Assembly (NCBI GenBank): GCA_021108075.1
Contig: JAIORP010000120.1
Location: 21,557 to 85,556 of the forward strand
Direction of reading: 5' to 3'
Source: Candidatus Omnitrophota bacterium
Lineage (GTDB): Bacteria > Omnitrophota > Gorgyraeia > Zapsychrales > Zapsychraceae
Length of the DNA: 64,000 nt
Part shown: positions 1 through 64,000 of the stretch, one piece after another
How positions within the stretch are numbered: position 1 is the stretch's first letter
Layout of the letters: every line of letters begins with the position of its first letter
Program-made: the position numbers and the translations under genes
Notes under the pieces: generated by a model
Told to the model about the DNA's origin: nothing
The model's input: only the letters and a program-made list of their open reading frames with translations
The model's database searches: none

Positions 1-25
1 TGCCGGTTCAGAATGGGTCCTTCCA

Positions 26-450
26 ATGCTAACATCCTCCATGGTATTTGAAGGGCTTGCGCTTATTGTCCTGGGATATGTTGCCTGGCGAGTGGCCTGT
101 CTAGCGGTCAGAATGATTTGGAGTATTGGTGCGATGATCAAAGATCAATTCGGCGCCAAGGGCCAATATATCATCGAGCGTGAGGGAGGCAGGGCCCGTA
201 AGACGAATAGAGGAGCGACCGCCATATCGATCATATTATTTATAAGCGGTTTTGTTTTCTTTTTTGAATCTGCCTGGGGATGGGTTGCCCATCAATCCGA
301 TATGTTGTCGCGGGAACTTCCATCGACCGGTATTGATATCATGAGCGTGTCACCTGTTCAAGCAGCATGGCTGATGATTGCGGCTTTCGGTCTGGTTGCC
401 GCGGGTCTCTTGATATGTCTCTTTAAACGTCAACGGGCTGACCAGCGATT
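26..450 (+). other. N-terminal hydrophobic segment with about 3-4 predicted TM helices
   Basis: Hydrophobic stretches LALIVLGYVAWRVACLAV, AISIILFISGFVFFF and AAWLMIAAFGLVAAGLLICLF, followed by basic KRQR. Confidence 0.5.
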
Positions 451-3400
451 GTTGCCGCGCATCTTTTATAATAACGGAGAACCAACCGTTTTCTTCGCGT
501 CTGTCCGTGGATTGATCAGGAAATTTTTCCGCCCATCATTCAGCGATATTTTATCAGCGTATTTCAAAGATCAACCGGCCTTGAACGTGCTTGGCCTTGG
601 TGTTGGACAGGCGCATTTTGAACTCGGTCTCCGTCGACGGTTGGAACAAGCAGGTTATCACGTCAATCTGATGGGTGTTGATCACAATATGGACGCAAAA
701 GTCTTAAATCAGAAAAATCTGAAGGTCCCCGCGCAAAGAGATGAAGACGTGGTTGCTGTTCTTGGAGAACACTCACAGGATATTGTGGTTGTCAAAGCGC
801 CGGAATCCGGGCATATCCGTGAAGCCCTGGAAATGGCCTATCGATTGGTCAAAGACGGCGGATTAATTCTGACATCGATGTACGATTATCCTCGGGACCG
901 GATGTCTGTGAAGGTTTTAAGTGTGGAATCGCTTAATGGTTTTATATCATCAAAAATTGATCACTTTGCGCAGCAGAATGCAACAACACTTCAATTACAG
1001 GCGCTGGATTATCAGCCGTTGTTCACACCGAAGGGCGGGGATCCGGTATCCTATCCTATTTTTATCCAGGTGAGGAAGTCACGCGACAGGGAATATCAAA
1101 CAATGCAAATGAATCAATTTACGATGAAGCATATCACCTTCCTACTCCGTGAAGTGTTTGACCGCGGCGTCGGGGTCGTGATGTTATCTGTATGCTCACC
1201 ATTGATGCTTTTAATTGCCGTATTTATTAAATTGTTCCAGGGCGACGGGATTATGTTTATGCAAAAACGGATGGGCACAAACCGTGAGTTTGTGATGTAT
1301 AAATTCCGCACGATGACAACTGAGTTTGACCCGATTGAGAGATCGGAAACAACATTAGGGCGTATTCTTCGCCCCACACGTCTTGATGAACTGCCGCAAC
1401 TCTGGAATTTGGTTAATGGTGATATAGGTATTATTGGGCCGAGGCCGTTACCGCTCCGCCTTATCACGAAGGTTGGTCATCAAGCCTATAGAGCGAGCGG
1501 ATTAGCGCGACGCAAGAAGGGACTGATTGATGGATTAACGATGAATTTTATTTTACATGAACTCGTTAAACATTTGTCACAGAGCCGAATAACAGTCATT
1601 CAAGCATGGGCCAAACAACGGATCCAGAAATATTTTAGGAAATATTTGAATTATATCCGGGAGCAGCCAGACAAACAATTCATCTTTGAAGTGAACATGC
1701 TGTCCATTTTTGAGAAAACCCCGGTTGATTTCGAAAGCGTCAGCCAAAGCATTTTATTTAATAACCGTGAACACAATGACCGGGAGCCCATACGTAAGAA
1801 GTCGGCGATCCGTCTGTATTTACCGAAAGATTTTGAGAAACGATTTGCCCGGGTGAATACGGCAACCGCCCTTAATTTGATCCGTGATTTAGCCCGTCAA
1901 CCGCAAGGCCATGAAAGCGGAAGCTGGGTCCAACTGTCTGACCAGGAACAATTGGCCTTGATGGTGAAGGCTCTGGCTGCATCGCTGTGGCGCGATGATG
2001 TGACTGAACTTGCGCTCGCCCTGGAGGTCTTTGTCAAGTACGCGGATAACCTCCTGTATGATTTATGCGAAGACGCGACGGATTTGATTAAATCCTTCCT
2101 TAAAGTTTATCAAAAACGAGAAATTTTAAGATTTATACATTCTTCCTTCGGGGAGCAATTGCCACATGAATGGGTCGGATTTTTACGGGATGTGATTACT
2201 TATGTCTCGCTGCTGGAAAGTCAAGACGGGTATACTTATGGCCATGACACGCGTGTGGCGGAACTAAGCCTGGCTATCGCGCGAAAGATGCAAGCTAACG
2301 GACAAGCGCAATTTGATGCCGCGGCCTTACGCGATCTGTTCCTCGCTGGACTTCTGCATGACCTGGGCAAATTATTGGTACCGCTACCCGTTCTGAACAA
2401 GACAAAGCCGCGCACGCAAGCGGATGTCAGTATTTTCCACTTGCATCCGGAATGGGCCTTACAGTTGATCGATCTACCACCCGCGGCCAGCAGCGTCGGC
2501 GCCGGCGTTCTGTATCACCATATTTATCACAACCTGAAGAACGGGTACCCTCTTGACAGACTTTACGGCCAACCGTTGCCATTAAGCGCGCAAATCATCG
2601 CGGCTGCGGATACCTTCGACGCGCTCCATACAGACAGGACATACCGCAAAGGCGTTTCTGAACAGCAAGCCCTTGAGACAATGCACCCGTTGAAAGGCTC
2701 ACAATTATTGACAACAGCCGTCGAGGCTCTTGAGCAGCTGCACAAGGATAATCAGTTATCTTCTTATTATCACAATGGGCATGAACACAACCGCGCTTAC
2801 ATTTTATTGATCAAGTTGGTTAAGGATGCCAATGGTTTCAGCGCGAAGAAGGACACAAAAGATAAGGGTCAACCCGCCCGTTCAACCAGGTTCCCTCCGT
2901 ACATGCACTTAAAAGCTGAAGACCGGGAGATCATCAAAAAGATTAAACCAAAAACACAGATGATCCCCGGGGCCCGTCAAGGAGGACCCGCATTCTACTT
3001 GCCGCACTTCAATATCCCTGTTTATATTATTACACCGATTTATCCTTACCATATTAAGAAATTAGAAGAAGCCGTTGAGTGGATTGTGAAGAGCGGGTGG
3101 TTAACGTCTTATCCTGAAACCATGAAGTCCACAAATTGTATTTATATGGCCTATGATGAAACCGACCGGGCTGCGGGCGAAGCATATGATAACGGCGCGA
3201 CGTATGTTTACGTGAACGATTTTATGAAACAGTATGCCAGTTTCACCGCGGGAATCCTGATTCACGAAGATATTCATCATCAAAACAACCGGTTAACACC
3301 TTATTGGGACCGCTTAGATTTACCGGACAGTATTTTGAAGTACTATCCGAGGATCAGGCACGATTGGATGAAAGAAAGCTTCCGTATGCCGTCAGGCCTG

Positions 3401-6400
3401 TTGCATGAGTTGATTTCTTATTCGTATGAAATTCAATTTTTAAAACGCTTGTTGAGGCATAGTTTGGTTATGTCAAAGGCCGAGAGACAAAGCATTATGT
3501 CTATCATTCGGCATCGGAATGCAAAGAGCAAACACGTCTTAAAAATTTTATATTACCGCCGTCCGTTGATGAACACCGAAGGGGTGCAGATCTATTGGGA
3601 TTGTTGTTCGACCTGGCAGGACATTGATCAGTTTGTGAGCCGGAGGAGTCAACCGCGCAGTGTCGTTCCTACTCCGCGGCCAGTTTCAAGTAACCAGCAA
3701 GCTGATATGTTGAAATGGCTCGAGAGGAGAAAGCTCAAGCGTAAAGAAAAAGCTGATATCTGGGGATCATTCTATTTTGGCCTCCGGTATATTCATCGCG
3801 GCGGATCTGGCCTGATCAGACAAGCCGGGGCGATTTATCAAGCCTTTGTTACGGAATATGGATTTGCGCGCGGAACAATGCGCGCGTTCACGCATGCTAT
3901 CGCCACACCACACCATAAAGATCCGGCCTTTGCGCAATTACCGGATATCTTTAGATGGGCGATTGACGCGCATGAACAAGCCCATCACGCCGGGCTCAAT
4001 GAAAAGGCTGCTTACCTGGTTAATATCCAACCCTTGAGATCGGCACATGACCGCCATCCATTGAAAATATTCCGATTCTTAACCGTTATGAGCCTGAGAG
4101 CGAAACAGGTATTTATTTTGATGGTCATATTTGTCTATCTCTTTATCAATATTGTTTTCCCGGTTGACGCGGGGCAGGAAGCGGATAAGAACCTACCAGA
4201 TTCAGCAGGGGTTAAACTGCCGGTAAGAGTTGAAAGCCATGGGTTGTCCCATTGGTTGGATCAATTAGAACGGGTCGATCGGCATGTCACCATACCGCTT
4301 TCCGCGTTAGGACAGATGCGGGATTATCGGGCGGTTCCCCTTATCATAAAAAGATACGAGAAAGCGAAATCAACGGATGCGAAAGTCAAGATTATTTGGA
4401 CATTAAGACATTTTGATACGGAAGAGGTTGTTGCTTTCTTAACAGGGTTATATGTTCAGTATGGATTAGGATACCGGTTGCAACAGGCAGTTGAATCATC
4501 CCTGATCGAACTCAAACACATCGCGGTTCCTTATATCATAGACTTGATCGAGAAGTCAAATAAAAGATTACCCGGAGAGGTAAAGCTTCTTACGTTTGTC
4601 TCCGAACATGGTAGCGACCTGGCCGACGCATCCAAATCCGATCAGTCCGTCAGCCGTTTAAAGGCGAAGGTCAAACAAGGTCCGACATCTTCATTGTGGC
4701 AAGAAGGCCGGGTTGTTTCAGCCGCTAACAGTCTACTGGAAATGAGAACGCAAGATTATTCTAAGTTAAAGGCCCGATCAAAGATCAAAATATTGATGGA
4801 AAGAAGAGGAGCCTCTGGCCGGTATTTAACAAATTTGTGGGCGCAGACAAAGTCTTTAGACCAGCAGAAAAAGATTATTATTTTGTGGGGGGAGATCCGA
4901 TATATTTATGCTGTTCAAATTCTGAAAGATATTCAAGTCGGGGGAGCGCGGGAGTTACGCGCGTTAGCCGATAAATCGCTTCATCAGTTGGATGCTGAGA
5001 TCGAGCGCATTATCAGAAAAGAAAAAGAAAAACGCTGGATTATGTCTCAAGATAACAACCTTGTTTTCTTGGCTAAATATCATTTGGATATGCTCGTCAA
5101 ATATTTATCCGCGGATTATGAGGATTTTCATTTTGTTCTTTACAATGTCTTCGGTCAAGCTGGAAATAGCGAATCTGTGCCATGTCTCGTAGAAGGGCTT
5201 AACTCTGATGTCAGAAAAAATAGAGACGCGGCGGTTAAAAATTTGGGCCGGATCGGTGATCCCCTCGCGGTTCCGGCCCTCATTGACGTCATGAGAGATG
5301 GAAGTGTCATAACCGCATCGCTGGCATTATTAGAGGTAGACGACATTTATGGCATCATCGCGTCCTATGGTTACCGGGATAATGAATTGGTCCTGTATTT
5401 ATTGTCACCGATGCGAGAAGAGGTCCGGGTTCAATTGATCAAAGCCTTAAGAGATGAGGACAAGCGCATACAATGGGGCGCCTTAAAACTTATCCGTCAT
5501 TTCGGTGGAGTGGATCCGCAGGAATTAATTGATGTTTACACCCAATATGATTCTAAAGCGGGCCGCTTGATGGCAGAGATATTATCAGAGCAGGCAAAAG
5601 AAGAAGCGGTCAAGAAAATCCAGAGGAAGATCGAATCCACCATCGATGAAGATTTTAAACGGGTGAAAGAAGCGTATCTTCCACTGTTAAAGGATTTGGA
5701 CTCGAACGCCCATAGCCAGGCCAAATGGCATGTGTTCTGGAATTATTATTTGCCATTAGTCAGGGATAAAGCCATCATCTTGATCCTGCATTTGATACCG
5801 ATAACGATCCTGTTTATCCTTCTGAATCGATGGTTTAGAAGACAGAAAAGGGCTGATATCTGGGGATCATTCTATTTTGGCCTCCGGTATATTCACCGCG
5901 GCGGATCTGGCCTGATCAGACAAGCCGGGGCGATTTATCAAGCCTTTGTTACGGAATATGGATTTGCGCGCGGAACAATGCGCGCGTTCACGCATGCTAT
6001 CGCCACGCCAAATGACAAAGATTTGGCATTTAAGCATCTGCCGGAAACGATTAAACGGGGGATTGACGCGCATGAACAAGCTCATCGCGAAGGGCTCAAT
6101 GAAAAGGCCGCTTACCGCATCAATATCCAGTATTTCAGGGTTAAAGACCGTGTCGAGGCCATGATTGAAGACGTGATGGTTGACCGCGACCAATTGAGCC
6201 TGTTCATTCGAGAAATGTTAAGACGGTTTACGTTCGCGGAACATTTTGTTGACTTTTTGATCCGCCATAAAGAAGGTGTTCAGGTGGTTGCCCTTAAGGT
6301 GCATGACTTCAAGAATCAATTCATCGGACGCGGGGAAGAATTAGGCGTCGGACATAAACTCGGATCCATTGCCCTGTCGAACGTTATCGCTCGCCATCTT

Positions 6401-9400
6401 AGAGACGCCATCAATAAATACCTGAAAGACAATAATTTCCGCAGGATTGTTAAGGACAATGTTTTTAACGAAGGGGATACCTTCTTTGTCGTGATCGGAT
6501 ATACGCGTGCTACCCGTGAGAACCAATCGTTTGATATTGAGACGATGATACAGTATATTCTCAGGTCATCGTCTTTCCGCAGTAAAGTTGTTAAAGGTGT
6601 GAAGAAACGCTCCGGCATCGCCAGGAAATTAGACGATTTTACCGAGAAAGATTTTCATATGTATGGCGGTATTTCTAAATTATATGAAGGTTCGTTAAGC
6701 CAGGAAGATATGGGTACGGTCCTGAGCGTCGCGGACCGTCTGCAAATGCAAGCCATGCGCACAGCGAATATGATCCACCTTAAGTACACAAGTTACTATG
6801 CCGATTTCCTCGAAGAAATGAAAACCTTGCTGGCACGGACAGATTTAACGGAACAGGAAATGTTGGACCGCCGTGAATTGTTGTACCGAAGACTGAATAA
6901 GCTCATCCTGAGACAAAAAGTCAGCCGGGTCCAATTGTTTTCGACGATTATAGCAAAAGAAATTAAGAGAGCGCAAGGCGCAGGATTGACGAAGAAGATT
7001 AATCATTTTGACACAGTTACAGAACTTTATCCAGATGATAAGGTCTCCACTATTGACATCAAGGTTGCATTATGGGAAGCCATTCAAGCAAAAGACATTC
7101 ATGAAACAAGGACCCAGTTGAGGAAATTGATCAACCGCCGCATCATCTACCGCAGTAACCGTATTCCAGGAAGAGACAATATCTTCACCGGGTACACCAA
7201 TATCCGCCGTTTCATTAACTATCTTATTCGACGGCGTCCGAGTGAAAGTTTTGACATGGTTTATCGTCTTGGACGACAATCTGATGAATACGCTGTTCTG
7301 CTTTGGGATGCACTTAACCAAAAATTAGCTGTGTTCCGGTTTGACGCGATGAATGTCTCGACCATTGCCAATTATTATAGCCGGGCGGCGGCCAGTGAAA
7401 TGTTGGACGAAATGAGTTTAGCGATCAAACATGTTGTCAAAGAATCAGCCAAAGACCATAGAACTTTAGCAGCGCGATTAATTTATATCCGCAAGAATTT
7501 ACACCGTCACATCGGTGAACGATTTAAAGATAAACCTTATTATGCCACACCGGCTGTTTATGATGTTTTCTTTGAAGAAATGACGATCTGGCGAAAGCAA
7601 AAAATTTATCTATTGGTCAAAGGGACAAATACGTCCTATTCCATGAAATTTAAGAATGGATGTCCGGAAATACGCCATTCAAACGGTTCGCTGGTAAGGT
7701 GGAATAACCTTCCGTTCACATACAAACACATAAACGGTGATCAGGCAAAGATCAAATTATTAGAAATAAATAAATACGCGTTGTTGAGGATAAAACCAGA
7801 GGTTTATCAACGGCTCCAAAAAACAGGGCGCGTCTATAATGATGATGAAATGATAAACGGAACAGTTGTGATTCCGACCATTCCAATTCTGCCAGGGGGA
7901 TATTTGATTGTTGATGTCGCCGCTATCAGACAGGATGACCTGATGAAAGATTTTGGTGACTTGCAATGGTATGCCGATAGCATGGCCGAATGGATAAAGA
8001 ATCATGTGATTAGACCACACCAGATTATGGGCCGGATCATAAGGCCGCGGATGACAATATCGGAATGGCGCAATGATATTAAAAGTGATATTGCTCAATT
8101 AAAAGAGTATCATCCCACACCGTATAAAGTTTTAGTCGCGGAGATGATGTTGCAGCGCGTTCTGAAAGAAAAAGAACAAAGCGAAGAGAGGAAAAAAGAA
8201 GAGCGGGAGGACACATTAAGAGACGAGATAGATTCGGATACAGGTTATCAAACATCTGCGTTCGGTTCGTTTGTCTTTGGCAGCGTCATGACCGTGCCGG
8301 TTCTCTTCGGCGTGAAGCTCGCCGTAGTGCTGTCTCTATCAAGTCCGGCGCTTGGTGTTCTGACCGGACTTGTCAGTCTCGTCGCGGCTTTTGTCGCGGC
8401 GCATTATTTCAGAGAGTTTATTGAAATTGCTTTAGCCACGTTGCTCGTCAAGTTCGGACGCATACGCGGCCCGGATGCGGTCAGACAGAATTTGGCCGAA
8501 GAGTGGCGTACGGCTGTTGAACATGGCCGTGCGGTTGTGACTCCGACACTTAAACAACCGGCTCAGAAACGAAAGACAGAAAATGTCATCCGCGTAAACC
8601 CTCAAATTTTATCGCGCTTATCGGTGAGTGTTCAACAGGCGATTTACCGTCATGAGATGCTGCACCTTAATGGTCAGGGAGAAATAAGCGCCTATTTGCA
8701 ACAAAATTTAATCATAGACAATGTTTGGAAGGGCATCCGTTTAGTTGTTTCAAACAAGAAATACCCCGTGATCCAGCAACTCTTTAAGAATGTGACAGAG
8801 GCGGACTCAGGGGCAGTTGATGATCGGCATCACGGTAAAGGCCGGATTCCAGCATTGGCCCATGTCTTAGTCGCGTGGCTTTATTGGTTGACGCGAAGAG
8901 TTCATAAATCGAACTTACCTGTCGCCTACGAAAAAGCATTACGGGTGGCCAAGGCCATCCAGCCATTGATCGAACAGGTTCTTTTCTGGAAGATTTCATT
9001 GCTGCTCATGGGGCTTATCAATATTCCGATCGGGATCCTGATCACGTGGGGTCTTTTCTATGGTCTGCACTTTTTCGAAACAAAGGATTGGAAAAAGCCT
9101 TCTTCTTTCCAGATATTGTGGGTTTCTGTTGTGAATGTCCTTGCCCAGGATATCCTGGTCTTGATGCCTCTTGACCAGGTTGCGTTGTTTAATATTTTCA
9201 GTTTGAGTGCCCATCCATACGCTTATGCTGCGTTTGCGGCGGTACTTATTTATCACTATATTTACGAATACGGTTTTATCTATGTGTTCCGCCGTATATG
9301 GGGCCACCGGGTGAAAGTTCGATTACGTAAAGAATATGCGGAAAAGGGCCGATACGTCGGTGAATTTGAAGTTAAATACCGGTTTGGCCGGCCAAATTTA

Positions 9401-12400
9401 TTCGCTGATATTCTTTATCCCGCGAAAGCCTATAATGCCCACGTCTATGTTCCACAAAGAATAGTTAAGGAAGGATATAAAATTTATCGAGGGCGTATCA
9501 CGACCCATTCAAAACAAAAGCTGCATGACACGATTGACCGTATGCGGCGCGTCTCTGATATCTACATACCAAGATTCAAAGGGGTCCAATGGACGATTGC
9601 GGTTGATATCGATGATAAGGTCGGAAGTTTGTATGAACTCACACACCTATTAGGCCGTCACAATATTTTAATATCAGGTTTTCTCCCGCCGCAAATAAAT
9701 GAGCAACAGAAAAACGTCTGCCTGTTCCTCGAACTCGATGTGCCTAAACGAATCGGCAGTTATACGTCTTTGACAAAACTCATGCAAGAGAAATATCCTG
9801 AATTCGGAAAGGATGAAGACAGGCCGCCTATTCAGGGATCATTGTTTGAGAAGAAATTGAGTGAATTGATGGAAAACATCGGCATACGTCTATCCCTCCG
9901 GGAAGTGGACCTCTGGTTAAAGGCCTTATCGGTTAATAACCGTTATCTCTGTCGAGCCCGTAAAAATGAGCACGATGCTTACGTGGATCATTTTTTGAGG
10001 GTCGTTGAAATTTTAGTTTTGAAATTTGGCGTTAAGGACAAACAGGTCCTCCTGGCGGCCTTGTTGCATGACAGCGTTGAAGATGACGTCCTTACCCCAG
10101 AGGAACTGCGTCAATTATTTGGTGATGAGATCCATGATATCGTTATGCTGCTGTCTAAACGTCAACCTAAAATGGTTTATATTGATGAGAAGATGTACTT
10201 GTTAAATATGGTCAACGCGCTTGAATCGAACCGCAGCATTGCGTCAAAGGCGATCCTTATCAAATTAGCCGACCGCGTGCATAACATGCGAACATTAGAC
10301 ACCAAAGATGAAAATTTTCACCGCCGGTATTATTTCTCAACGATGGATACCTTTGTGAATGAGTTTGTCTTCGAGGTTATTAAGGCTTATGAACAGCAGC
10401 GTTTATCGGTACCAGAAAGCTATCCGATAAGCCGGGGTGTAAACTTGCTGGCCAAGCAAGTGTTGAAAACAGGTCGTCTGCTGTCCATCGTGACCTCTTC
10501 TAAAAAGATTCGTGTGGATGAGCTGTTTACTTATTTATCTAAGTTAGAAGAACCGATTGTCAAGGAGATGCTCAGGAAATTTAAAGTAGGAGAAAAAGTC
10601 GTGTCTGATATGGATTCAGAGGCGCTGGCCGTCTACCTGTATATGCTGTATCGACGGACAGTGTCAGGGAAATATAGTGATAATTATGAAGAAATTGTTA
10701 GCGTGGTCGCGATGTATACGGAAATTTACAAAGAGTTGGAACGCATGTCCGCGTTGAAATACCGACCATTGCGTTTGTTTGGGTATGATGAGGGTTCAGC
10801 GGGATCAGATCGAACGGGAACATCCGCATTGGCCTTCCCGAGACCAAATTGTTTTCTGGTGGAATTGTCCCGTCTAGGTATTGATGTGCTGAACTTAAAC
10901 GATAATATACCGGATAACAAGAAAGCTGTCTTTGACGATCAGATCATTATTTCTGCCCCGGAACTCATCTCTGTTATGGAATGTCTGCTTACGAGCGGCG
11001 AGCAATTTGATATTGATCATAATATCTATGTCTGTTCTCAGCTAACATACACGGTAAAAAATGACAGGATTCGAGAAGTCTGGCACGCGATATCCCATCG
11101 AGAATATCGTCAATTAGGACCTTTAGAGAAGAACAGCTATTTGCCATTTAAAGACTTTTTGAAATTAAACGTAGCTGATGTCTGGTTAGGCGCGCGCCGA
11201 AAAATGATTGAAGAAGACGAAGAGCTCCCAGGGCGTAAAGGTGTCAGCATGACGTTTATTACGAAATCTTTAAAAGAATTAGCGGACTATTGGCAAAAAC
11301 TAAAAGACATTTATCCTGGCGTGTCCATTTTTGGTTCATCACGGGTTCCTTCACCGGTCGCTAAAGAACTCGCTAAAAGACTTTCAGATCTGCTGTATGC
11401 CATCATTTCCGGCGGCGGTCCCGCGGCAATGTCCTCGGCTAATGAAGGTGGCCGTTTGGGTCGTCGAGGGGTTTCAGTTGGCCTGGCCTTACAATTACCG
11501 TTTGAAGAAGAAATCAATAAATATATTAATGAACCTTTCTATTTTGAATATTTCTTTACTCGACTCCTGGCATTCTTAACATTGAGTGTGGCCTTTATCC
11601 ATGTGAAAGGTGGTATTGGAACCCTTGATGAATTCTTTACCGTCGCAGCGATGAAAGATCTTGGTATTATTTCTGAAGAAACACCGATTATCCTCGTGGA
11701 CAAAAAATTGTATGGTCCGTTAGATAAATTGTTGAAGCAATGGGATGAACTGGGGTATACGCGCCTGAAATCAGATCAAATTTACTCCCTGTACGGTAAT
11801 AAAGACGTGGATGCCATTATCCATGAAGTCATTTTCGCTTTTGAAAGGTTAACACAGGACGATATCCTTAGGTTGAAGAAAAAACAAGTCCGCCGCGACT
11901 TGCTCAGGATAAACCGTCATCTCAGGAGACTCGGACCCACCGTCGGTATTGTGGGCGCGCATCGCGGTGTCGGTCCGCAAAATTATAATTACGAGATGGC
12001 TGAACAGATCAGCACAGCTTTAGCAGAATTGGATTTATCCATCCTGCGCGTCTCTGAGACCGGTATCGGAGACGCGGTCCAGCAAGGTTTTCTGCGGGCC
12101 AAAAAAGAAGCCCGTCAGGAAGGAAAGATGTTTACCGCGCGGGATTGTTTGATCGGAACAAAAGATGATATAAACGGCAATGGTCATCCGATTGATAAGG
12201 TCTTGCGCCTGTCGCATGATTCGTTAAAGAAAGTGATTTTTAGTTATGGTTACAGTGATATCCTGCTGGCCTTCCCTGGCGGTTATTCAACGATGGAAAT
12301 TATTACGGAGATCGCCACCCTTATTAATACGGGAAAGATGAATCCGGCGCGTCCGATTATTCTTTTTAACAGCAAATACTGGGCGCCATGGATGGATTTC

Positions 12401-15400
12401 CTCAGGCACATGGTTGACTCGGGGTTAGTGTCTTCTGCCATATTAGATATCTTTTATGTCGTCGATACACCTCAACAAGTGTTGGATATTGTGGTTACTC
12501 ATTTTGATACTCTCGGGTGGTATGATGACCTCAACCATCTACTGAAATTTGAGGTTGATAGATCAACAGCTCTGTCCTGGCCGTACCTTTATGACGTGAG
12601 TGGAATTCTCATCAAGATGCGGTCTGTGTCCAAACAAAAAGGCTTTAAAGACATGTTGGGATATATGGAAAATTTGGTCATCAGAGACGCCGTCACACAA
12701 ACGCAAGGGAATTTGATCCAGGCCGCCCGTCTGCTGAATATGCATGATCGTTATGTCGAACGCCGTATGGAAGCGCTACGGTCAAAAGCGAAGAATAAAT
12801 TTAATACCAGATATAAATTTTCCATACGTGAGATCCGCCATTTAAATCTACTTTATGCCATGTTAGGTGTCAGGGATATCTATGCTTTGTCCCGCCGGGC
12901 AAGAAGAGAAAGCAAGACGCATTGGCAGTTCGTGCGTGACCGGACCTTTGAGAGGGTCTTACGTGCTGGCCAACTGAGTTATTCCGAGATCAACCTGTTG
13001 TATGATCGAATCCCGGGTTGGACAGAATACATGAAAAAGAAGTTAGACCTGGATGACAGAAAACATCAAAGAAAACGCAATCACAAAGGGAAGAAATCAG
13101 GTGGCACTCTGGCAGGGCGATCACGCCAGGAGGGCAACTGTTTTGAGAAAGCGCTGAAAAAGTTATCTGTAGATGTCTTGGCTTTAAAGAGGTTCTTGAG
13201 TCAAACGGATAAGGATATTTTTGATGGGTATCACATCATTTATGTCATCCCAGTACTTAAGGCCCTTCAACGCGCTTATTCCCAAGAAAATTTGGATAAA
13301 ATTTATCAGGATGTCCTGGTCTCACATCAGGCGTCTTACGGCGTTAAGGCCGACGGTCAAAGACGTGATATTTGGCATGCCATTACACGACGGGAATGGA
13401 TTCAATTATCCATCGCGGAAAAGCAAGAATATATGACCTTTGGTGAATTTACGCGCATGGCCCCATTGGCGCAGGCCTGGTTAGGCGCGGAAGTGAATCA
13501 GCATATTGTTCAAAGGGCTGAGGCGCTCGCTTTGAAACGCGATATTTATGAAGGTTGGGCACAATATGAATTCTCGCCGGAGGAAAGTCTCGTCTTGAAA
13601 AAGGCCTGGTTACGTCTAATGGATCAATCCAAACGTTACGCGCGCTGGCAACCGCTCACAAAAGGCATCATCGCGCGGTTAAAAGCGGAAAAAGCATTAG
13701 GTCAAAATATTGAGATCATAACGCCGTCGCAGGAAGAGCTCTGGACGATGATCATGCAAGTTGCCATGGAAGAAAACATACATTTCCCGTCACCTGACAA
13801 CTTGCGCATTATCACATTGGCCGGCAATAAAGCCCTGCTGGGCGTTGAAGAAGAGGCCTCTCATTATCTTCTGGTCCCTATCGATGAAATTGAAGGATTA
13901 GATCAGTTGCGCCAGCATGACCGGTATGTTTACACTCAGTGGCTTGATCACGAAGTTGCTCGTTTGATTGCCTTGCACAAAGACCGGCAACGTTCAGAAA
14001 AAGACATCACACAAGATTACCCTGTTCATTTATTCATTGATCGAATGAAGATGCTTCGGGATAAAAAAGGTGATATACGTGTTTTCGTCAATCGCCGCAT
14101 AGAACAGTTGGCTTTATTGCAAAAATTCTTTAATGGACAGGTATTAACACAAAGTGACGTTGAAGATGGTTTTAATCATATGGAGATTTACGCGCATGCC
14201 GGGTTGTTAACGCCAACGGGTATTATTAAATTACCCAACTCTCAGAAAGGTCTTAAGATTGTCGCCAAAGGCGAGCATATCGGTGAGTCCGTTTCCTTGC
14301 GCCTCTTTAATGATCCTAATCAGGGCATCATGTGTCAATGTTTGGTTTTTGTTCATGGTGCTGACGGATATGTTTATGAGAGCGCCAATCATTATTTGAG
14401 GGATAAGGTCACGCGTGAGTCCCAGCATTTGAGGACAAGCCCCAGTCGGCTTGACGGCATTGTTACCCTTAATGAGTTAGATCTGTATGCTTACTTCAGG
14501 GGTGAAAAAATATATCCCGTTAAAGACAGCGAGGAAGTTATCACGCGCAGACGAATTGTTCAAGAAGGTGAAACATTTGAACTGCCCAACAAAATTCAAC
14601 CGGCAGGCCGGATTAGGTTGATGTATTTGAAACGACAATATTTGATTAATTTATGCGGGCCAAATGAACAGACGAATAAAACTCCAGTCTTCAAATTCAC
14701 GGGCAATGATAATTTAGGGACCGTCTTGGTCAGTGGCGCTAAAGGATCGCAACCCGGTAATTATTATTATCAAGACGAAGAGGGTGAGTTGCGGCATCTA
14801 CGCGTGAAATCCAGCAGGTACAACCGTCTTATGAGTTTAGCAGAATGGCACGCCATCAGTTTCTTGCTGGGCCGCGCGGACATCAAGGCGATACCAGGGG
14901 AAAATGTTTTTACAACGTTTAGCAAAGTCAAGCCGGATGGATATATCTCCTTGCCGTATTTTGGAAAATTAATGGTTGCTGAAGGCAATTCGGAATATGC
15001 GGCGCGCGACGTGTTCGCCCAGATCGCCCTTGTCAATGATCGTTATTACGGAACAATGCTCAGATGCTGCGTTGAGGGTGTGATCAGCAATTATTATTAC
15101 AAGGACTCGATGACAGGTCATCTGAGACATTTCCGTGTTGAGACATTAGGGCGTTATATCAAATTACGAACAGATCAATTGTGTGAGTTTGATATTTATC
15201 AGTATTTGAGGGGAAAGTCCTTTCATCACATTCCTGTCCGCCCGGATGAAAGCGACAACCGGATGACATCGATTATTTCACGGCAAGTTGTTAAGAATGG
15301 ATATTTCAAGTTTTTTGATATTCAGCCGGTTTATGTGGGAACTGTCTACAATGATCAGCATTTTAAACTATCATTCCAGCGGAATGAAAAGGGCCAAGTC

Positions 15401-18400
15401 GTTGTGGGCTATGGATTGCCGCATACCGATTTTCTGGGTTATATCGATCAAGAACTGAACCATCATCCGTATTTAATTTGTCCGTTATCAGAACACCGCA
15501 AAGCCCTGCTTCATTTGATAAAGAATCTTCCGTTGGAAGAAAGGACGTTCCTCATTAGAGAAGTGGAGAAATATCGTATTTATGATGAGAAAGATCAGAA
15601 CTTCTACCCTATTCTTGATATCGCGTTGACCAATGGCTACGCGCATTATTACGACCTTGATATGATGGGCGGACATGATCTTGATATTGCTCCAACAGAC
15701 GTGTTCTCGAGAATAGAAGGCACGTATCAAATGACAAATGGAAGTGTGGCCAGGAAGTTCCTGAAATATATAGAACGGGGTGAAAATAAAACATTAAGAG
15801 AACGATTTTATGCGCGTTTAAAACGCGTCTTAATGACGAGCTTATTAGATGTGATTTTAAAGAATTTATCCAACGGTTCAGTCGTTGATAAAATGGCCTT
15901 ATTGCGGATCTACCATCAGCTCATCGACGAATGGATGCGGCGCAACGATGTTCGTGGTCAAAAACTAGAAGTTGCGATCCTGAAAATGCAGCATCCATAT
16001 TTCTCTGTGACCGAGATAGCGCAGGTCTTTAATTTTTCAGAAGAGGAGATTGAAAAGAAAATAAAATTAGCAAACCGGCAAATTTGGTACACATCCCGCA
16101 AGCTGGGCCGTTGGGATCAACTGCTTCCTCTATTGCTTCAAGACGGTTCATTGGTCATGACAGCTATCAGCGGTCAGGTCTTAGAACTGAGCAGAAGTTT
16201 ATCCATTTTTGTCAAAGAGCTTTCTATCCAAGGCCTGCATCAATTGCCGCCGGAACAACGTGAAAGGATTATCGCCGATAAACTGCTGAATAATAAAAAT
16301 TATGAGGATCTTGATGGAGATATTTATTCAGCAGATGATTACCGTGAATTCTTTGAAGGTAAAATTGAAGCCAAACAACGCGGGGCACTGATGGTTTTCT
16401 TCGAATGGTTCAAAAGTATTCTGACAGAAGGTTTCATGCAGAAATTAGACTCAGGGTTTAACCGTTTATCCGGGTCAGCCCAGGAGTATTACCGTGAACA
16501 TGGGGAACGCTTAAAGAGTATAGAACAGCGTTATGGATTAACACTCCCTGTCGCGCGGGAGCACTTAAGCGATATTATCCGTCGATATGAACAAAGACGC
16601 AATGCGTCTGATGTCGTTGAAGACGATGTCTTCAGACGCGACAGTGCGGCCGCGGTTAAGACTAAGGGTCCGAATATCGGTTATTACGGAAACATGCAGG
16701 GTGTTGATCAATGTCAAATCAATAGGATCGCCGATAATCCCAGATTCGTAAAAACAGTCGAGCAGCATTTAAATCTTATCCCATTTTACCGGGAGGGTGA
16801 CGTTCCTGTTCAGGTCAAGGTGTTCAAGAAGCAGCCGGACAACACACCGCCGGAAGGATTTATCTGGGCCCGGTTTGAAATGGTCGAAGACCGAAAGACC
16901 CTGGTTATTTGTTTTTCGTCTGAAAACCTCCTGAAAATATTCCTTCGAGAGTTTAGTCTTTTTGAACGTACTCCGGCATACAGTGTTATTGCTCTGCATG
17001 AGTTGATCGAATTCCAGGACGGTCATACAATTGCGGATCGGACGGCACGAAAAAGTTATCCGCGATACGATAAACGCATTAAGTCACTGTTTAAGAAAGA
17101 ACCGTTCATCACCAGCGCTAACAAAGGTCATCGTTCGATGGCAGGGAAGCAGTTGCTAGAGCTTGATATCCACGCGCGGATCCATGAAGATTTCTTGGCC
17201 GCAGACCGGGATCAAAATCAAGGAGGGGCTGAAAGAAAAGTTTCTTGGTATTATGAAAAAGGGCCCCATTATCTAAAAGGATCAAGATTACCGCCACAGA
17301 AAGATTTAATTCGGTTAGGCGTACTGCTTGAGAAAGAATTGAGCGATGTTAAAGACCTTTTACAGCGGGTACAGGAATCTGTCACCGTGTTCGGTGGAAA
17401 TATTTCTGATGAAGAGTGGCAGAAGTTTGGGTATTTATTTGGCCAGAAGTTATTTGAAGTCCAGCTTGTTCCTCTGACAGGGGGCGGACCTGGAATGATG
17501 ATGATTATTTTGAAGGGGTATATCGACGCGCGTGGAACAAATCTCTATTGGTTCTTGAAACGGTTATTATCCCGTGCCGTTCTTGCGTTCCTTCCGCATA
17601 TGCCGAAGTTCCTAATGAAATGGATAAGCTCAGGTTTGACGCAAGGGTTTAAACTCTATATAAAAGGTCAGGACCTCAACCGGTATGTTGAAGTGTACCG
17701 TTATTTCACTCATTTTATCCCGCGTAAGGCGTCTTTGATCCGCAATTCGATTGTTGTTGTTTTATATGGTGGTTTTGGTACCACGGATGAGATGTTTGAG
17801 GTCTTACGAACCGGACGAAAGTTTATTTTAGCAGATTTCTGGCGTCCGATTATCAACCGCTACCGCCATGTCTTGGCACAAAAGAATTGGGTGGAAGAGC
17901 GCTTGGAAAACATCAGATATATTCCGGATATAGAAAAAGATATCGACGGGGCTATTCAGACAGCTATTAATTGGGTGAAAGAAGATATCAAGAATCCTGT
18001 TGAAAAGAAAGAAGAACTCAAGTCAACGGTCGCCGCTTTAGACGGCACGATTCATGAGCTTAAGAGTGTCATGCCCATCCTGCAGCAATGGGATCCCGCC
18101 TTGGTCGTCATGGGCAGCAGCCGGTTAGACCCCTACCGGCGCAAAGATCAACGCGACTTGTCTATTGCCAGATACACCGGGCGAATGGCGGCACGGCATG
18201 ATCTGCCGATACGTGTTGTCGGTAAAGGTTCGATCGCCAATGCGGTTATTCAGGGTATCGATGATGAAATTAAAGACAGGGATAAACGCGAACAATATAA
18301 ACAACGACGGTTGCAGGGCATATTTTCCTCAGAAGAAGTAAATATCATTCATATCCAGCAACATTTTAATAGCCGCCATGTCATCTCGACCCAAGATCCT

Positions 18401-21400
18401 TATATCCAGAAATTGGTATTGACTGAAAATGTGATGGGCTTTGTTGTTTTACCCGGGCGATTGGGAACACTTGATATCATCAGTGATGATGCCGTTGTTC
18501 AGCAGGTTTATTATTTGGAAAATAAAGAAATGATGTTTAAGCCGATCGTCTTTGTCAACCGCTCATTCTGGAAAACGTTCTGGAGTTTTTGGTTAACACG
18601 GGTGCAGCCGTATATTATGCCGGGAGCGGAAAAGATTTTCTATTATGTTGATACAAAGCGGGAAATCTATCAGGTATTAGAAGAGATCGTTGAAGCCTAT
18701 CGAGGTGCCCGGCGTATTAAGGGTTGGGATTATGACGCCCCGTCTCAGGAAGAAAAGAAGAGCATGACTTCGGATGACCATATTTTGATTTGGCCCGTTA
18801 ACGATTGGCGGGGAGATGAACAAAAATCAACGCTGTCCCACGACCTCCGCGTCAAAGCCGGACAACAGGCGGCGGCAGGCAAGAGACCGGCTGTCAGCCT
18901 TGATAACTCGATGGCAAATTTTAATGCCTTAGAAAAATACCGTTATATTAATTTTTATCATTTTTATTCTGAAATTATTATTCAAATGGGCCAGGGACTT
19001 CTGCGGCTGGGTGTGGACCGTCAACTTATTCATAAAATCTTCTTAGACCGGGCTCCGCATCAATTTGGGCAAGATGTTGGACAAGCGGCTAAATCGGTTA
19101 ATAGTGTCCTGATGGAAACGGCAGAGTATATTTTACACGCCCAGGAGTTGTTATCCGATATCAACATTAAAGATAAATGTGCGCAGGAAAGAATTGTTAG
19201 CGATTTGGTGATTAAGTCCATTGTTCAGCAGGGTGGTCAATTTAAGTTTGATATTGAATGGTTTAAGACACAGATGCATTTGGCCGTATCAGCTGGCATG
19301 TTTAGACAATTGATTGTTCAGGAGATTTTCTTCCAACGACAAAATAAAACGATCCAGGTGATACCAGAGGAAGCCTGGAATAAGATCGCCTTCGCGGTCC
19401 AGAAATTGTTAGAAGAACACAGAGAGGTAAACGGAATTGATACCATTGAGAATATGTGGGCATTATTTGTTTTAGATCTTGAACTTCAGAGGGAAATACG
19501 CATGGATAATAAGATCAGACTCCTTTTAAAGAATATTTTCAGACGTTATTCAAGGCCGTCGAAAGACATGGGCATGGGCGCACATGGCAATATTTATGAA
19601 AACGATGTTCCATTGCTCGAACAGCTCATCCGTGAAGAGAAATATCATGCGATCATGGAATTTGACGGTGTCGTTGAAGTGAAAGGCGTGCGGATTAAAT
19701 GGCGGGAATTAAAAGAATATATCAACGGTGAAAAGAAAGAGTTCATCTACGCCCGTTGGGCTGATCCAACAAAACAGACACTGGAAATTTACTTCTCATC
19801 ACATTCAGCTGTTAAGATTTTTGATAAGTTTATCGCGCATTCATTTGTCCCAGGATACATGCACGGACATTCATTAGAACAGCGGTTACAATTATTGGCT
19901 TTACATGAGATTTTGGAAAAGCGCTTTATCGCGGATGGGTATGCGCCGTGGGTAGCCCATATTCTGGCGGAGGAACGCATTGTCCAGCAACGCGATATCC
20001 GCGTTCATCATAATTATCAAGAGCATGTCTCTGAACGCGGGCATCATTTAGCGTCGGCACTACTTTTAAACGATAAATGTCAAGGACAAGATTTGGTCGG
20101 CCATGAAAACCGACGGAAGCAATTTATTCAAGCTGTTCATGGTGGTCCCTATACAATTTTTCCGTATTATGATGATCAGGAGCAGATGGTCCTGTTTACA
20201 TTTTTCTCCGGGGGGATTTTGTTGCCGGGAAAAATTAAGTCTCAGTCGAAAGAAAAAGACTTTGAGCCATTCCGGACCATAAAAGGCGATAAGGGTACAG
20301 GGTTTGGCATGATTATCAGTAAAAGGATTATTGAAAAACATGGCGGCGCTATTTCTGTTCAAAGCAAATTTGGTGAGGGCACAACAATGTTTGTGAAATT
20401 GCCGATAAGGGCAACTGAGCCTAGGCTGGAAGTTGTAACTGTTAATAATCCTGACGGTGCATTTACCGGGATGAGTACAAAAAATTCGGATGCGAAATTG
20501 GCGGAGCACAAGGAGGATGAAGGGATTAAGATGAAGGTTACGGAGTTTAAAGAGAATGAAACAGCGAGGACATGGGTGAGCGAGAAAAGAAAAGAAGCTT
20601 CAGCCACAGCGCCGCTTTTGCCGGATAATATTGAGACGGTTGTCGTAGAGAACCGGGAAGTGAGTTACGGGTTAAAATATGTTGAAAGAGATGACGACGG
20701 TAAAGCGAGGGTGTATGTAGAACGCCCGTGGCTGGATCGGGTGGATAAATTGCGGAAGATGTATGGAGACAAGTTGGCTGAGCCTATCCTTATTTGCGCT
20801 TTTGTCCATGAATTTACAGGGAAGAGCCATGAGAATAATGTAAGGGCAGAGGGTGTTTATCTGGAGGAATATTTTGCGGACAAAGATTTTAGCAATTTTA
20901 TACCGGCTATTATTAATAGTTTAGAAAATTTGCGAGAACAAGAGATCCTGGAGCCGATAAGTAAAAAGCCTAATATTGTTCAGGACAGTACGGTTTCAGG
21001 CCTGGAGAGTAAGGTTCCGGCGGATTCTGGAGATGTTTCAGGCTCGCCGGAGAGAACGTATAAGTTGCGCGGCAAAGATGGGCTGCTTGCATGGACAGGA
21101 ATAATAACGCAGAGCATAAAACAGAAAGCTGGACAAAAGGATTCATCGGATGGATTTTATAGGGGATTTACAACAGAGCAGGTAGAGGTATTATCCACAC
21201 AGGGGTGTTATTTTGTTGTCTTAAAAAATAGCCCCGCGCATAAGCGGTTAAAGGATTTGTTCAGGAACAGGTATAGTGAGGAGGAGAGAGGGAGAAATGA
21301 GGTGATTATTACAGTGCCGGGGGCTCTTGTGGTTTTCTCGTTACATATCGGGATGCCGAGGGAAGATTTACAGCGAATGTTTCAGGAGAAATGCCGAATA

Positions 21401-24400
21401 GAACGGACGCTTTCAGGGCATGTAGATTTATTAGCAGAATTTTTTAGCACGCCGGAGAGGCGGCGTATTTATAAAGAATTCCTGGGAGAAAGTCATTATG
21501 AAGACCCTGACAATCCGGGGACAGGTATAAAAGAAGAAATTGCTTTAAGAAAATTAATAACAGGGATTATTACAGAAATAAAATTTTCTGAAGCGGTTGT
21601 TTCAGGGAAGGATACTCTTAACGGAAACGCGAGAAGGATTCCGCAGAGTTTTATCAAAGATCTGATGCAATTTTTAATAGAAAATTTTTCAGGAAAAGAT
21701 ATTGTTTCAGAGTCGACAGCGGATCAAATTAAAGGAATATATGAACGTCATGAAATTATCAGTGAGAACGGGACAAAGAAGAGATATCGCGTATTAAGAA
21801 AAAATGTTCCGCAGGTTAGAACAATGTGGGGTGTTGTTGTGTCAGATAAAGATATTTCCCCCTGGGAAACTGTTGATATTGAAGTGAATTTTGAGATTGG
21901 GAGGGATTTAAACAAGGAAGAAATAGAGCGTCTTTTAAGAAGCAGGACAATAGATGTGAGGGTAAAGGTGAAGAGTTACCGGGATGCAAACGGAGATAGA
22001 CACAATACAGAAAAAGAGGAATCTTCAACGCTGAATTACGCGGTAAGGTATGAGGATATCGAAGTAATAGAGATGTTTTATGACGAAGGGGCGACTATGT
22101 GGCGTGGCGCAGTTGAGGAATACAATAATCAACGCGCGCGGAAGGTTCGTTTTAGAATGAAGGTGCGTTTCGCCCCTGTTCCGGGTACGTACACTGTGGA
22201 GGTGTATGTAATACAAAAACAGGGAATAGTCATTGTGGATGATATAGAGGAATACAGGAAAGGGATTGTTAACATAGCGGAGCCCGGGATGTTCACAGAA
22301 GAATTTTTTAGAAAGAGGTTTCCATCGAATTATAGAAAATACATCGGGACACCTGAAAAACAAAAATGGGAGTATAAAAAAGAATTAGTGAAAGAAGTAA
22401 TCCTCTCGTTGTTTGGCAGATATATTAAAGAATGTACAGAAGCAAGGAATAGATACAGAAGATGCAACGCGCTCGCGAAATTAATATATCTGCAAAAGAA
22501 ATATAATACGGCAACAGAGTTATTAGATGGCATTGTTACCCATGAGGATCAGAGGGTGAGGCTTGCAATCGCGGAGGATATGGAATGGTTGCCTGCTAAT
22601 GACGCGTTGGTATATCTTAAGAGGCTCATCAAAGACAAAGATAAGAACGTGAGGGAAGTTGCCCTTGATATAGAGGAGGACATTAGTGATGAAAGGAGTA
22701 ATTTTTATTTCTGGCACTGGATGAGAAATTATTTCATGCCGATGGGCGGGTTTTTAAACAGGACAATAAAGAAAATCAGTAAACAATGTATAGTTGAGGT
22801 TAATGAATTTATAAAACGGAGATTAAAGGATAGCAACCTTGATTTGGAGATGGATACTAAGGAGATATTTACAGAAAGATCAGTAAAGGAATCCTCAGAA
22901 GTTATTCTTAATAAGATAAAGCTTATTTTAGCCGAAGCACAGAGGGGGATTACAGATAAAGATGAGATTGAGCACATGGAGAATATCTGTTTTAAACTGG
23001 AAGGATTTATAAAAGTTTTGGATTCTTTCAATAAAGTGGAAGACCTGATAAGAATAGGAAAAAGGAGGGACGAGAGTATAGAACAGGCATTAACAGAAAA
23101 GGCAGAGTTAATTAAACAGGAGTTTTCTTGTATGGAAAGATTCATGAAGATGTTGCGGCAGGAAGGCGCGATTGTAGCAACATATTTGGAAATTATTAAA
23201 GAAAAACATATTATTATAACAGGAATGATCGATTCGATATTAAACCTTGGCAAAAAACAGGCAGTGCGTACAGAGACGATAAAAGATATTGTTATTAGTT
23301 TACAGTATGTGGAGAATTTAATGAAATTGGAAAGGTTAAAGAAGGCTAAGAAATTAGAGGCGTCGGGAGAATCAGAAAAGGCAGAAAAGTTAAAGAAAAC
23401 CAGCCTTAAGATAACATTTAGCTTTGGTAAAGGCGTGAACCTTAATACGGCAGTAAAGGTAGAAAAGACATTTGTAAGGCTTCTTGGTGAAATGGTTAAG
23501 AATTCAGAAGAGCATGGAGGAGAAAAGGTAACTATTACTTTTGTCCCTAACAAAGACAAGGTTACGATTCTTTATATAGACGATGGAGAAGGACTGGATG
23601 TTAATACAGGAGCAGAGAATATCTTCCTGCCATTATTTAGCGCAAAGGCCAAGATTATTTTAGACAAAGAAAAATGTGATCCAAAAAAGGAAAAATTAAA
23701 TGCAGATATTGTAAACAAAGTATACCTTTTGAGAAAGGGTGTTGAAATCATTGGCGGGCAGGTGGATATTGTCGAGCCAAATGGAAAAGGTTTTCAGTTA
23801 AGGATTACCGGTTTGCCGATTGAGTATGATCCGGAAAGATTTTATGACATCGGCGATATGTATGAATACCTGAAGAAAGAATTTGAAACGGCATTATCGC
23901 GGTTAGAGGATGTTGATGAAGATTTACTGGATACAGGGGATGTTCAGCATCTTGGAATGTTATTAATTCATTCCCTTGAAGAATATCGTGATGCTGTTAT
24001 TAAGGGAAGAATGAGATTTATTTTATCAAGCGCGGAAGAAGTAAAAAAGCAGTTAAACATATTGTCCGAAGAATTAGTAACTCTCCAGCATTCGGATAGT
24101 TACCTGGATGACCCTGATGTCAGGGGTCAAATAGATCCGGTTTTAATAACATTTGATAGGATTTTACGTCAGATAAAGTTAACGTCATTATCGTTAAGCC
24201 ATTCAATGAAAGATGTCTCAATAGGAGAATTTATGCAGAATATGATCAACCGGTTTAACGATGAAGTACAGGATGTAAATGTTAATCTTGAAATAGATGA
24301 GAGGATATTGAATGAGACGATTTTTACATTTTATGACCATCTTGAGGCAGGACTGACGAAACTGCTCTGGTATGCTGCTGCCTTTGAGAAGCCCGAAGGC

Positions 24401-27400
24401 TGTGAGATACAGATGAATGTGCGGCTGAATAAAGAGATGGCGGGGATAGCAAAGGCAGAGCAGGATGCTGAAATGCCGGTTATTTTTGTAGGGGGGCTTG
24501 GAGGTTCCAAACGAAATGAGGCAATACGGTTACTGTCGGGATTAGGGATATTCCTTGAGGTAGAGGTATTTGTAAAAGGCATGAGCCTTCCTGGGGAGAT
24601 AGTCAAAAAGGTAAGAGATGCACGCTGTCCGATGATAGACGCGAAGCATATTGAACATACATGGTTTGGCCTCTGGTGTCTGGATAATCAGTTAAAGGGT
24701 GTAGGGGGGCATTTACAGGTTGTATCCGAAGATTCCGGAACAAAATTTGTATTGTATGTGCCTGTTAATACCACGCCGGAGCTTGTTAAGAAAAAAGAAC
24801 TGGAGGGAGGGCGTTCCATTAATATGGGATTTTTCTCAAAGGTGCTTGCGTATTTTTGCCGGCAGGAAGGGATAGATTCTGATGACAACGATGCCCTTGT
24901 TAAATTATTGCGGGAACTTTATGTGGAAGGATTAAATAAATTTAGAGAAGAACCACTGCCTTTCTGGCGAGAATCCAGTACAGAGCCACAAAAAATTTCC
25001 GGTGAAAATATAAGAGATCAAATTAAAGATGCGATGATGGCTCTGGAAGATTATAAATTGATGGAGAAAATCACAAAGAACCCTGCTGTTCAAAAAGAAT
25101 ATCAACGGATAAATCAGGAAGTAATAAAATATAATAAAGCATTGGGATTTAAAAATGTTGTTTTAAAAGTTAGGGATTTGAGAAATACAGGGCAGCAGGA
25201 CAGGCATGGCCTGGAGGTATATGTTCGCCTTGACGGCAGTTTGCAGATACGTTCAGCCTGGCTGGGACGGCATCCTTCGGCTGTTGGAGAGCAGGATTAT
25301 GCAACAGGTGTAAAGAAAAATGGTATTGCAGTCGACGATGAAGTAAACCGGAAAGAAATTATAAGCATCGACACAGATAAACTTAATCCTCTCGCAATAT
25401 ATTTGACAATACAAACGGAACTTGTCAGAAGAGGATTTTTTTGCCGCAATGAATTTGTAGAGGCTTTGGGTAAGTTTAAAGAGAACGGATTTATTCATGA
25501 AGGGTTGTATCGAAGGTTGCTGCATGTGGTTAGAGGGAAGGTGGAAAAGGTTGAACAGGGTAGGCAGGAGGAAGATCAGTTAATTTCGGATTATTCAAAA
25601 ATCGACCCTGCCATTAATTGGGTAAATCCTGAAGGTGTGCCGGAAGGATTGGAGGGGGCAGAGGAAGGGGCATATTCAGGAGATACTTTTGATACGAGGT
25701 TGAGTGGCGAGGAGATAAGAAACGGTAGCTTTTATTTGAGGGGAGCGCTCGGGGCAGCGTTTGCAAGGGCAGTGGCGCAAAGGGCATTGGCGCAGGCAGG
25801 GGATGGAGCTGTGGAAGAAGTGGAAGGAAAGATAAGGAACAAATTTGTCGGCTATATTATTAAGAAAAATAATAAAGGTGAATTAGTAAGCATTCTCACC
25901 GCCTACCACAGAAACAGCGATACAATCCTCATCAGCAAAGCACTCCCAGCAATAATTGAAGCACTTAATAAACATCCTGAAATAGGGCGTAAAAATGGAA
26001 AACTCGGCGCGGGAGATATCCTCGCACAGGATCTTTGTGACCACGAATTGTGGCATAGAGGGGAAGGCAGGTCAGGAGCTAAAGCAGAAAATGAAAGAGA
26101 GGCAATAGATATCCTTCGCCTCCATGTTCTGGCAAGAGAGAACGGTATCGACATTAACACCTTTGCAGATGTCCTGGTTGAGATGAACGTTATTACGCCG
26201 GAGTTTGCAGGATTGTTGAAGAAGCCGGATGTAACTAAAGGGGTGCCGGAAGGATTGGAGGGGGCAGAGGAAGGGGCATATTCAGGAGATACTTTTGATA
26301 CGAGGTTGAGTGGCGAGGAGATAAGAAACGGTAGCTTTTATTTGAGGGGAGCGCTCGGGGCAGCGTTTGCAAGGGCAGTGGCGCAAAGGGCATTGGCGCA
26401 GGCAGGGGATGGAGCTGTGGAAGAAGTGGAAGGAAAGATAAGGAACAAATTTGTCGGCTATATTATTAAGAAAAATAATAAAGGTGAATTAGTAAGCATT
26501 CTCACCGCCTACCACAGAAACAGCGATACAATCCTTATCAGCAAAGCACTCCCAGCAATAATTGAAGCACTTAATAAACATTCTGAAATAGGGCGTAAAA
26601 ATGGAAAACTCGGCGCGGGAGATATCCTCGCACGGGGTCTTTGTGAACGCGAATTGTGGCATAGAGGGGAAGGCATGTCAGGAGCTAAAGCAGAAAATGA
26701 AGTGGTAGAACGGAAAGGGCAAATAATAACAAGTCTGAAGATAAAAGGTAAGAGGCGACCTGTTAAATATAGATTGTACTGGAGAAAAGGCAAATTAATC
26801 TGTTCATCATTGGAAGATATTTCTCCTGAAAAAGCAAGAGAATTGGGGGTAGATAAGGTTAGTCAATTTAAAACTGATGTTAATGGGGTATTATGTGTTT
26901 TAGAAGAAAAAATATTTTTAACAAAGAAGTACAAAAACAGGGAAGGGTATGCGGAGGTTAATGAGGCTGGTGTAGTTTCGAAAATAATATTAATGAAAAC
27001 AAAAAGAGATAAGGAGGTAGAGATTGGGGTAGAACGGGAAGGGGAAATTATAACGGGTTGGAAGATAAAAGGTGAGAAGCATTCTGTTAAATATAGATTG
27101 TACTGGAGGAGGGGTAAATTTATTTGTTCATCATTGAAAGGTTTTTCTTTTAAAAAAGTAAGAAAATTGGGGGTAGATAAGGTTAGTCAGTTGAAAGTGA
27201 ATGCTTTGGGGGTATTGACCGTGCTTGGTGAGGGTATACCGATAGGGACTTGTTATGCAGAAAGAGAGGGTTTTGCTTTGATAGACGGTTCGGGAGTACG
27301 GGAGATAACATTGATTGCAACAAGGCGGGAGCCGGAAGAGAAAATAAAAATCAAAAGAGAGGGTAGAGTTATTAAAAAATTTGAATTTTATTTTCAGGGA

Positions 27401-30400
27401 ACTGAAAGTGTAAGAGAAGTTGCATATATTTCTTTAAGGCGGGAAGATGGGCACCTGATATCATATTCTTCCTTATGTGATCCTTATTTTATAAGTAGGA
27501 AAATTAAGAGAAATAAATTCAGCGGTATAGTAGAGGGCATGGAGGTGACTAAATTCGGGTGGGTAAGCATTGGGATAGATAACTTTTTTATTCCGCAGAC
27601 ACGCGGCTGGGCTGTAGATATTAAGTATGATAACGGAGAGGCAGTAAAACTTTATCTGATTAATCCTGAAAGTGGAGAAAGATTAGAAAAAGATGCGGAA
27701 GAGGTAAAGGTAGAAACAAGTGACGAGTGGACAGAAGAAAGAAAAGCAATGTTTAAGAGAAAAAAGGGTATTATTCTTGATAGGGCTAAAAGATATTGTA
27801 ATTATGCAGGTATATATGGAATAAATTTCCATGAGCTTGTTTCAGAAGGAGAAAAAGCATTAATGGGAGCAATATTGCGTAACTATAAACCTGGAGAAAT
27901 TAGATATGAATATGCAGTTCTTTGTATAAATGGAGGGATGTTAAACCTGATTGATAATGAGAGAAAAGCAAGAAATATCAGAAAGCAGGACAGCAGGAGG
28001 ATAGCCTGGTTATACAAAACAATGCAAGAGCTGGAAAAGGAATTAAATAGAGAACCTGAGGCTCAGGAGATATGTGAGGCGATGGATATAAGTATGGAAG
28101 AGTTATTTGAGATACAGAAAATTCGGGGAAGGTTAGCCACCTCTAGTATGGATTTTCCGACCGGAGGGAGAGGGGAAGAATACAGGTCAATGCATGAAGT
28201 AATAGGCGATAAGGCAATGTTAGCAGATGAGATAATGGAGGCGTCAGAACGGGAGGCAGCCATTAGAGATGCAATGAGTAGGCTGTCGGAAGAAGAAAGG
28301 GAATATATCAGGATGCTTTTTGGATTTAATGAAGAGATATATTCAGCGGAAGAAATTGCTCGGTTAGAGGGAATTACCTTGGAGAAATTTAATGTCATTA
28401 AATTCGAAATATTTGCGAAAATGGGAGAATATGTAAAGGAGTATAGTTCGCATGGATCGAGGATTAAAGGAAGAATTGAGCAAGATTCAAAAATCGACCC
28501 TGCTATCAATTGGATGGCTCCTAAAGGTGTGCCGGAAGGATTGGAGGGGGCAGATGAAGGGGCATATTCAGGAGATACTTTTGATACGAGGTTGAGTGGC
28601 GAGGAGATAAGAAACGGTAGCTTTTATTGGAGGGATTTGTCAGCGGGAGCGCTCGGGGCGGCGCTTGCAAGGGCATTGGCACAGGAAGGGGATGGAGATG
28701 TAGAAGCAGGGGAAGGAAAGACAAGGTACAAATTTGTCGGCTATATTATTAAGAGAAATGATGAAGGTGAATTAGTAAGCATTTTCACCGCCTACCACAG
28801 AAACAGCGATACAATCCTCATCAGCAAAGCACTCCCATCAATAATTGAAGCATTTAATAAACATCCTGAAATAGGGCGTAAAAATGGAAAATTCGGCGCG
28901 GGAGATATTCTCGCAGAGGCTCTGTTTAAACATGAACTGTCGCATAGAGGGGAAGGCAGGTCAGGATCAGATGTGGAAAAGGAACAAGACGCAAAAGATA
29001 TCCATTGCCACCGTGATTTGGCAAGAGAGAACAGTATTGACATTAATACCCTCGCGGATGTCCTGGTTGAGATGAATGTTATTACGGTGGCATTTGCAGG
29101 GTTGTTGAAGAAGCCGGACATGATTCCGCAGTCAGAGGTGAAAGGAGACAGGGAAGAAATTGTTTTGGAACAAAGTGGATGGGCCTGCGCGGCCTGTGGA
29201 AAATCTGTCGATGGTTTGATCCAGCGATGGGAAGAGACCATTATTGAAAGGAATGACCTGCAGGCGCTCAAAGCCCGGGTGAAGACATCAAGAACTGTTT
29301 ATGAGACGACATTAGACCATACGGGTGTTGATGCGCGTTATCTACGCGTTGGATCATTTATTTTAATCGATCGATCTGTAGATCAAGCGCAAGCGTGGCA
29401 GGCGGTATTACCCCATAACGTCATTTTAATCGAACGACCATTGGAGTATGACACATACATTGTCTCTATGATCGCCGCGCTGTTGGATCTGGCACAGGAA
29501 AATATTTTGAATAATGCTGTTGTGGAAATCCACGGTGTTGATACCGGATTGATGGTTTATGTGGCCTTGCGTTTGGGAGCAAAGCGCGTGGTTGGGATTG
29601 ACCGTGGAGAAGAAGCCATTCAACAAACGGCACAGTTGCTGAGTGACCATCATTACCGGGGGGCTGTTTTAACTGAAGAAGACTGGTTCACTTATGCGAG
29701 CGAACAGGATGAGGATTATGTCCTGGTTCAAGGGGAGTTAAAGAATTGGTATGCGGTATCGTATCAGCAACGTCAAAATTTACGCGGTCAAAAGGAGTAT
29801 ATCCGTCTCAATGATACGGGGCCGCATTATTCCATTCATCAAGACGCGATGCGAGACATGTTAAGAGACCCCGACGCTGTTGCCATCGTGCTTGGTAATT
29901 ATATTAATTCATCGCCTTTGGCCCGATCGCAAACCCCCGGCGGTTTAAAATCCTTAGGGGATGAAGTCGATATTTCAGCCCTGCAGGCCATCGGTTGGAC
30001 AGTGGAACAAATTGCTTATCCGACAAAATATAAAGATTTTGTGACGCTTGTTGCTCAAAGGGAGCGGAACGCGTCAAAGAAAAAATTGGCCGATCACCCG
30101 GTCGAAAATCTTGGCCGACAGTCCGGGGATCCCGGGTTTCTCACCGGCCGGCCAGTAACCGTACAGTCCATTCCACAACCGCGTAAAGTTTTTGTCGGAG
30201 GAGGTGAGCGCGTCAATCAAGAGGATTTCGTTCCTGTTATCACAGACAGCATCAAGCAAGTCGCGCAAACACAATTAACCCGGTTATTAGATCGATATCA
30301 TTTTGATTCCAATGCCGTCTTTTACCGTTTCCATCAGGGAACAGATCCAGCGCAAACGCTTGAACAGGAACGCCAACAGCTGATCGATGCTCAGGGTGGA

Positions 30401-33400
30401 ACATGTTTGGGTTTATCCTCTATGTTACAAGAGAACATGTTGACGGCATTATTTCGACCGGACTTTGCCAGTGACTTATCGCGCCGTCTGGGATCAAGGG
30501 TTGATACGCATATTTTAGAACATGATGACCGTCAATACCGTTTCGTCATTACTGTCGATGGCAAAAATTTTGTCATTCATGGGTATTTAATCGGCGCGTT
30601 AGCGATTGATCAATTCAATCACCGTTCCAGATCCCGCGTGTCTGCCCGGGAGAGTGAATATTATCGTTACCTGCATTATGCTAATATACTGAAAATTTAT
30701 AGTGAGCAGGAGTCGGTTGCCGCGTTTGTCAGCGATCCGGGCTTTGGTGTTCATTATCTCCTTCCATTAAATGAATCCGTTATGGGGTTACGCGCTCAAG
30801 TCAGGGTCCGGCCGTTAGCGCGCGATGAATGGCCTGTCTATCAATATGATAACCGTGAACTGGCGTGGTTCAACCGTCCGGCTTACCGGGTTTTTGGTGA
30901 AAGCATTCAGAATAAGTTGTTGATTTTAGAAGGGGTGTCCGCGCGCCCAATGGTCTTTGTTGATCAACTGTCTGAATCTGTTTACCGACGACGTTTTTAT
31001 CAAGGGTATCTCGCGATCAGCTTAAATAATATTCAGAGGATTATGCGTTTTGAAGCGAAGACGGGCAGAGTCAAGGTATTGGCCGAAGTATCCTTTGGCT
31101 CCGAACGAAGTCCGCGGTTGACGTTTAAGCTAAGATATTACAACGCGCAAGGAAAACGAATGAAAGTGGTCTTAAATGAAAAACAATTGCGCTTAGCGCT
31201 TGAAAACATGCGTACTTATCGAGAAGGGCGGGATCAAACAGTTTTGCCGAGACACAGCGCGATGGCGCTCGAAGCCGGAGAACTATTGGGACAAACACGA
31301 CAAGAGTGGGAAGACCGTATTGCCGTTATTTTAGATCAATTCGCATACCGTAAGGAAAAGACATTCAGGACTCAATCCGGCCTGTCTGAGAGCACTGTGC
31401 CGGAAGGCGCGTGGGATGTGGATCAGCGCACATATGTCACAGAAGATGACCGTGTTTACGATAAATTTGATTATCAGGATCTGGTCGAGCAGGGTTATAC
31501 CGTCTATAGGAATCATCAGGTCGAACTGGTATTCTTATTACGTAAAGACGCGTCGGTCGTCTTGATCGATGTCATTGCCGTGACAGATCGTCAAGCCATG
31601 GAATACATGGGATGGATCCATGCGAGCTTCCGGTCGCCGTTAATGCTTGACCGGTCCTTACATGATGTTGATTTACGTTTCACTTTGGCCACGGTTGAAT
31701 TCTTATCCGGACTGGACGCGAATATACTGGACGAGATTTATCACATGCCGCGGCAACAAGTGGCCTTGTTTGTCGATCTGTCCTATCAGAATGTTAAGAA
31801 ATACGCGCAATTTTATAATATTGATAAAATATTGATGAGTTCGGTCTTGAACCTCGCGCAGCACTCGGGATTTGAACGCTTCACCGTCAATCCGGCCCAA
31901 AATAAATACGACTATTACCGCGAACGTTTTCACGCAGAGTCCTCCGGTCATTTTACCCGGAACATGCTGGATATGGTGTATTACCTGGCGATTGACATTA
32001 CCGAACAGATCGATATGCCATATATTCTTTTTGATCGTGATCATTTGAACCGGCTCCGATATTTGCTTGTTGAACGCAGCCATCCAGCGCTTGATACTGT
32101 TGTCCGTGTCATTATTCGCGAACGCGCGACAGGACGTTATTTGGTGTTGCAAAAATTAGCGGCCTCAGTCGCTCCGGGCTGCTGGGAAACTCCTGGTGGA
32201 AACGTCGATACATACGAGACATGGCGACAAGCGGCCTTAAGGGAAACAGAAGAAGAGACCGGTTTTGATATTGATTGGGTCGAGGCATTGAATCCAGGGC
32301 AACCGGTGATTTGCTGTTTTGACCGGTTTGTCCGCAGAATTTATGGTTTTTATACGGAGATGGATCGCGTGCACGAACCGTCTATTAATAATAAGTTCAA
32401 AGAAGATGGAACATGTGAAGATAAGCATGCCGCAGCCAGTTGGAAGACGGAGAAAGAAATAAGAATACTTATGGACATGAACCCATCTGAACAGGCCTCC
32501 ATGCTGAAGACCAGCCGGGTTGTTTTTGATTTGCTGTTGTCCGATGGCGTTATCGACATGGAACGGGTGTCAAGAATCGTTCATTGTGTTCGTGATTTAC
32601 CGCGAAATTGCGCTTATAAGAATGTCTCCACGAAAGAAAAATCTGATTTATTAACACATCTCCTGATTCAGATCCACCGGAAGCAAATAGATGAGGTTGT
32701 CGAGCGGCAATGGGATGACGACGGAAACATTCAAAATTATTACATCAAGGCCGGAGCATTAAAGACTGCTCTGCAATCTAAATTGTATGTTCAACCCGTT
32801 AAGGATAACTATTGGCATGTGGTCACAGATAAAGCCCAGTTTTATCGTGGGCCGGAAGGAACGGATAACCCTTGGACGATTCAAGACCTTGATGATGACG
32901 ATTACGTTGGAGCACGCAAACGTAAAAGACGTTCCAGACACGATAAAGAATCCGTTGTTAAATTAGAGATGGAGAAAAAAGCACAGCCGGATCATCAGAT
33001 TGAATACATTCAAGAACGCCGGATCATCAGCCGTAAGTTTATCACCCGCTCCATCAAAGAATTGGATATGTATTGGCAGATGTTTGATGTGATTTATCCG
33101 GCGATAGCCATTTATGGTTCAGCTCGAATCCCATCTGCTGTGGGCAGAGACCTGGCCAAACGTTTTTCAACATTAGGCTACGCGATCACAACCGGTGGAG
33201 GACCGGGTTGTATGGAGTCAGTCAACCAGGGCGCGTTAGAAGGCCTTCGACGGTTATCTGTTGGTTTAGGCCTGAAATTGCCGTATGAAGATAAATTAAA
33301 TGACTATGTTAACATCCCATTTGAATTTCAATACCTTTTCACGCGGTTATTAGCCTTCCTCACATTTAATCGCGCCCATCTGCATGTCAAAGGCGGGCTG

Positions 33401-36400
33401 GGCACATTAAATGAATTCTTTACCGTGACAGCGGCCAAAGAGATCGGTTTTATCTCGGGAGATACACCAATCGTCCTGATCGATAAATGGATGTGGGGTG
33501 TTTTTGATCAATTGATTCGGCAATGGGATGATCGCGGCTTTAGCTCTTACCGTGCGCAGGATATGTATCAACTATACGGCGCAAAACAAAGATCTCAAAT
33601 TGTCCATGATGTCCATCAGACCGCGAAGCATATGCAACGCCAGAACGTGTTATGTATTAACACCGAACTGATTTTTAGGGAATTGAATAATATTAACCGG
33701 CGGCTGAAGGGGCTTGGACCGACAGTCGGTATTATCGGTGATGACCGCAGTATACGCGAAGGAGAGTATGACTTCGGCGTCGCTGAAAGATTGGCGTCAG
33801 TTTTGGCAAAAGAAGGTCTTTCTATCCTGCGCACCAGTGAACGGGGGATCGGCGACGCTGTGCATCGGGGATTTGTCGATGCCCGCCGTGTTGCGCGGCA
33901 GGCTCCGTACAGAGTCAAAGAGCGTTTGATCGGTACAGCCCATGACATCAACGGAAATGGGAATGGTACAGCCCATACATTAAAACTATCATATGACTTT
34001 TTAAAGAAGATCGTGCTGAGCAGTCCATACACGGATGCCTTGATTGTCTTCCCGGGCGGTTATCACGTGATGGATGTTTTGATGGAAGAAGCGTGCTTGA
34101 TCAAGACCCACAAGATCGCTCCCCGGCCGATAATCCTCATGAACAGCAGGTATTGGACCCCATGGCGTGAAGATTTTCTGCGGGCTAAAATGGTCGCTGC
34201 CAAAACAGCCAATCATAAGGAAATCAATTATTTACATATCGCGGATACGCCGGAACAGGTCAAAAAAATTCTGATGCCGCATTTGTATCAGCAAGGTTGG
34301 TATGGTGAACAGGCCAAGACCTCAAAGTCCAGGGCGATCGTCTCTAACATCGGCAAGGTTTCTTCGAAGAGAAAGCAGCGTAATAAAAGCAAGAAGAATC
34401 AAAATGGCGATAAGAACGATCATTCGATCCGTCCGGTTGTCCAACTTCTTATCGGTCTATTGTTATTCTGGTGGCCGAAAGTGGGTAAAGGTTTTAGGCG
34501 TGTTGGTACTGAAACGTTCAGGGCGCGGAACGACTATTTATTAACATCAGCAACTTATCGCGGCCCACCATGGGTGAAGGTTATCGCGGCCTTTGTCCGA
34601 GCTTGGCTTTTACCGGTTGCCCGGGGCGTTGATGCGGACGGTCAGGTGCGCTGGTATGTGCCGCGATCGTACCGAATTTTAAATCTGTCCTATCAGACTC
34701 AATATTCGATTGACCGGCATGAAAGACAATATTCCGCACGTCCTATCCTCGGACTCTTTTTAGGGGAATTTAAAGGCCTTCGGGCCCAGGTACAGGGATT
34801 CCTCAATAAAGAGTGGATGTTTGAATATTTAGATCGCTTAGACATCATGCAGTATACACAGAAAGATAGCTTATACGGACGAGGATTATCAGTGCCCCGT
34901 GAACACGCAACTTCTTTATTCGACCGGCTCGTTCGGTCCAAACATCTGCACGCGTCTTCGGATGTTTTAGGGCGTGAATATCAACGTGTTTTCAGCCAGT
35001 ATTCTGCCTTCTGGGCTGATCATATTCTCGCGAGCCATGCTTTGATATTATCCGGGGCAAAAAATATCCGGCGGGATTCTGTTACGGTTGTCGGTGTTGG
35101 CGCGGCAAGGGAGATTCCTTTAACGGAATTAGCGGTGCTATTTAATACAGTCAAGATTATTGATATGGATGACTCAAGTTTGAGAGATGCCTACCTATCT
35201 GTTCCGGCCCAGGCTGTTGATGAAACCGGGGTACTATTGCGGTCGAAAATTCAGATGATTCAAAGGGATATAACAGATGATCAGATGCTTCAGTTAGCGC
35301 GGGCAGGATTGAAGATTATCGAACAGAATACAGAACCTCAAAAAGCTTATTTAGAGTTGGTCAAATTGTACCGCGACACAAAATTGCAACCGGTGTCCGC
35401 AATGGATGACGATTTGGCCGCCTCCTATATTGTTTCTTCATGTGTTTCCAGCCAAATCATGTGTTATCCCGTTGATTTTATCTACCAAAAATTCTCTAAG
35501 AAATTCGGCCTAAAATGGGATGACCTGGAAGCATGGAATAATATTTTGGAAAAAGATCAGGGATCTGCGCTATTGACGGTTTACCACGACGCGTTTGAGC
35601 GACTTCAGTTGCAGGTCTTCAGCCAGCATGTCCAACTGCTGCAGTCCATCGTCCATCCAGAAGGGCATATTTACTGGTCTGATACGGTCATATCATTACC
35701 GCTGCTCCAGAGCATGAAAAAGGAAGATATGGGGCTGTTTTATGACCGGTACTTCAGGGCGATCAAACCTGATATCGCAAGGATGGATGCTGACAGCGCG
35801 GCGCAGGCAAAGTTTGAAGATCGTAAGCTTTATTACCGCCGAAAACATCCGTCATTGGGCGAAGACCGGATCGCAGCCATTGCTTATATATCATTGATGG
35901 GTGAACAGATTCTTCCATTTAAGAAAGAATATAAGGGCATCTGGACTTTGATGAAAATAGCGCCAAAGGTTTCGACATCTGCTATCGGCCACATGCTGAA
36001 TCAGGAACAACTGCAACAGCTGGAGTGTATTTTAGGAACACCTGACAGCCGCAGAGACTGGTTCTGGGTCGCGAATCCATTTAATGTTTCCCACGGAGAG
36101 TCAAACGGCGCTTTCCTTGTTCAATCCAGATTGTTTACAGCACGGGATAAAAAAGCACTTCTCTCAGACAAGGCGTCGAGTGACCGGTCCGCTCTGGTTG
36201 AGCAAGAATTCTCCATGGAAGTCGAAGACCCCGGCCTGTTTGAAGAACAGATGAGTTGTACCGCAAAGAATGGTTGGTTCTGCGCGGCGTTACCGGATAT
36301 GTCCGGAAAGGTGGCGGTCATTCGCCGGTCAGGGATCGGGAAGGCGAAAGCCTTATCGGAGATCGAACAGATTATCCGTCAGGAACAATACTTACAGTTC

Positions 36401-39400
36401 AAACCTTTTACTTTGACGTATTCCTGGATTAAACAGGTGTTGGCATATTACGTCTCCATCAATAAAACAATACAGGCGCAGCAACTAACCGCGATGGTTA
36501 AACAGGGATTTGTCCGTGCCGGCCCATTGAAATATTCAAGAGGTTTCGCTTTCGGGGATTATATTGTTATTGCCGATGAAGATGTTTGCAATCCAGGTGC
36601 TCTTCTCGTCAGCTTGTCGAATGGTGCACGGCTTTCCGTTCTCAATCATCGGACACGTTTATACTTTGGCATATACCAGTTCACTCAAAGATTGCGGCAA
36701 TATCCTGTCCGGCTCCGTGACCGCCGCAAATTAAATCAAGCCGGATTAATCAAGTTTGCCGGAAGACATAATAAAATCCTTCCGGAGAAGTTGAGCAAGT
36801 CGTATCACGAATTAACCGGAATATACATCGGATTAAAAGGCCTGTCAGAAACGCTTAAATATTTCGGTATCGCTTCAGGCGTAAGCGGGGCGTTATGCGG
36901 CCAGGTCTGGCTGGGCGTCCTTGTCTTTCTGTTAGGCCTGTTTGCCGGTGGTTTAACGCGTATGAGTGTCACTTTAGTCCTTAAAGTAACGCGCTACCGG
37001 GATATCCCGCTGCGACGGTTATTCTATCCACCGGCGCTATTGCCCTATTTTGGTTTCCCGTATTGTCTGCTTGTCTTATCAACACCCAGGTATACGCTCA
37101 GAGAACTGCTGGCGTTAAGAAATATTTATTACAAAGTCAAATGGGGGCTCGTTAAAGCGGTTAAAGATGGTGATGTCACAGATGGACAAATGCAGGTTAT
37201 TCGCGGATCCTTACTGGAAGTTTCCCGGGATATTCTTGATTATCAACGAACGCATTTAACCCTCCGTCAAGGATATCGCGGAAGAGCGGAACGTAGGATG
37301 CGTATCAGATATCCAAAATTCAGTTCAAAGACAGAACCGTATATGTTCACAGCCCTGCTTAAAGGACGTCCGTTCTTATTTGTCGGTTCAAGCGCTGGCA
37401 TCGAAAGGACGAGGAAAAAGGTGCAGCAAAGATTCGGCTTGAAGTATCAGCCGAAAATATATTACTACGATATCAGTCAAGTTTTGAATGTTTCCAACGG
37501 TGATGCCTGGCCAGAAACTTTTGTTAAACCGTTAATGGCTGATACAGAGGAACGTTCCCCTCAAACGGTGGTGCATATGGAACCGCGAAAGAAAGATGCC
37601 CCTCAGCCACGCATGACCGAAAGTCGAGTTAAGTTGGTCTATCAAAATGTGCATGGAAAAGTAATCGCTTGGGTTATTAATAAGAAAGGATTATTTGTTC
37701 TAAGGGAACAAATATTTGAAGGGGTTCTGGAAAAACAAATCTTCATCGGTATTTATCACGTTTCAGCAGATGATGGAGCAGAAAGTCGTGTCGGGGAGCG
37801 TAAGTATGTTATCCGGGAGGATAAAATTATTGCCGGAGCTTCAGGAGATTATGATTTCCATATTGACCCGTCCTACAGATCTCTTGGTCTGGGAGTTGTG
37901 GTTTTGACCCACGTATTTAAACAAGCGGTGGCCCATCAAACAGATATGATGATAATTCATTTTCCGGAATACCGTATCCAACAGACATTGCAGCGGGTAT
38001 ATGGTTTTGGTCAGGAACGGTTTAAACCGGGTATAGGCCGTTTTATCGAGAAAACTCATTTGCGGCAGCAAGCCGACGAATTTGTCTGGCTCGTAGAGGA
38101 TCATTTAGCGCGGCGTCAAAAGGAAAAAGCGTTTCAGTCCCGGTTCATAACAGCGTTTCAAAAGGGCGCTGAACCAATTGAGGTTATTTTAGAGAAGAAA
38201 GATCTCTCGGCTGATTCCATTCATTCTCAGGCAGGTTTAAGCCGGGCAGGTCGAATCAAAGAAATTTTATCGCGTAACTGCGTCTATCAGGCAGTAACGG
38301 TTAAAGAACGGAGATTATTGGTTCAGGCCATTGAGGCTTCCTCCCGGGAGGACAGAGCGCTGTTAAGGGTTGCGCCGCATCCGGTATCCGGTCAGGCAAA
38401 AGTCTGGTTAGATGCGTCCTTTGCCAGAAATTTTGTTCAGCAGAAGATGAAATATCCTATTTATGTTGAAAACATCAAACCAGGGTATTGGCATGCCATC
38501 AAAGAATACCGGCCAGGATCTGTTCCCATCTTCGATCCAGCAGTGACGGGTTGGATAGGTGCTAAGTTAAAGAACCGGGAGAAAGCTCAAATTCTTATGC
38601 AAGAGATTGAATCTTTATTTGCGCAAAAGCAAAAGAATGTTTCATCCGCTCGTCGATTTTTTATTCGCCAACGCGTTAAATCGCTACAGGCCCGGGTCAG
38701 GCGGTTTAAGAAAGACAAGAAATATGCGACGTTGATTTCTGATTTAGAACAATGCAAAGTTGATATGGCAAGCCCGTGCGACTGGAACAAATCATGGGAT
38801 CTCGCGATCCGCCAACAAAAAAGCAAGAAGCAAAGAGTTCAGACATCAGGATTTTTAAAGGAAAAAGTGTTTGGCCTGATGCGTCGGCGACACAAAAAGG
38901 GCGCACCGGATGAGGTCCTGGATGTTGACTCAATTGAAGAGGTACAGGAAGTAGAGTCGGAACAGCCAGAAACTGTTGCCGCGCAATCAGCAGATCTTCG
39001 ATGGAAGCCAACACGTCCAACGTATACCGGACGAGAAATCCGGAAATTTTCGCGCATAACAATCAATCAGAGAACAAAATTTATCAGCGATTTAGAGCGT
39101 GTCCGGCTTCGAGTAAACGGATTCGCGCGAGAACAATTGACCGATAAGACAAAAGCAGCGTTCACTCGGGATATTAAGGCCTTATCCGATAAGATTCATG
39201 CGGGTAACGGGGAAAGCGCGTCTTTCTTCCGAAGAGAAATCAAAAAGATTCAAGCCGTTCTTGATCAGGTCGATGTCCAGGAGATGAAAGATGCTGAAGG
39301 AGTGATAAAGGACAAGAACGGCAAGAATAAAAAGAGTGACGGCCAGTTCATGCCAGCAGAAGGGGATCAAAGCGCTCAAGCGGATATGGTTGGTACGATG

Positions 39401-42400
39401 ATATTGATGCTTGCTATAGATTTGAATCTCGACTTAACACAGCCCGCGCTTTTTACTCGTTTGAAACGGATTTATGAGAAGATGCCGGAAGCCATCGATA
39501 CGTTAGTAACCTCTAAGAAATCATCAGTGCCAGAACACAAAGAACAGTTGAAAATATTAGTGAGCCGAGATGCAACCGATTTTGACATTGAAGAGCGGCT
39601 CAACATTGTCGATCAGATCGCAAACCCTTCTATTGCTTTTGAGGTCACGCTGTCTGAACTCAACAATGATCAAATTGATAACATCATCCGTTATGCACGT
39701 TTAAACCGTTCTGTCAAGCAGGATAAGGTTGAGGTGAACATGGCGGACTTCTTCAATGGACCTGACGGTAAGATTGAGGAACGTATAAAAGAAAGGATTT
39801 CCCGGGAGGCGTATAACCTCAGTAATGCTGATCAGCTCAAAAATAATTTAAGAAACGTTGAGGACGTTATCGACGAACTAGAAGGATTAAAGCAATTGAT
39901 TCAAAAAACGCTGGATCAGTTTCCTCAGCATGAAATTAAAAACTTCACGATTACGAACCGCACAAGCAATGATATCTGCATCAGAATTAATGATGAAAAG
40001 ATTTTAAATGAATTAAGGATCGGGACCCTGATCACGTGTGATGACCATCAGGGCCGATGGACGTTAGCCATTCGGGATATTAACGATGGCCATATCCGGT
40101 GTGCTTCTACTAAAAGTTTACGATTATTAGTCCCTCGAACCGTCAGGATGACGTTTAAAGCTCAGACCTCGGCAGAGGATCAGAATATCAAGGTTTTAAT
40201 CAAGTTATTAAGGCAGTTGAGAAAGCAAGGTTATACGGGCGTCGAGGCTGTTGATTGGGCCTTACGTTTACGCATCCCGCCAAGATCGATCCAAAGTCTG
40301 CAGGAGTTAAAAGCGGCAAAGGGGCTAACAACAAAAATGGCCGGCTTAGATGAATTTCAACGCGCCGCTGTTTATTTAATGGCAAAAACGCGGTTTGGGT
40401 TTGTCCATGGTCCGGCTGCGAGCGGAAAAACACGGGTGATCAGGGCCGGGGTCGCGACACTCATCCATCAATTTAAGCGTTTCATTTTCACGGCAGCTTA
40501 TCAAAATGTCAATGTCGATGACTTAACAACAAAGATCGGACAGGATAAAAGTATCCCGGTTGTGCGTCTTGGACATCCCACGAGTATCGCCCCGGATGTT
40601 TATGATGCGTATGCCTATAAAAATAAAGAGGCCTGGAACCGGTTTAAAAATAAATATGATGATCTTAATACGTTCCAAGACGAATGTGGCGCGACGTTAA
40701 CGATGACCTTAATGGGTGGGGCTTATGATGAATCATTGCAGAAATTTTTAATATATCGGGCGAAAAATCCAAATGACGCGCGTTTCAAGAAGTTAACGCT
40801 TATCATCGATGAAGCCGCCATTATTAGTTATGTTGATATGCTTGTCGCCTTGTATTTGATCAATCCTTATGCGGTTATTTTTGTCGGTGATTATGTTCAA
40901 ACCCGTCCATTACCCTTTGATGCTGAATATCAAGATGTTATCCCGCAAAAGCATATCGCTCAAATCATTGAACAACAGGCAAAGGACGTTCGCCGCTATG
41001 AAAAGAGCCTGTTCGAAGATTTAGCGGATGAGCCGTATGACCGTGTCCGTTTGTTACGCAATTATCGTAACCATTGGGCGCATGTTGATTTGATGCAGCC
41101 GTTTTATTCCTTCCCATTGCTCAGCGCCAGCCGGGAAAGAGGGGACCCATTAGAAGAAGACACCGTTGTTATTCTCGATACCGCTCAACCGGGCGTCCTG
41201 GACGAATGGCTTGATCAAAAAGGATTAACATGTTTAGATTTTACGACCAGTCGAACGGCAATTCATCAAGGTCATCAAAGTTATGCCCTTGCAGGAGAGG
41301 CCCGTTGGTCGGTCGGAAAAATCATGCGGTATGTTTTGGCACGTCAAAACCAGGAATCCGCTTTTGACGCAAAGGATTATTTATTCATCAGCCCATATTG
41401 CGGCCAGGTTAAAGAGATCAGCCGGCAAATAAGGACGATGAGTCGTCTGCACGGGTTAGCCTTGTGGCAGCAGCAAGCTTTATTACAGCGCGTGTTAACA
41501 GCACGTTTAGCACAAGGGTTAGAAGCCCTGGATGTTGTGATTTCTTTTGGACGGGCAACAGCTCCGAATAAAAGAAATGTCCGGGCGGGAGCAAATGGTT
41601 TTGCCCGTATGAATTTGCCTTTGGTCGCTGATCCTCATGCTTTACTTGTGATGCTCTCACGCGCCCGAAAACGTCTTTTTGTGATCGGTCATCGTCCGAC
41701 GCTGGAGTTTCTCAGCCGGAAGGGATCTGATCCGCAGATGTATAGCAGGCTCTTTAACTACAAACCGATGCCTCGCCGGCAACATCAAGATGATGGCTGG
41801 TTCTGTGCTATGTCAACACCTGTTTTCCAACCGGCTGTGACTGAACCGATCAACGATGAGGCAGCCCAATTAATATCAAAGGGCATTTTCTTGGAATTGA
41901 AACGTAAAATTTCAGAAGGCATGTTCAATCAAGAAGAGAATATCCGCTGTCAATCGAAGGCCTATTCGCATGACCGCATTTCATATTATCGTCTCGAAGA
42001 AACAGACGGGAAGCTGCGTCATGTCATGGATACGGTTTATATGCGCGTCGGACATTTATTTGTCATGAATGCAGATATTTGGAAGGTGCTAACACCAATC
42101 ATGCAAGACGCGATTCGAACAAATGTGATTATTGTTCCAAGTATTAACGCCTTATCCTTATCCCGCAATAATTATTTTTATTACACTATTTCTACGATCG
42201 TTGCCATGATGCAGACGGATTTAAGAGGAAAAAGAGTGATTGATGCCGGCGCAGCAGAAGGCTTACTTGGGCTGGTGGCTTTGAAATTAGGCGCCCACTC
42301 GGTTGATTTGATCGAATATGACCGGCGCTTATTAGAAGGAGCTCAAGGTATTTTATCACTGAACGGTTACCAACCCGATATTCATTACCGTATCCATTGG

Positions 42401-45400
42401 ACCAGTCTCGTCCATACGTATTTTTTATCATTGCGTTTGAATCAGACTGATTTGCCGAGCGTACTCATTTCCAATATCGGCCCGTGGGCTTGGACAGGGG
42501 ATGTATCCAATAAGGATTCCATTGATTTATTGGCGGCGTTGAAGAATGTTCAAACATTTATTGCCAGCGGCTATGACTGGGATCATACCACGATGATTGG
42601 AGCAGACCATGAATACATCCGTCCACTCGGTTTCAAAGAATTAGACTTTGTTCAATGTCAGCTCGGGCACAAGGAATTGCTGACCTGGATGGTTAGCAAG
42701 ACAGAACCGAGCTCTGTTAAGAACGAAGAATATTTCAAATATATTAAAGATTGCGACTTGGACAATCTTCTGACGGCCAGCAATGTCTACCGGTATTTAG
42801 AGGAAGAGATTGATCCATCATTGGCCGTAGTCCTCCGTTTTGCTGCAGACAAGATAACCGGCGCTGAGTTGATGACGCAGATCGTCTTTATCCCGTCCGA
42901 TGGTTTATTCAAGGAAAGAGTGCTGTTGCGCAGCGCGTTTCTCCAAAAGCATTTGCCACTTGCGGTCCAAGGACAATTGTTCATTGAACCAACGGTCAAT
43001 TATCATATGTTGGCACATGCAAACCATTCCAAAGCGCTGTCCTTAGCTGACGCTGATCCAAATATTTTGATAGGTCCTCGTCAGGAAGAAGATTTAATCA
43101 GTGATTATCCTGAAGAGAGTTTAGCTCCGTATTGGACGTGGCTCGCTCCTGTCGCGCGCGCCTCGGTTGAATCGAAATTCCATCACGCCTTACGACCGAT
43201 TATCCCACTGATGTTAAGTGTATTGCAATACGTGAAAGTCCCTGGAGCGAAGCGATTAGCAAAGATCGGGATGGAAACATATCGTGTGAACAAAGAATTT
43301 TTCAGGGAGCATCCTTATTTACGTGGTCCACCTTGGATCCGGGCCTTATTTCAGCCTGTTGCCAGAGGGTTTGACCACGATAATGCCATCTGTTGGCAAT
43401 TGCCGTATCCGTACATTAAGAAAATCAAACATTCTTCACGGTTTTTCATTGAGGTTCATGAACGTCAAATATTCGACATTGAAGTCCCCAAACAATTCAG
43501 ACGCCGTGTCTTGTCACAGATCGCGGCTGCCGTCCTGCGTTTTATCGGCGAGATTAAAGCCTGGGTTTATTACTTCAGGAATTACAAATCCTTGCTCAAA
43601 CAATATGTTCATAAAGAAGAAAAGAGATCAACAGTTGTTGACCGGTTTATTTTAGACTTTAAACCATTGACAGACATGACGCCACAAGAACAATTGTTGT
43701 ATGCCCGGGCGAATACGGAAGCACGTGTTAAGCGCAAGGAAACATGGATGCGGGAAAACGCCCAGGAGGTTCAGCGCCGAGACGGTGAGACTCTTATGGC
43801 CTGGGTCAAACGTGTGTTGTATGACTTGAACTGTGAAGTGAGTGAAGCGGACTTGGACATTGTTGAAATATCAGACCAGAAACTTGTGACGTCAAACTGT
43901 AACAACTGTCCGATCCTTGACGCTTGTGAGAATCTGGGACTTGATACACACTTCGTCTGTAAAGAAATTATGCATAAACCATTTGCCCGTTTGGTGGAAC
44001 TCATGGACCCGCGCCTGACATTTGACCGGGATTATGTCTATGGGTTACGACCGCAAGCTTTGAGCTGTATTGAGATTATAACGATTGATGAAAGCAAAAA
44101 AGACAACAATCACAACGGCCGTCCTAATAATGGTCAACATACCCGGGTGATTAACCGCAAAGACATTCTTCCTTTACTTTTTGGGAATTGTTTATTGAAG
44201 GGGCTTTTGGACTTGGAAGCCTATGTCCAACTGGATAATATTTATAAACATATTTTTACTTATGATGGTCCTGAAAAAATCATAAAGATCATTACGGATG
44301 ATCACGGGCAAGAACGGCTTTTGGTCAAGAAGGATTATATCCAGAGATTCATCCCCGAGGACATAAGAGATAAGCTGATGATCAAACCAACCGCTTATGG
44401 ATATCATGTCCGAGTCGTTGATGATGTTCCTGCCTACGAGCAGGAAGACTATCAAGCGTTCAGGTTGATGCCCGATGGAATATTTCTGGGGATAGATGAT
44501 GCATCAGAAAACACGAATGAGTCAGAGGCGCCTGCGGCACCGCTGAATGTTGTTGGTCCAGAGGGTCCTCCGGACGATGAAGACGATGACCGGATTCCTT
44601 GGTGGTGGTTTTTGTTAGCTTTCATCATGTGGGGGCTATTACTTCGCAAGCATATTTTTCAGGAACAAGACTTTACAAATCCAGATCCATTATTGAAAAG
44701 AGTTGAAACCGTATATTATCGCGCACCGCTGTTAGAGCCGAGGCCAAGGAATCCAAGATTAAGGTTTATCGACGGCATATTCAAGAAGTACGCACCTGTT
44801 GTTGATCCGACCCCTGCAAAATGGCCATTCCCGGCAGATAAAGAAAGGTTTCCGGAGACCGTAATTCCGGGGCATATCCTTTCGGACGTGCGTATCCGCA
44901 AGATGCCCCCCAGGATCCTCGTCCAGCCGTATACGGTCTTTCCAATGCTGTATATTCAGCGGGAGGTCGATCAAATGGGTCTGCCGCAGTTTGGGCCAAT
45001 GCCCCCGAATACTTTTATTGATGTCCGTCCTTATAATTTTGATTTCTTTTTCTTATTCGTGAAACTCATGGCGATCGGGTATGGCAGTTATTCTGTTGTC
45101 ATATTAGGGTCCATCATGATGATTTTTTTGCCAAGAAGTTGGATGGACTTATCACCGGTTTTTCTTGTTATTGAGTTTGCGACAGCTTGGCGGAGGAAGA
45201 TACAAAATGTGATCAGACCGCTTACGTCTGCACGCTATCAAAGACCGGATTATCGGTCATTGTGGAACCATGTTTTTGGAAATATGTATTTAATGACTAA
45301 AAAATTTCTTATGTCGAGATCCCTGACCGAAGATATGAAGAATCAGCGGTTGATCAAAACAACCTCTGACGGAGGTCGGGATGTGTCTGACAATGTTCCT

Positions 45401-46675: not shown

Positions 46676-46708
46676 TGGTCCGAGGGGGAAAAGAGGTGCT
46701 GAAAGTGT

Positions 46709-46748
46709 CGATTCTCTAGTTCATATCAGGGAATCGGCATTTTTTTTC
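46709..46748 (+). terminator. Weak candidate intrinsic terminator after the giant gene
   Basis: Short imperfect stem CGATTC...GAATCG followed by GCATTTTTTTT. The loop is long, so this is weak. Confidence 0.2.
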
Positions 46749-46855
46749 AACGCATTTGAAGTCCCATCAGAGGCAGTGATAAAAGACATTGATTGGATCT
46801 TACTGGTTGACAGGTTTGGTGTAAAGATCCCCTACCGGTGATGAACATCAACGCG

Positions 46856-47332
46856 TTAATGCGCCGTTTTTTTTTGGTCAGGCAGGTTTTTATAAATAAT
46901 GATGAGGAGTACGATGATAAATAGTAGTCCAAAAACGAGAATGTAAAAATATTCTATCGAGTGTTCCACATATCCGATGATGTCTTTTCTGCCGGGCTGA
47001 TAGTTATCTAAATAATGATTATAATCCCCTTTTGTGGAAACCAGATCTCCATCGACAGAAACCACCCTGTGGACAAGGATCTTTTTTTTCAGCGGGTTAT
47101 AGAAGGCAATGGGTCTGCCGATGAGATTGTTTAAGTCATCGCCCCATCTGTTATTAATAAGCACGAGACTATTTTTTGGAATATAAGGGGCCATCGAATT
47201 GCTTGTGACCATAAAGATCGGGGTAGATGTGTTTTTCCAATGGCACCATCCTAGTATGGCGAGTGTTATAAAGAGAAATAAAAGAATGGCCGCGATAAGA
47301 ACGATCTTTGCCGTTGTATGTGTTTTTTTCAT
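46856..47332 (-). CDS. Signal peptidase I, SipW/eukaryotic-type (S26B): N-terminal TM, catalytic core and C-terminal TM
   Basis: Box-B-like TSNSMAPYIPKNSLVLI (Ser nucleophile), HRVV box, N-terminal TM IVLIAAILLFLFITLAILGW and C-terminal TM ILVFGLLFIIVLLIII. Confidence 0.65.
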   Translation of the reverse strand: MKKTHTTAKIVLIAAILLFLFITLAILGWCHWKNTSTPIFMVTSNSMAPYIPKNSLVLINNRWGDDLNNLIGRPIAFYNPLKKKILVHRVVSVDGDLVSTKGDYNHYLDNYQPGRKDIIGYVEHSIEYFYILVFGLLFIIVLLIIIYKNLPDQKKTAH

Positions 47333-47485
47333 GGTGAGGTGTGAACCCCTTTCTTATGACGCTTGAAAAGGCATCAGATAACATGCCTGTTGCCTTAGAA
47401 TAATGCTTGATGCAGCTTTTTATATGACGTGTTTATCATAGGTAAGGCTTTGTCGTTTTACAAGAATAAAAGTAAAAATATCCTC

Positions 47486-47525
47486 TTGACAAAGAGTGTA
47501 TTAGTGTATTATACTTCTAATACAC
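47486..47525 (+). promoter_or_regulatory. Putative sigma-70 promoter overlapped by a GntR-type operator palindrome, upstream of the gntR-ABC operon
   Basis: TTGACA at 47486-47491, an 18 nt spacer and TATACT at 47510-47515. Inverted repeat GTGTATTAG (47496-47504) / CTAATACAC (47517-47525). RBS AAGGA at 47537-47541. Confidence 0.4.
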
Positions 47526-47550
47526 ATGATGCAAAAAAGGATAATTGATC

Positions 47551-47955
47551 ATGACAGCTGAATCAAAATATTATTTTCATATTCTCACATCTTCAGGGGT
47601 ACCGATTTATCGACAAATCATTGATCAGGTCAAGATGCACATTGCCACAGGGCGATTACCCCAGGACACGTTTTTGCCCTCCGTTCGCCATGTCGCGCAA
47701 GAATTAGAAATTAACCCCATGACCGTTTCCAAGGCCTACTCTATATTAGAACGTGAAGGAGTTTTAGAATCCGTGCGGGGAAAGGGGATGCGTATTAAAG
47801 CCACCCGGCAATCCAATAAAGACCTTAAGCGCAAAGAGGATAGCATTAAGCCGTTATTGAAACAAGTGATCAGCAGAGCTCAACAGCTTTCTTTGGATAT
47901 GAAGAAGGTAACAGCGATATTTCATTCTTTATGGGAGGAAGAAAATCATGAATGA
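47551..47955 (+). CDS. GntR-family transcriptional regulator, short YtrA-like subfamily
   Basis: N-terminal wHTH LPSVRHVAQELEINPMTVSKAYSILEREGVLESVRGKGMRIKA and a short C-terminus. ATG at 47551 is preferred over the TTG at 47545 in the ORF track. The end overlaps the next gene. Confidence 0.8.
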   Translation: MTAESKYYFHILTSSGVPIYRQIIDQVKMHIATGRLPQDTFLPSVRHVAQELEINPMTVSKAYSILEREGVLESVRGKGMRIKATRQSNKDLKRKEDSIKPLLKQVISRAQQLSLDMKKVTAIFHSLWEEENHE

Positions 47956-48826
47956 CCCGATCATACAATTAAAAGAGGTACGCAAGTCCTATGGATTACG
48001 TCTTATTTTAGATCGTCTTAGTTTGAGTGTGCCCGAAGGATCTGTTTTTGGGTTGCTAGGTAAGAATGGAGCAGGAAAGACGACGTTAATCAAGACGATA
48101 TTAGGCCTGCTTAAACCTCAGGAAGGGGATGTTTACACATTTCGAGACAATCCCTGGGATTTTAAAGAAGCAACAAAAGAAAAAATTGGATATGTTCCTC
48201 AATCGGATGTGATGTACCCCTGGCTCAAAATTAAAGAGATCATCGCGTATAGTGCGTCTTTTTACTCGCATTGGAATTCAGAATTGGTCGATCAATTGTT
48301 GAAAGAGTGGGAATTGGATGCAGATGATAAAATTGGTTTGCTTTCCGAGGGACAAGCTCAGAAATTGTCCATTATATTATCATTAGGGCATGAACCGGAA
48401 CTGCTTATTTTTGACGAGCCGGTCGCCAGTCTGGATCCGTACGCGCGCAGGCAGTTTCTCAAGACGATTCTCAATCTCGTGTCGAATCGTTCCTGCACCA
48501 TATTTTTTTCGACACACATTACTTCCGACTTAGAACGCGTTGCGGATCATGTCGCTTTACTGAAAGATGGAAATATTGATTTTAGTGGAGAATTAGACCG
48601 GCTTAAAGATGAAGTCAAGCGGCTACATGTTACGTTTCGTAAGGATTTTAATAATGATTTCAATTTTAAAGGTTTATTACATTTTGAGTCGCTAAAAAAT
48701 GAAGCCATTTTTTCTGTCCGTAGTTTCACCCCGGGCATGAAGACGTTTATTGAAGAAAAATTGAATGCAAAGGTAACCGTTCAGGATCTTAATTTAGAAG
48801 AAATTTTTTTGGAGCTGACGAGATGA
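47948..48826 (+). CDS. ABC transporter ATP-binding protein
   Basis: Walker A GKNGAGKTT, Q-loop, signature LSEGQAQKLSI, Walker B LLIFDEP, H-loop STH. RBS GGGAGGAAG. The start overlaps the gntR stop. Confidence 0.9.
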   Translation: MNDPIIQLKEVRKSYGLRLILDRLSLSVPEGSVFGLLGKNGAGKTTLIKTILGLLKPQEGDVYTFRDNPWDFKEATKEKIGYVPQSDVMYPWLKIKEIIAYSASFYSHWNSELVDQLLKEWELDADDKIGLLSEGQAQKLSIILSLGHEPELLIFDEPVASLDPYARRQFLKTILNLVSNRSCTIFFSTHITSDLERVADHVALLKDGNIDFSGELDRLKDEVKRLHVTFRKDFNNDFNFKGLLHFESLKNEAIFSVRSFTPGMKTFIEEKLNAKVTVQDLNLEEIFLELTR

Positions 48827-50211
48827 AACATTTACGTAGCCTGGGGCATATTTTATGGTTGTATGTTCGCAATCCGTTCTTTATTATGTTGGCGGTCATG
48901 TATGTGTTAGGTGCGATTGTCTCGAAGTGGATGTTTTTTCACGGCCACAATATTGTTGGTAATGATATATGCACACTCATTTTTATTGTCACCATTTGGT
49001 TAGCTTGCATTATTGGGATTATTGTTAAAAGGCAAATGGCCAGTCATCGCGCGAGTTTATTGCCCGGGTATCGCGAGACGCATATTTTCGCCATCTTTTT
49101 TTGGTACGCCATTTTTATTTTTATCGTTTATCTCTGGGAGCAGGGCCTGCGGCTGGATATCGCTTATACCGAAAATGGGTTTGTTGGCATTTATTTAGCA
49201 AGCTTATTTGCCGCTATCCTGATCACGTATTTAGGATATTTATCCATTGGCCGGATTTTGATTTATGCCTATCTGCTGACATTGTTTATTTCTTCTCAGT
49301 CTGCAACCATCGTTTTTTTTATTAATGAACATCCCGCCGTCAATTATTTTTTTGTTAGCGCAAATATCGTTCTTGTCATCTTATTTGTGTATCGTTTGCG
49401 CAAGCTGAAGGAAGACATGTTCGAGTATCATGCGTTATTATCATGGCCGCCACAATCATTTATCCGGAACCAGATGAAGACCGATAATAAATTGCAACTA
49501 TGGATCCAGCGCAAATTTCCGTTTTGGAGATCGTCAAGGACAGTAGGGGTTATCCCGGCCTATCAATCTTTGAAATCATTTGAATCGAGGATGCGCCATT
49601 GGTTGTTTTTTGAAGAAAAAGAGTTTAGACAGATTGGTTGTTTTCTGATTTTTTTTACCCCGATCTATTTAAGCCTTATCAGTTTAATTGACAAGACACA
49701 TGAATTTTTTATGACGCCCTATAATAATTTTCTTTTATTGACCGTAGGGCCGATCCTGTTATTGATTAGTGCAAATTACAAGAAGATGCCGTATTGGAAG
49801 TATGAACTCTTAAAACCTATTCAACGCCGTGATTACATTCTTGAGCGGGGCTTTGGTTTATTAGGTTCTTTGGAGTTGTTTTGGTTATTATTATCATTGT
49901 TCATCGTGATCTTTCCCTCCATACTTCTGAATCCGGCAGCGTTAGGTACATGGCGATTTTGGTTATATTTGGTCTTTACAGAAACCTTTTGTGTATTGAT
50001 TTTTTCAGTTTTATTATCTTTGATCTGCATCAAACAGACCCGGAAAGTAATTTTTTATGGCATCCCTTTTGGGTTTTTTATCATCATTGAGTTTTATCTT
50101 ATCCCGTTTGTAAGTGCAAGAAGTATTCTTTATCATCTTTTATTTTGTTATGTCATTCTTTGGAAACTGTTACCTGCCGTTTTTCGGCAATGGTTAAAAA
50201 AGGAATTGTGA
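48823..50211 (+). CDS. Polytopic membrane protein, likely the ABC-2-type permease partner of the upstream ATPase
   Basis: ATGA start/stop overlap with the ATPase gene. Highly hydrophobic with about 10 or more TM segments. No recognisable motif otherwise. Confidence 0.6.
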   Translation: MKHLRSLGHILWLYVRNPFFIMLAVMYVLGAIVSKWMFFHGHNIVGNDICTLIFIVTIWLACIIGIIVKRQMASHRASLLPGYRETHIFAIFFWYAIFIFIVYLWEQGLRLDIAYTENGFVGIYLASLFAAILITYLGYLSIGRILIYAYLLTLFISSQSATIVFFINEHPAVNYFFVSANIVLVILFVYRLRKLKEDMFEYHALLSWPPQSFIRNQMKTDNKLQLWIQRKFPFWRSSRTVGVIPAYQSLKSFESRMRHWLFFEEKEFRQIGCFLIFFTPIYLSLISLIDKTHEFFMTPYNNFLLLTVGPILLLISANYKKMPYWKYELLKPIQRRDYILERGFGLLGSLELFWLLLSLFIVIFPSILLNPAALGTWRFWLYLVFTETFCVLIFSVLLSLICIKQTRKVIFYGIPFGFFIIIEFYLIPFVSARSILYHLLFCYVILWKLLPAVFRQWLKKEL

Positions 50212-50273
50212 AGACGTGTTGAGTGCTGTTGCAGGCACTTAGCATGAGACTCAGAAGAAGGGAGGTGAATACG

Positions 50274-50504
50274 ATGACACAGGAAGGGATTCTTAAATTT
50301 GTACAGGCTTTGTCTGTTGTGACTGTGGTCGCCGGAGGGTATGGCATGATTCTTTGTGTGCCTTATATTATGCATTACAATGTGCATATCATTTCCGCGG
50401 CAAGTTTGCCCTTTATCGCCGGGGCGGTCCTGGTCGGTTCAGGATTGACAGCATTCGCAATTTTGGTGGACAAAGTCGAATTCAAGCGGTCTACGAAGAA
50501 ATAA
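50274..50504 (+). CDS. Small membrane protein (2 TM), hypothetical
   Basis: Strong RBS GGGAGGTG 6 nt before ATG 50274. The ORF track starts earlier at GTG 50223. Two hydrophobic helices. Confidence 0.4.
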   Translation: MTQEGILKFVQALSVVTVVAGGYGMILCVPYIMHYNVHIISAASLPFIAGAVLVGSGLTAFAILVDKVEFKRSTKK

Positions 50505-50755
50505 TGAGACCGGCAATATTATAGATGGCGCCATCTATAACATCGTTTTGCGCTTGATGGAGAGTGTTTTTGACTGTCATTTGTAACATGAGAACGATTG
50601 GTTTGTATTGTTATTTTAGCAGTATGGTTATGGCCTGTTTCCGCGGGGGAGAATTTGTCGAACGGCCTGGCTTGTACCGGTTTTATTTATAGGTTTAATT
50701 CGGGGGAATGAATGATTTATCTTTTATTTTATGTATAAGAAATTAGAAGGATGAT

Positions 50756-51148
50756 ATGTTTTCAATATTTATAAATAAAAGAAAGCGGCGCTCTTACGCG
50801 CGCAGAGTGATTCGGTCTTTATTAACAATCCATTTGATTTTAAGTGTCATTGCGTTTTACCGAAACCTTTATTTGCCGATGGATCGTTGTGCCGCGGTTA
50901 TTTTTTCCGATCAGTCGATGATGTCGGAAGATGTTTGGGCCTCACCCCTGGCACAAATCGGAGCCTATCCGTATTGGAGTGCTTATTTTAATAATCAAGG
51001 TATGAAAACAGCCTGGTTCCATGGCTCAGAGTTGTCTGATTTAAAAGCCCTGATCGATTCACGCCAGTTTCAACAGATCGTATTTCTCGGCGAAGGGCCT
51101 CAGGATCATTTGACGGGCTTAAAACTAAAGATGAATATTCATACGTAG
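50756..51148 (+). CDS. Hypothetical protein with an N-terminal TM anchor
   Basis: RBS GAAGGA before the ATG. One TM (LLTIHLILSVIAFY). Confidence 0.4.
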   Translation: MFSIFINKRKRRSYARRVIRSLLTIHLILSVIAFYRNLYLPMDRCAAVIFSDQSMMSEDVWASPLAQIGAYPYWSAYFNNQGMKTAWFHGSELSDLKALIDSRQFQQIVFLGEGPQDHLTGLKLKMNIHT

Positions 51149-51158
51149 ACGATATTTT

Positions 51159-51776
51159 GTGTCGAATAAAAGTATTCTTGACATAACGTCTCGTTTAAGG
51201 CACCAGGCTCATGACGGGAACATTATTATGAAATTTAAGCAATATTGTCTGGTTTTACTTATTTCTTTAATCGTTTATTATTGCGGCCGGTCCTTTCCTG
51301 CCGGGATTTATCATTTGTTTGCTGTGTCGTCCGGTGAAATGGTCGCCTTTATTATGGGGTGGCTGCCGATGACAAACGAATGGGGGGAGCTTTTTATTGT
51401 CGCACCGCAAAAACCCATTCATATAACGCCTAAATGCAATGGCTTTGGATTTTTTTCCCTTTTGCTGGCTTTTGTTTGGGTCCGCGTGCTGTTTAAAAAA
51501 CAAGAGGTCATATCGGCGTTTGGCCAGTTTTGGCTGATTTTGTTTAGTGTTTATTTCATTGCTATTCTATCGAATGTGATGCGGATGCTGCTGGCTTATT
51601 ATGTGCACTTAATGTCGGTTCATGTGCTGCCGACTAAGTATCAATCGGGAATTCATATGGGGATAGGTGTGGTGACTTTTTTATTTGTTTTTATGGGGAT
51701 CAGCATCTGTTTAGATTTCTGGGACCGTTTAACGGCAGGCAACAGCCCGCGAGTTGCGCAGGGTGGTCGATTCTGA
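51159..51776 (+). CDS. Exosortase/archaeosortase-family protein (short; XrtN-like?). The start is uncertain: GTG 51159 or ATG 51228.
   Basis: Three ordered signature motifs of the family: ITPKCNGFGFF (Cys motif, compare CSG), LSNVMRMLL (NxxR) and GIHMGIG (HxG). Multiple TM helices. Confidence 0.5.
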   Translation: MSNKSILDITSRLRHQAHDGNIIMKFKQYCLVLLISLIVYYCGRSFPAGIYHLFAVSSGEMVAFIMGWLPMTNEWGELFIVAPQKPIHITPKCNGFGFFSLLLAFVWVRVLFKKQEVISAFGQFWLILFSVYFIAILSNVMRMLLAYYVHLMSVHVLPTKYQSGIHMGIGVVTFLFVFMGISICLDFWDRLTAGNSPRVAQGGRF

Positions 51777-51801
51777 CGTTTAATTATGGGAGGGACTTAT
51801 T

Positions 51802-54800
51802 GTGAACAAGAAAAATATATCGGTTGCGTTTCCACCGTTCATTTATTTACCCAAAATGCTGGTTTGGGTTAATATCCTTCCTCAGACGATGCTTTTGTTG
51901 TTAAATCTGCGCGTTTTCTGGATTGTCTGCAAGGAGGAGGGGGTTGACCTGGCGCAAGTCTGGTTTCTATTGGCGTTCCAACTGTTTTTGATCGCAGCCA
52001 GTTTTGTTGTCTGGCGATGGTCCAATGTTAAAAAATTTCTTCCCGCTTCGGCAATGATTTTCTTATTGCTTGGGCAAATAGGTTATTTATGGGCTTTCAT
52101 GTACAAACAACAATTTTTTATCCCATGGCGTATTGAACCCTGGATTATCAATCAAGAACTTGTCAATTTAAACCAGTTCGCCATGATGATGCCCGGCATT
52201 TTTTATGCTATCCTGCGCTTATCGAGTTTTCGTTGGAAAGTTCCCTTTGCCATGGACCTGGGCATTAGTCTTTCTACGATTGTTGGCGTCCCGATTTTGT
52301 TTTTTATTTTTTTACAATTATTCAATGTTTTTTGGATTCTTCCGCAAAGCAGTGCCTTCTCGTGGTTTTACCAGATATTTTTTATTGTCGGTACGATTAT
52401 CGTCTTTCTGGCCCTTGTCCGGGTGACGGTGTTGCTGTTTTATTTAATCCAACAAAAGGTCTGGTCGAAGAATCTGGATATTCTTTTTGCCTTTTTTGTC
52501 GGGGTTCTCGGCCCGATTGGAGGGTTATGCCTGAATAAGAATATTCCTTTTCCAGCCGACTTTCAGTCCCCGTATATTTACGCCTTGGCTTTTATCAATG
52601 GATGCATTTTGATGATCCCTGTCCTCAAAAATAAGAATGGCCGATTAGTTACCTTGTATTTTCGGACATTGTTCTATCCGTTTACATGCTATTTTTTTGT
52701 TGTTTTTTTGCCTTTTTTACCATTGTCCATCCCGTCTATCATCGCGATGGGCTTAGGATTCCTGATCCTCGTTCCCTTTGTTTTGTGGATTATTCACACA
52801 AAACGCATTCATGATGATATTCAATTATTAAAAGTTCAGATGCCCATGCAGAGGATAGTCATTTTAATGATCGCTGCATTAGTCATCATGCCAGGCATAT
52901 TTTTTAATAATGCTTTTCATGACCGCAAGTCGTTACATCAAGCGATTGATTACGTGTATCAGCCCGATTACCAAAAAGACGTTCATTTCGACGGGTCTGC
53001 TAATAATGTCAAGCGGACATTAGTGAAATTAAATAAAATGAAACGCGGTGCGCAGTTACCGTACTTATCTTCAGTTTATAATACTATTGTGTTTGATGGA
53101 ATGGTCCTGCCAGACCGGAAAATTTCGTATCTCCATCAACTCTTTTCTGGTGAGAAGCTTCAGGAATTTCCTTACGGTGGCGCGTCATTTTGGGGGAGGG
53201 GAGGTCAATGGAGAGGGAGGCGTCAAAGGGTTGCAGAGATGACCTTGGGTGAATTGATGGCAAAACCCGATGAAGAACCCCGCGTTTCTGAGGTGACATT
53301 GTTAGATCTTGAGACTTCACAACACGTTTTGGGCCAGATGATGAGCACAACGGTTCATTTTAAGATGAAGAACGGGACCCAAAGCGATAATGCTGAATAT
53401 TTCACAACGATACATTTACCGAAAGGTGTTTTGATCAAAGATTATCACTTAAAGGTTGGGGATGAAATGGTTCCCGGGCGGATTTTTGAAAAAAAGACAG
53501 CGATGTGGGTTTATCATATGATCCGTGATTTTACGCGCAGAGACCCGGGGATTCTTGTCTATCAATCTCCCCAGGATATCGATTTTCGAGTCTATCCCTT
53601 CCTTCGTTCTGAACTGCGGGAAGCCTCATTAACATTGCTTTATCCTAAAGATATCAATCCCATCATTACGGTCGCGGACAGGGAATTGTCTCTTCAATCG
53701 CAAGCCCCCGCGTTGACAGATGCCGTGCTCATCAATCAACCGTCTGGCGCATATGATTTTTCCTTTATTTCAGCAAAAAGGATCGCGGAATTACCCGCTT
53801 TTAAACGGGAACCATATTTTCATTTTATTCTGGATTACAGCCTTTCAGGTTATGATTCAGCGGAAGATTATGCGCAGCAAATAGATTTGATTTTTAAGCA
53901 ATTCCCTCAAATCAAACAGATGGCTGTTACGGCCGCTCATTTTGATATTGAGACATTGTTGGATGATCCGCTCCCTGTTCAAGCGATAGCGCAGCGCGAC
54001 CAGGCTTTGCGGAGATGCCGTTTGAAGAAAAAGGGGTCATTGGATTTAAATCGTGTCCTAAAGAAAATATTCTTGGACTATGAGCTGAAATTGACAACAG
54101 CGAAAAATAGTTCTCATCCGGGGCTTTGGAATAAATACCCGGTCTTTGTGGTTTTAAGTAAACGCCCCCAAGATGTTTTATTTGTTCATGATAATTTAGC
54201 TTATTATGATTATTTGCTGCCTGAGCAAAATTATTTTTATATCAACCAGCTAGGCACACCTTTAAAGCGTGTCAATCTATGGCGCAAGAGACCATTTCGG
54301 GAGCAACAAGATGTTGTCGCCTTGAGACGAGGCACAAGGGTTACGGTCATTCCTAAGAATTTTGATCAACCCCAGTTTGCATTCCATTTAACAAAAGATC
54401 ACAATCAGCAAAGCGCATGGCTGGAGGTTTTTGATTCGGGGCAGAATGATTTTATATCCATCAATGGAGCAAAAAAGATCCCGGCGGATCAAATTTATAC
54501 GAAAGGGATTGAATCTGTTCTAGATAGTTATATCTCTGTGCAGCATCCTAAGGATATCCAGCTTCCCAGGCAGATTCTTGAGCAAAGCCGAAAATTGAAT
54601 ATTTTGACACCCTTAACATCTTTCATCGTTGTTGAACGGGACTCGCAATGGAAGACTCTGGAGCTCAAAGAAAAACAAAAAATGCGTTCTCACCAAGCCT
54701 TTGATTTTGAAGACGATTTTGATACCCCGACGCCTTCGTTTTTATATCTCGTTATTTGCTTGCTGGGATTTCATTTTGTTATCAAAATAGTGTCGAAAAA

Positions 54801-54816
54801 AATCAACACTGTTTAA
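51802..54816 (+). CDS. Large membrane protein: about 10 N-terminal TM helices, an extracytoplasmic VIT-like (vault/inter-alpha-trypsin) domain and a C-terminal hydrophobic tail. Probable exosortase-system partner.
   Basis: GTG start with RBS GGGAGGG. VIT-like VHFKMKNGTQSDNAEYFTTIHLPKGVLIKDYHLKVGDEMVPGRIFEKKTAMWVY. C-terminal ...PTPSFLYLVICLLGFHFVIKIVSKK. Adjacent to the exosortase-like gene. Confidence 0.65.
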   Translation: MNKKNISVAFPPFIYLPKMLVWVNILPQTMLLLLNLRVFWIVCKEEGVDLAQVWFLLAFQLFLIAASFVVWRWSNVKKFLPASAMIFLLLGQIGYLWAFMYKQQFFIPWRIEPWIINQELVNLNQFAMMMPGIFYAILRLSSFRWKVPFAMDLGISLSTIVGVPILFFIFLQLFNVFWILPQSSAFSWFYQIFFIVGTIIVFLALVRVTVLLFYLIQQKVWSKNLDILFAFFVGVLGPIGGLCLNKNIPFPADFQSPYIYALAFINGCILMIPVLKNKNGRLVTLYFRTLFYPFTCYFFVVFLPFLPLSIPSIIAMGLGFLILVPFVLWIIHTKRIHDDIQLLKVQMPMQRIVILMIAALVIMPGIFFNNAFHDRKSLHQAIDYVYQPDYQKDVHFDGSANNVKRTLVKLNKMKRGAQLPYLSSVYNTIVFDGMVLPDRKISYLHQLFSGEKLQEFPYGGASFWGRGGQWRGRRQRVAEMTLGELMAKPDEEPRVSEVTLLDLETSQHVLGQMMSTTVHFKMKNGTQSDNAEYFTTIHLPKGVLIKDYHLKVGDEMVPGRIFEKKTAMWVYHMIRDFTRRDPGILVYQSPQDIDFRVYPFLRSELREASLTLLYPKDINPIITVADRELSLQSQAPALTDAVLINQPSGAYDFSFISAKRIAELPAFKREPYFHFILDYSLSGYDSAEDYAQQIDLIFKQFPQIKQMAVTAAHFDIETLLDDPLPVQAIAQRDQALRRCRLKKKGSLDLNRVLKKIFLDYELKLTTAKNSSHPGLWNKYPVFVVLSKRPQDVLFVHDNLAYYDYLLPEQNYFYINQLGTPLKRVNLWRKRPFREQQDVVALRRGTRVTVIPKNFDQPQFAFHLTKDHNQQSAWLEVFDSGQNDFISINGAKKIPADQIYTKGIESVLDSYISVQHPKDIQLPRQILEQSRKLNILTPLTSFIVVERDSQWKTLELKEKQKMRSHQAFDFEDDFDTPTPSFLYLVICLLGFHFVIKIVSKKINTV

Positions 54817-54927
54817 TTTTTTATATTGTTTGTCAGGAAACAATACCCCCTCGTCCAGAAAAGTGCCACTGTTTTATGATGTTAAATTGCGAACAAAACG
54901 AACTCATTTGGTTTCGTTTATGATAAG

Positions 54928-54956
54928 TTGACAAAATGAGAATAGCATGTAATATA
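54928..54956 (+). promoter_or_regulatory. Candidate sigma-70 promoter for the small wHTH gene
   Basis: TTGACA at 54928-54933, a 16-17 nt spacer and TAATAT. Confidence 0.25.
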
Positions 54957-55026
54957 ACAAGTAGGATAAATGCTTACAAATAAAAAAGATCTTCGGATCT
55001 TTAGATGTGTTAGAGAGGAGCGGAAC

Positions 55027-55260
55027 ATGATGATGACTAAGTTGGGAATTATTTCTGGAGAAATATTAACTCTGCTTGAAGAGAAGAAAAGACCTCTTCG
55101 GTTTAAAGAAATAGACGAATATATTGATGAGCCACGTGAGTTGATTGATATGAGCTTGGGTTGGTTGACCAGAGAAGGGTTGACAGACATTGAGTGGGAA
55201 AATGATCAAGATTTCATTGTCATTGATAAACACATTCATACAGAACAAACAACAAATTGA
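55027..55260 (+). CDS. Small winged-helix DNA-binding-like protein (hypothetical)
   Basis: RBS GAGGAG 9 nt upstream of ATG 55027. ILTLLEEKKRPLRFKEIDEYI...SLGWLTREGL resembles a wHTH. Confidence 0.4.
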   Translation: MMMTKLGIISGEILTLLEEKKRPLRFKEIDEYIDEPRELIDMSLGWLTREGLTDIEWENDQDFIVIDKHIHTEQTTN

Positions 55261-55644
55261 TCTTGTAAGGCCATGCTACTAAACAACTTATGTTTATAAT
55301 AGATCTCTCCGGGCGAAATTTTGCCGTTACTTTCGATGATGTTTTCCCCTGTCGTCATTTGTTTCATTCCATCCGATCATTTCCTCATTAAAGCGCTTCA
55401 AATAATATAATCTCCTTATATTAAAAGGCTTTGACTTGAGCCTCCGCTTTTTTGCTGTACAAAAAGCTTGATCATCCAATTGCATTTTTCGGGTTTATGC
55501 TTTCTACCTGATTTTTTGGTGCTTTCACATCTGAAAATCGTTAGGTGGATGTCTCTGTTTAGCGAGGAACAGTTAGGAGTCTGTTTCACCGGTTTTTTCA
55601 AGGAGCCTCAATTGGTGATCTAATCATTCTTTGTTGATCAGGTT

Positions 55645-57531
55645 TTATTGGATGCGCTTGAATTGTTTATCAAGGAACTGTTCGTCCATTTCAATAACGG
55701 TCGGCCGTCCATGTGGGCAGGTGAACGGATCGAGACAATGAAGCAGTTGCTGACATTGATGTTGGGCTTGCTCTGGTTTGAGGCGGTCTCCTGCCATGAT
55801 TGATGACCGGCAGGCCCGGCGCGCAATTGAATCAAAGTCGCATTGGCCGATATGATCTCCGGCCAAAAGATGGCGGACGGCCTGTTCGATATTCTTGATT
55901 AAGACCGGGTGGGTGTCAATCGCTATTATGGCTGGATCAAATTGGTGGTTTTCAAACCCGATTTCTTTCAATTTCATTTGCACCTCTTCCCAAACAATCA
56001 TTTCCTGGGGAGAGAGTTTGACCAATACCGGGCTTAAGAGATGTTGGGCCTCAACGGTTCCTTTTTGCATTTGATGCAGCAATATTTCATAAGTGATGCG
56101 TTCCTGGGCGGCATGTTGATCCATTAACAAAAGGGAAGTCTGTGACTGGAAAAGCAAATATTTGTTTAAGAACGATCCGATGTAACCGGCCTGCTCAAGC
56201 TTTGCGTGGAAGCTATTTGAATGTTGACTGAAGGTATTATTTTTGGAATAGAAGAAGGAAGCCTGATCTTCTTTTCGAGGATCTGGATGATGTTTAAGGT
56301 GAGGGCTTGTCCTTTTTTCTGGTTGAGAATGCGGGAGGGTATGAGGGTAGGATTCAATCCCGGATGATAATGCTGAATAGGCATCATCAGAGGAAAAAGT
56401 CTTAGAGTCGTAGTCTATTGCCGGAGTATGCGTTGACGTTAACGCTTTCGTTGTGTCCGAAGACGCGGATCGGGCTGAAGAAAAATTATTCTTTGTCAGG
56501 TCGACCGAGACTTGTTTGGTTTGTCCGGCTCGCATCAGGGCTTGTTCGCAAATGGTCCGCAGGTAGCGTGACAGTTCCTTTTCGGTCCTGATTTTTACTT
56601 CTCTTTTTGTGGGATGAATATTCACATCGATCTCTTCAGGGTTCATTTCGATATAGATCGCAAAAAAAGGATAGACGCTGTCCGGCATGATCAAACGGTA
56701 AATGTTATTGATATGATAGGAAATGCTTTTGTTTTGAACCGGACGGCCATTGATAAAAAGGAATTGCATATCCCGCCGGGAACGCTGGATGTTAATATCA
56801 CCTAAAACCATGCGGATCGCGAGGCTTTCTTTATCAATGCGTTGGTTTGTCTCGAGTAAATATTCAGGATTAACATTCAGGGCATCAGCTGCACGGGTCA
56901 CAAAGCTGTCGGTCGTCTTTAAAGAAATCAGTGTCCGGTTTTGGTGTGTCAGGGTGAACTGACAATCCGTGTGTAATAACGTGTAGGGAATAAACGTGTT
57001 CAAGATTTGATGCAGTTCGGTCGTGTTTGTTTTAAGAAATTTTTTTCGCGCCGGCGTGTTGAAAAAAAGTTCACGGATGATCATCTCCGTACCGGTTGAT
57101 GGTCGCGCGCAAGGTTTGAGCCCGATTTTTTCTCCCCCTCTAAAATGGATTTCCCATCCGGGATTTTGATCCTGTGTGCGGCTTTGGACGACGATATCGG
57201 CAATCGCCCCAATGCTGTAGAGGGCCTCACCTCGAAAACCCAAAGACATGATGGCATAAAGATCGTCAATGGTTGTTATTTTGCTCGTGGCATGACGGAT
57301 GAAAATGTTCTCAAGGTCATCCTGGGCTATACCCTGACCATTGTCTTTGATCACCATCGAGGTTTTGCCAGCGTTCTGCAAATGGACTTCGATTTGGCTG
57401 GCCTTAGCATCAAGGGCGTTCTCAACACATTCTTTGATGACAGAAGCCGGTCGATCAATCACTTCACCGGCAGCGATCTTGCTGACGATTTCTGAGGGGA
57501 GAATTTTTACTTTGCTCATAAGGTATTTCAC
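55645..57531 (-). CDS. mutL: DNA mismatch repair protein MutL
   Basis: N-terminal GHKL ATPase: IAAGEVIDRPASVIKECVENALDA, DNGQGI, GFRGEAL. C-terminal dimerisation domain. Lies immediately downstream of mutS on the same strand. Confidence 0.9.
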   Translation of the reverse strand: MKYLMSKVKILPSEIVSKIAAGEVIDRPASVIKECVENALDAKASQIEVHLQNAGKTSMVIKDNGQGIAQDDLENIFIRHATSKITTIDDLYAIMSLGFRGEALYSIGAIADIVVQSRTQDQNPGWEIHFRGGEKIGLKPCARPSTGTEMIIRELFFNTPARKKFLKTNTTELHQILNTFIPYTLLHTDCQFTLTHQNRTLISLKTTDSFVTRAADALNVNPEYLLETNQRIDKESLAIRMVLGDINIQRSRRDMQFLFINGRPVQNKSISYHINNIYRLIMPDSVYPFFAIYIEMNPEEIDVNIHPTKREVKIRTEKELSRYLRTICEQALMRAGQTKQVSVDLTKNNFSSARSASSDTTKALTSTHTPAIDYDSKTFSSDDAYSALSSGIESYPHTLPHSQPEKRTSPHLKHHPDPRKEDQASFFYSKNNTFSQHSNSFHAKLEQAGYIGSFLNKYLLFQSQTSLLLMDQHAAQERITYEILLHQMQKGTVEAQHLLSPVLVKLSPQEMIVWEEVQMKLKEIGFENHQFDPAIIAIDTHPVLIKNIEQAVRHLLAGDHIGQCDFDSIARRACRSSIMAGDRLKPEQAQHQCQQLLHCLDPFTCPHGRPTVIEMDEQFLDKQFKRIQ

Positions 57532-57554
57532 TTTTTTTTGGGTTAATCTTGTTT

Positions 57555-60131
57555 TTACGTTTCGCTCTGTAAAATCTTTTTAAGCTCGTCGATTTTGTTC
57601 AATGCTTGAATAGGGGTAATATGGTTGATATCCATCGCGCTAAAGACAGTCTTGACTTTATCAAATATTGGATCAGGTGAGGCCGGCTGTGAAAACAAGT
57701 CCAATTGTCTTTCATTGGCCTTTTTTCTCGTGTCCGCATGATCACGAATATCTTGTTTTAATTCAAGCTTAGTTAATATTTTTTTCGCCTGGCTGATGAT
57801 AGAAGAGGGGATCCCGGCCAATTTAGCGACATAAATACCATAGCTGTCATCTGTTCCGCCTGGAATAATTTTGTGTAAGAATATAATCTCTTCTTCCCAT
57901 TCTTTCACCGCGACATTGTAGTTTTTTACACCGGTAAAATCCTGAGCTAAAGCTGTTAATTCGTGAAAGTGCGTTGCAAAAAGAGTGCGCGCTTTTGTTT
58001 GCTGCAAGTGTTCTGCCAGGGCCCACGCCAGGCTCAATCCGTCATACGTGCTTGTTCCGCGACCGATTTCATCTAAGATGATCAGGCTGCGTTCCGTCAA
58101 GTTATTTAAAATATCGGCGGTCTCATTCATTTCAACCATAAAGGTGCTTTGGCCTCTGGTGATATCATCGTGCGCCCCGATACGGGTGAAAATTTTATCA
58201 ACGATTCCGATTTGGGCTGATACCGCGGGGAGATAACTACCAATTTGAGCCATAATAACAAGGATCGCCACTTGACGAATGTATGTTGATTTTCCTGCCA
58301 TATTGGGCCCGGTTAAGATGATCAGGTGATCCTCTTTACAATTGAGGTGCACATCATTGGGGGTGAATGTTTCGGTAATGGTCTTTTCAACAACCGGGTG
58401 GCGGCCGTCTTCAATGATTAAGTGAGATGATGCATTGATGGACGGGCAGATGTATCCAGGGTTTTGGGAGAGAGTGGTCATGGAGGAAATCGCATCAATA
58501 GTGGCAATCGCATCGCAAAGGGCATGTAAAGAAACAGATTGTTTCAGAATTTCCATACGGAGTTCGTTGATAAGTTCATTTTCAATCTTAATGATTTTAT
58601 CTTGGGCTGTCAGAATTTTTTCTTCATATTCCTTCAATTCAGGGGTAATGAATCGTTCGGCGTTAACCAGGGTTTGTTTACGAATATAATGTTGGGGAAC
58701 ATTTTTAAGTTTTGTTTTTGTTATTTCAATATAGTAACCAAAAATTTTGTTAAAACCGATTTTCAACGAGTTGATCCCTGTCTGTTTGATTTCTTGCTCT
58801 TGTAATTTTTTTAACCATTGGTGTCCATTGGCCTGGATGTCGCGCAGTTGGTCCAATTGGGCATGATATCCCGTCTGGATAATTTTTCCTTCAGGCTTTG
58901 AGAGGGGGATATCTTCGTTAATGGCCCGGCAAAGTAAGTCTCTTAAATTCGGGATATCGGCAAGATGAAACAGAAAGTTTTTTTCTTCAAGGGGTTTTGT
59001 CAGTTCGATCAAATGCGGGATGTTTGTTAACGTTTGCCGGATAGCTAATAGATCCTTGGCATGGGTATACCCGCAACTGAGACGGGAAATGTTTTTCTCA
59101 ATATCAGGAATTTTTTGTAAAAGATATTTGAGGTCTTGCGCCGTGCTCGTTTGATCTCTTAGTAATTGGATCGCTTTCTGACGTTGGACAATGTTCTCTG
59201 TGTTTTTTAATGGATGATAAAGCCAAAAACGAAATTTACGTTTCCCTGATGCGGTGATCGTATGGTCGATCGTTTTAAGCAAGGTCGGCAATTCAAGTCC
59301 GCGGTAAGCCGCGGGAGAGATGAAGACATAATCATCGTCCAGATACAGTGTGATTTTATCAATATGTTCCAGCGGTTGTTTGTTCATGTGTTTCAGGTAT
59401 TCTAATAAAGCTCCAGCGCTTGAAACCGCTGAAGGAAGTTGCTCGATCCCAAACCCATGTAAGTTATGAATAGAAAAATGTTCACAAAGTGTTTTTTTCG
59501 CGATATCTGGATTAAAGCACCAATCATTATGCGGACTCAGGGTGATGTTTTTTATTTTCAACAAGGTTTGACTGAAAATATTTTTAATTTCTTCATCTTG
59601 ACTGTCCGGGTAGATGCATTCGTACACCGGGAGCCGTGATATCAGTTCTGTTAATCTTTTTTTATTGAGAGGAAATTGATTTGTTTGAATGGTGCCACTG
59701 GTTGGATCAATGAATGAGACACCAACCGATCGGGCATTGGGACTTAAGCACATAAGGTAACGGGTATCGGTGGTATTTTCATCTAAATATGTTCCGGAAG
59801 AAATGATACGGGTGACATCGCGTTTAACAATTCCTTTGGCCAGGGCCGGATCTTCCATTTGATCGCAGATGGCAATTTTATATCCCGCTTTGACGAGTCT
59901 GGCGATATAATTGTCAGCGGCGTGATGAGGAAATCCGCACATAGGTACTTTATTTGTTGGTGACTTTCCCCGGGAGGTGAGGACGAGATTAAGTTCGCGG
60001 GACACCATTTGGGCGTCTTCAAAAAACATTTCATAAAAGTCACCCAACCGGAAAAAAAGAATGCATCCCTGGTGTTTTTCTTTTATTTGATGATACTGTT
60101 TCAGCATCGGAGTGCTTGCTGTCTTGTCCAT
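57555..60131 (-). CDS. mutS: DNA mismatch repair protein MutS
   Basis: N-terminal mismatch-binding TPMLKQYHQIKEKHQGCILFFRLGDFYEMFFEDA. Walker A GPNMAGKST. DEIGRGTSTYDG. C-terminal HTH. Confidence 0.92.
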   Translation of the reverse strand: MDKTASTPMLKQYHQIKEKHQGCILFFRLGDFYEMFFEDAQMVSRELNLVLTSRGKSPTNKVPMCGFPHHAADNYIARLVKAGYKIAICDQMEDPALAKGIVKRDVTRIISSGTYLDENTTDTRYLMCLSPNARSVGVSFIDPTSGTIQTNQFPLNKKRLTELISRLPVYECIYPDSQDEEIKNIFSQTLLKIKNITLSPHNDWCFNPDIAKKTLCEHFSIHNLHGFGIEQLPSAVSSAGALLEYLKHMNKQPLEHIDKITLYLDDDYVFISPAAYRGLELPTLLKTIDHTITASGKRKFRFWLYHPLKNTENIVQRQKAIQLLRDQTSTAQDLKYLLQKIPDIEKNISRLSCGYTHAKDLLAIRQTLTNIPHLIELTKPLEEKNFLFHLADIPNLRDLLCRAINEDIPLSKPEGKIIQTGYHAQLDQLRDIQANGHQWLKKLQEQEIKQTGINSLKIGFNKIFGYYIEITKTKLKNVPQHYIRKQTLVNAERFITPELKEYEEKILTAQDKIIKIENELINELRMEILKQSVSLHALCDAIATIDAISSMTTLSQNPGYICPSINASSHLIIEDGRHPVVEKTITETFTPNDVHLNCKEDHLIILTGPNMAGKSTYIRQVAILVIMAQIGSYLPAVSAQIGIVDKIFTRIGAHDDITRGQSTFMVEMNETADILNNLTERSLIILDEIGRGTSTYDGLSLAWALAEHLQQTKARTLFATHFHELTALAQDFTGVKNYNVAVKEWEEEIIFLHKIIPGGTDDSYGIYVAKLAGIPSSIISQAKKILTKLELKQDIRDHADTRKKANERQLDLFSQPASPDPIFDKVKTVFSAMDINHITPIQALNKIDELKKILQSET

Positions 60132-60400
60132 GGTTATTTCGTGGTTTGAATGATGATTGTTTCTTTGTGAACTAAGCGTGCCGCTGAGGGCAAAAAGAGT
60201 GCCCAGTGCAAAGTTATTTTATACCATAAAATGTGATGAGGGGAAATAAAAAGATCATCCGATGGGGACAAGGCAAAACAGAAGAAGGGGACGGGGCGTT
60301 TTGTTCTGTGAAATAATGCTTGGGGATGATGGGCAAAACATTCTCTAGTGGCGAAACGGTTTACGGGGTTTTTGGGCGGTATCATAGGAAAGGGGTCACA

Positions 60401-61018
60401 TTATTCATCAAAGTGTTGTTCCATCATCAGCTGCAGGACTTCTTCACTGCTGGTGAGTGGCAGGATAAACATGCGGCATTCTAAATTTTGTTTATATGTT
60501 ATAAACGTGGATTCCATGATCAAGAGTTCATCTTTCTCTGAGGCGATGCTCATGATGTATTCTTGAAAAACCGTGCTCAGGAAATCTTTAATAACAATGG
60601 GCGGGCTGGGTTTTAGGTTAATACAAAAATCGCGTGATAAAATATTGGTACAAGCGCTGGCTAAAATATTGCCCAGTTCTTGGATGGCACTGGCCGTGTA
60701 AGCGTCATATTCTGTGGTCGTTCCGACGGGGCGTTGAAGGATGAGATCCGTTATTGTAAAAGTATCTTTAAGATATGTATAGAAAAGAAATTTAAAGGGG
60801 GCGTCACCGACCAGATCGATAAACGTGGCCACAATCTCCGCTTGTTTTTCATTCATGATACGCTTGCTTATATCTGTCATATCCCCATAATAAATGTTTT
60901 CTAATTCAACGCGAGCTCCTGTCTTTAACATTTTAGATAAAAGCTGAGAACATCTCTCGACGCACAGTGTTGCAATCAGTTGTAACCCTTTTTGGGTTTT
61001 TGTTAGTTCAGGCATCAT
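60401..61018 (-). CDS. CheC/CheX-family (chemotaxis phosphatase-like) protein
   Basis: AIQELGNILASACTNILSRDFCINLKPSPP resembles the CheC/CheX/FliY conserved segment. Confidence 0.45.
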   Translation of the reverse strand: MMPELTKTQKGLQLIATLCVERCSQLLSKMLKTGARVELENIYYGDMTDISKRIMNEKQAEIVATFIDLVGDAPFKFLFYTYLKDTFTITDLILQRPVGTTTEYDAYTASAIQELGNILASACTNILSRDFCINLKPSPPIVIKDFLSTVFQEYIMSIASEKDELLIMESTFITYKQNLECRMFILPLTSSEEVLQLMMEQHFDE

Positions 61019-61254
61019 CGTTTCCTGTTTATTCGCATCGTTTGGTCAGGTAGGATCCCCCGACCAGGCTGTTTTTCAGTCTGGCGGTCATTTGATTGTA
61101 TATTAGTATAAATGTATATTGAAAAAATTTCAATAAACAATGTAAAAAATTTCAGGATCGCCCAGACTATTAAAATTTGGCGCTTAATGGCCTGAATGGT
61201 ATACTTCGTTCGTCACACCACAAAAATATTCGCAAAAGGCAGGTATTCATTCCC

Positions 61255-62073
61255 ATGAAATCATTCTATCAAACGGTGATTATTTTAATTATTGGAGTCA
61301 CTTTTTTTGGGGCTGAACAAGTGACGATGGCACAAGATGATCCGATCAATAAATTGGAGTATGACCGTAGTATCCATCGCCTCCGTCTAGAGAAAAATAT
61401 TATTCATGATCGGTTGATTAATATAAAATCTGAAAACCAGCGGTTGTTTCGTTTGTGTTTTGATCAAGCAGGAGGTCTGGCGGTCCTGGACGGTTATTGT
61501 CAAGAACTACGGCGCATTATCCATCATGAACGAGCGATGAAGTTCAGGCAGACACAGCAGATTTCCGAGTTTTATCAGGGGCGGGAACGGAACGCGCGCC
61601 TGAAAGCCATGTCGGCATATCCTCAGCCCCCGGAGCAAACGTATTTATGGGCTGACATGAATAAAGAAATAGATTTGCTCACAATCAACCTGATGGAGGT
61701 TTTAGATCAGCATGAGCTTCACCTTTCCGAACTTGATCAATATGAGCGTGCCTTTTATGCCTTACAGGTTCAACTGTTGAGACAAGGTTTAAAGAATGCG
61801 TCTTTGAGTGATCAGATCCTATTATCAGGCGACACCTATCAACAGGATAATGATTCGTTGTGGGATTCATTAGTGGATCAGGTTGAAAGGAATAAGTATA
61901 AAAAGAAAATTATATCCCACCAAAAAGTTAAGATCGATCAATTAAAAGCAACGGTCACGGAATATCGACGATTGGTCGATTGGCAATCAGAGCTTATCCG
62001 CAAACAGGATCAGCATATCCTAACCCTTGAAGGTCGAATGTCAGGTTTATCTGCCTGGCTATATGGGCATTGA
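61255..62073 (+). CDS. Hypothetical coiled-coil protein with an N-terminal signal/TM. The start is ambiguous: the ORF track gives TTG 61177.
   Basis: MKSFYQTVIILIIGVTFFGAEQVTMA, then a Q/E/R-rich helical sequence. Confidence 0.45.
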   Translation: MKSFYQTVIILIIGVTFFGAEQVTMAQDDPINKLEYDRSIHRLRLEKNIIHDRLINIKSENQRLFRLCFDQAGGLAVLDGYCQELRRIIHHERAMKFRQTQQISEFYQGRERNARLKAMSAYPQPPEQTYLWADMNKEIDLLTINLMEVLDQHELHLSELDQYERAFYALQVQLLRQGLKNASLSDQILLSGDTYQQDNDSLWDSLVDQVERNKYKKKIISHQKVKIDQLKATVTEYRRLVDWQSELIRKQDQHILTLEGRMSGLSAWLYGH

Positions 62074-62307
62074 TACCAATTCCATTAAATGATTACCAAA
62101 ATCAATTCTGCCTTTCAGAATTGAAATAGAACAATTAATTAATGGATTTGGTATGACTTTTTCATCAAACGTTTTTTATTTATTATTTTATGGGGAACCG
62201 AAAAATCGTATTTTTTTGCTGTTAATCCTAAAAATTTTAATATAATACTCAATTGAATTAGCGACGAAGAAGTGTTGTCCTGAATATTTATAAATAAGGA
62301 GTATACG

Positions 62308-63615
62308 ATGAAAAGAAATATTTTCCGACCCGTTTTGTTGATAAGCTTTTTATTATGCGGACTGGTCCAAATTTGTATTCCGCTAACAAGTGTAGCTGTC
62401 ACGGACCAATTTAAAAGCGAATCCCAGCGGTTATCACGTTGGTTAGAAAATAACAGGGACCCACGCACCGGACTTCCCTATAGTCACGTCGGTGACAAGC
62501 GTTTTGAGCAATGGGCGATTACCTATGATGCAGCATTAACCACGTTGGCCTACATCAGTATCAATGAAATTGAACCGGCAGCACGCATTATGGATTTTTA
62601 TTTGCAAACACCCAAGGTTTGGCGTTTAGGGGGTGTGATTGAAGCTTATTTGACCGGGGAGGTGATTCGTAGCCAGGATTGGACGGTGCGGAGCGGGGCG
62701 AATATATGGTTAGCTTTGGCCAGTTACCATCTTTACAAAGTCACAAATATCAAGACTTATTTAAATTTTTCTGAAAAAATAGCCGCGACGGTTCTTGCGC
62801 TGCAAAACAAGTCCGAAGACGATCCTAATCATGGCGGGATTCCGCTGGGGCCACCAGGGTCGTCCGAGAATCCCGGAGATCAGCATTTCGGCTATGACAC
62901 AGATAAACCCTCTTTTCACACCGTCTTTTCCTCAGAGGTGACCATTGATGCGTACGCCCTGTTTTCATTTTTGTACGCAGAAACACAGGAGGAGAAATAT
63001 TTGCGATCAAAGGAATTATGTTTGGTGTGGTTAAAAAATAATGCGTATCAACCCGGTCGTTCCTATCTTTTTCGCGGTTATCATGATTCTGTTGTGGCCA
63101 GCGATGTCCAGCATTGGGCTATTTCAGCAATGGGTCCTGAAATATTAAACGAGATAGAGGCGGACCTGCCGTTTAAGATGATTAAGTTTGTGGAAGATCA
63201 TTGTGTCCATGAAATTGAATATGTGAATAATGATAGCAAAACTGTGACGATAAGAGGTGTGGATTTTATTGATAAAAAGAGGGCGGAAGATATCGGCCGA
63301 AGTGTGATGGTTAGTCCAGAATGGACATTTCAATTAGCTAATGCGTATTTGCGGTTGGAGCAATATCAGGCCAAAAAAAAGAAGTGGCGGGACGTTAATG
63401 CCCTCATGCAAAAAAGAACGGGCTTATTAAGGGAGATGCTGAAGTTAGCCATTGAGAATGAAGGCGGTTTGGCGTATCCGTACGCCACTTTGGCTGATGC
63501 CCCGATTGGTCATGAGTTTCATACCCCGAAGCAAGGCACCCTAAGTACCAGCGGCGTCGCTTATGGCATTATGGCTTTGCAGGGGTTTGATCCTTTGGCC
63601 CCGCATGAAGAATAG
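62308..63615 (+). CDS. Secreted hypothetical protein (signal peptide), possibly an alpha/alpha-toroid glycosidase-like fold
   Basis: RBS AAGGAG before ATG 62308. Signal peptide MKRNIFRPVLLISFLLCGLVQICIPLTSVAV. No firm motif. Confidence 0.55.
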   Translation: MKRNIFRPVLLISFLLCGLVQICIPLTSVAVTDQFKSESQRLSRWLENNRDPRTGLPYSHVGDKRFEQWAITYDAALTTLAYISINEIEPAARIMDFYLQTPKVWRLGGVIEAYLTGEVIRSQDWTVRSGANIWLALASYHLYKVTNIKTYLNFSEKIAATVLALQNKSEDDPNHGGIPLGPPGSSENPGDQHFGYDTDKPSFHTVFSSEVTIDAYALFSFLYAETQEEKYLRSKELCLVWLKNNAYQPGRSYLFRGYHDSVVASDVQHWAISAMGPEILNEIEADLPFKMIKFVEDHCVHEIEYVNNDSKTVTIRGVDFIDKKRAEDIGRSVMVSPEWTFQLANAYLRLEQYQAKKKKWRDVNALMQKRTGLLREMLKLAIENEGGLAYPYATLADAPIGHEFHTPKQGTLSTSGVAYGIMALQGFDPLAPHEE

Positions 63616-64000
63616 ATGACGGCATCCAATCTATCCTGATTTATGATGATAATCATAAAAAAAAAGTATGCTCAGAGAGGAATTAATATTTTTTTAAACT
63701 GATTATCTTCTGTCCGGGGCCTGCTATTTATAATTAACTGATATTAAATAACTTAAGGATTCTGGCCGTAACTAAAACTTATAACGATACACTTGTCATA
63801 AAGTGTTTTATATGTTATTTTTATAATACATCTTCAGTGAAGCTACTTACATATATATTGCTATTTAAAATTTACAACCTTAGTTCATACTAAGGACTTT
63901 TTATCCCGAGATTTTCATTAGTGATGAGAATTCGAGATGAATCCCGTAGAATAACGGGTAAGCCCTGTAATGGAGTTTATACAGACGGGGTCTACTCTGC

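Follow-up and report, generated by a model that had tools for sequence, protein, structure and literature searches.

The window, a 64-kb stretch of Omnitrophota DNA, covers at most the 3′ two-thirds of a single gene that spans at least 68.2 kb and encodes at least 22,742 aa. This is very probably a real gene of the giant class known from this phylum. Taken as a whole, our results are probably best explained by one such gene whose product may serve as a scaffold on the cytoplasmic side of the membrane.

One continuous coding frame

In a six-frame ORF scan, frame +2 stayed open between nt 2 and the TGA at 46673-46675, a run of 15,557 codons (2..46675, + strand; 46.67 kb of the gene). Given the base composition, stops should occur about once in 16 codons (p = 0.0616), and the chance probability of a stop-free run of this length is ~10^-430. 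The longest open runs in the remaining five frames of the same region were 98-280 codons, and the longest antisense run inside the giant gene was 280 codons. As TGA, TAA, and TAG each terminate flanking genes, the standard genetic code applies.

Codon-usage log-odds, trained on the flanking genes and scored in 1.5-kb blocks, were positive for the giant frame throughout, apart from 27.0-28.5 kb (−0.06) and the final block, into which the stop codon falls. The other two + frames were clearly negative everywhere. The antisense frames mostly scored lower and came near or slightly above the giant frame within 25.5-28.5 kb. The signal was weakest at 21-28.5 kb, a purine-rich segment encoding many E, K, and G residues. 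These observations show one continuous coding frame and confirm the original prediction of a single, real, very large gene.

The first in-frame ATG, at nt 26, would give a protein of 15,549 aa, but it is not the start of the gene. We mapped the window onto its source contig (ENA ERZ26872899 NODE_24, 100,871 bp) using locus L001, which is 100% identical to window positions 37948-58826. There, the predicted gene comprises 22,742 aa and extends up to the contig end. The first codon of this call lies 2 nt from that end, and 68.2 kb is therefore a lower bound. The gene thus reaches at least 21.56 kb (at least 7,185 aa) upstream of the window, in agreement with the upstream extension that had been suspected from the window alone. 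A second sequencing run, assembled independently in Logan, yielded a 25-kb contig that encodes 5,937 aa of the giant protein and is 100% identical over window positions 37948-54132.

We considered hidden internal cistrons and rejected them, as in-frame ATGs preceded by a Shine-Dalgarno motif were not enriched (5 of 367, 1.4%, versus 2.5% and 1.2% in the other frames). The 64-kb window gave no match to any Rfam family and contained no tRNA, and no convincing intrinsic terminator was detected 3′ of the stop codon of the giant gene.

Enzyme modules

All modules described here are encoded on the + strand, with positions given in window nucleotides. A polyprenyl-phosphate phosphoglycosyl transferase of the Bac_transf family, similar to PglC/WbaP and containing a re-entrant helix at aa 389-409, lies at 1082..1477 (PF02397, 3e-27; PglC 8g1n_A, 3.8e-14; TIGR03025, 1.7e-32). 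It is followed by an HD-GYP-type phosphodiesterase at 2138..2755 (HD_5, 3.5e-21; cGAMP phosphodiesterase 5z7c, 3.7e-9), in which the HD, HHxxH, and GYP motifs are present, and by a RelA/SpoT/Mesh1-type HD hydrolase at 9887..10525 (HD_4, 1.9e-13; TIGR00691) with an intact H...HDxxED motif. The C-terminal half of a histidine-kinase-type ATPase (HATPase_c; 20123..20422) was recognized by Pfam, PDB, and NCBIfam searches and carries the G2 box GTGFGM; no H-box was found for this module. A NUDIX hydrolase with an intact NUDIX box occupies 32099..32473 (PF00293, 6e-12), and an Upf1-like SF1 helicase core (AAA_11 and AAA_12 in Pfam) with the Walker A sequence GPAASGKT occupies 40346..41695 (MkoA C-terminal region, 3e-13). 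Two methyltransferase-like segments matched weakly. One, at 29327..29722, is a Rossmann segment with a degenerate glycine loop and is a paralogue of aa 14009-14130; the other, at 42026..42391, is PrmA-like (Pfam, self-comparison). The catalytic motifs are largely intact, including the NUDIX box, HD/HDxxED, HD-GYP, LOG motifs, and Walker A. All of the recognized enzymes depend on NTP, SAM, or nucleotides as substrates, and these are found in the cytoplasm.

Three tandem-LOG modules were identified by Pfam and PDB searches. The first combines a SLOG cluster 4 and a LOG domain (11246..12529; LOG 5zi9, 4e-25), the second is the most divergent (17273..18688), and the third is ~47-50% identical to the first by self-comparison (33026..34486). 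All three carry LOG/SLOG motifs on a Rossmann fold: GGGP(A/G)xM is found in each N-terminal LOG domain, KGGxGTL(D/N)E is found in modules 1 and 3, and the TIGR00730 score of 107 bits exceeds the cutoff of 96. In every module, the second of the two LOG domains is degenerate. In other phyla, the tandem-LOG module exists as a stand-alone protein of 450-500 aa.

HExxH, sigma-like, and four-Cys modules

The HExxH motif occurs 6 times against an expectation of 0.63. Self-comparison and motif scanning revealed an HExxHxxGxxExxAY module (copy a, 3719..4039), predicted to lie on the cytoplasmic side just ahead of the TM segment at aa 1369-1388. Copy b (5819..6139), directly after the TM segment at aa 1924-1942, is 77% identical to copy a, and a third module (aa ~2850-2910) lies between two TM hairpins (aa 2747-2803 and 2998-3088; 8240..9265). 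A different module of ~200 aa, with an HE(L)xH motif, is present as two adjacent copies (25556..26749; 98-99% nt identity over ~450 nt) and as a third copy directly after the sigma-like module (28466..29134). One of the near-identical copies reads RELWH and lacks the first His. The repeat pair at 25556..26749 is also the sole place where the copy number could be mis-assembled. The HExxH modules gave only a marginal SprT-like match in Pfam (E = 0.06) and none among PDB sequences, and we regard them as a lead rather than as a finding.

The sigma-70-like module (27638..28435; aa 9213-9478) covers regions 2-4 (Sigma70_r3; RpoD_Cterm, 5e-15; SigA, 3e-13), with scores all far under the NCBIfam cutoffs. 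It is degenerate in alignment, lacking both the aromatic motif of region 2.3/2.4, where YAVLCINGGML stands in place of YATWWIRQAI, and the recognition-helix motif of region 4.2, where LEKFNVIKFE stands in place of RERIRQIE.

A domain of ~130-150 aa with four Cys residues and no Pfam family lies at 43640..44092. Its modelled fold is Bet3/V4R/H-NOX-like and resembles Bet3/TRAPP and the V4R sensor domains of DmpR/CapR, suggesting a putative small-molecule or metal sensor. Other proteins combine this V4R-like domain with LOG or with a deaminase in a single chain. The protein ends in three or four repeats (44306..46663; self-comparison, hydropathy), each containing a hydrophobic segment as well as the motif IFLPR...RYQRPDYRSLW, and one external relative (P0007) has the same ending.

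The protein is largely non-repetitive: Tandem Repeats Finder detected 0 arrays, and self-BLAST revealed few, dispersed duplications. The original prediction of a mostly non-repetitive mosaic, in which enzymatic and regulatory modules are combined with hydrophobic segments, thus holds. Its count of more than 25 domains is roughly reached only if repeated and weakly supported modules are included; ~14 distinct families are solid by Pfam, NCBIfam, or PDB matches. The mosaic consists of modules that occur elsewhere as independent proteins and are fused here, namely the tandem LOG, V4R-like four-Cys, NUDIX, HD, phosphoglycosyl transferase, sigma-like, and SF1 helicase modules. The listed modules cover ~37% of the residues and the solid family matches ~20%. 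About 60-80% of the protein is without annotation, with almost no detectable homologue, and the functional picture proposed below therefore rests on a minority of the residues. A single-sequence structure model of aa 11,501-12,600 reached a pLDDT of 37 and was discarded.

Pfam and NCBIfam searches of the 15,557 aa revealed no glycoside hydrolase, lytic transglycosylase, dockerin, lectin, or adhesin domain. The dockerin and TSP3 repeat families (PF00404, PF18884) had no matches in the window protein. Condensation, adenylation, ketosynthase, and carrier domains were likewise not found by Pfam, and the window contained no GT1/GT5 glycosyltransferase, TPR domain, or significant peptidase.

Hydrophobic segments and predicted topology

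Hydropathy analysis revealed ~13-16 hydrophobic segments in 15.5k aa, mostly paired. The pairing into hairpins and their orientation were derived from hydropathy and flanking charge only, and published TM predictors disagree on such proteins (bioRxiv 10.1101/2023.11.21.568195). Three TM segments (aa 14-36, 71-88, and 113-141) are encoded at 41..424, after which the positive-inside charge pattern suggests that the chain is cytoplasmic. The same pattern places the phosphoglycosyl transferase and HD-GYP modules inside and a HEAT loop outside. This loop of ~535 aa (4106..5827) lies between the TM segments at aa 1369-1388 and 1924-1942, is predicted to be extracytoplasmic from its charge bias, and contains HEAT repeats at aa 1694-1893 (nt 5081-5680; HEAT_2, 1e-12; alphaRep match in PDB). 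Its predicted external position agrees with the report of West-Roberts, who placed the HEAT repeats of giant proteins in extracellular segments (bioRxiv 10.1101/2023.11.21.568195). A second, weak HEAT match at 22445..22666 scored 22 bits, under the Pfam cutoff of 27.7. A further TM hairpin (aa 12287-12319 and 12340-12362) is encoded at 36860..37087. The upstream part of at least 7,185 aa may carry a signal peptide, peptidases, or SecA-like or extracellular domains, which would change this interpretation.

Homologues and neighbourhood

We searched 5.8 billion proteins with each third of the window protein. The first third gave one partial match (P0001), and the second and third thirds gave none; the giant itself is not indexed in that collection. 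The N-terminal 400 aa of the window protein had no match in GTDB genomes or JGI metagenomes, and a profile of the C-terminal repeats had none in JGI metagenomes. No orthologue was found in these three resources.

The flanking MutS, ABC, and MSEP-CTERM proteins exactly match NCBI proteins of a Candidatus Omnitrophota MAG. The 17 kb downstream encode GntR, the ATPase of an ABC transporter, an exosortase-like and MSEP-CTERM pair, MutL, MutS, and a CheC-like protein. MutS and MutL are minus-strand ORFs of 887 and 644 aa that flank the giant gene and are not antisense to it. This downstream flank contained no type II secretion, pilus, carbohydrate-import, or glycoside hydrolase genes, and no defence genes. 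PADLOC reported single-domain similarities only: the NUDIX domain resembled PDC-S07 (3.7e-8), the helicase matched the C-terminal region of MkoA (3.2e-13), and one methyltransferase was similar to mad2. It matched no defined system and returned no match for the N-terminal 9,400 aa.

Proposed role and alternatives

We tentatively propose a membrane-tethered cytoplasmic scaffold, a mechanism that is plausible although somewhat short of probable. The polypeptide would be stitched into the inner membrane by its hydrophobic segments, and, because these mostly come as hairpins, nearly the whole chain would stay on the cytoplasmic face, with the HEAT-repeat loop exposed outside. Such a scaffold could bring together enzymes for the turnover of nucleotides and of second messengers derived from them, the HD-GYP module acting on cyclic dinucleotides, the SpoT-like HD on (p)ppGpp-like alarmones, and the NUDIX and LOG modules in nucleotide hydrolysis. 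It would also bear the glycan-initiating transferase, sensor-type modules (the V4R-like domain and the HK-type ATPase), and nucleic-acid-directed modules (the SF1 helicase and the degenerate sigma-like module). The giant might act at the envelope or contact zone of a host-dependent, ultra-small bacterium.

Alternatively, the protein could be a polyprotein: after translation as a single chain, embedded or N-terminal peptidases would split it into many separate enzymes and regulators and could, for instance, set the sigma-like module free. The excess of HExxH motifs, the three HExxHxxGxxExxAY copies adjoining TM segments, the marginal SprT-like zincin match, and the three copies of the 200-aa module, which stand on both sides of the sigma-like module, all point in this direction, and cleavage by N-terminal C39/S8 peptidases has been proposed for the class (West-Roberts 2023, bioRxiv 10.1101/2023.11.21.568195). 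However, the motif count is inflated by duplication, one copy has lost its first His, and no peptidase family was significant in Pfam, NCBIfam, or PDB sequence searches of the window protein. The N-terminus, the reported site of the C39/S8 domains, lies outside the window. We consider processing of this kind unlikely.

An extracellular coat for predation or attachment appears rather improbable. Most of the protein would then lie outside, binding and degrading the envelope of a host or prey, as proposed for the giant protein of V. archaeovorus and the "Archaeovorins". This reading has a precedent in the phylum, including raised peptide counts of the V. archaeovorus protein in attached cells (bioRxiv 10.1101/2023.11.21.568195; PMC10066038). 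The predicted outside position of the HEAT loop, the glycan-initiating transferase, and a domain repertoire that overlaps the Archaeovorin list would also fit. In contrast, the 15,557 aa are devoid of the carbohydrate-degrading and adhesive domains listed above, the substrates of the recognized enzymes are all cytoplasmic, the hydrophobic segments are paired, and the 17 kb downstream lack secretion, pilus, and glycoside hydrolase genes.

A more far-reaching and quite improbable version of the tethered arrangement, likewise opposed to a predation coat, is an all-in-one signalling hub that replaces a whole regulatory network in a reduced genome. The HEAT loop, V4R-like domain, and HK-type ATPase would sense and thereby control the HD-GYP, SpoT-like HD, NUDIX, and three tandem-LOG modules. 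They might also control proteolytic release of the sigma-like module by the flanking HExxH modules, and the freed module could bind RNA polymerase, either the bacterium's own or that of its host.

The giant could also be an immune or effector array, that is, a nucleotide-centred conflict or defence protein. SLOG/LOG, NUDIX, HD, and SF1 helicase domains are typical of anti-phage and inter-cell conflict systems. The PADLOC similarities and the fusion of the V4R-like domain to LOG or a deaminase in other proteins are consistent with this possibility, but PADLOC matched single domains without any system architecture, the N-terminal 9,400 aa of the window protein gave no match, and the 17 kb downstream contain no defence genes, making a defence role very improbable. 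A chimeric assembly, or adjacent genes read as one ORF through sequencing or assembly errors, can practically be dismissed: the source is a short-read metagenome contig (~17x coverage by contig name) with one repeat pair that could be collapsed or expanded, but a random mis-join or indel would bring in a stop within ~16 codons whereas all 15,557 codons are free of stops, a single frame carries a uniform coding signal, internal start sites are not enriched, the 3′ 16 kb are identical in the independent assembly, and circular long-read genomes confirm giant ORFs in Omnitrophota.

Giant genes make up several percent of small Omnitrophota genomes, and the prevailing proposal for them is prey adhesion and cell-wall degradation. 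In the giant described here, the recognizable content is instead a set of cytoplasm-type enzymes for nucleotides and second messengers, predicted to be tethered to the membrane, with intact catalytic motifs and without carbohydrate-degrading or adhesive domains. The absence of predation-type domains together with the presence of nucleotide enzymology therefore adds weight to functional heterogeneity of the class, a view already expressed in the 2026 catalogue (bioRxiv 10.64898/2026.06.07.730766). Three features offer experimental handles: the tandem-LOG module, which recurs in unrelated giants and stands alone elsewhere; the unannotated four-Cys V4R-like domain family; and the degenerate sigma-like module bracketed by HExxH repeats. 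What is known of the existence, size range, and general architecture of such genes is unchanged by this example.

Comparison with known giant proteins

The original prediction held the domain combination and topology to be undescribed and implied that such genes are rare. This view does not stand, as Omnitrophota giants are documented by the thousand, with the same frequent domains and with multi-enzyme and TM-only classes. ORFs above 20 kb occur in most classes of the phylum (Seymour 2023, PMC10066038). West-Roberts described 46 genes above 90 kb, in which HEAT_2, HATPase_c, NUDIX, Lysine_decarbox, and methyltransferase domains are common and TM helices numerous (West-Roberts 2023, bioRxiv 10.1101/2023.11.21.568195). 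The 2026 catalogue lists 5,761 proteins with lengths of 10,000 aa or more. It recognizes a "multi-enzyme" class as well as a signal-transduction module built from methyltransferase, HATPase_c, and HD domains, and by topology 46% of cases fall into its "TM-only, cytoplasmic bulk" class (Nielsen & Lui, bioRxiv 10.64898/2026.06.07.730766).

With classical bacterial giants, the protein has only the size class in common. RTX/Bap-like adhesins have tandem or Ig-like repeats, whereas this protein has no tandem arrays, adhesin domains, or Ig-like repeats and bears no dockerin-type signature; NRPS/PKS megasynthases are built from condensation, adenylation, ketosynthase, and carrier domains, none of which is found here.

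The Archaeovorin type sequence is the 39,678-aa protein of Velamenicoccus archaeovorus LiM (bioRxiv 10.1101/2023.11.21.568195; PMC10066038). Both proteins have an Omnitrophota host, many TM segments, HEAT repeats in a predicted extracellular segment, few annotated domains, and poor conservation. The shared domains are HEAT, NUDIX, HATPase_c, and Lysine_decarbox (LOG), and the methyltransferase matches are weak. SecA_DEAD, glycoside hydrolase, GT1/GT5, significant peptidase, and TPR domains were not detected in this window; SecA_DEAD (PF07517) had no match at E <= 0.01 in its 15,557 aa, and secretion, pilus, or carbohydrate-import genes, expected near an Archaeovorin, are absent from the 17 kb downstream. 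The helicase here is an Upf1-like SF1 core rather than SecA-like, and the phosphoglycosyl transferase is not the GT1/GT5 enzyme of the Archaeovorin list. Archaeovorins exceed 30,000 aa and carry an N-terminal C39/S8 peptidase near a signal peptide, whereas the 5′ end is cut here at 22,742 aa.

The tandem-LOG module is embedded in two further sequences. L006 (JACRHP010000003.1, Omnitrophota MAG NC_groundwater_1780), a single open frame of more than 7,071 aa that is open at both ends, carries two copies of the tandem-LOG module (30-33% identity) and, like the giant described here, HEAT repeats. P0001 (2,959 aa, partial) contains one tandem-LOG copy. Beyond the LOG modules, no sequence similarity to the giant was detected, and L006 carries DAO, isochorismatase, and HAD domains instead.

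The gene is very probably a member of the described class. It would fall under the "multi-enzyme"/"TM-only" type that Nielsen & Lui (2026) defined, and its domain repertoire is that of the "Archaeovorin" type (West-Roberts 2023). It is a single ORF above 20 kb in an Omnitrophota genome, poorly conserved and with few annotated domains. As in the multi-enzyme class of the same phylum, the unique sequence exceeds 10,000 aa and is tiled by many Pfam families, here ~14 distinct ones with none dominating and the commonest, Lysine_decarbox/SLOG, in three tandem modules. "Module 1" of Nielsen & Lui (methyltransferase, HATPase_c, HD) is matched, together with NUDIX and HEAT scaffolding. The TM count is typical (~13-16 in 15.5k aa versus a median of 16 at >=10,000 aa), and the bulk of the protein is predicted to be cytoplasmic, as would suit the TM-only class. 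Unlike many of those giants, the window has no sugar-metabolism module (starch synthase, GT1, phosphoglucomutase), and secretion/pilus or GH2 genes, present at 13 of the 14 largest loci of Nielsen & Lui, are absent among the genes of the downstream flank here. Neither preprint (Nielsen & Lui 2026; West-Roberts 2023) mentions the sigma-like module in its main text, and tandem LOG and HD-GYP are likewise missing from the main text of Nielsen & Lui. The particular sequence and domain order are unique, yet uniqueness is the rule for the class, in which 80% of giant sequence clusters are singletons (bioRxiv 10.64898/2026.06.07.730766).

Extent and Coding Signal of the Giant Gene

A six-frame scan of the window revealed 15,557 codons without a stop in frame +2, beginning at nt 2 and running up to the TGA at nt 46673-46675, with the first ATG at nt 26. 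At the base composition of this region, a stop is expected approximately once per 16 codons, which gives a probability of ~10^-430 for the run observed; the longest open runs in the other five frames across the gene were at most 98-280 codons. Six flanking genes served to train codon-usage log-odds, which were scored in 1.5-kb blocks and were above zero in the giant frame in all blocks but two, one at 27.0-28.5 kb (-0.06) and the last one, where the stop of the gene is crossed. The other two + frames scored strongly negative throughout, and the antisense frames mostly scored below the giant frame, coming near or slightly above it within 25.5-28.5 kb. Over 21-28.5 kb, where the coding signal reached its minimum, purines abound on the coding strand (GC skew 0.27-0.42), as do E, K, and G in the encoded protein. 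Window 20000-30000, which holds this E/K/G-rich stretch, is compositionally apart from the rest of the gene (GC skew 0.27-0.42, AT skew 0.12-0.19, lower GC3), and its codon usage fits the flanking genes less well. The original prediction of a single stop-free gene was borne out by the open frame over nt 2-46675 and the coding signal in that same frame. The flanking genes end in TGA, TAA, and TAG, and therefore recoding need not be invoked. No Rfam families or tRNAs were detected within the window.

The neighbouring ABC-ATPase and MutS proteins are identical at every residue on the ENA contig ERZ26872899 NODE_24 (100,871 bp) and on a 100,940-bp NCBI contig from a Candidatus Omnitrophota MAG (locus tags K8S27_*). 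A locus from NODE_24 (L001) showed 100% identity to window 37948-58826. The giant gene is called there at 22,742 aa. After coordinate conversion, its stop falls at record position 32,641, and its first codon, at 100,869, lies 2 nt short of the contig edge, which makes the ATG at nt 26 an internal one. Upstream of the window, the gene spans another 21.56 kb or more, and its 5' end is still missing at 68.2 kb, a lower bound. The suspected upstream extension thus continues up to the contig edge, and the size first proposed errs, if anything, on the low side. A 25-kb contig from an independent Logan assembly of a different run (SRR32473238) holds the last 5,937 aa of the giant and is 100% identical to the window over the portion compared (37948-54132).

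Immediately downstream of the giant gene, overlapping genes at window 47545-50211 encode a GntR-family regulator, an ABC ATPase, and a 462-aa protein without a family match, and look like a YtrA-type regulator-transporter operon. At window 51159-54816, a 205-aa exosortase-like membrane protein (weak Exosortase_EpsH match) lies directly upstream of a 1,004-aa MSEP-CTERM sorting-domain protein (TIGR04286, 419 bits; VIT domain), forming a protein-sorting pair that adjoins the giant gene. No PEP-CTERM-like signal was found at the C-terminus of the giant itself. Beyond the 3' end of the window on the same contig (locus L004, 1-5983), two further genes of this genome are unusually long, encoding a UDP-glucose pyrophosphorylase (UDPGP) domain protein of 1,897 aa and a PAS/HisKA/HATPase kinase of 1,130 aa.

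Domain Modules

Self-comparison showed that the protein is mostly non-repetitive, with a few dispersed duplications, and Tandem Repeats Finder detected no arrays in the gene. Numbering residues from nt 2, we found solid support for the following modules, all on the + strand: a PglC/WbaP-type polyprenyl-phosphate phosphoglycosyl transferase including its re-entrant helix (aa 361-492), an HD-GYP phosphodiesterase with both HD and GYP motifs (aa 713-918), HEAT repeats (aa 1694-1893), a RelA/SpoT/Mesh1-type HD hydrolase with the H...HDxxED motif (aa 3296-3508), three copies of a ~450-aa tandem LOG/SLOG module (aa 3749-4176, 5758-6229, and 11009-11495), the C-terminal half of a histidine-kinase-type ATPase (aa 6708-6807), a sigma-70-like segment covering regions 2-4 (aa 9213-9478; window 27638-28435), a NUDIX domain with an intact NUDIX box (aa 10700-10824), and an Upf1-like SF1 helicase core with the Walker A sequence GPAASGKT (aa 13449-13898). 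A paralogous pair of methyltransferase-like segments (aa ~9776-9907 and 14009-14130) had weaker support, their glycine loops being degenerate. The listed modules cover ~37% of the residues in the window part of the protein, and solid family matches ~20%. Intact catalytic motifs argue for the enzymes being active.

The sigma-like module retains the overall alignment to regions 2-4 of sigma-70, with two key motifs gone: in region 2.3/2.4, the aromatic motif YATWWIRQAI has become YAVLCINGGML, and in region 4.2, LEKFNVIKFE stands in place of the recognition helix RERIRQIE. Since these conserved motifs for -10 and -35 DNA recognition are both lost, we did not accept this module as a functional promoter-recognition sigma factor. 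The region 2.1/2.2 motif, established elsewhere as a contact to the RNA polymerase core, is partly recognisable.

An exhaustive HMMER search with the last 1,200 aa against 1.84 billion representatives returned 118 matches, most of them to aa ~14,547-14,697. This ~130-aa domain contains four invariant or nearly invariant cysteines (consensus CPxLEAC...LGLDTRxVCK...FxRNY...RPY...YCEE) and has neither a Pfam family nor a PDB match by sequence. Among the 118 matches, it occurs mainly as small stand-alone proteins, and is fused with tandem LOG in one protein (P0012) and with cytidine deaminase in another (P0017). The extreme C-terminus (aa 14769-15554) comprises three to four repeats, each comprising a hydrophobic segment and the motif IFLPR...RYQRPDYRSLW, shared with only one other protein (P0007, 344 aa), which has the same ending. 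The giant and an unrelated 4,631-aa protein (P0060) each carry two copies of an unannotated module of ~100-190 aa, which in the giant lies at aa 11466-11661 and aa 14392-14489 (window ~34397-34984 and 43175-43468).

Predicted Membrane Topology and Alternative Readings

Hydropathy indicated ~13-16 credible TM segments. Based on the positive-inside rule, the chain would be cytoplasmic after aa 141, so that the phosphoglycosyl transferase and HD-GYP would face the side on which their chemistry has to take place. It appears to exit at TM 1369-1388 and return at TM 1924-1942, and therefore a ~535-aa loop with the HEAT repeats would lie outside. All later hydrophobic segments form tight pairs (2747-2803, 2998-3088, 12287-12362), which would keep the LOG, HD, ATPase, sigma-like, NUDIX, and helicase modules cytoplasmic. 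We favour a single, real multi-enzyme protein that is tethered to the inner membrane and faces mainly the cytoplasm. On it, enzymes that turn over nucleotides and second messengers would be co-localised with a glycan-initiating transferase, with modules of the sensor type, and with modules directed at nucleic acids.

A polyprotein cleaved into separate products by embedded peptidases is kept alive by an approximately ten-fold excess of HExxH motifs (6 versus 0.63 expected). Three sites adjoining TM segments (aa 1324, 2024, and 2884; window 3719-4039, 5819-6139, and 8549-8731) share HExxHxxGxxExxAY, and self-comparison identified a separate 200-aa HExxH module in three copies (two at window 25556-26749, one at 28466-29134) that bracket the sigma-like module. 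Against cleavage, the sole peptidase family support is a marginal SprT-like match (E = 0.06), and one HExxH copy has lost its first histidine. Two direct repeats of ~450 nt (98-99% identical, 606 nt apart; window 25629-26685) indicate a recent in-frame duplication.

A protein mostly outside the cell, acting on host or prey, would be in keeping with the phylum, but the recognisable content of the window part does not match it. A role in conflict or defence is backed at the level of domains only. The frame statistics, the evenness of the coding signal, the identical independent assembly, and the finding that internal Shine-Dalgarno-led starts are not enriched make it very unlikely that an assembly or sequencing error joined genes into one frame; the repeat at 25.6-26.7 kb is the one site where short-read assembly could have given a wrong copy number.

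Relatives and Known Giants of Omnitrophota

When the protein was searched in thirds against 5.8 billion proteins, one partial relative emerged (P0001, a 2,959-aa partial protein), alike only in the tandem-LOG module. The top match to a tandem-LOG profile among GTDB genomes was a locus from another Omnitrophota MAG (L006, JACRHP010000003.1, 2-21214), whose entire 21.2 kb is one frame of >7,071 aa, open at both ends, with two tandem-LOG modules and HEAT, DAO, isochorismatase, and HAD domains. Beyond the tandem-LOG modules, it showed no similarity to the giant. Gammaproteobacteria, Patescibacteria, and Actinomycetota encode this module as a free-standing protein of 450-500 aa; the giant thus appears to fuse otherwise independent genes. 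Giants appear, from these sequences, to have module identity in common, and not module order or sequence.

The single gene and its non-repetitive mosaic stood as proposed, but the domain combination and topology cannot be called undescribed, all their general features having appeared in earlier accounts. The 39,678-aa V. archaeovorus protein was detected by proteomics (PMC10066038). West-Roberts 2023 (bioRxiv 10.1101/2023.11.21.568195) reported 46 genes >90 kb, the largest encoding 85,804 aa. Two types, Archaeovorin and Dockerin, were defined there, and the frequent domains listed included HEAT_2, HATPase_c, NUDIX, Lysine_decarbox, and HAD_2. Nielsen & Lui 2026 (bioRxiv 10.64898/2026.06.07.730766) reported 5,761 proteins of 10,000 aa or more, the longest having 147,155 aa, with 80% of sequence clusters being singletons, and defined a 'multi-enzyme' class and a signal-transduction module (methyltransferase, HATPase_c, HD). 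Existence, size, mosaic nature, and topology are now expected by specialists of the phylum. The inferred topology agrees with Archaeovorin, whose HEAT repeats sit in predicted extracellular segments (West-Roberts 2023), and with the 'TM-only' topology, with its cytoplasmic bulk, of 46% of Omnitrophota giants (Nielsen & Lui 2026).

In contrast to the published giants, the window part of this protein contains no SecA_DEAD, glycoside hydrolase, GT1/GT5 glycosyltransferase, dockerin, or significant peptidase, and its downstream flank no secretion, pilus, or glycoside hydrolase genes; its degenerate sigma-like module is mentioned in the main text of neither preprint. Within the class, this giant argues for functional heterogeneity and supplies modules open to testing.

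Follow-up and report, generated by a model that had tools for sequence, protein, structure and literature searches.

A stretch of 64,000 nucleotides from a Candidatus Omnitrophota bacterium (the window) raises the question of what a single polypeptide with an unusual concentration of nucleotide-processing domains might do. A sequence-only reading had placed these domains in one membrane-anchored protein, implied that the arrangement was unique, and suggested either a self-contained machine that generates and degrades a nucleotide second messenger or a multi-effector weapon.

One reading frame

The region carrying the noted domains (nt 2200–34170) falls wholly within one ORF (Table 1), and their fusion in one polypeptide is borne out, as this single stop-free ORF spans all modules. 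Its frame contains no stop codon of any kind, versus 685–1179 in each of the other five frames, and is therefore open independently of the genetic code; the chance probability of such a frame is ~1e-430. Upstream of nt 26, the frame continues without a stop to window base 2, such that the true gene start may lie upstream of the window. The downstream genes encode GntR, an ABC transporter, and MutL/MutS. The flanking MutS and ABC ATPase are identical in sequence to MCD4780667.1 and MCD4780659.1, respectively, which NCBI labels Candidatus Omnitrophota bacterium. Among GTDB species genomes, the closest MutS (62% identity) is from a Ca. Omnitrophota MAG; among the matches listed, the best two share 61–62% identity and all others at most 46%. 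The MutS–MutL synteny is retained.

Mis-assembly, or separate genes strung together into an apparent single ORF, could be suspected because the source is a metagenome assembly, the 5′ end is undefined inside the window, and internal repeats of 74–89% identity occur at aa 8511–9699. However, 15,549 codons run without an in-frame stop, the neighboring genes are normal-sized, the flanking proteins are present on 4–5 contigs from several sources, orthologue fragments of 67–80% identity occur in other samples, and giant genes are typical of the phylum. An artefact is thus extremely improbable; the ORF is one genuine Candidatus Omnitrophota gene with a membrane-anchored product. TRF finds no tandem repeats in the giant gene, and its internal domain repeats have diverged at the nucleotide level.

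Table 1. Features of the giant ORF (window coordinates in nt; E-values as given by each source)
Feature	Position	Strand	Evidence
Giant ORF	26..46675	+	15,549 aa; ORF list
Three N-terminal hydrophobic (transmembrane) segments	53..424	+	aa 10–28, 63–81, 112–133; hydropathy scan
Phosphoglycosyl transferase (PGT, Bac_transf) core	1151..1468	+	Pfam, aa 376–481, 1.2e-27; NCBIfam EPS_sugtrans 1.7e-33
HD-GYP phosphodiesterase domain	2207..2698	+	Pfam HD_5, aa 728–891, 3.5e-21
Inter-TM segment with HEAT repeats	4088..5827	+	TM aa 1355–1380 to TM aa 1916–1934
Cluster of ~5 hydrophobic segments	8258..9295	+	aa 2745–3090; hydropathy and charge
Conserved ~420-aa module	9308..10573	+	aa 3095–3516; unknown N-terminal part plus HD_4; blastp
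RelA/SpoT-type HD hydrolase (Mesh1/small-alarmone-hydrolase-like)	9926..10354	+	Pfam HD_4, aa 3301–3443, 6.4e-14
Tandem LOG pair 1	11297..12505	+	aa ~3758–4160; Pfam 1.6e-31; PDB type-II LOG 9us2 2e-31
Tandem LOG pair 2	17378..18676	+	aa ~5785–6217; Pfam 6.6e-13; self-comparison; alignment
HATPase_c (histidine-kinase-type ATPase), C-terminal part with G2 box	20243..20407	+	Pfam 4e-9
Second HATPase_c module	23462..23806	+	Pfam 1.8e-6; 28.8 bits vs gathering score 26.4
Sigma-70-like module, regions 2–4, embedded in polypeptide	27743..28426	+	NCBIfam RpoD_Cterm 7.6e-16, profile 3–225/238; Pfam Sigma70_r3 2e-5
Nudix hydrolase	32099..32473	+	Pfam NUDIX, aa 10692–10816, 3.3e-12
Tandem LOG pair 3	33083..34309	+	aa ~11020–11428; Pfam 7.8e-23; self-comparison; alignment
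Hydrophobic segment(s)	36848..37081	+	aa 12275–12352; hydropathy; close the ~9,200-aa TM-free stretch
Upf1-like SF1 helicase	40346..41695	+	Pfam AAA_12 6.6e-13, AAA_11 1.2e-7; aa 13441–13890
PrmA-like SAM-methyltransferase motif region, below threshold	42197..42388	+	Pfam PrmA 3e-4; 20.7 bits vs cut-off 22
Three C-terminal repeats	44318..46672	+	40–58% identity; self-comparison, hydropathy

Hydrolytic and regulatory modules

The assignments of the HD-GYP, RelA/SpoT HD, Nudix, LOG, PGT, and SF1 helicase modules hold, with Pfam E-values far beyond chance. The HD-GYP domain harbors the motifs HDLGK (aa 778–782), HH…NGYP (aa 839–842), and DTFDAL…RTYR, which align with those of its best solved relative, the V. 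cholerae 3′3′-cGAMP phosphodiesterase (5z7c, 2.3e-12). The Nudix module has a canonical GX5EX7REUXEEXGU box at aa 10724–10747, and its closest solved relatives in the PDB are the NTP pyrophosphohydrolases NudG (2rrk, 1.3e-5), NUDT15, and MutT.

The RelA/SpoT motif first quoted, ILIKLADRVHNMRTL (aa 3410–3424), lies inside the HD_4 match, which aligns with Mesh1 (3nqw, 4.6e-11) and Rel (5xnx, 1.2e-10) in the PDB and retains all H, HD, ED, D, and N residues. NCBIfam spoT_relA matches over profile positions 18–141 only, and no synthetase domain follows HD_4. The module thus shares with small alarmone hydrolases, Mesh1, and the hydrolase domain of Rel/SpoT the HD_4 fold, all metal-binding and catalytic residues, and a hydrolase-only composition. 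In contrast to these, it sits in a 420-aa module common only to giant proteins, among them P0031, P0040, and P0052 (~30% identity). The HD_4 fold includes enzymes with other substrates, and an NADPH phosphatase activity has also been reported for Mesh1.

The Lysine_decarbox (LOG) profile matches two stretches in each tandem pair. Six LOG domains in three pairs had been proposed; the three pairs are found, but only three of the six copies have the catalytic residues. In pair 1, the N-half (aa 3758–3945) harbors GGGPAAM, an FFTRLL arginine that aligns with the invariant LOG arginine, and KGGIGTLDE (aa 3861–3869), while the C-half (aa 3969–4160) reads SETGIGDAV, KK, and PGGYSTMEI. The AF2 model of this pair (pLDDT 90.9, pTM 0.91) is matched by Foldseek to type-II LOG and PpnN, with TM scores of 0.82–0.87 to 5zi9/5wq3/9us2/1wek. 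Pair 3 is a paralogue of pair 1 (46–52% identity) whose N-half retains GGGPGCM, the arginine, and KGGLGTLNE (aa 11122–11130). Pair 2, which shares ~21% identity with the other two, is the most divergent and retains GGGPGMM, the arginine, and GGFGTTDE (aa 5915–5922) in its N-half. The C-half of every pair is degenerate, having lost the Gly-rich loop, the arginine, and the glutamate. Across 20 and 29 LOG homologues, the N-half arginine and glutamate are invariant, and the C-half glutamate position is variable or glutamine. Because the C-halves are degenerate, each pair is read as a pseudo-dimer that probably has one active site, with three sites predicted in all.

LOG enzymes dimerize beside the PGGxGTxxE motif, and a LOG-derived domain gates the PpnN active site (PMC6717881). 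Each N-half resembles type-II LOG and PpnN (5zi9, 5wq3, 9us2, 1wek; 6gfl) in its LOG fold, GGGxGxM, arginine, and PGGxGTxxE, as well as in its likely chemistry, the conversion of NMP to base and ribose-5-phosphate (PMC6717881). In contrast to their homodimers or hexamers, the giant has a covalent pair with a degenerate second copy. By analogy with LOG dimers and the PpnN gate, the C-half would be a structural or regulatory partner in this intramolecular pseudo-dimer. The module has no PAG1 or PAG2 (DUF4478/DUF3412) domains and is therefore not a PpnN orthologue.

Tandem LOG is a reusable unit, found as a single stretch in proteins of 419–7,135 aa. It adjoins a cytidine/dCMP deaminase in P0010, occurs together with GNAT and HD in L086 (an ORF of at least 4,587 aa), and stands alone in housekeeping neighborhoods in Patescibacteria. 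The latter “TIGR00730 family” proteins (~445–465 aa; P0151–P0176) have the same two-LOG arrangement, aligning across 94% of the module with 27–30% identity, and their second-copy catalytic glutamate is also replaced, by glutamine. However, they are separate genes, and their second copy retains the Gly-rich loop and arginine that are both lost in the giant.

The PGT core has a re-entrant helix (aa 383–403), KFRTM, and the DE dyad LDELPQ (aa 453–458), but the Bac_transf match covers profile positions 2–116 of 179 and leaves the C-terminal third unmatched, such that the PGT is a partial one. In the first HATPase_c, numerous NCBIfam sensor-kinase models cover the part matched by Pfam. The helicase harbors Walker A (GPAASGKT, aa 13462–13469) and Walker B (IIDEAA, aa 13593–13598) motifs and also matches PADLOC MkoA (1.7e-17) and NCBIfam PLuB helicase-like (1.8e-9). 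The proposed GNAT (E = 0.078) and methyltransferases (PrmA; Methyltransf_31, 8e-4; Methyltransf_23, 0.024) have matches, all below Pfam thresholds.

Topology and proposed function

Membrane anchoring is supported by ~17 hydrophobic segments. Topology is read from hydropathy and charge counts (positive-inside rule) rather than a dedicated predictor, and predictions for related giants differ between programs (10.1101/2023.11.21.568195). Five K/R residues occur in the flank after aa 133 and five within the 15 residues that follow the final TM segment before aa 3091; the K/R-rich stretch IWGHRVKVRLRKEYA follows the last segment of the aa 2745–3090 cluster. By the positive-inside rule, the nucleotide modules are predicted to be cytoplasmic, in aa 134–1354 and above all in the TM-free aa 3091–12274. 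The inter-TM segment that carries the HEAT repeats (aa 1689–1760; Pfam HEAT_2 4.4e-14) is predicted from its TM-flank charges to be non-cytoplasmic. Each C-terminal repeat contains one hydrophobic segment and an ARYQ(R/T)PDYRSLW(N/D)H motif.

All nucleotide modules detected are hydrolases. No cyclase or alarmone synthetase (GGDEF, RelA/SpoT synthetase, CD-NTase) was detected, including in lenient scans of unannotated regions, and the suggestion of second-messenger generation is therefore unsupported; a synthetase of novel type could be hidden in the ~70% of the protein without a recognizable domain.

We give about an even chance to the proposal that the giant serves as a scaffold facing the cytoplasm, on which alarmone and cyclic-dinucleotide signals are terminated and NTPs are degraded to NMPs and then to base and ribose-5-phosphate. 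Cyclic dinucleotides would be linearized or cleaved by the HD-GYP, (p)ppGpp would lose its 3′-pyrophosphate to the Mesh1/SpoT-like HD, NMPs would arise from NTPs or NDP-X through the MutT/NudG-like Nudix, and the three tandem LOG modules would release free base and ribose-5-phosphate from NMPs, as type-II LOG and PpnN do. These substrate assignments follow family membership at 25–40% identity. Jointly, the modules may constitute a scaffolded line for signal termination and nucleotide salvage at the inner membrane face, adjoining the kinase-type ATPase, sigma-like, and helicase modules. The modules are only assumed to be functionally coupled, as hundreds to thousands of residues separate them. 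Nucleotide biosynthesis is reportedly encoded in Omnitrophota (PMC10066038), such that a need for salvage is not obvious.

Alternatives and known giants

The nucleotide folds might instead sense ligands, as proposed for SLOG, in a scaffold made mostly of pseudo-enzymes that regulates the kinase-ATPase, sigma-like, and helicase parts. The degenerate LOG C-halves, the incomplete PGT match, the sub-threshold GNAT and methyltransferase matches, and the HATPase_c and sigma-70-like modules within the same stretch are consistent with such a sensor. We consider it unlikely, as there is no systematic substitution: catalytic residues are complete in the HD-GYP, HD_4, Nudix, three N-half LOGs, and helicase. 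A self-processing polyprotein, in which embedded zincin-like (HExxH) modules cut the precursor into enzymes and fusion is only a mode of expression, is suggested by six HExxH motifs versus 0.73 ± 0.85 in shuffles. These lie in recurrent “β-strand … HExxH” modules (aa 1080, 1316/2016, 2876, 8673/9636), accompanied by HExxE variants at aa 5658 and 6627 and a weak SprT-like match at aa 2790–2905 (E = 0.038), and embedded-peptidase processing of Omnitrophota giants has been suggested (10.1101/2023.11.21.568195). However, only four of the six motifs are independent, two pairs being recent duplicates by self-comparison. The modules have no significant HMM match, the PDB profile search is empty, the AF2 model is unusable (pLDDT 41.5), and inter-module similarity is marginal (E = 0.02–3), making this explanation quite improbable.

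The weapon hypothesis holds that the giant or its pieces are delivered to host or prey, where LOG, Nudix, and HD would deplete nucleotides and erase alarmone and cyclic-dinucleotide signaling in the style of MARTX or polymorphic toxins, whose very long single chains likewise combine numerous enzymatic modules. Some Omnitrophota are ultra-small cells with a predatory or episymbiotic lifestyle, and V. archaeovorus giant-protein peptides rise on prey attachment (PMC10066038; 10.1101/2023.11.21.568195); the uniformly degradative nucleotide modules and the membrane association of the giant fit this view. In contrast to those toxins, domain scans of the giant find neither RHS, RTX, filamentous-haemagglutinin, PAAR, or LXG-type trafficking domains nor CPD, HINT, or C39 releasing peptidases, no small immunity-like gene lies downstream, and PADLOC has no match for the LOG or HD modules. 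The predicted location of the modules in the producer's cytoplasm argues against delivery, and the sigma-like, kinase-ATPase, and helicase modules of the same stretch require cytoplasmic partners. The weapon is thus unsupported and has little probability.

The giant has precedents in composition. Omnitrophota giants with HEAT, NUDIX, Lysine_decarbox, HATPase_c, and methyltransferases have been described (West-Roberts 2023, 10.1101/2023.11.21.568195), and “Module 1” (methyltransferase, HATPase_c, GNAT, HAD, HD) has been reported from TM-only architectures that face the cytoplasm (Nielsen & Lui 2026, 10.64898/2026.06.07.730766); the implied uniqueness is thus lost. Among the very long (at least 10,000 aa) Omnitrophota proteins of the latter study, class 1 “multi-enzyme clusters” share with the giant the phylum, a length exceeding 10,000 aa, a diverse set of Pfams of which none dominates, HATPase_c, HD, NUDIX, and HEAT plus segments resembling GNAT and methyltransferases, multiple TM helices with most of the chain predicted cytoplasmic, and nucleotide-level divergence of internal domain repeats. 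However, no HAD domain is detected here, and GNAT and methyltransferase are sub-threshold only. Tandem LOG pairs, RelA/SpoT-type HD, and HD-GYP are not singled out in that study, and PF03641 is absent from its text. Archaeovorins (West-Roberts 2023), typified by the 39,678-aa V. archaeovorus protein, are likewise giant Omnitrophota membrane proteins with HEAT in a predicted outside loop and NUDIX, Lysine_decarbox, HATPase_c, and methyltransferase-like content. In contrast, the portion of the giant within the window is at most half their size, and GT1/GT5 glycosyl transferases, glycosyl hydrolases, SecA_DEAD, and C39 and S8 peptidases are undetected here by Pfam; the content of the giant is nucleotide-centered, whereas theirs is carbohydrate-centered. 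Rather than a new kind of system, the protein strikingly exemplifies a class of giants that was described recently and is poorly understood.

The giant open reading frame and its domains

The nucleotide-signaling and nucleotide-processing domains that the sequence-only reading placed at window nt 2200-34170 fall entirely within a single + strand open reading frame (ORF; nt 26-46675, 15,549 codons), and their proposed fusion in one polypeptide is borne out. Stop codons of any type number zero in this frame and 685-1179 in the other five frames over nt 26-46675; thus, the finding holds under any genetic code, and the giant ORF did not arise by chance. The probability of such a stop-free frame, estimated from base composition, is ~1e-430, and an artefactual origin is very unlikely. 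The frame is also open from window base 2 to the ATG at nt 26, which is merely the first ATG, and the gene may start upstream, where the source contig runs ~21.5 kb past the window start. Searches of the window for Rfam families, tRNAs, and tandem DNA repeats gave none.

Pfam and NCBIfam profile searches of the whole protein uphold the core domain assignments of that reading. Approximately 12 distinct Pfam families are present, with two HATPase_c and two HD domains above threshold, and ~70% of the chain is devoid of recognized domains in Pfam scans, lenient ones included. The PGT call stands in part, as the Bac_transf match includes the DE dyad but spans only positions 2-116 of the 179 in the profile. 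The GNAT and methyltransferase calls fared less well, GNAT reaching E = 0.078 and all methyltransferase matches lying under the Pfam thresholds. No HAD domain was found by Pfam, an ACT-like segment ahead of HD_4 reached only E = 0.21 in the lenient scan, and the Upf1-like helicase has no PDB sequence relatives at 1e-3. A by-eye assignment of aa 10090-10330 to the arylamine N-acetyltransferase Cys-His-Asp fold received no support on follow-up.

Modules that had not been stressed before are the two HATPase_c domains, the HEAT repeats, and the sigma-70-like module. The last is close to full-length and has copies of the repeated 226-aa module on either side. A chain of 15,000 aa is an odd setting for a membrane-tethered sigma factor; Sigma70_r4 and HTH domains also occur in P0014, a further giant with tandem LOG.

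Features of the giant protein, with residue positions, window positions, strand, and supporting evidence
Feature	Position (aa)	Window (nt)	Strand	Evidence
Hydrophobic cluster	10-133			hydropathy
Bac_transf (PGT)	376-481		+	Pfam 1.2e-27
Hydrophobic segment, PGT re-entrant helix	383-403			hydropathy
HD_5 (HD-GYP type)	728-891		+	Pfam 3.5e-21
HExxH motifs	1080, 1316, 2016, 2876, 8673, 9636	3260-3280, 3968-3985, 6068-6085, 8648-8665, 26039-26056, 28928-28945		
Hydrophobic segment	1355-1380			hydropathy
HEAT repeats (HEAT_2)	within 1381-1915		+	Pfam 4.4e-14
Hydrophobic segment	1916-1934			hydropathy
Hydrophobic cluster	2745-3090			hydropathy
Modules shared with P0031/P0040 (unannotated or HD_4-containing)	3095-3516, 4500-4672, 4695-5156			
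HD_4 (RelA/SpoT type)	3301-3443		+	Pfam 6.4e-14
Lysine_decarbox / LOG pair 1	about 3758-4160		+	Pfam 1.6e-31
~120-aa unit, three copies	4720-5100	14183-15325		26-29% identity
Lysine_decarbox / LOG pair 2	about 5785-6217		+	Pfam 6.6e-13
HATPase_c, first	6740-6794		+	Pfam
HATPase_c, second	7813-7927		+	Pfam
226-aa module, three copies	8511-9699	25556-29122		74-89% identity
Sigma-70-like module, regions 2-4	9240-9467	27743-28426	+	RpoD_Cterm 7.6e-16, profile 3-225/238
NUDIX	10692-10816		+	Pfam 3.3e-12
Lysine_decarbox / LOG pair 3	about 11020-11428		+	Pfam 7.8e-23
Hydrophobic segment(s)	12275-12352			hydropathy
AAA_11/AAA_12 Upf1-like SF1 helicase	13441-13890		+	Pfam 1.2e-7 / 6.6e-13
Three C-terminal repeats with hydrophobic segments	14765-15549	44318-46672		hydropathy; 40-58% identity

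Catalytic residues and the tandem-LOG module

The catalytic residues of the HD-GYP, HD_4, Nudix, and LOG N-half domains appear intact in alignments, rather than systematically substituted as would be expected of pseudo-enzymes. The HD_5 domain, aligned to the V. cholerae 3′3′-cGAMP phosphodiesterase V-cGAP3 (5z7c), retains H, HD, H, HH, GYP, and D, the complete set of HD-GYP phosphodiesterases. HD_4, aligned to the hydrolase domains of Mesh1 (3nqw) and Rel (5xnx), retains H, HD, ED, D, and N, with LLHDSVEDD at aa 3346-3354 and KLADRVHNMRTL at aa 3413-3424. It thus shares the full residue set of SAH/Mesh1-type RelA/SpoT hydrolases, and (p)ppGpp 3′-pyrophosphohydrolase activity is predicted; NCBIfam detects no synthetase domain after it. 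The Nudix box, GGNVDTYETWRQAALRETEEETGF at aa 10724-10747, fits GX5EX7REUXEEXGU with Thr as the U after RE, and its closest solved relatives are the NTP pyrophosphohydrolases NudG, NUDT15, and MutT.

The three LOG pairs are upheld, but the six LOG domains do not translate into six active sites. All three N-halves keep the motif set of type-II LOG proteins (TIGR00730), namely, the GGGxGxM loop, the conserved Arg, and the Glu of GGxGTxxE. This set is missing from the C-halves, all of which lack the loop and replace Arg with Lys or Gln, and Glu with Ile, Val, or a gap. Therefore, the protein probably has three LOG active sites rather than six, at which the NMP or cytokinin-riboside-5′-phosphate phosphoribohydrolase activity typical of this family would reside.

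An AlphaFold2 (AF2) model of LOG pair 1, the pair modeled, was built from an alignment of homologues and contains two domains (pLDDT 90.9, pTM 0.91). In Foldseek searches, it matches the single-domain type-II LOG structures 5zi9, 5wq3, 9us2, and 1wek with target-normalized TM scores of 0.82-0.87, while its match to PpnN is looser and limited to the LOG core (TM 0.35-0.49, rmsd 4.7-13.6 Å). The model thus agrees with the Rossmann-like LOG fold proposed from the sequence. In LOG enzymes, the dimer contact lies beside the PGGxGTxxE motif, and PpnN has a PAG2 gate that looks like a second LOG monomer (PMC6717881). By this analogy, the two halves of each pair would associate as an intramolecular pseudo-dimer in which one is catalytic and the other structural or regulatory. 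The giant protein differs from PpnN (YgdH) itself in that the DUF4478 and DUF3412 domains of the PAG1 (DUF4478)-MND-PAG2 (DUF3412) architecture (PMC6717881) are absent according to Pfam.

In an exhaustive HMMER search, the ~420-aa LOG pair aligns as one stretch in proteins of 419 to 7,135 aa, where its partners include PrmA-like methyltransferases, HTH and sigma region 4, a nucleotidyltransferase, and peptidase M23. In the homologue P0010, a cytidine/dCMP deaminase lies directly upstream of the LOG pair, an adjacency that points to nucleotide metabolism rather than signaling. A metagenomic ORF that is already open where its locus begins and spans at least 4,587 aa (L086:5-13768, contig Ga0172375_10000431) encodes a tandem LOG pair together with GNAT, HD, and PD40/WD40 propeller repeats; thus, the HD, GNAT, and tandem-LOG combination recurs elsewhere. 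Patescibacteria, another ultra-small, host-dependent lineage, carry stand-alone tandem-LOG genes encoding 445-465 aa in housekeeping neighborhoods (L083:6001-8563 and L082:6001-8123). One is immediately upstream of a tRNA-guanine transglycosylase (TGT) gene, and the other is flanked by GatCAB-type amidase genes and LGT.

Topology, internal repeats, and flanking genes

The proposed membrane anchoring is supported by a hydropathy scan, which finds ~17 hydrophobic segments, and by a charge bias that fits a cytoplasmic location for the bulk of the chain. Topology was predicted from simple charge counts under the positive-inside rule. The last TM segment before aa 3091 is followed by five K/R within 15 residues, whereas its preceding flank has none. 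A like bias is seen in the flanks after aa 133 and aa 1934, and that after aa 1380 is acidic. On this basis, the PGT and HD-GYP domains are predicted to face the cytoplasm, as is the ~9,200-aa stretch aa 3091-12274, which has no convincing TM segment and harbors HD_4, the LOG pairs, HATPase_c, the sigma-like module, and Nudix. For the HEAT segment (aa 1381-1915), an outside location is predicted, in agreement with the literature.

Internal duplications, now diverged, are frequent throughout the chain. LOG pairs 1 and 3 are 46-52% identical, and aa 1232-1338 and 1932-2038 are 77% identical (self-comparison). The copies of the 226-aa module are too diverged or too long to be detected as DNA tandem repeats; in the middle copy, HELWH has decayed to RELWH. 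Each C-terminal repeat combines one hydrophobic segment with a conserved ARYQ(R/T)PDYRSLW(N/D)H motif and has no family match in Pfam or NCBIfam. The ~120-aa unit is conserved in two other giant proteins, P0031 (4,064 aa) and P0040 (6,022 aa), which have three modules in common with the present one at 26-31% identity and in a different order. Fragment P0001, which comes from a close relative, has 67% identity over aa 4198-4497, past which the similarity drops sharply. As far as these comparisons go, these giant proteins seem to evolve through shuffling of semi-autonomous modules. No relatives of aa 3290-4489 were found in a genome-collection scan and none of the N-terminal 480 aa in a metagenome scan.

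The coding strand of window nt 20000-30000 is strongly purine-rich (GC skew of 0.27-0.42 vs ~0.1 elsewhere, AT skew of 0.12-0.19) and has a lower GC content (0.37-0.45). It matches an E/K/G-rich part of the protein (aa ~6700-9700) that contains the sigma-like module, the thrice-repeated module, and the second HATPase_c. This region may have been expanded or inserted later.

The genes that follow the giant gene encode GntR, an ABC ATPase, membrane proteins, and MutL/MutS. The flanking MutS (MCD4780667.1) and ABC ATPase (MCD4780659.1) are exact matches to NCBI entries labelled Candidatus Omnitrophica/Omnitrophota bacterium. Among species-representative genomes, the nearest MutS is from a Ca. Omnitrophota MAG (62% identity), followed by one from a MAG labelled Planctomycetales (61%), with the remaining matches listed at no more than 46%; the MutS-MutL adjacency is conserved. 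At window 51159-54816 (+), 4.5 kb past the end of the giant gene, a 205-aa membrane protein with a sub-threshold exosortase (EpsH) match precedes a VIT-domain protein of 1,004 aa with multiple TM segments, and the two may constitute a sorting pair of the exosortase type. Directly downstream of the giant gene on the opposite strand (46856-47332, -) is a 158-aa ORF that begins with a TM segment and contains an SNSMAPY motif; this motif is reminiscent of type I signal peptidases, and the ORF has no Pfam match.

Relation to known giant proteins and possible function

ORFs above 20 kb occur in most Omnitrophota classes (PMC10066038). Such giant ORFs typify the phylum, and the assignment to Omnitrophota therefore matters for interpretation. 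The catalogue of Nielsen & Lui comprises 916 proteins of at least 10,000 aa and includes a "Module 1" (methyltransferase, HATPase_c, GNAT, HAD, and HD regulators), which is interpreted there as inner-membrane-anchored and cytoplasm-facing (10.64898/2026.06.07.730766). The present protein is a single ORF of more than 10,000 aa in an Omnitrophota genome. From Module 1, it has HATPase_c and HD twice each, methyltransferase and GNAT at sub-threshold level, and no detected HAD; as for the TM-only architecture of that work, the hydropathy segments are present and the 5′ end is uncertain. Judged from its sequence, it fits the class of very long Omnitrophota proteins already described.

Archaeovorins have HEAT repeats in predicted outside loops, methyltransferases, and NUDIX, and a figure legend in the same study lists NUDIX, Lysine_decarbox, HATPase_c, and HEAT_2 among giant-protein domains (West-Roberts et al., 10.1101/2023.11.21.568195). 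NUDIX and HEAT_2 are shared with the giant protein, the methyltransferase only below threshold. However, GT1/GT5, GH, and peptidases are consistently present in Archaeovorins, and most have a divergent SecA_DEAD or SecA preprotein-binding domain, whereas the giant protein has no such Pfam matches beyond the partial Bac_transf PGT and no SecA in Pfam or NCBIfam. Because GT1, GT5, GH, SecA_DEAD, and C39 were not found, it falls outside the narrower Archaeovorin description.

All recognizable nucleotide modules are hydrolases. The HD-GYP domain would hydrolyze cyclic dinucleotides and HD_4 (p)ppGpp, while Nudix would turn NTP or NDP-X into NMP, which the LOG N-halves would split into base and ribose-5-phosphate. 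The spacing (Nudix ~200 aa ahead of pair 3, HD_4 ~320 aa ahead of pair 1) is compatible with this line but proves nothing. The classification of the modules is well supported by profiles and aligned residues; we infer their chemistry and the coupling between them. Messenger generation, as proposed by the sequence-only reading, finds no counterpart: GGDEF, CD-NTase, and RelA/SpoT synthetase domains were not detected at any threshold tried, and Pfam gave no cyclase or synthetase domain at E ≤ 0.01 over the whole protein or, in lenient scans, at E ≤ 2 in aa 2040-2720 and other unannotated regions. Degenerate GGDEF palms suspected by eye at aa 2070-2240 and 2380-2560 were supported by neither lenient Pfam, PDB, nor homologue searches, the PDB search of aa 2060-2260 being negative.

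A single membrane-anchored molecule could act as a hard-wired hub, although this reading is distinctly unlikely. The degenerate LOG C-half would be an allosteric alarmone or nucleotide sensor, like the PAG gate of PpnN, and would govern an NMP nucleosidase, while the HD hydrolases of that chain would remove the ligand that activates the nucleosidase. The polypeptide would also keep the sigma-70-like module tethered to the membrane and carry the kinase-type ATPases, and embedded HExxH modules might free pieces of it. Those motifs are enriched (six vs 0.73 expected from shuffles) and belong to a recurring type of module, "beta-strand … HExxH", which also has HExxE variants (aa 5658 and 6627); these modules may be small zincin-like peptidases. 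A polyprotein that processes itself through such modules is nevertheless improbable, as each follow-up was negative or failed: the SprT-like match is weak (E = 0.038), cross-similarity between modules is marginal, no PDB profile match was found, and the AF2 model of the thrice-repeated module (aa 8511-8736) has a pLDDT of 41.5.

That the chain is mostly a sensor or pseudo-enzyme is unlikely; the degenerate C-halves and weak GNAT and methyltransferase matches fit this explanation, which is at odds with the intact sites elsewhere. A prey-directed form of the multi-effector weapon that the earlier reading put forward is attractive in view of the lifestyle of the phylum but unlikely, as trafficking, release, and immunity features are all missing and the predicted cytoplasmic topology contradicts it. 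In contrast to polymorphic toxins and MARTX, the giant protein has no N-terminal trafficking/repeat domains or autoprocessing peptidase according to Pfam, and its downstream genes include no immunity gene. Against the defense-system signatures of PADLOC-DB 2.0, matches were generic only (helicase to MkoA, 1.7e-17; Nudix to PDC-S07; methyltransferase to mad2), with none for the LOG, HD, or sigma segments. The earlier interpretation is thus half right, in a nucleotide-centered, membrane-anchored protein with active-looking sites, and half unsupported, in messenger generation and weapon features; the underlying observation is real and significant.

The giant protein is not a new kind of system but of a kind already described for Omnitrophota. 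The new detail lies in its all-hydrolase nucleotide theme, the portable tandem-LOG pair (a putative pseudo-dimer) shared with Patescibacteria, and the embedded sigma-like module. Omnitrophota giant proteins are abundant and widely distributed, and their function is almost blank; published interpretations invoke adhesion and cell-wall or carbohydrate processing. The present protein offers a different, coherent theme of apparently active nucleotide hydrolases (HD-GYP, alarmone-type HD, Nudix, and three putative LOG pseudo-dimers) on the predicted cytoplasmic side, and its tandem-LOG pair is a portable module common to giant proteins and stand-alone Patescibacteria genes. With clonable modules of 150-440 aa and predicted substrates, part of a giant protein becomes testable at the bench. 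If the hub reading were true, a whole stringent-response-like circuit of signal removal, nucleotide-pool adjustment, and transcriptional output would reside in one molecule.

Follow-up and report, generated by a model that had tools for sequence, protein, structure and literature searches.

Most bacterial surface glycans are initiated by monotopic phosphoglycosyl transferases (PGTs), which are also drug targets, and live questions in the field are how small a functional PGT core can be and what the C-terminal third contributes. The small monotopic PGTs, represented by Campylobacter PglC (PDB 8g1n, 8e37 and 5W7L; PF02397), carry a Ser-Pro helix, an FxQxRxG/YKFRTM hairpin, an Asp-Glu dyad in LDELPQLWN and GPRP, all of which are shared by the module described here. 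The large monoPGTs such as WbaP combine a four-helix bundle, PF13727 and the PGT. In the bifunctional monoPGT class, one end of the core carries a fused glycosyltransferase, acetyltransferase or similar domain (PMC11626204, PMC10942596); two examples, P0272 (a PGT with a GT4-like part) and P0218, were recovered in this work. The giant proteins of Omnitrophota have been described as mosaics in which numerous enzyme domains are combined, frequently in incomplete or strongly diverged form (bioRxiv 10.1101/2023.11.21.568195; 10.64898/2026.06.07.730766), and 80% of the sequence clusters of proteins of at least 10,000 aa are singletons (10.64898/2026.06.07.730766).

The whole stretch of DNA that was analysed (64 kb, referred to as the window) was found to contain a single uninterrupted open reading frame (ORF) of 15,549 aa, approximately 46.6 kb in length, which hosts a PGT module (Table 1). 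It originates from a metagenome-assembled Candidatus Omnitrophota genome, and the neighbouring genes are also named Candidatus Omnitrophota by NCBI. Because the frame is open upstream of the ATG at nt 26, back to window nt 2, the start codon is provisional, and a position of the module near the N-terminus of the giant protein is plausible. The Pfam content of the ORF comprised HD-GYP, HEAT, HD_4, three SLOG/LOG pairs, two HATPase_c, Sigma70_r3, NUDIX and an AAA_11/AAA_12 helicase, and about 15 strongly hydrophobic regions were detected as candidate membrane helices in a hydropathy scan. With the Omnitrophota giant proteins ('Archaeovorin'/multi-enzyme class) it shares a length above 10,000 aa, membrane helices, internal repeats, partial or divergent domains, a sequence without close relatives, and a Pfam set of HEAT_2, HATPase_c, NUDIX, Lysine_decarbox and HD regulators. 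In contrast to the giants of West-Roberts et al. 2023, the present protein (15.5 kaa) lies below the 30-kaa threshold. No glycosyltransferase, GH, peptidase or SecA-like domain was detected in it by Pfam, which also sets it apart from the described class.

Table 1. Features of the giant ORF and of its PGT module (nucleotide positions within the window; aa, residue of the giant protein)
Feature	Position (nt)	Strand	Basis
Giant ORF hosting the PGT module	26..46675	+	ORF call and Pfam domain content
Three N-terminal hydrophobic helices (aa 10-28, 63-81, 115-133)	53..424	+	Hydropathy scan
Weakly methyltransferase-like, Rossmann-type region (aa 174-292)	545..901	+	Marginal profile matches
C-terminally truncated monotopic PGT catalytic-core module (aa 368-484)	1127..1477	+	Pfam, phmmer, hhalign
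Predicted re-entrant membrane helix (aa 375-405) with S391-P392 break	1148..1240	+	PglC 8g1n alignment, hydropathy, AF2
YKFRTM motif (aa 425-430)	1298..1315	+	Family columns 92-100% conserved, all kept
Asp454-Glu455, equivalent to the PglC Asp93-Glu94 catalytic dyad, in RLDELPQLWN	1385..1390	+	PglC alignment
GPRP (aa 471-474; PRP nucleotide-binding motif)	1436..1447	+	Alignments; motif named in PMC10186338
Orphan segment between PGT module and HD-GYP (aa 485-727)	1478..2206	+	No homologue at E<=1e-3 (aa 476-727), no Pfam family
HD-GYP domain (aa 728-891; HDLGK 778, GYP 840)	2207..2698	+	HD_5 E=1.5e-21, HD E=1e-12

The homology of the module was demonstrated by Pfam PF02397 Bac_transf (E=5e-28; 98.3 bits compared to a gathering score of 27), by phmmer against PglC 8g1n (E=5.8e-16) and by hhalign (probability 99.9%, E=2.5e-31). 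TIGR03025 scored 120 bits, below its 295-bit cut-off, and the full-length NCBIfam models were not reached. Identity to stand-alone PGTs of approximately 200 aa was 37-52% over about 85-140 residues. The match is far beyond chance and, judged from its sequence, the module is a genuine relative of the PglC/WbaP-type monotopic phosphoglycosyl transferases.

The motifs that a first-pass annotation of this DNA had named were all found intact and contiguous at nt 1100-1460, corresponding to aa 359-479 of the giant protein: SPLMLL at aa 391-396 (nt 1196-1213), KFRTM, the DE pair within DELPQL at aa 454-459 (nt 1385-1402), and GPRP. In the alignment to PglC, the Asp-Glu dyad and the helix-break proline, whose loss that annotation would have taken as fatal to a PGT assignment, were both retained, although a comparison of these residues is blind to the absent C-terminal part described below. 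D454-E455 and P472-R473-P474 occupy family columns that are 100% conserved, R449 (the PglC Arg88 equivalent) and K426 were also kept, and the FxQxRxG motif was intact. The Lys-Arg motif of PglC reads R375-E376 in the module, with R375 in place of Lys7 in a column that is 99% Lys and E376 in place of Arg8. Compared to the small monotopic PGTs, the mobile loop is shortened by 6 residues, and Ser440 occupies the place of its 100%-conserved Arg.

Hydropathy peaked at aa 383-401, around the S391-P392 pair. In an AF2 model based on a 100-sequence alignment, pLDDT was 88-97 over aa 351-400, which include most of the predicted re-entrant helix, and DSSP on this model assigned a continuous helix over model residues 2-55. 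We infer a re-entrant topology for the aa 375-405 helix, using the motif definitions of PMC6133551 (a break of Ser or a branched residue followed by Pro, and an N-terminal Lys-Arg).

Upstream of the module, the counts of K+R and D+E residues were 8/3, 1/3 and 5/2 in loop 29-62, loop 82-114 and residues 134-160, respectively. This positive-inside pattern of loop charges predicts that the N-terminus is outside and that the chain is cytoplasmic from aa 134 onward, after helix 3. The methyltransferase-like domain that had been reported ahead of the PGT showed a weak resemblance, but its scores (E 0.02-0.2) were all below threshold (Methyltransf_23 E=0.03, Methyltransf_32 E=0.17 and PRK06202 E=0.016 over aa 174-292). 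A sequence match for this region was not found in the PDB, and an AF2 model from the single sequence was unusable (pLDDT 34.5); a methyltransferase identity is not established. The order of membrane helices, Rossmann-like region and PGT core superficially resembles that of the WbaP-type enzymes. In contrast to these, aa 1-375 had no detectable homology to them, and TIGR03025 and TIGR03022 matched at catalytic-core positions only. No match to PF13727, which is associated with the four-helix bundle of the WbaP type, was obtained at E<=10, and hhalign of aa 1-375 against a profile of 39 N-terminal regions from large and other N-terminally extended PGTs gave a probability of 3.8%. An N-terminus of the WbaP-like large PGT type (membrane bundle plus PF13727) was rejected on these grounds and found no Pfam or NCBIfam support.

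The first-pass annotation had also described the PglC-like domain as complete, and this was not borne out. By every method, homology stopped at aa 481-486, 7-12 residues past GPRP. The Pfam Bac_transf match covered profile positions 2-116 of 179, the PglC 8g1n match covered chain positions 10-122 of 205, TIGR03025 covered positions 236-378 of 445, and the hhalign alignment ended at aa 484. In tblastn comparisons with 80 metagenomic PGTs, most matches ended at query residue 112-124 (aa 474-486). A profile of the C-terminal third, run against aa 476-620, scored -1.0 bits compared to -0.2 +/- 1.1 for shuffled sequences, 652 of 806 of which scored at least as high as the real one. Among family columns with a conservation of 90% or more, 37/46 were kept up to GPRPL and 7/31 after it; at the retention rate of the first block (80%), the probability of 7/31 or lower is 1e-11. 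In the AF2 model of aa 351-600 (mean pLDDT 66.7), the core reached 67-81 and the part after GPRP 50-65 or lower, and Foldseek found PglC with TM-scores of only 0.35 and 0.43. As far as the model goes, this is enough to confirm the kinship to PglC and insufficient to define the fold past GPRP. By all of these comparisons, the final approximately 80 residues of the PGT fold are absent and are replaced by an orphan sequence apparently unrelated to the family. A complete catalytic core has about 180 residues. In PglC terms, the absent part includes the PGITG motif with Arg145, Asp169, the C-terminal helices, Lys179 with the part of the fold near residues 174-182, and Trp150, Phe154 and Phe197 out of the five residues of the aromatic box. 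In PglC, the R145A/Q replacements lower activity 100-200 fold (PMC10519829), the Asp169-Lys7 salt bridge is required for activity (PMC6133551), and stability depends on the aromatic box (PMC10186338).

An artefact, in which a frameshift, a mis-assembly or a chimeric contig joined a cut PGT gene to unrelated sequence, was considered as well. The sequence does come from a metagenome assembly, and the giant ORF contains internal repeats that are 98-99% identical and could confuse an assembler; these lie more than 2 kb away from the PGT module. However, when the profile of the C-terminal third was searched with hmmsearch --max in all six frames of the window, the best match had E=0.18 and lay at an unrelated place, which excludes a simple frameshift hiding the missing part. 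Moreover, the frame is continuous for 15,549 codons, base composition is uniform across the PGT/orphan junction, and the same contig was recorded for two samples (100,871 and 100,940 bp). An artefact of this kind is thus highly improbable. A recent foreign acquisition of the module was likewise not supported, as its GC (0.454) and GC3 (0.500) fell at the 58th and 78th percentile of ORF windows, respectively, matching the rest of the ORF.

The sharp truncation, which also resembles a deletion or recombination scar, raises the question of a relic: a captured PGT fragment that serves at most as a hydrophobic spacer and whose motifs reflect history, not current selection. Several other domains of the giant protein are partial as well (HATPase_c 52-109 of 111, AAA_11 2-102 of 257 and Sigma70_r3 6-47 of 78 profile positions), the near-identical repeats are recent internal duplications, from which ongoing rearrangement of the giant gene follows, and the predominance of singleton clusters among proteins of this size fits the same picture. 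On the other hand, the 37/46 conserved positions were kept although identity to the nearest relatives is only about 44%, a retention whose chance under neutral drift is about 2e-5. The module has fully taken on the composition of the host ORF, which speaks against its having been captured very recently, and the frame is open across 46.6 kb, which indicates that the region is translated. We regard a relic as improbable; in that case the module would be ordinary, another partial domain in a known mosaic class.

No homologue of aa 476-727 was found at E<=1e-3 among 5.8 billion proteins, no Pfam family was matched, and AF2 pLDDT in the orphan segment was 36-65. Basic amphipathic helices were found at aa 477-494 and 529-546, and a basic cluster (R496, K497 and K498) follows GPRP. 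The aa 529-546 helix has a hydrophobic moment of 0.67 and a net charge of +5, above the 99th percentile of the giant protein. As a point against the reading favoured below, the R496/K497/K498 cluster and the basic amphipathic helices could replace Arg145 and the interface helix. The HD-GYP domain, said to follow the PGT, is real but begins about 245 residues past the PGT core.

A PGT that is still active would require the orphan segment to be a non-homologous or unrecognisably diverged subdomain that rebuilds the polyprenol-phosphate site, so that a lipid-linked glycan is primed at the protein's own anchor. The retention of most family-invariant residues (D454-E455, R449, K426 and PRP), conservation far above the neutral expectation and the strongly basic aa 529-546 helix are in keeping with this, as is the distance from GPRP to GLT/GLIDG, which in a MAFFT alignment is roughly that of the family PGITG motif. 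Sugar-metabolism and glycosyltransferase domains are also common in other Omnitrophota giant proteins. In the present protein, however, no glycosyltransferase domain was detected by Pfam, no flippase or polymerase gene was found near the giant ORF, and no glycan-pathway genes occurred in the 17 kb downstream of it. The C-terminal third gave no statistical signal, AF2 confidence was low there despite the family alignment, and Arg145, Asp169 and the aromatic box have no identifiable counterpart; the shortened loop with Ser440 and the replacements at R375 and E376 count against activity as well. Retained PGT activity is therefore possible but unlikely.

The explanation we favour, with moderate confidence, is that the module is a genuine, C-terminally truncated monoPGT derivative within a membrane-anchored multi-domain giant protein, where it would act as a membrane dock and possibly as a nucleotide binder. 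It keeps the predicted re-entrant helix, the beta-hairpin (FxQxRxG, YKFRTM), the dyad-bearing helix and the GPRP strand. Homology to PGTs, the abrupt end of that homology, the intact motifs and the giant host are observations; the mechanism that follows is inferred. After the three N-terminal transmembrane helices, the chain would run in the cytoplasm; the Ser-Pro helix would then enter the cytoplasmic leaflet and re-emerge, docking this part of the giant protein at the inner membrane face. Since a re-entrant helix leaves sidedness unchanged, the HD-GYP and the other nucleotide-signalling domains would remain in the cytoplasm. The Asp-Glu/PRP pocket of the module is conserved and may have kept the ability to bind Mg2+ together with a uridine nucleotide or UDP-sugar. 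On sequence grounds, it is doubtful that the module carries out the classical transfer of sugar phosphate to polyprenol phosphate, given the absence of Arg145, Asp169 and the part of the fold near residues 174-182 (Lys179) and the change of the invariant Arg to Ser440. Nevertheless, the catalytic dyad would be superfluous in a mere anchor, and its presence speaks for a function in which active-site residues take part.

A more specific form of such a function can be put forward only tentatively. The front two-thirds of the monoPGT fold (approximately 120 residues) would suffice on their own as a unit for catalysis or ligand binding, which in this protein a basic amphipathic subdomain of non-homologous origin would complete and which would work in cis. 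Such a unit could prime a lipid-linked glycan where the protein is anchored; in the alternative case, it would be a sensor of UDP-sugar/UMP or polyprenol phosphate that signals to the HD-GYP and nucleotide-signalling domains. Either role would define a minimal monoPGT core and add a new role to it. With its front part under apparent constraint and its back discarded, the module could serve these questions as a useful, naturally made test construct, provided that it binds ligand or is active. The dock that we favour also offers the idea that re-entrant helices can serve as membrane tethers for cytoplasmic stretches, with sidedness unflipped.

The arrangement had been called architecturally novel. 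Sequence on both sides of the PGT core was found in the giant protein and in 0/80 of the best metagenomic relatives, whose ORFs were <=832 aa with the PGT match 49-107 aa from the stop. These 80 best loci were ordinary PGT genes, in a metagenome contig scan that was swamped by the DELPQLWN pattern. Two pattern scans of genome contigs recovered no relatives; in all of these DNA scans, exact 8-residue matches were required. In a search of 5.8 billion proteins with aa 351-583, only stand-alone PGTs of approximately 200 aa were recovered, and no relative with the same flanks; the protein database used lacks the giant protein itself (no self-match was returned), and giant relatives may therefore escape protein searches. 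Bac_transf/PF02397 was not mentioned in the text of either giant-protein preprint or in one supplementary file. The embedding is thus unlike that of the 80 best relatives, but the claim of novelty loses weight, since the host belongs to the Omnitrophota giant proteins, a class already described as mosaic. The embedded, truncated PGT is a curiosity and does not amount to a new type of system; for the Omnitrophota giant proteins, it extends the range of captured domains by one.

The small monotopic PGTs are free-standing, whereas the embedded module lacks their last approximately 80 residues and is internal to a protein of 15,549 aa. The bifunctional monoPGTs also link a PGT core covalently to further enzyme domains, but their core is complete and has one partner at one end; in the giant protein the core is truncated and flanked on both sides, and its partners are signalling and nucleotide-metabolism domains. 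The tandem-PGT proteins (P0128, P0130, P0136, P0212 and P0242) were the best matches in a HMMER search of 1.84 billion representatives with aa 134-727, in which nothing fell below 1e-30. Their second PGT copy, which follows the first, is complete and the first is often dyad-less (AE in P0128), whereas the giant-protein module keeps the dyad and no complete PGT copy was found within the 64-kb window. As in the giant protein, a PGT module is cut shortly after GPRP in these proteins and other sequence comes next, so that the break just past GPRP recurs in other public proteins (P0128 and P0130).

A single uninterrupted ORF was found to encode the 15,549-residue giant protein, and a module resembling monotopic phosphoglycosyl transferases (PGTs) was detected in it. 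The module matched Pfam Bac_transf (PF02397) with E = 5e-28 and 98 bits against a threshold of 27 bits, the Campylobacter concisus PglC structure 8g1n in a phmmer search (E = 5.8e-16), and a profile of 92 small PGTs in hhalign (probability 99.9%, E = 2.5e-31, 44% identity). Judged by sequence, this likeness is far beyond chance, and by homology the module belongs, at the Pfam-domain level, to the monoPGT superfamily. The first-pass annotation had described a complete PglC-like domain with four motifs; all four were found and are contiguous (see the table). The catalytic dyad (Asp454-Glu455) and the helix-break proline, the loss of which it had named as grounds for rejection, are both kept, and the part that is actually missing, the C-terminal one, lay outside the scope of that check.

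Positions of features in and around the giant gene (nt, window; aa, giant protein)
Feature	nt	aa	Strand
Giant ORF	26-46675	15,549 codons	+
PGT-derived module	1127-1477	368-484	
Region first annotated as PglC-like	1100-1460	359-479	
SPLMLL		391-396	+
YKFRTM		425-430	+
DELPQL		454-459	+
GPRP		471-474	+
Hydrophobic helices ahead of module		10-28, 63-81, 115-133	
Predicted re-entrant helix		383-401	
Orphan segment		476-727	
Basic cluster		R496-K498	
Basic amphipathic helices		477-494, 529-546	
HD-GYP motifs HDLGK, GYP		778, 840	
Tandem SLOG/LOG pairs	~11200-12560, 17400-18700, 33000-34300		
Near-identical direct repeats	25629-26685, 28518-28968		
Second internal duplication	3747-4029, 5847-6129		
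C-terminal threefold repeat	44300-46675		
Signal peptidase I homologue	46856-47332		-
Exosortase-K-like and MSEP-CTERM pair	51159-54816		

The domain did not prove complete, as homology ended 7-12 residues past GPRP by every method. The match covered positions 2-116 of 179 in the Bac_transf profile, 10-122 of the 205 chain positions in PglC 8g1n, residues 9-132 of the 209-residue hhalign reference (last ORF residue aa 484) and positions 236-378 of 445 in TIGR03025, where it scored 120 bits against a 295-bit cut-off. When the 80 best metagenomic PGT genes were aligned by tblastn, most matches ended at aa 474-486. An AlphaFold2 model built from a 100-sequence family alignment had pLDDT values of 88-97 in the membrane helix, 67-81 in the core, 50-65 past GPRP and below 50 further on. 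Foldseek recognized PglC from this model (E = 1.5e-6), but the TM-scores were low (0.35 and 0.43); the tighter alignment spanned 103 columns at 37% identity. The module lacks the complete catalytic core that is a feature of the class and is therefore not to be classed as a PGT enzyme, a bifunctional PGT or a large PGT.

A profile built from the C-terminal third of the PGT family alone, searched with all filters off, found no match in any of the window's six frames (64 kb), which rules out a frameshift concealing the missing piece. The score of aa 476-620 against this profile was -1.0 bits, compared to -0.2 ± 1.1 bits for shuffled segments; 652 of the 806 shuffles that received a score (1,000 were run) equaled or exceeded the real segment. 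In addition, the contig is recorded (ENA ERZ26872899 NODE_24, 100,871 bp) for two samples and also with a second length, 100,940 bp, which makes a one-off error of assembly less likely. That an artefact of either kind, assembly or frameshift, gave rise to the truncation is highly improbable, and this reading ranks below the two leading ones discussed below.

Among family columns conserved at 90% or more, 37 of 46 were kept through GPRPL and 7 of 31 beyond it. High conservation through GPRPL followed by zero signal looks, at the sequence level, like deletion or replacement rather than gradual decay. Retention of 37 of 46 near-invariant positions at approximately 44% identity has P ~2e-5 if they changed at the average rate, and the retained part looks to be under constraint. 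That it is a functionless relic is unlikely, and this explanation also ranks below the two leading ones. In base composition the module resembles the rest of the host ORF (58th percentile for GC, 78th for GC3), so nothing marks it clearly as a recent import.

In PglC, Arg145 assists undecaprenol phosphate binding, and R145A/Q substitutions cause a 100-200 fold loss of activity (PMC10519829). A salt bridge joining Lys7 to Asp169 is also required for activity (PMC6133551), and the enzyme's stability and turnover depend on an aromatic box made up of Tyr118, Tyr122, Trp150, Phe154 and Phe197 (PMC10186338). In PglC numbering, Arg145, Asp169, Trp150, Phe154 and Phe197 lie past the truncation point, and the Tyr118 and Tyr122 positions are at its edge and not conserved in the module. 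Lys7 corresponds to Arg375, in a column with 99% Lys, and Arg8 to Glu376. The mobile loop ahead of the dyad helix is 6 residues shorter than in the family, and its 100%-conserved Arg is replaced by Ser440.

The best-supported reading, to which about an even chance is given, is that of a truncated PGT-derived module whose re-entrant helix would dock this stretch of the giant protein onto the cytoplasmic leaflet. The conserved Asp-Glu/PRP pocket may still bind a ligand, Mg2+ with a uridine nucleotide or UDP-sugar, and classical transfer to polyprenol phosphate has probably been lost. The main rival, a tentative possibility, is a still-active PGT in which the segment past GPRP stands in for the lost subdomain; this view draws chiefly on the conserved catalytic residues. 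This segment is an orphan as far as sequence searches go, with no homologue at E ≤ 1e-3 among 5.8 billion proteins and no Pfam family. It contains a basic cluster and two strongly amphipathic basic helices, the second of which (hydrophobic moment 0.67, net charge +5) is above the 99th percentile for the giant protein. Such helices are of a type found on membrane surfaces, which is suggestive only. It is unlikely that a minimal functional PGT core of ~120 residues would be working or sensing in cis inside the giant protein.

Three hydrophobic helices precede the module, and the K/R counts of the loops around them (8, 1 and 5, in order) predict that the chain from aa 134 onward is cytoplasmic. 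PGT catalytic domains act on the cytoplasmic side. Following the best-supported reading, the re-entrant helix would leave the following ~960 residues, HD-GYP included, in the cytoplasm, consistent with the nucleotide-signalling nature of HD-GYP and neighbouring domains. The HD-GYP domain announced after the module was recovered (HD_5, E = 1.5e-21) and starts 245 residues past the PGT core; the methyltransferase-like domain said to precede the module gave sub-threshold matches alone (Methyltransf_23, E = 0.03; Methyltransf_32, E = 0.17; PRK06202, E = 0.016). The possibility that the N-terminus is a WbaP-type large PGT in disguise, with a membrane bundle and a PF13727 domain, was rejected (hhalign probability 3.8%). 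The frame has no stop ahead of the ATG (nt 26) as far back as nt 2, so the true start may lie upstream of the window and the protein may exceed 15,549 residues; ~21 kb of the source contig lies upstream.

No relative with the same flanks was found in protein searches, which matched ordinary PGTs only, or in DNA scans requiring exact 8-residue words. The 233-aa protein query gave no self-hit, although the database includes genes that neighbour the giant gene on the contig; very long proteins thus seem to be missing from it and giant relatives hidden. The best protein matches were stand-alone PGTs of ~200 residues, many cyanobacterial (37-52% identity, 36-60% query coverage), and the remainder were tandem-PGT, large or bifunctional PGTs. 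All 80 metagenomic loci were ordinary PGT genes with ORFs of at most 832 aa, the match lying 49-107 residues before the stop codon. A PGT copy cut just past GPRP occurs in a few public proteins (P0128, P0130, P0139, P0229 and P0154), and recurrence of this break point suggests a subdomain boundary. In tandem-PGT proteins, the cut copy comes first, ahead of a complete one, and its dyad is in some cases lost. Many public proteins have two PGT domains in a row (P0125-P0137, P0145, P0152, P0177, P0182, P0212 and P0242); several of them combine an intact second domain with a first that either breaks off just past GPRP or is degenerate, the dyad reading AE, DG or EQ. Their sequences suggest a family in which a PGT pseudo-domain is joined to a PGT, and no description of such a family was found in the literature examined.

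The remaining Pfam domains in the giant protein are HEAT_2 repeats, RelA/SpoT-type HD_4, two HATPase_c, Sigma70_r3, NUDIX, three tandem SLOG/LOG pairs and an AAA_11/AAA_12 helicase. This repertoire is that reported for Omnitrophota giant proteins, which carry HEAT_2, HATPase_c, NUDIX, Lysine_decarbox and methyltransferases (West-Roberts et al., bioRxiv 10.1101/2023.11.21.568195), and the host is a member of this known multi-enzyme class. A "signal-transduction/regulatory" module of methyltransferase, HATPase_c and HD regulators has been described in a study that counts 552 Pfam families over proteins of at least 10,000 aa, singletons making up 80% of sequence clusters (10.64898/2026.06.07.730766). 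Giant-protein domains are often divergent or missing parts, such as SecA without scaffold and wing (10.1101/2023.11.21.568195; 10.64898/2026.06.07.730766); Bac_transf is mentioned neither in these two texts nor in one supplementary file. With the host class already known, the newness is modest and lies in a monoPGT core that is embedded within a longer protein, is truncated at its C-terminal end and keeps its dyad.

Together with HD_4, HD-GYP, NUDIX and HATPase_c, the SLOG/LOG pairs (Lysine_decarbox plus LDcluster4), of which the first and third share 42-55% identity, lend the giant protein a pronounced nucleotide-signalling character. The near-identical direct repeats encode a repeated "VPEGLEGAEEGAYSGDTFDTRLSGEEIRNGSFY..." module; two 300-nt reference stretches in 25629-26079 have second copies 606 nt downstream at 98-99% identity, and another 2.3 kb beyond these is a third copy, 62-91% identical. 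This pattern points to an internal duplication, or a gene conversion, of recent date. The second duplication is 89% identical in DNA, with 53 residues identical in both copies (ADIWGSFYFGLRYIHRGG...HAIATP), and a pattern scan of GTDB species genomes found no relative of it. The C-terminal repeat units share 40-58% protein identity and a conserved "ARYQRPDYRSLWNH(V/I)F" motif, and two copies score as strongly hydrophobic.

No glycosyltransferase, flippase or polymerase marking a PGT-initiated glycan pathway was found in the 17 kb downstream of the giant gene. This region encodes a SipW-like signal peptidase, a GntR/PmtR-like regulator with an ABC transporter, MutL, MutS, CheC, and an exosortase-K-like protein with its MSEP-CTERM partner. 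Three of the downstream products, MutS, an ABC ATPase and the MSEP-CTERM protein, match exactly NCBI proteins from a metagenome-assembled "Candidatus Omnitrophota bacterium" genome. The SipW/archaeal-type signal peptidase I homologue (TIGR02228, E = 5e-12, under its cut-off) is convergent with the giant gene, 180 nt past its stop. The gene for the exosortase-K-like protein matches TIGR04287 (E = 3e-6) and the exosortase/archaeosortase signature (23.8 bits, cut-off 23 bits). Directly after it comes the gene for the MSEP-CTERM sorting-domain protein (TIGR04286, E = 4e-125), and this protein-sorting pair lies 4.5 kb downstream of the giant gene.

Follow-up and report, generated by a model that had tools for sequence, protein, structure and literature searches.

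Two surveys of giant proteins in the Omnitrophota (West-Roberts et al., 2023, bioRxiv 10.1101/2023.11.21.568195; Nielsen and Lui, 2026, bioRxiv 10.64898/2026.06.07.730766) cover domain architectures and repeats, not lateral block exchange or within-gene composition. Most of these proteins are nearly unique in sequence according to both papers, and the repeats in giant genes are mostly old (Nielsen and Lui, 2026). Term searches of the two papers returned no mention of recombination or horizontal transfer, and their lone mention of a codon is the dnaA start codon; a term search of the 2026 paper returned no mention of mosaic structure or purine bias. At issue is how genes of tens to over 100 kb come about and persist in Omnitrophota.

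Acquired genomic islands are reportedly recognised, in the amelioration framework of Lawrence and Ochman, by their atypical codon and oligonucleotide usage. Mosaic genes also arise by module replacement, as in the C-terminal tips of Rhs and polymorphic toxins, which differ in G+C, and in the swapping of PKS and NRPS modules. Additionally, giant bacterial genes whose oligonucleotide usage is atypical over the whole gene are attributed to Reva and Tümmler (2008), as cited in PMC2528017.

Here we analyse a window of 64,000 nt from an Omnitrophota contig, in which an 8.8-kb block of a giant gene departs from the rest in composition. The gene resembles the class 1 giant multi-enzyme proteins of the two surveys in its Omnitrophota host, its product of more than 10,000 aa and the Pfam families that tile it (HEAT_2, HATPase_c, NUDIX, Lysine_decarbox, methyltransferases, HD). 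It differs from the pattern reported by Nielsen and Lui (2026) in its repeats, two 606-nt units of which are 98–99% identical. The block is like an acquired genomic island in its step-like codon and dinucleotide change, its enrichment in host-rare codons and its sharp borders; unlike such islands, it lies wholly in one reading frame, is translated within the host protein, and is without integrase, tRNA target or flanking repeats. As in Rhs, PKS and NRPS mosaics, a foreign-looking block sits in frame at a domain boundary within a very large multi-domain gene, and the same block occurs in another context in another genome; however, this block is internal, has no demarcating motif or immunity gene, and carries regulatory-type domains instead of toxin or carrier-protein modules. 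With the genes of Reva and Tümmler, as PMC2528017 presents them, the gene shares giant size, atypical composition and internal repeats, but here a single 8.8-kb block, mostly non-repetitive, is atypical.

Results

The giant ORF runs unbroken on the forward strand from position 1 of the window, which cuts off its 5′ end, to 46,675 (15,549 codons; no stop before nt 26). On the source contig the same gene encodes at least 22,742 aa (>68 kb) and runs off the contig end. Bac_transf, HD_5, HD_4, HEAT_2, Lysine_decarbox/SLOG, HATPase_c, Sigma70_r3, NUDIX and AAA_11/12 tile the ORF, with LOG/SLOG domains in several copies, an SF1 helicase among the domains, and weak, sub-threshold methyltransferase matches in addition; many distinct Pfam families are present and none dominates by copy number. 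The predicted product is, by its domain content, a multi-enzyme Omnitrophota giant protein. Consistent with this host, NCBI assigns the MutS encoded in the window and the 462-aa protein beside it to Candidatus Omnitrophica/Omnitrophota bacterium. Among GTDB representatives, MutS is best matched by an Omnitrophota MAG (62%) and an uncultured organism labelled Planctomycetales (61%), all others reaching at most 46%; the nearest MutS relative, Omnitrophota MAG246, is also nearest to the host in codon usage. The giant gene is nearly unique in sequence databases, and searches of GTDB representatives, JGI metagenomes and protein databases yielded no orthologue, with or without the block.

From the letters alone, a sequence-only reading had pointed to a purine-rich, AGR-using segment between about 20,500 and 29,150, beginning right after a HATPase fragment and returning abruptly to CGN arginine codons. 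Codon-usage analysis near both positions confirms a significant discontinuity, and the proposed coordinates are no more than about 120 nt away from those computed. Three independent segmentations (a synonymous codon CUSUM, a likelihood fit and an entropic segmentation) agree on an island at about 20,381–29,152 of the forward strand (2,924 codons), with limits of 20,210–20,420 at the 5′ end and 29,120–29,180 at the 3′ end. The synonymous-only CUSUM bottoms out at 20,381 and peaks at 29,152, and unsupervised entropic segmentation places its cuts at 20,210 and 29,180 (N*JSD 280 bits vs at most 26 in codon shuffles). A two-breakpoint likelihood fit to Arg AGR vs CGN alone breaks at 20,324 and 29,293 (LLR 72.9), and Gly GGR with the other four-fold purine-ending codons gives breakpoints at 20.5–21.1 kb and 29.6–29.7 kb. 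The CUSUM rises by 386 nats across the island, against largest excursions of 7–10 elsewhere, but this was scored on its own training data, and held-out windows are thus the fair measure of separation: all 18 of the 150-codon windows inside are island-like and 82 of the 83 outside are host-like (Mann–Whitney p = 3.5e-11).

Both edges fall at domain boundaries. The 5′ junction zone (20,210–20,420) lies, as had been read, at the end of the C-terminal half of a host-side HATPase_c domain (20,243–20,407). Downstream of the 3′ junction zone (29,120–29,180), host-dialect sequence resumes with a CxxC motif, and a methyltransferase match, weak and below threshold, lies beyond it (29,576–29,722). The reading frame stays open across the whole island, where about 135 stops would be expected from position-specific base frequencies.

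The purine-rich strand and K/E-rich protein noted earlier are borne out by the counts. AGR makes up 144 of 207 arginine codons in the island (70%) vs 235 of 948 outside (25%), GGR takes 0.65 of glycine codons vs 0.45–0.49, and purine content is 0.62 vs 0.53; the encoded protein has 10.9% E and 8.6% K, each about 6% outside. Third-position C drops to 0.114 from 0.21–0.22, exchanged for A with T unchanged. GCA (0.46 vs 0.13–0.20), ATA (0.40 vs 0.14) and GTA (0.32 vs 0.07) are two to four times commoner than outside, and GTC falls to 0.09 from 0.33; the host's rarest codons (AGA, AGG, ATA, GTA, GCA) are enriched. The signature is strongly strand-asymmetric (GC skew 0.28–0.51). It is not a mere strand effect, because the strand-symmetric dinucleotide signature differs too (delta* 126 vs 9–48 for host windows of equal size; CpG 0.80 vs 1.16). 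Nor does amino-acid composition alone explain the shift, since K/E-rich host stretches at 38.4–39.3 kb keep CGN (AGR 3/17 and 3/18). Host-type usage is common to the upstream and downstream parts of the ORF and to 11 of 11 neighbouring genes; it is the native one, covers about 81% of the visible gene, and leaves the 8.8-kb block as the only atypical one on the contig.

Pfam matches the parts that had been proposed by eye. HEAT_2 repeats lie at 22,445–22,666 (forward strand, as are all features of the island named here; E 2.4e-5, below the curated cut-off), and a near-full-length GHKL ATPase domain at 23,462–23,806 (HATPase_c model positions 3–105 of 111; E 7.3e-7, 30.0 bits vs a cut-off of 26.4). 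A sigma-70-like module spanning regions 2 to 4 (27,689–28,435) aligns with residues 120–357 of B. subtilis SigA (E 1e-13); in 600-aa scans its Sigma70_r3 match exceeds the Pfam cut-off (26.4–27.4 vs 25.3) and its Sigma70_r4 match falls below. This module is not free-standing but part of a product of at least 22,742 aa, and its promoter-recognition residues (-10 and -35 elements) are degenerate, with YAVLCING where YATWWIRQ is conserved (region 2.3–2.4) and LEKFNV where RERIRQ is conserved (region 4.2).

The tandem repeats previously pointed out are likewise present. A 606-nt unit encodes an orphan HExxH-like domain at 25,634–26,239 (motif HELWH, 26,042–26,056) and recurs directly at 26,240–26,700 with 98–99% DNA identity, a truncated C-terminal end and the motif altered to RELWH. 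A third copy at 28,526–29,119 (about 91% nucleotide identity to the first; motif HELSH) closes with LLKKPD, 33 nt ahead of the 3′ switch. Additionally, a 324-nt unit (~108 aa) is duplicated in tandem at 26,704–27,351 (81% DNA and 53% protein identity). Together the repeats occupy about 2.4 of the island's 8.8 kb, and the remaining ~6 kb has no internal similarity at E < 1e-4. Every repeat with island composition lies inside the island, of which self-comparison found no paralogue elsewhere in the giant ORF. To judge from these matches, the putative parts are of regulatory type: a HEAT scaffold, a GHKL ATPase, a degenerate sigma-like RNA-polymerase-binding module and an orphan HExxH-like domain.

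The sole relative of the island found is in a second Omnitrophota MAG (Omnitrophica, GCA_023137395.1, protein KAR31_07585; hereafter, L005), which shares positions 27,152–28,495 of the forward strand at 62% amino-acid and 79% nucleotide identity (dS 0.33, dN/dS 0.70). The dN/dS ratio suggests weak constraint beyond an open frame. The RSCU distance of the L005 module to the island is 0.68 (sampling noise 0.62±0.10) vs 1.25 to the host, and the codon is identical at 83% of conserved residues, where 43% is expected. The downstream neighbour sequence differs, the last 77 codons of L005 matching nothing in the giant gene; over these 77 codons only, C is 0.20, purine content is 0.54 (p about 0.003–0.004) and the LLR is host-like, so its composition appears to switch where homology ends. 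Of 80 genomic loci, drawn from diverse bacteria and searched for a donor lineage, not one matches the island's usage as well as L005, the next nearest being L008 at a distance of 0.80.

Discussion

We consider it probable that the gene gained this compositionally foreign block in frame, at domain boundaries, and that part of the block was later duplicated in tandem. The sequence-only reading had offered two origins, an in-frame insertion of foreign DNA or a recently expanded cassette. Insertion is the better supported, by the codon and dinucleotide contrast, the rare codons, the absence of a paralogue, the domain-boundary edges and L005; expansion holds locally, for the 606-nt and 324-nt units, and fails for the island as a whole. 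A different mutational and codon regime, in another genome or a mobile gene pool, would have shaped the block, most likely as part of a giant gene of another lineage. We infer that it entered this gene by recombination between giant genes, joined in frame at two inter-domain linkers, one just after the host HATPase half-domain and the other just before the CxxC motif and the weak methyltransferase-like stretch. Its arrival may have been recent, the block having not yet drifted to host codon usage. L005 could, however, be a vertically inherited orthologue, and the island could then be older than assumed. Tandem duplication would then have amplified the part that holds the 606-nt and 324-nt units, and the whole would add regulatory-type parts to the polyprotein. 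Around the island we found no flanking direct or inverted repeats, the two junction regions having only chance-level 10-mers in common; no mobility genes lie at its borders, and Pfam detects no recombinase domain within it. An intein was also considered and rejected: there is no Hint, intein or LAGLIDADG match (Pfam, E up to 1), the junction residues do not fit the Cys/Ser at the N-terminal side and the His-Asn plus Cys/Ser/Thr at the C-terminal side that an intein requires, and at 2,924 aa the island is far above any intein size.

An alternative that we regard as unlikely is that the block is native and that selection or a local mutational regime maintains its composition, possible drivers being mRNA purine loading, a need to avoid Rho loading at C-rich sites, or the use of host-rare codons to slow translation. 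The strand asymmetry of GC skew and purine content would fit such an origin, as would the L005 module, which shares the signature but seemingly only as far as the homology extends, and the donor search, which yielded no match. Against this, L005 and the island are separated by a dS of only 0.33 and use identical codons at 83% of conserved residues; recent ancestry therefore explains their shared signature, and selection is unneeded. Moreover, the strand-symmetric dinucleotide signature differs as well, the exchange of third-position C for A with T unchanged is not what cytosine deamination would produce, K/E-rich and purine-rich host stretches retain host codons, and a native origin gives no reason why just 13% of a gene of >68 kb should be affected, with a step-like change at domain ends. 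That the whole island grew where it stands, from a purine-rich repeat cassette that recently expanded and then diverged, is scarcely credible. Such growth would account for the repeats, graded from 98–99% in the 606-nt tandem units through 91% in the third copy to 81% in the 324-nt unit and all confined to the island, but not for the ~6 kb without internal similarity or for the unrelated HEAT, GHKL and sigma-70 domains in the non-repeat part, and it would not by itself yield a codon dialect unlike that of the genome.

The contig comes from a short-read SPAdes-style assembly at ~17x coverage, and the near-identical repeats of the island break other assemblies, so a chimera, with a piece of another organism's giant gene spliced in at two points, has to be weighed; we judge it very unlikely. 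Frame and orientation are preserved at both joins, for which the chance is ~1/18 (1/9 for frame at the two joins, 1/2 for orientation). The repeats lie wholly within the island, away from the junctions, the junction regions have no repeat in common longer than 10 nt, and, given the contrast in codon usage, an exact long k-mer shared by two such genomes at the joins is presumably rare. A Logan contig, the product of another, conservative assembler, spans the 3′ junction unbroken and breaks only in the third repeat copy, at about 28,862 by arithmetic on gene and contig sizes. The flanking region also recurs in several records (the MAG contig at NCBI, 100,940 nt; a contig at ENA, 100,871 nt; and a sister sample), and the same kind of in-frame switch occurs in the independent MAG that carries L005.

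Acquisition of a foreign block, as favoured here, suggests that Omnitrophota giant genes grow by in-frame uptake of whole multi-domain blocks. A sharply bounded, un-ameliorated block of 8.8 kb leads to a two-step model, in which foreign sequence would be taken up at linkers and then duplicated locally. A broader proposition, to which we give little credence, is that the island is one of a family of multi-domain module cassettes, self-contained and each with a composition of its own, that pass in frame from giant gene to giant gene among Omnitrophota lineages; in one variant the source would be the prey or host organism of these episymbiotic bacteria. Were it true, lateral exchange of blocks, and not slow internal duplication, would largely build giant genes and keep them variable, in a process like exon shuffling at the scale of whole blocks. 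The codon-usage scan can be applied to thousands of published giant genes and could tell whether this mode of growth is general. Islands with near-identical internal repeats are also the points at which a giant gene assembled from short reads breaks or could be misassembled.

Finally, the complementary strand carries two long ORFs, one of 276 aa at 22,729–23,559 and another at 28,792–29,271. Judging from composition, we read both as by-products of the purine richness of the sense strand and not as genes, since a purine-rich sense strand leaves its antisense few stops.

A compositional island within a giant gene

A single forward-strand ORF occupies nt 1-46,675 of the window, with no stop codon ahead of its first ATG (nt 26). 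Its gene call on the source contig (ENA ERZ26872899, NODE_24, 100,871 nt) is 22,742 aa long and is open at the contig end. The gene is thus >68 kb long, its final 15,549 codons lying in the window and ~21.5 kb upstream of it. Pfam families along the ORF comprise Bac_transf, HD_5, HD_4, HEAT_2, HATPase_c, Sigma70_r3/r4, NUDIX and SF1 helicase, together with at least six Lysine_decarbox/SLOG matches and weak, sub-threshold methyltransferase matches. This list fits the giant proteins of Omnitrophota that two preprints (bioRxiv 10.1101/2023.11.21.568195; 10.64898/2026.06.07.730766) describe as a 'multi-enzyme' class, to which the gene belongs by each criterion tested (an Omnitrophota genome, a single ORF of at least 10,000 aa, many distinct Pfam families). 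The second preprint comes with a catalogue of 5,761 Omnitrophota proteins of 10,000 aa or more and with 176 complete genomes.

Two gene products nearby, MutS and one of 462 aa, carry the NCBI label Candidatus Omnitrophica/Omnitrophota bacterium (locus-tag prefix K8S27); the K8S27 MAG includes proteins MCD4780660.1 and MCD4780667.1. Among GTDB species representatives, MutS is most similar to those of an Omnitrophota MAG (L007, 62%) and of a genome labelled uncultured Planctomycetales (L006, 61%), all others reaching at most 46%. An orthologous giant gene beside MutS-MutL was sought in these two nearest relatives and none was found. Directly next to MutL, L006 does carry the 3′ portion of a large ORF (L006 14,384-22,549, minus strand; at least 2,721 aa), but this was rejected as an orthologue because its sequence is unrelated.

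From ~20,381 to ~29,152 (~8.8 kb, 2,924 codons) the giant gene changes abruptly in composition, and at the far edge it changes back. GC skew rises from ~0.1 to 0.28-0.51 across 20-29 kb. In 200-codon windows, purine content climbs from 0.50-0.56 to 0.58-0.67, and the share of arginine codons that are AGA or AGG (AGR) goes from ~20% to mostly 50-95%, dropping below half only at ~24.0-24.6 kb. Across all codons, C at the third position falls from 0.21-0.22 to 0.114 and A rises from 0.24 to 0.33, with T unchanged; individual codon fractions also differ inside versus outside (GCA 0.46 vs 0.13-0.20; ATA 0.40 vs 0.14; GTA 0.32 vs 0.07; GTC 0.09 vs 0.33).

The boundaries are consistent across four segmentations. 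Fitted to arginine codons only, a two-breakpoint likelihood model places them at 20,324 and 29,293 (AGR 70% inside, 25% outside; LLR 72.9); with glycine GGR and the other four-fold purine-ending codons they fall at 20.5-21.1 kb and 29.6-29.7 kb. A synonymous-only CUSUM is lowest at 20,381 and peaks at 29,152, and the two strongest cuts of an unsupervised 12-letter entropic segmentation fall at 20,210 and 29,180, the larger of them worth 280 bits versus at most 26 in codon-shuffled controls. When 150-codon windows were scored with each one left out of training, 18 of 18 inside were island-like and 82 of 83 outside host-like (Mann-Whitney p = 3.5e-11). These scores show an island that is uniform and unbroken, with the switch at either end taking place inside one 450-nt window. 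Distinct codon usage and composition at ~20.5-29.15 kb, as proposed in the sequence-only reading, is borne out by these segmentations and held-out windows, and the skew, purine and codon scans that it had suggested along the ORF find a sharp discontinuity at both ends and nothing to refute it.

Several observations identify the island, rather than its flanks, as the outlier. One codon usage is common to the upstream part of the ORF, its downstream part and all 11 of the 11 neighbouring genes, and is thus native. The strand-symmetric dinucleotide signature difference δ* is 126 for the island versus 9-48 in host windows of the same size, so the shift is more than strand bias. Host stretches at 38.4-39.3 kb that are K/E-rich and purine-rich retain CGN arginine codons, and protein charge therefore does not explain the codon shift. 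The island is unique in the sequence covered, ~70 kb of contig (the window plus 6 kb downstream).

The C-terminal ~2.3 kb of the ORF (44,300-46,675) consists of diverged repeats at 40-58% amino acid identity; its composition is intermediate (AGR ~40-60% of arginine codons), the entropic segmentation cuts at 44,591, and the sole outside window that scores slightly island-positive is found here, at 45,026. The only long antisense ORFs in the giant gene lie inside the island (22,729-23,559, minus strand) and across its edge (28,792-29,271, minus strand), and are most likely a side effect of a pyrimidine-rich antisense strand with few stops. The 'thermophile-like' ratio (E+K)/(Q+H) is 4.9 inside versus ~1.6 outside, which we take as a lead and no more; loci of low-GC Clostridia, for the most part from the gut, come close to the island value.

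Domain anatomy of the island

Both edges of the island fall at domain boundaries. The 5′ edge coincides with the end of a C-terminal HATPase_c half-domain (20,243-20,407, plus strand). Synonymous codons in this half-domain are still host-like to ~20,381, and a junction within the HATPase domain, where the entropic cut at 20,210 would put it, was rejected on that ground. The 3′ edge (plus strand) lies 33 nt past the end of copy 3 of the HExxH-like repeat described below (LLKKPD, to 29,119), beyond which follow a CxxC motif in the host dialect and a weak methyltransferase match.

Between these edges, all on the plus strand, Pfam recognizes a HEAT_2 domain (22,445-22,666) and a near-complete HATPase_c (23,462-23,806). 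Repeat comparison reveals three copies of an orphan HExxH-like domain of ~200 aa, copies 1 and 2 at 25,634-26,700 and copy 3 at 28,526-29,119. The first two form a 606-nt tandem pair with 98-99% nucleotide identity, and copy 3 is ~91% identical to copy 1; the motif reads HELWH in copy 1, RELWH in copy 2 and HELSH in copy 3. An AlphaFold2 model of the repeat, with the three copies as input, was unusable (pLDDT 36). The island also holds a duplicated 324-nt unit at 81% nucleotide identity.

A sigma-70 module covering regions 2 to 4 (27,689-28,435, plus strand) aligns with residues 120-357 of B. subtilis SigA (E = 1e-13). Core-binding region 2.2 is retained (ELVSEGEKAL), but the residues that recognize the -10 and -35 elements are not, with YAVLCING in place of YATWWIRQ in region 2.3-2.4 and LEKFNV in place of RERIRQ in region 4.2. 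To judge from these replacements, the embedded module is sigma-like but probably lacks promoter recognition, and it may bind RNA polymerase without it.

At E < 1e-4 the rest of the ORF contains no paralogue of any part of the island, although several paralogous pairs occur among the host parts themselves. Of those in the host dialect, one (3,719-4,039 and 5,819-6,139) shares 77% identity over 107 aa; another (11,426-12,529 and 33,209-34,309), 22 kb apart, shares 48% over ~330-370 aa and overlaps a Lysine_decarbox (LOG) match. The island has neither direct nor inverted repeats at its flanks, and no intein or recombinase Pfam match was found in it; with the junction sequences also examined, readings as an intein, a transposon or an insertion with target-site duplication were rejected. 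PADLOC defence models returned nothing meaningful.

A homologue with the same codon dialect in a second Omnitrophica MAG

With nt 26,153-29,293 as the query, exhaustive HMMER searching of 1.84 billion representative proteins returned one close match, the remainder being ordinary sigma factors at 24-32% identity; the orphan HExxH-like domain had no homologue there at E < ~4e-9. The close match, KAR31_07585 (P0001), is an incomplete protein from a different Omnitrophica MAG (GCA_023137395.1), encoded on a contig of 1,580 nt, and is 62% identical in amino acids to the product of nt 27,152-28,495. Its DNA is written in the island dialect (purine 0.63, C3 0.12, AGR 29/37, ATA 20/39), and the RSCU distance of this locus is 0.68 to the island, where sampling noise gives 0.62±0.10, versus 1.25 to the host.

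The two modules share 79% DNA identity, with dS 0.33, dN 0.23 and dN/dS 0.70. Conserved residues use the identical codon in 83% of cases, versus 43% expected from usage alone, which together with the dS indicates that the common dialect stems from fairly recent ancestry and not from convergence. The dN/dS of ~0.70 points to weak protein-level constraint between the module copies, though the frame is open across 2,924 codons.

This recently diverged homologue sits in a different context. Downstream of the sigma module, the island continues with the third HExxH-like copy, and KAR31_07585 with 77 residues that match nothing in the giant protein. This tail has C at 0.20 and purine at 0.54 (p ~0.003-0.004), and its per-codon score is host-like, values that come from few codons; on those few codons it is a second, independent in-frame switch of composition, at the end of the homology.

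Other searches found no informative relative and no donor. The island with its flanks had no match in an index of 5.8 billion proteins, a result that is unreliable given that P0001 was missed as well: in this word-indexed search a 3,790-aa query missed the 62%-identical P0001 and a 448-aa sub-query found it, so negatives from very long queries cannot be trusted. The giant protein itself is seemingly absent from that index, in which the 5′ junction region (19,781-22,780) also had no match. No relative was found of the downstream flank among GTDB representative genomes, of the module shared with KAR31_07585 or the island middle in JGI metagenomes, or of these two, the 5′ part and the HExxH-like repeat in IMG/VR; tblastn of the whole island against phages and plasmids returned only ordinary sigma factors (24-29% identity). 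A further protein (P0002) is 29% identical to the segment that immediately precedes the sigma module, and was rejected as an informative relative because its contig (ENA ERZ1742237) is 834 nt long at 1.6x coverage with both ends bearing the 'ERRVGKECRSRWSPYH / TLFPYTTLFRS' common repeat artefact. A literature search by accession returned nothing. Ordinary genomes can have regimes high in AGR, ATA, GTA and GCA (for example, a sampled locus, L008, with GC 0.41, AGR 0.64 and ATA 0.33), and among 80 sampled loci none is as close to the island in usage as that of KAR31_07585.

Origin of the island

The most economical reading is that a foreign-regime block was joined in frame into the giant gene and that part of it was duplicated in tandem. 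A multi-domain block would have been shaped under a different mutational and codon regime and joined at two linker positions, with too little time since for drift to host codon usage; the tandem duplication of part of it would have followed recently. We infer that the block was acquired rather than retained, that it came from another giant gene by recombination at linkers, and that its arrival was recent. The internal duplications are recent.

The discontinuity is real in its coordinates and statistical strength, and an assembly chimera is an unlikely cause of it. Frame and orientation are preserved at both joins, the internal repeats lie away from the junctions, and the flanking region is present in several records; moreover, a Logan contig from a different assembler spans the 3′ junction and ends within repeat copy 3 at ~nt 28,862, a point derived from the length of that contig (25,271 nt) and the partial gene call on it (5,937 aa). 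That the composition is instead kept by selection is a less likely possibility; the changed symmetric dinucleotide signature and the step-like edges would then go unexplained, and with dS this low nothing requires such selection. The sequence-only reading had left a choice between an in-frame foreign insertion and a recently expanded cassette: the former stands as the most economical account, and pure in-place expansion explains only ~2.4 of the 8.8 kb.

Comparison with known systems

The island resembles laterally acquired compositional islands, and differs from them in lacking the usual border hallmarks and in being translated inside a host protein. Module replacement occurs in Rhs or polymorphic-toxin genes and in PKS/NRPS genes. 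The island is like these too, but is internal and carries regulatory-type domains. Atypical oligonucleotide usage has been described across whole giant genes (Reva & Tummler 2008, as cited in PMC2528017), whereas the present gene is native save for one block. By term search of the two preprints on Omnitrophota giant genes, we found no discussion of recombination or horizontal transfer (bioRxiv 10.1101/2023.11.21.568195; 10.64898/2026.06.07.730766) nor, in the latter, of mosaic structure or purine bias, and the single mention of 'codon' in the two refers to the dnaA start codon. Recent tandem expansion is argued to be rare in Omnitrophota giant genes in the latter preprint (bioRxiv 10.64898/2026.06.07.730766); the nearly identical 606-nt pair (98-99%) is a local exception to that rarity.

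Follow-up and report, generated by a model that had tools for sequence, protein, structure and literature searches.

Sigma factors are viewed as subunits of RNA polymerase (RNAP) that are free and exchangeable. What, then, is the role of a complete sigma fold deep inside a protein of 22,700 residues or more, in a phylum where no function is known for the giant proteins? The locus belongs to a Candidatus Omnitrophota metagenome-assembled genome (MAG), a placement that rests on MutS and on deposited names, and was analysed as a stretch of 64,000 nucleotides, here called the window; all features described below are on its forward (+) strand. A giant open reading frame (ORF) occupies nt 2–46675, encodes 15,549 aa within the window, and has no in-frame stop in nt 2–25, so that it is open at the 5′ edge. 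The call on the source contig (ENA ERZ26872899 NODE_24_length_100871) is 22,742 aa, and because the gene runs to the contig end, this is a lower bound for the size of the protein. Its N-terminal portion, amounting to at least 7,000 aa, falls outside the window. A sequence-only reading had placed sigma-70-family regions 2–4 inside a giant membrane protein, and the embedding is borne out: the sigma module is internal to this one ORF, and hydrophobic, TM-like segments are found elsewhere in the protein. The ~8,000-aa stretch around the module harbors no convincing TM helices and contains enzyme domains of cytoplasmic type (RelA/SpoT-type HD, LOG, HATPase, SAM methyltransferase, and NUDIX). This domain content, together with a simple hydropathy scan, suggests a cytoplasmic placement of the module.

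The Pfam domains of the giant ORF include Bac_transf, HD_5, HEAT_2, HD_4, two HATPase_c, NUDIX, and an AAA_11/AAA_12 helicase, as well as Lysine_decarbox/LOG at three regions and weak methyltransferase matches. In its origin, size, TM segments, and set of sugar transferase, methyltransferase, and NUDIX domains, the protein matches the Omnitrophota giant proteins (“Archaeovorins”, West-Roberts et al. 2023; Velamenicoccus archaeovorus). These also have tens of thousands of residues and many TM helices, and they combine divergent methyltransferase, NUDIX, Lysine_decarbox, HATPase_c, and HEAT_2 domains with fast evolution. The published set was defined by a size threshold of >30,000 aa (10.1101/2023.11.21.568195). 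In contrast to the Archaeovorins, the portion of the protein inside the window shows neither SecA_DEAD nor C39 domains. The published accounts of Omnitrophota giant proteins that were examined make no mention of a sigma domain. The upstream HATPase_c modules were considered as RsbW/SpoIIAB-type anti-sigma kinases and dropped, as the Pfam search of the giant ORF gave no HATPase_c_2 or anti-sigma signal. Kinship to MzaA or a defence system was also set aside, with a weak generic NCBIfam match and no match in a PADLOC defence-system search.

Nucleotides 27740–28423 (aa 9239–9466 in window numbering) encode a complete sigma-70-family module with regions 2.1 to 4.2, beginning ~50 nt 5′ of the start originally given. 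Sigma domain 2 (regions 2.1–2.4; aa 9239–9315, nt 27740–27970) keeps the region 2.2 motif ELVSEG..ALMGA, while the −10 contacts of 2.3/2.4 are replaced. Sigma domain 3 (regions 3.0–3.1; aa 9316–9372, nt 27971–28141) is followed by the region 3.2 linker or “sigma finger” (aa 9373–9405, nt 28142–28240), in which the S-M-D-x-P-x-G motif is kept. Sigma domain 4 (regions 4.1–4.2; aa 9406–9466, nt 28241–28423) reads ITLEKFNVIK in its helix-turn-helix (HTH), where the canonical sequence is VTRERIRQIE. The region 4 HTH peptide EEIARLEGITLEKFNVIKFEIFAKM begins at nt 28349 and is in the frame of the giant ORF.

The match to sigma factors is far above chance level. Among the region models of Pfam, Sigma70_r3 scores 29.5 bits, above its gathering score of 25.3, whereas Sigma70_r4, although aligned in all full-length profiles, stays below its own (20.4 versus 24.1 bits), and Sigma70_r2 gives no match at E ≤ 0.01. 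Because Pfam finds no Sigma70_r2, the description of region 2 as the weaker one was right. Region 2 is aligned by the full-length profile TIGR02393 (RpoD_Cterm), which covers positions 3–225 of 238 with 63.8 bits (E 1.7e-17; cutoff 354), and by phmmer against PDB sequences, in which residues 124–356 of Bacillus subtilis SigA (7ckq_F) are aligned from residue 124 onward at E 1.4e-13. An exhaustive phmmer search returned 5,777 matches at E < 1e-3, and among the matches listed, all that were inspected or named are sigma-70-family proteins or bear such a module. The scores fall short of curated cutoffs and of ordinary sigmas. The superfamily model TIGR02937 reaches 35.9 bits against a cutoff of 42.9, the best 25 of the 39 NCBIfam sigma models matched are all under their cutoffs, and a profile built from ordinary sigmas only gives 149 bits, compared with 269–412 bits for held-out free sigmas. 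Within the window, a custom HMM detects this one sigma module only, and the idea of several modules in the giant protein was dropped.

The AlphaFold2 (AF2) model of the module has a pLDDT of 87.7 and contains the helices of sigma2 (three long helices), sigma3, and sigma4; confidence is low in region 3.2, as expected for a linker. Every one of the best 50 Foldseek matches listed from the PDB is a sigma chain or a sigma-containing RNAP complex or model, with a probability of 1.00 in each case. The predicted fold is that of a sigma factor.

Within the family, the module shares the order 2.1–2.4, 3.0–3.1, 3.2 finger, and 4.1–4.2 with RpoD/SigA and RpoS, which also provide its best profile and structure matches (TIGR02393, 7ckq_F, and Foldseek 5ipl_F) and have the structural residues and the 2.2, 3.2, and 4.1 motifs in common with it. 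FliA/WhiG proteins (TIGR02479) have the same extent, sigma2 to sigma4 with no region 1, and profile positions 24–202 of 224 are aligned. However, the score of this model (50.8 bits, cutoff 189.6) is lower than those of RpoD_Cterm and RpoS (60.1 bits), and a scan of the window for sigma-28 promoters gave no exact match, the near-matches being mostly intragenic and their excess marginal. The proposed FliA/sigma-28 type does not hold up, then, and neither does its promoter signal in the window. Judged by sequence, the closest kin of the module is the C-terminal part of group-1/2 sigmas, whereas its extent is that of a group-3 sigma.

The alignment to ordinary sigmas separates what is kept from what is replaced. 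Across 78 ordinary sigmas, 57 columns reach a conservation of at least 80%; the module matches 26 of these, and the ordinary sigmas themselves 41–57, with a median of 53. In the residue numbering of Escherichia coli sigma70, the losses cluster at F427, S428, T429, W434, Q437, P453, R584, R588, and Q589. The positions for −10 recognition and melting read F427R, S428Y, T429E, W433L, W434C, Q437G, T440L, and R441N, with Y430 alone kept, and in an orthologue (see below) the changed positions differ again (S, S, K, F, Y, R, L, and R). At the −35 positions R584, E585, R586, R588, and Q589, the module has L, E, K, N, and V, so that only E585 is kept. The net charge of sigma4 is −5, compared with about +4 for region 4 of E. 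coli. Conservation of the −10 and −35 contacts, one of the checks proposed with the sequence-only reading, therefore comes out largely negative. The retained motifs are ELVSEG in region 2.2, S-M-D-x-P-x-G in 3.2, and RMLFG in 4.1. Most of the residues that canonical sigmas use for reading and melting the −10 element and for reading the −35 element are lost, although non-canonical contact residues are no proof of lost DNA binding, as divergent promoters can be read by divergent sigmas.

The only close relative found is the orthologue P0001/L081, a 1.58-kb Omnitrophota MAG fragment with 61% identity to the module. It holds the sigma module in a continuous ORF that runs off both ends of its contig, with 179 aa of R2-type sequence (the repeat described below) before the module and 88 aa after it. 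A word-indexed homologue search with the module returned nothing and also missed P0001, which is present in the collection searched. A scan of GTDB genomes gave no match, and two metagenome scans gave only ordinary sigmas with 28–35% identity to the module.

Between the module and P0001, pS is 0.24, pN is 0.20, and dN/dS is ~0.79, a value that, with a single orthologue on a short fragment, therefore rests on one pair and the Nei–Gojobori method. The whole cassette of R2 repeats and sigma module has a dN/dS of ~0.69, with differences distributed evenly among the codon positions (0.21/0.18/0.22). In contrast, MutS at 62% identity is synonymously saturated (pS 0.81–0.83; codon-position differences 0.32/0.19/0.62). 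Amino-acid identity to P0001 is 0.605, compared with 0.574 ± 0.019 for randomly placed substitutions. In this one pair, the module does not show purifying selection at the level expected for a sigma with an essential or regulatory role, although a mean omega near 0.8 could equally mix a conserved core with a positively selected surface. Region 4 alone has an omega of 0.35, whereas region 2.2 (0.72) is constrained no more strongly than the rest. Two parts have a local dN/dS above 1, namely region 3 (4.2 over 46 codons) and the 3.2 linker (2.1), values that are not significant over their 33–46 codons. Family-conserved columns are identical in 71% of cases, as against 57% for the other columns (p = 0.08). 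On these values, the amino-acid sequence drifts almost neutrally, in agreement with published work in which giant ORFs of Omnitrophota are said to be poorly conserved and to evolve fast (10.1101/2023.11.21.568195; PMC10066038). Hypermutation of the DGR type was considered as the source of the high dN and rejected because the mutation spectrum against P0001 is ordinary, with no adenine bias.

Despite this drift, frame and length are kept in the comparison with P0001, and so, for the most part, is the hydrophobic character of individual positions. The alignment has no gaps over 436 codons, and 81–87% of the hydrophobic positions remain hydrophobic. None of 2,000 neutral simulations stays free of stops (mean 12 stops), and the other two forward frames contain 42 and 48 stops. 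The absence of stops and indels and the preserved hydrophobic pattern are evidence that the module is still translated and folded.

We consider the chance about even that these observations describe a sigma gene that was captured and has become a passenger or structural module under weak constraint, retaining at most some binding to the RNAP core. A sigma gene would have been captured in frame by the fast-evolving giant gene, within the ~9-kb purine-rich block described below. The module is translated as part of the giant polypeptide and is predicted to keep its sigma fold, and its role in promoter specificity would most likely be lost. Any residual activity may then be a non-productive binding of the RNAP core through the retained 2.2, 3.2, and 4.1 motifs. 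Compared with RpoD/SigA, the module is not a free subunit but has thousands of residues of the giant protein on each side, lacks region 1, scores 63.8 bits where the RpoD_Cterm cutoff is 354, and combines replaced contacts and an acidic sigma4 with near-neutral dN/dS. Since the DNA-reading residues are mostly lost and evolution is almost free, the module is most likely no longer a promoter-specificity factor, and it is probably not a working sigma factor. As a counterpoint, the confident folding, the absence of indels, and the conservation of the 2.2, 3.2, and 4.1 motifs argue for some remaining function.

Such a function could be that of a sigma mimic, kept for binding the RNAP core or another sigma partner without promoter recognition, as a putative decoy or effector. 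It might sequester the cell's own RNAP or dock it at the giant protein, or act on the RNAP of prey or host after delivery, and an arms race would then explain why the protein evolves so fast. This explanation is possible but, on the whole, doubtful. It accounts for the pattern of canonical core-contact motifs kept and DNA-contact residues lost, for the confidently predicted fold with its maintained frame and length, and for the elevated local dN/dS in region 3 and the 3.2 linker. The nucleotide-centred modules of the giant protein (HD, LOG, NUDIX, methyltransferase, and helicase) resemble those of polyvalent conflict proteins (PMC5512222), and a role in predation has been proposed for Omnitrophota giant proteins (10.1101/2023.11.21.568195). 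However, the core-contact region 2.2 shows no extra constraint, the omega values above 1 lack significance, the sigma segment has no secretion or delivery signal associated with it, and PADLOC is empty. Moreover, the only prey documented for a relative, an archaeon, lacks a sigma-dependent RNAP (PMC10066038). In a more far-reaching form, the module would be the sigma mimic of a polyvalent giant effector, either processed by the effector's own HExxH modules or still tethered, that binds the RNAP core without promoter recognition and shuts down or hijacks the transcription of prey, host, or producer. The drift would then be diversifying selection in a predator–prey arms race, and embedded modules would be a recurrent Omnitrophota strategy (cf. 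MBF0486236.1). This combination is very unlikely.

The sequence-only reading had described the module as flanked by repeats; self-BLAST confirms them. R1a (aa 8511–8736, nt 25556–26233) is a full copy of an orphan module of ~226 aa with HELWH at nt 26042–26056. It is followed by a truncated tandem copy, R1b (aa 8738–8892, nt 26237–26701), which has 98% DNA identity to R1a and carries the motif ERELWH, such that the first His of HExxH is gone (RExxH). Three R2 modules of ~105–117 aa each occupy nt 26702–27685 (R2a to 27013, R2b 27014–27334, and the divergent R2c 27335–27685); in self-BLAST, R2 copies cover aa 8888–9107, and a divergent third copy then reaches up to aa 9220. R2 gives only insignificant family matches (YpeB, E 0.16). 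On the 3′ side of the sigma module, the full copy R1c (aa 9481–9699, nt 28466–29122) has HELSH at nt 28931–28945 and an identity to R1a of 74% (BLAST) to 80% (MAFFT). In the orthologue, the end of R2b and R2c are conserved 5′ of the sigma module, whereas a counterpart of R1c is absent at the matching place 3′ of it. The sigma cassette lies in a purine-rich, E/K/G-rich block of the giant ORF (nt 20250–29400) with a GC skew of 0.3–0.58, compared with ~0.1 elsewhere.

A cassette between near-identical repeats, in a short-read metagenome assembly, might be a free-standing sigma gene chimerically joined at the R1 copies. The high DNA identity of R1a and R1b would favor such a join, as would an independent Logan contig of the locus that ends inside R1c; the cassette is therefore not covered by that contig. 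Against this, the reading frame is continuous across both junctions, neither a start nor a stop codon brackets the sigma module, the purine-rich composition reaches ~7 kb 5′ of the cassette and stops with R1c, and P0001 independently embeds the module in a continuous ORF. An assembly artefact is extremely improbable.

The repeats bear more directly on the proposal that the module is a tethered regulator. In B. subtilis, pro-sigmaK and pro-sigmaE are proteolytically activated, but they have short pro-sequences and are fully canonical sigmas. By analogy, an alternative sigma would be held inactive in the membrane-anchored giant and freed by proteolysis, for example by the HExxH modules of R1, to serve a regulon with unusual promoters. 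The full set from sigma2 to sigma4 including the 3.2 finger is in keeping with this, and so is the bracketing of the R2 and sigma cassette by R1 copies, with HExxH intact in both full copies. HExxH motifs number 6, compared with 0.66 expected. The order predicted for R1 in a low-confidence model (helix, three strands, helix, HExxH helix, and Glu-containing helix) fits that of the zincin-like core, and peptidases with this core have been proposed to process multidomain polypeptides (PMC5512222). Cleavage of Omnitrophota giants by peptidases has also been suggested (10.1101/2023.11.21.568195). However, R1 is at most a putative peptidase. It has no homologue in Pfam, PDB sequences, or the database search, profile comparison does not link it to the remaining HExxH modules of the giant protein, and its AF2 model is unusable (pLDDT 42.8). 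Of the suggested protease check, then, the motifs in the flanking R1a and R1c are found and a peptidase-family match is not. The loss of the first His in R1b, the orthologue that lacks R1 after its sigma module, the replaced DNA contacts and acidic sigma4, the near-neutral evolution, and the lack of a sigma-28-type promoter signal in the window all weigh against release of a working sigma. A tethered pro-sigma is unlikely, and the claim of a protease-released regulator or decoy is unsupported. The likeness to pro-sigmas and to the polyvalent proteins of phages and plasmids, in which a sigma or effector domain likewise sits in a larger precursor, here with HExxH modules nearby, is conceptual, as cleavage of the giant protein and the peptidase identity of R1 are only putative; the text on polyvalent proteins (PMC5512222) does not contain the term “sigma factor”.

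A captured, weakly constrained module illustrates how almost neutral sequence drift of a domain in a giant gene can go together with an intact frame and fold, and it warns that function cannot be read directly from domain matches in giant ORFs. It also provides a concrete, testable handle on giant-protein biology, namely whether the module binds RNAP and whether it is cleaved out. Embedded sigma modules also occur in other large proteins of the phylum. One example, the Omnitrophota protein MBF0486236.1 (P0071), has at least 3,581 aa and carries four full sigma modules as well as sigma4-only modules, all internal to a large multidomain protein. Together, the two proteins show that giant proteins can recruit sigma domains as building blocks. 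The idea that P0071 and P0026, both multi-sigma proteins, share the architecture of the giant protein was considered and dropped, as only the sigma module is common. On the ordinary-sigma profile, the P0071 modules score 94–165 bits, about half the score of free sigmas, as does the module described here. Unlike the module of the giant protein, some of them have nearly canonical residues in regions 2.4 and 4.2. P0071 is also much smaller, and its surroundings differ, with PilZ genes and an ASD1 domain close by.

The sigma module is an internal segment of the giant, the single huge forward open reading frame of the window. A custom sigma HMM places it at residues 9239-9466 (nt 27740-28423, forward strand) and detects no further one in the portion of the giant that lies within the window; residue numbering is window-relative, with residue 1 at nt 26. 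The peptide EEIARLEGITLEKFNVIKFEIFAKM begins at nt 28349, in the frame of the giant. With the Pfam models, Sigma70_r3 exceeds its gathering score (29.5 versus 25.3 bits), Sigma70_r4 falls slightly under it (20.4 versus 24.1 bits), and Sigma70_r2 has no match in the module. Full-length NCBIfam models align regions 2.1-4.2 in full, with scores of 63.8 bits for RpoD_Cterm (E 1.7e-17, profile positions 3-225 of 238), 60.1 for RpoS, 51.8 for WhiG, 50.8 for FliA_WhiG, and 47.0 for SigBFG. Among PDB sequences, phmmer matches 65 sigma chains, led by residues 124-356 of B. subtilis SigA (E 1.4e-13). An exhaustive phmmer search of 1.84 billion representatives returns 5,777 matches at E<1e-3; the matches that were named or looked at belong to the sigma-70 family and are in most cases 22-32% identical. 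The AF2 model, built from an 80-sequence alignment (pLDDT 87.7), contains the helices of sigma2, sigma3, and sigma4, with the 3.2 linker at low confidence. The top 50 PDB structures that Foldseek retrieves for it are either sigma chains or RNAP complexes or models that include a sigma, each with a probability of 1.00. The segment is thus a sigma-70-family module, and the sequence-only reading of sigma-70 regions 2-4 holds. Its FliA/sigma-28-type label is wrong; the group 1/2 models outscore FliA, and each of the 25 NCBIfam sigma models listed (of 39 matched) remains far under its curated cutoff, including that of the superfamily (TIGR02937, 35.9 versus 42.9).

The giant ends at nt 46675 and comprises 15,549 residues from the ATG at nt 26. 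The frame is also stop-free upstream of this ATG (nt 2-25), leaving the 5′ window edge open. The same locus lies on its source contig, ENA ERZ26872899 NODE_24 (NODE_24_length_100871; 100,871 bp), where the gene call is 22,742 residues and runs up to the contig end; the giant is therefore at least 22,742 residues long, with at least ~7,200 N-terminal residues outside the window. Pfam domains elsewhere in the giant include Bac_transf, HD_5, HEAT, RelA/SpoT-type HD_4, two HATPase_c, NUDIX, an AAA_11/AAA_12 helicase, three regions matching LOG/Lysine_decarbox, and weak methyltransferase matches. A hydropathy scan places TM-like segments around the N-terminal 3,000 and C-terminal 3,300 residues of the window part and finds no convincing TM segment between ~aa 3100 and 11460, so the sigma module presumably sits in a long soluble stretch among cytoplasm-type enzymes.

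The only close relative of the module in the exhaustive search is P0001 (MCK5082754.1; 61% identity, E 9e-92), a partial hypothetical protein open at both ends, encoded by an Omnitrophota MAG contig of 1,580 bp. It has the same arrangement of R2b-end, R2c, and sigma module as the giant, which independently confirms the embedding and bears out the internal position claimed from the sequence. Assembly across the repeats is difficult, since a Logan contig obtained independently for this locus breaks off within repeat copy R1c; however, an assembly chimera joined at the R1 repeats is highly improbable given the orthologue, as well as the continuous composition and frame. P0001 and the giant diverge completely ~15 residues past sigma4, and P0001 has no R1 copy there; the context downstream of the module is therefore not conserved.

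The functional residues were compared with 78 ordinary sigmas, in which 57 columns are at least 80% conserved (alignment A5). The module keeps 26 of these columns and P0001 28, whereas ordinary sigmas keep 41-57 (median 53). Those kept in the module comprise structural residues and the motifs known to contact core in canonical sigmas, in regions 2.2 (ELVSEG..ALMGA), 3.2 (S-M-D-x-P-x-G), and 4.1 (RMLFG). Conservation of the residues contacting -10 and -35 DNA had been proposed as a check, and they are mostly replaced (F427, T429, W434, Q437; R584, R588, Q589). In E. coli numbering, the replacements are F427R, S428Y, T429E, W433L, W434C, Q437G, T440L, and R441N in region 2.3/2.4, and R584L, R588N, and Q589V in region 4.2, where R586 is changed to K and E585 is kept; P453 of region 3.0 is lost. 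Sigma4 carries a net charge of -5 versus ~+4 in E. coli region 4. A profile made from ordinary sigmas only gives the module 149 bits, as compared with 269-412 bits for held-out free sigmas.

Comparison with P0001 (Nei-Gojobori) yields a dN/dS of ~0.79 for the module (pS 0.243, pN 0.199), ~0.69 for the whole R2+sigma cassette, 0.35 for region 4, and a value >1 for region 3 that is not significant (46 codons). Differences per codon position in the cassette are 0.21/0.18/0.22. The MutS encoded in the window, which is 61-62% identical to that of Omnitrophota-type MAGs, serves as calibration; at the same 62% amino-acid identity, its pS is 0.81-0.83 (saturated) and its codon positions differ by 0.32/0.19/0.62. 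The amino-acid identity of 0.605 is barely higher than the 0.574 +/- 0.019 obtained for randomly placed substitutions, and 6% of the simulated runs attain it. The substitutions follow an ordinary spectrum (ts/tv 1.5, no adenine bias), which excludes DGR-like mutagenesis as the source of the changes. The segment is nevertheless not dead: 265 random substitutions introduce a mean of 12 stops and none of 2,000 simulations remains open, the alignment has zero gaps across 436 codons, and 81-87% of hydrophobic positions stay hydrophobic. The two alternative forward frames contain 42 and 48 stops. Paralogous modules inside the giant have omega values of 0.2-0.65; of everything measured in the gene, the LOG pair (~0.2) is the most constrained. 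The giant gene evolves fast overall, and the sigma cassette lies at the high end.

The best-supported reading, held at about even odds, is that a sigma gene was captured into the giant, where it would persist as a translated, folded, weakly constrained passenger. Its role in promoter specificity would have been lost, while some residual, non-productive binding to the RNAP core may persist. The regulatory roles first suggested from the sequence are unsupported, though a selected sigma-mimic decoy or effector keeps a low probability.

The other regulatory suggestion, a pro-sigma freed by HExxH modules, is less probable still and concerns the flanking repeats. These repeats were rightly noted; self-BLAST and alignments give the order R1a (aa 8511-8736), R1b (aa 8738-8892), R2a, R2b, and R2c (up to ~aa 9220), sigma module, R1c (aa 9481-9699), all on the forward strand. 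The nearby HExxH motif is present in R1a and R1c, which are 74% (BLAST) to 80% (MAFFT) identical, while the truncated R1b reads RELWH. R1a and R1b (window 25631-26095 versus 26237-26701) represent a very recent tandem duplication with 98% DNA identity, and three of their nine differences are grouped at the motif (DHELWH to ERELWH). R1 and R2 have no match in Pfam or among PDB sequences. A word-indexed search finds no database homologue of R1, a negative to be read with caution because the same search, with the sigma module, missed the 61%-identical P0001 present in its collection. The AF2 model of R1 is unusable (pLDDT 42.8). Its predicted order of helix, three strands, helix, HExxH helix, and Glu-containing helix fits the zincin-like core (PMC5512222), making a zincin-like R1 a lead only. 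The window part of the giant contains six HExxH motifs (aa 1080, 1316, 2016, 2876, 8673, and 9636; nt ~3263, 3971, 6071, 8651, 26042, and 28931) versus 0.66 expected by shuffling, only four being independent. Outside the motif, hhalign shows nothing in common between R1 and the other HExxH modules. The sites may be minimal zincin-like modules scattered along the giant, with undetectable homology among them. Several lie ~20-30 residues past a short strand-like stretch.

The repeats and sigma module fall within a sharply bounded, E/K/G-rich, purine-rich block of ~9 kb (nt ~20250-29400, forward strand), which also spans two HATPase_c modules and HEAT repeats and ends with R1c. Its GC skew is 0.3-0.58, its AT skew is positive, and its E content is 10.7% versus 5.9% elsewhere. 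The block may have been acquired in frame and have a separate history.

Sigma modules also occur embedded in proteins other than the giant. The Omnitrophota protein P0071 (MBF0486236.1), of at least 3,581 residues, carries four complete sigma modules together with others limited to sigma4, and P0026, a 2,087-residue metagenomic protein, has two. The sigma module is the only part that they share with the giant and, as in the giant, their ordinary-sigma profile scores are about half those of free sigmas. MBF0486236.1 (L091, GCA_015233145.1 JADFYI010000024.1, 1-10747) is cut by the contig start, has a C-terminal ASD1 domain (Pfam PF22848), and adjoins three PilZ genes; it is annotated just as "sigma-70 family RNA polymerase sigma factor". 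Omnitrophota giant ORFs are described as fast-evolving with divergent domains including NUDIX, Lysine_decarbox, HATPase_c, and HEAT_2 (10.1101/2023.11.21.568195), a class that the giant fits well. Three published descriptions of these ORFs make no mention of sigma domains. The sigma module in the giant is a new architectural version of a known domain family.

Other duplications occur along the giant. LOG/SLOG double modules (Lysine_decarbox + LDcluster4) at aa 3732-4168 and 10993-11428 (nt ~11219-12529 and ~33002-34309) are 47% identical, with a third, more divergent copy between them at aa ~5790-6220. The C-terminus (aa 14761-15546, nt ~44306-46663) consists of 3-4 repeats of a TM-containing module of ~100-240 residues (mutual identity 32-58%, omega 0.5-0.65). 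By eye, a Fis-type HTH-like stretch, GNLIQAARLLNMHDRYVERRMEAL (aa ~4220-4250, nt ~12683), and a sigma4/LuxR-like one, SVTEIAQVFNFSEEEIEKKIKLANRQIW (aa ~5327-5351, nt ~16004), can be discerned; both are below significance, with no Pfam match and a sigma HMM iE of ~1. The genes downstream of the giant encode GntR, an ABC ATPase (an exact sequence match to MCD4780659.1, Candidatus Omnitrophica bacterium), membrane proteins, MutL, MutS, and a CheC-like protein. At window 51159-54816, a weakly exosortase-like membrane protein (205 residues) is followed by a 1,004-residue polytopic membrane protein that contains a VIT domain, and the two could form a sorting/anchoring pair.
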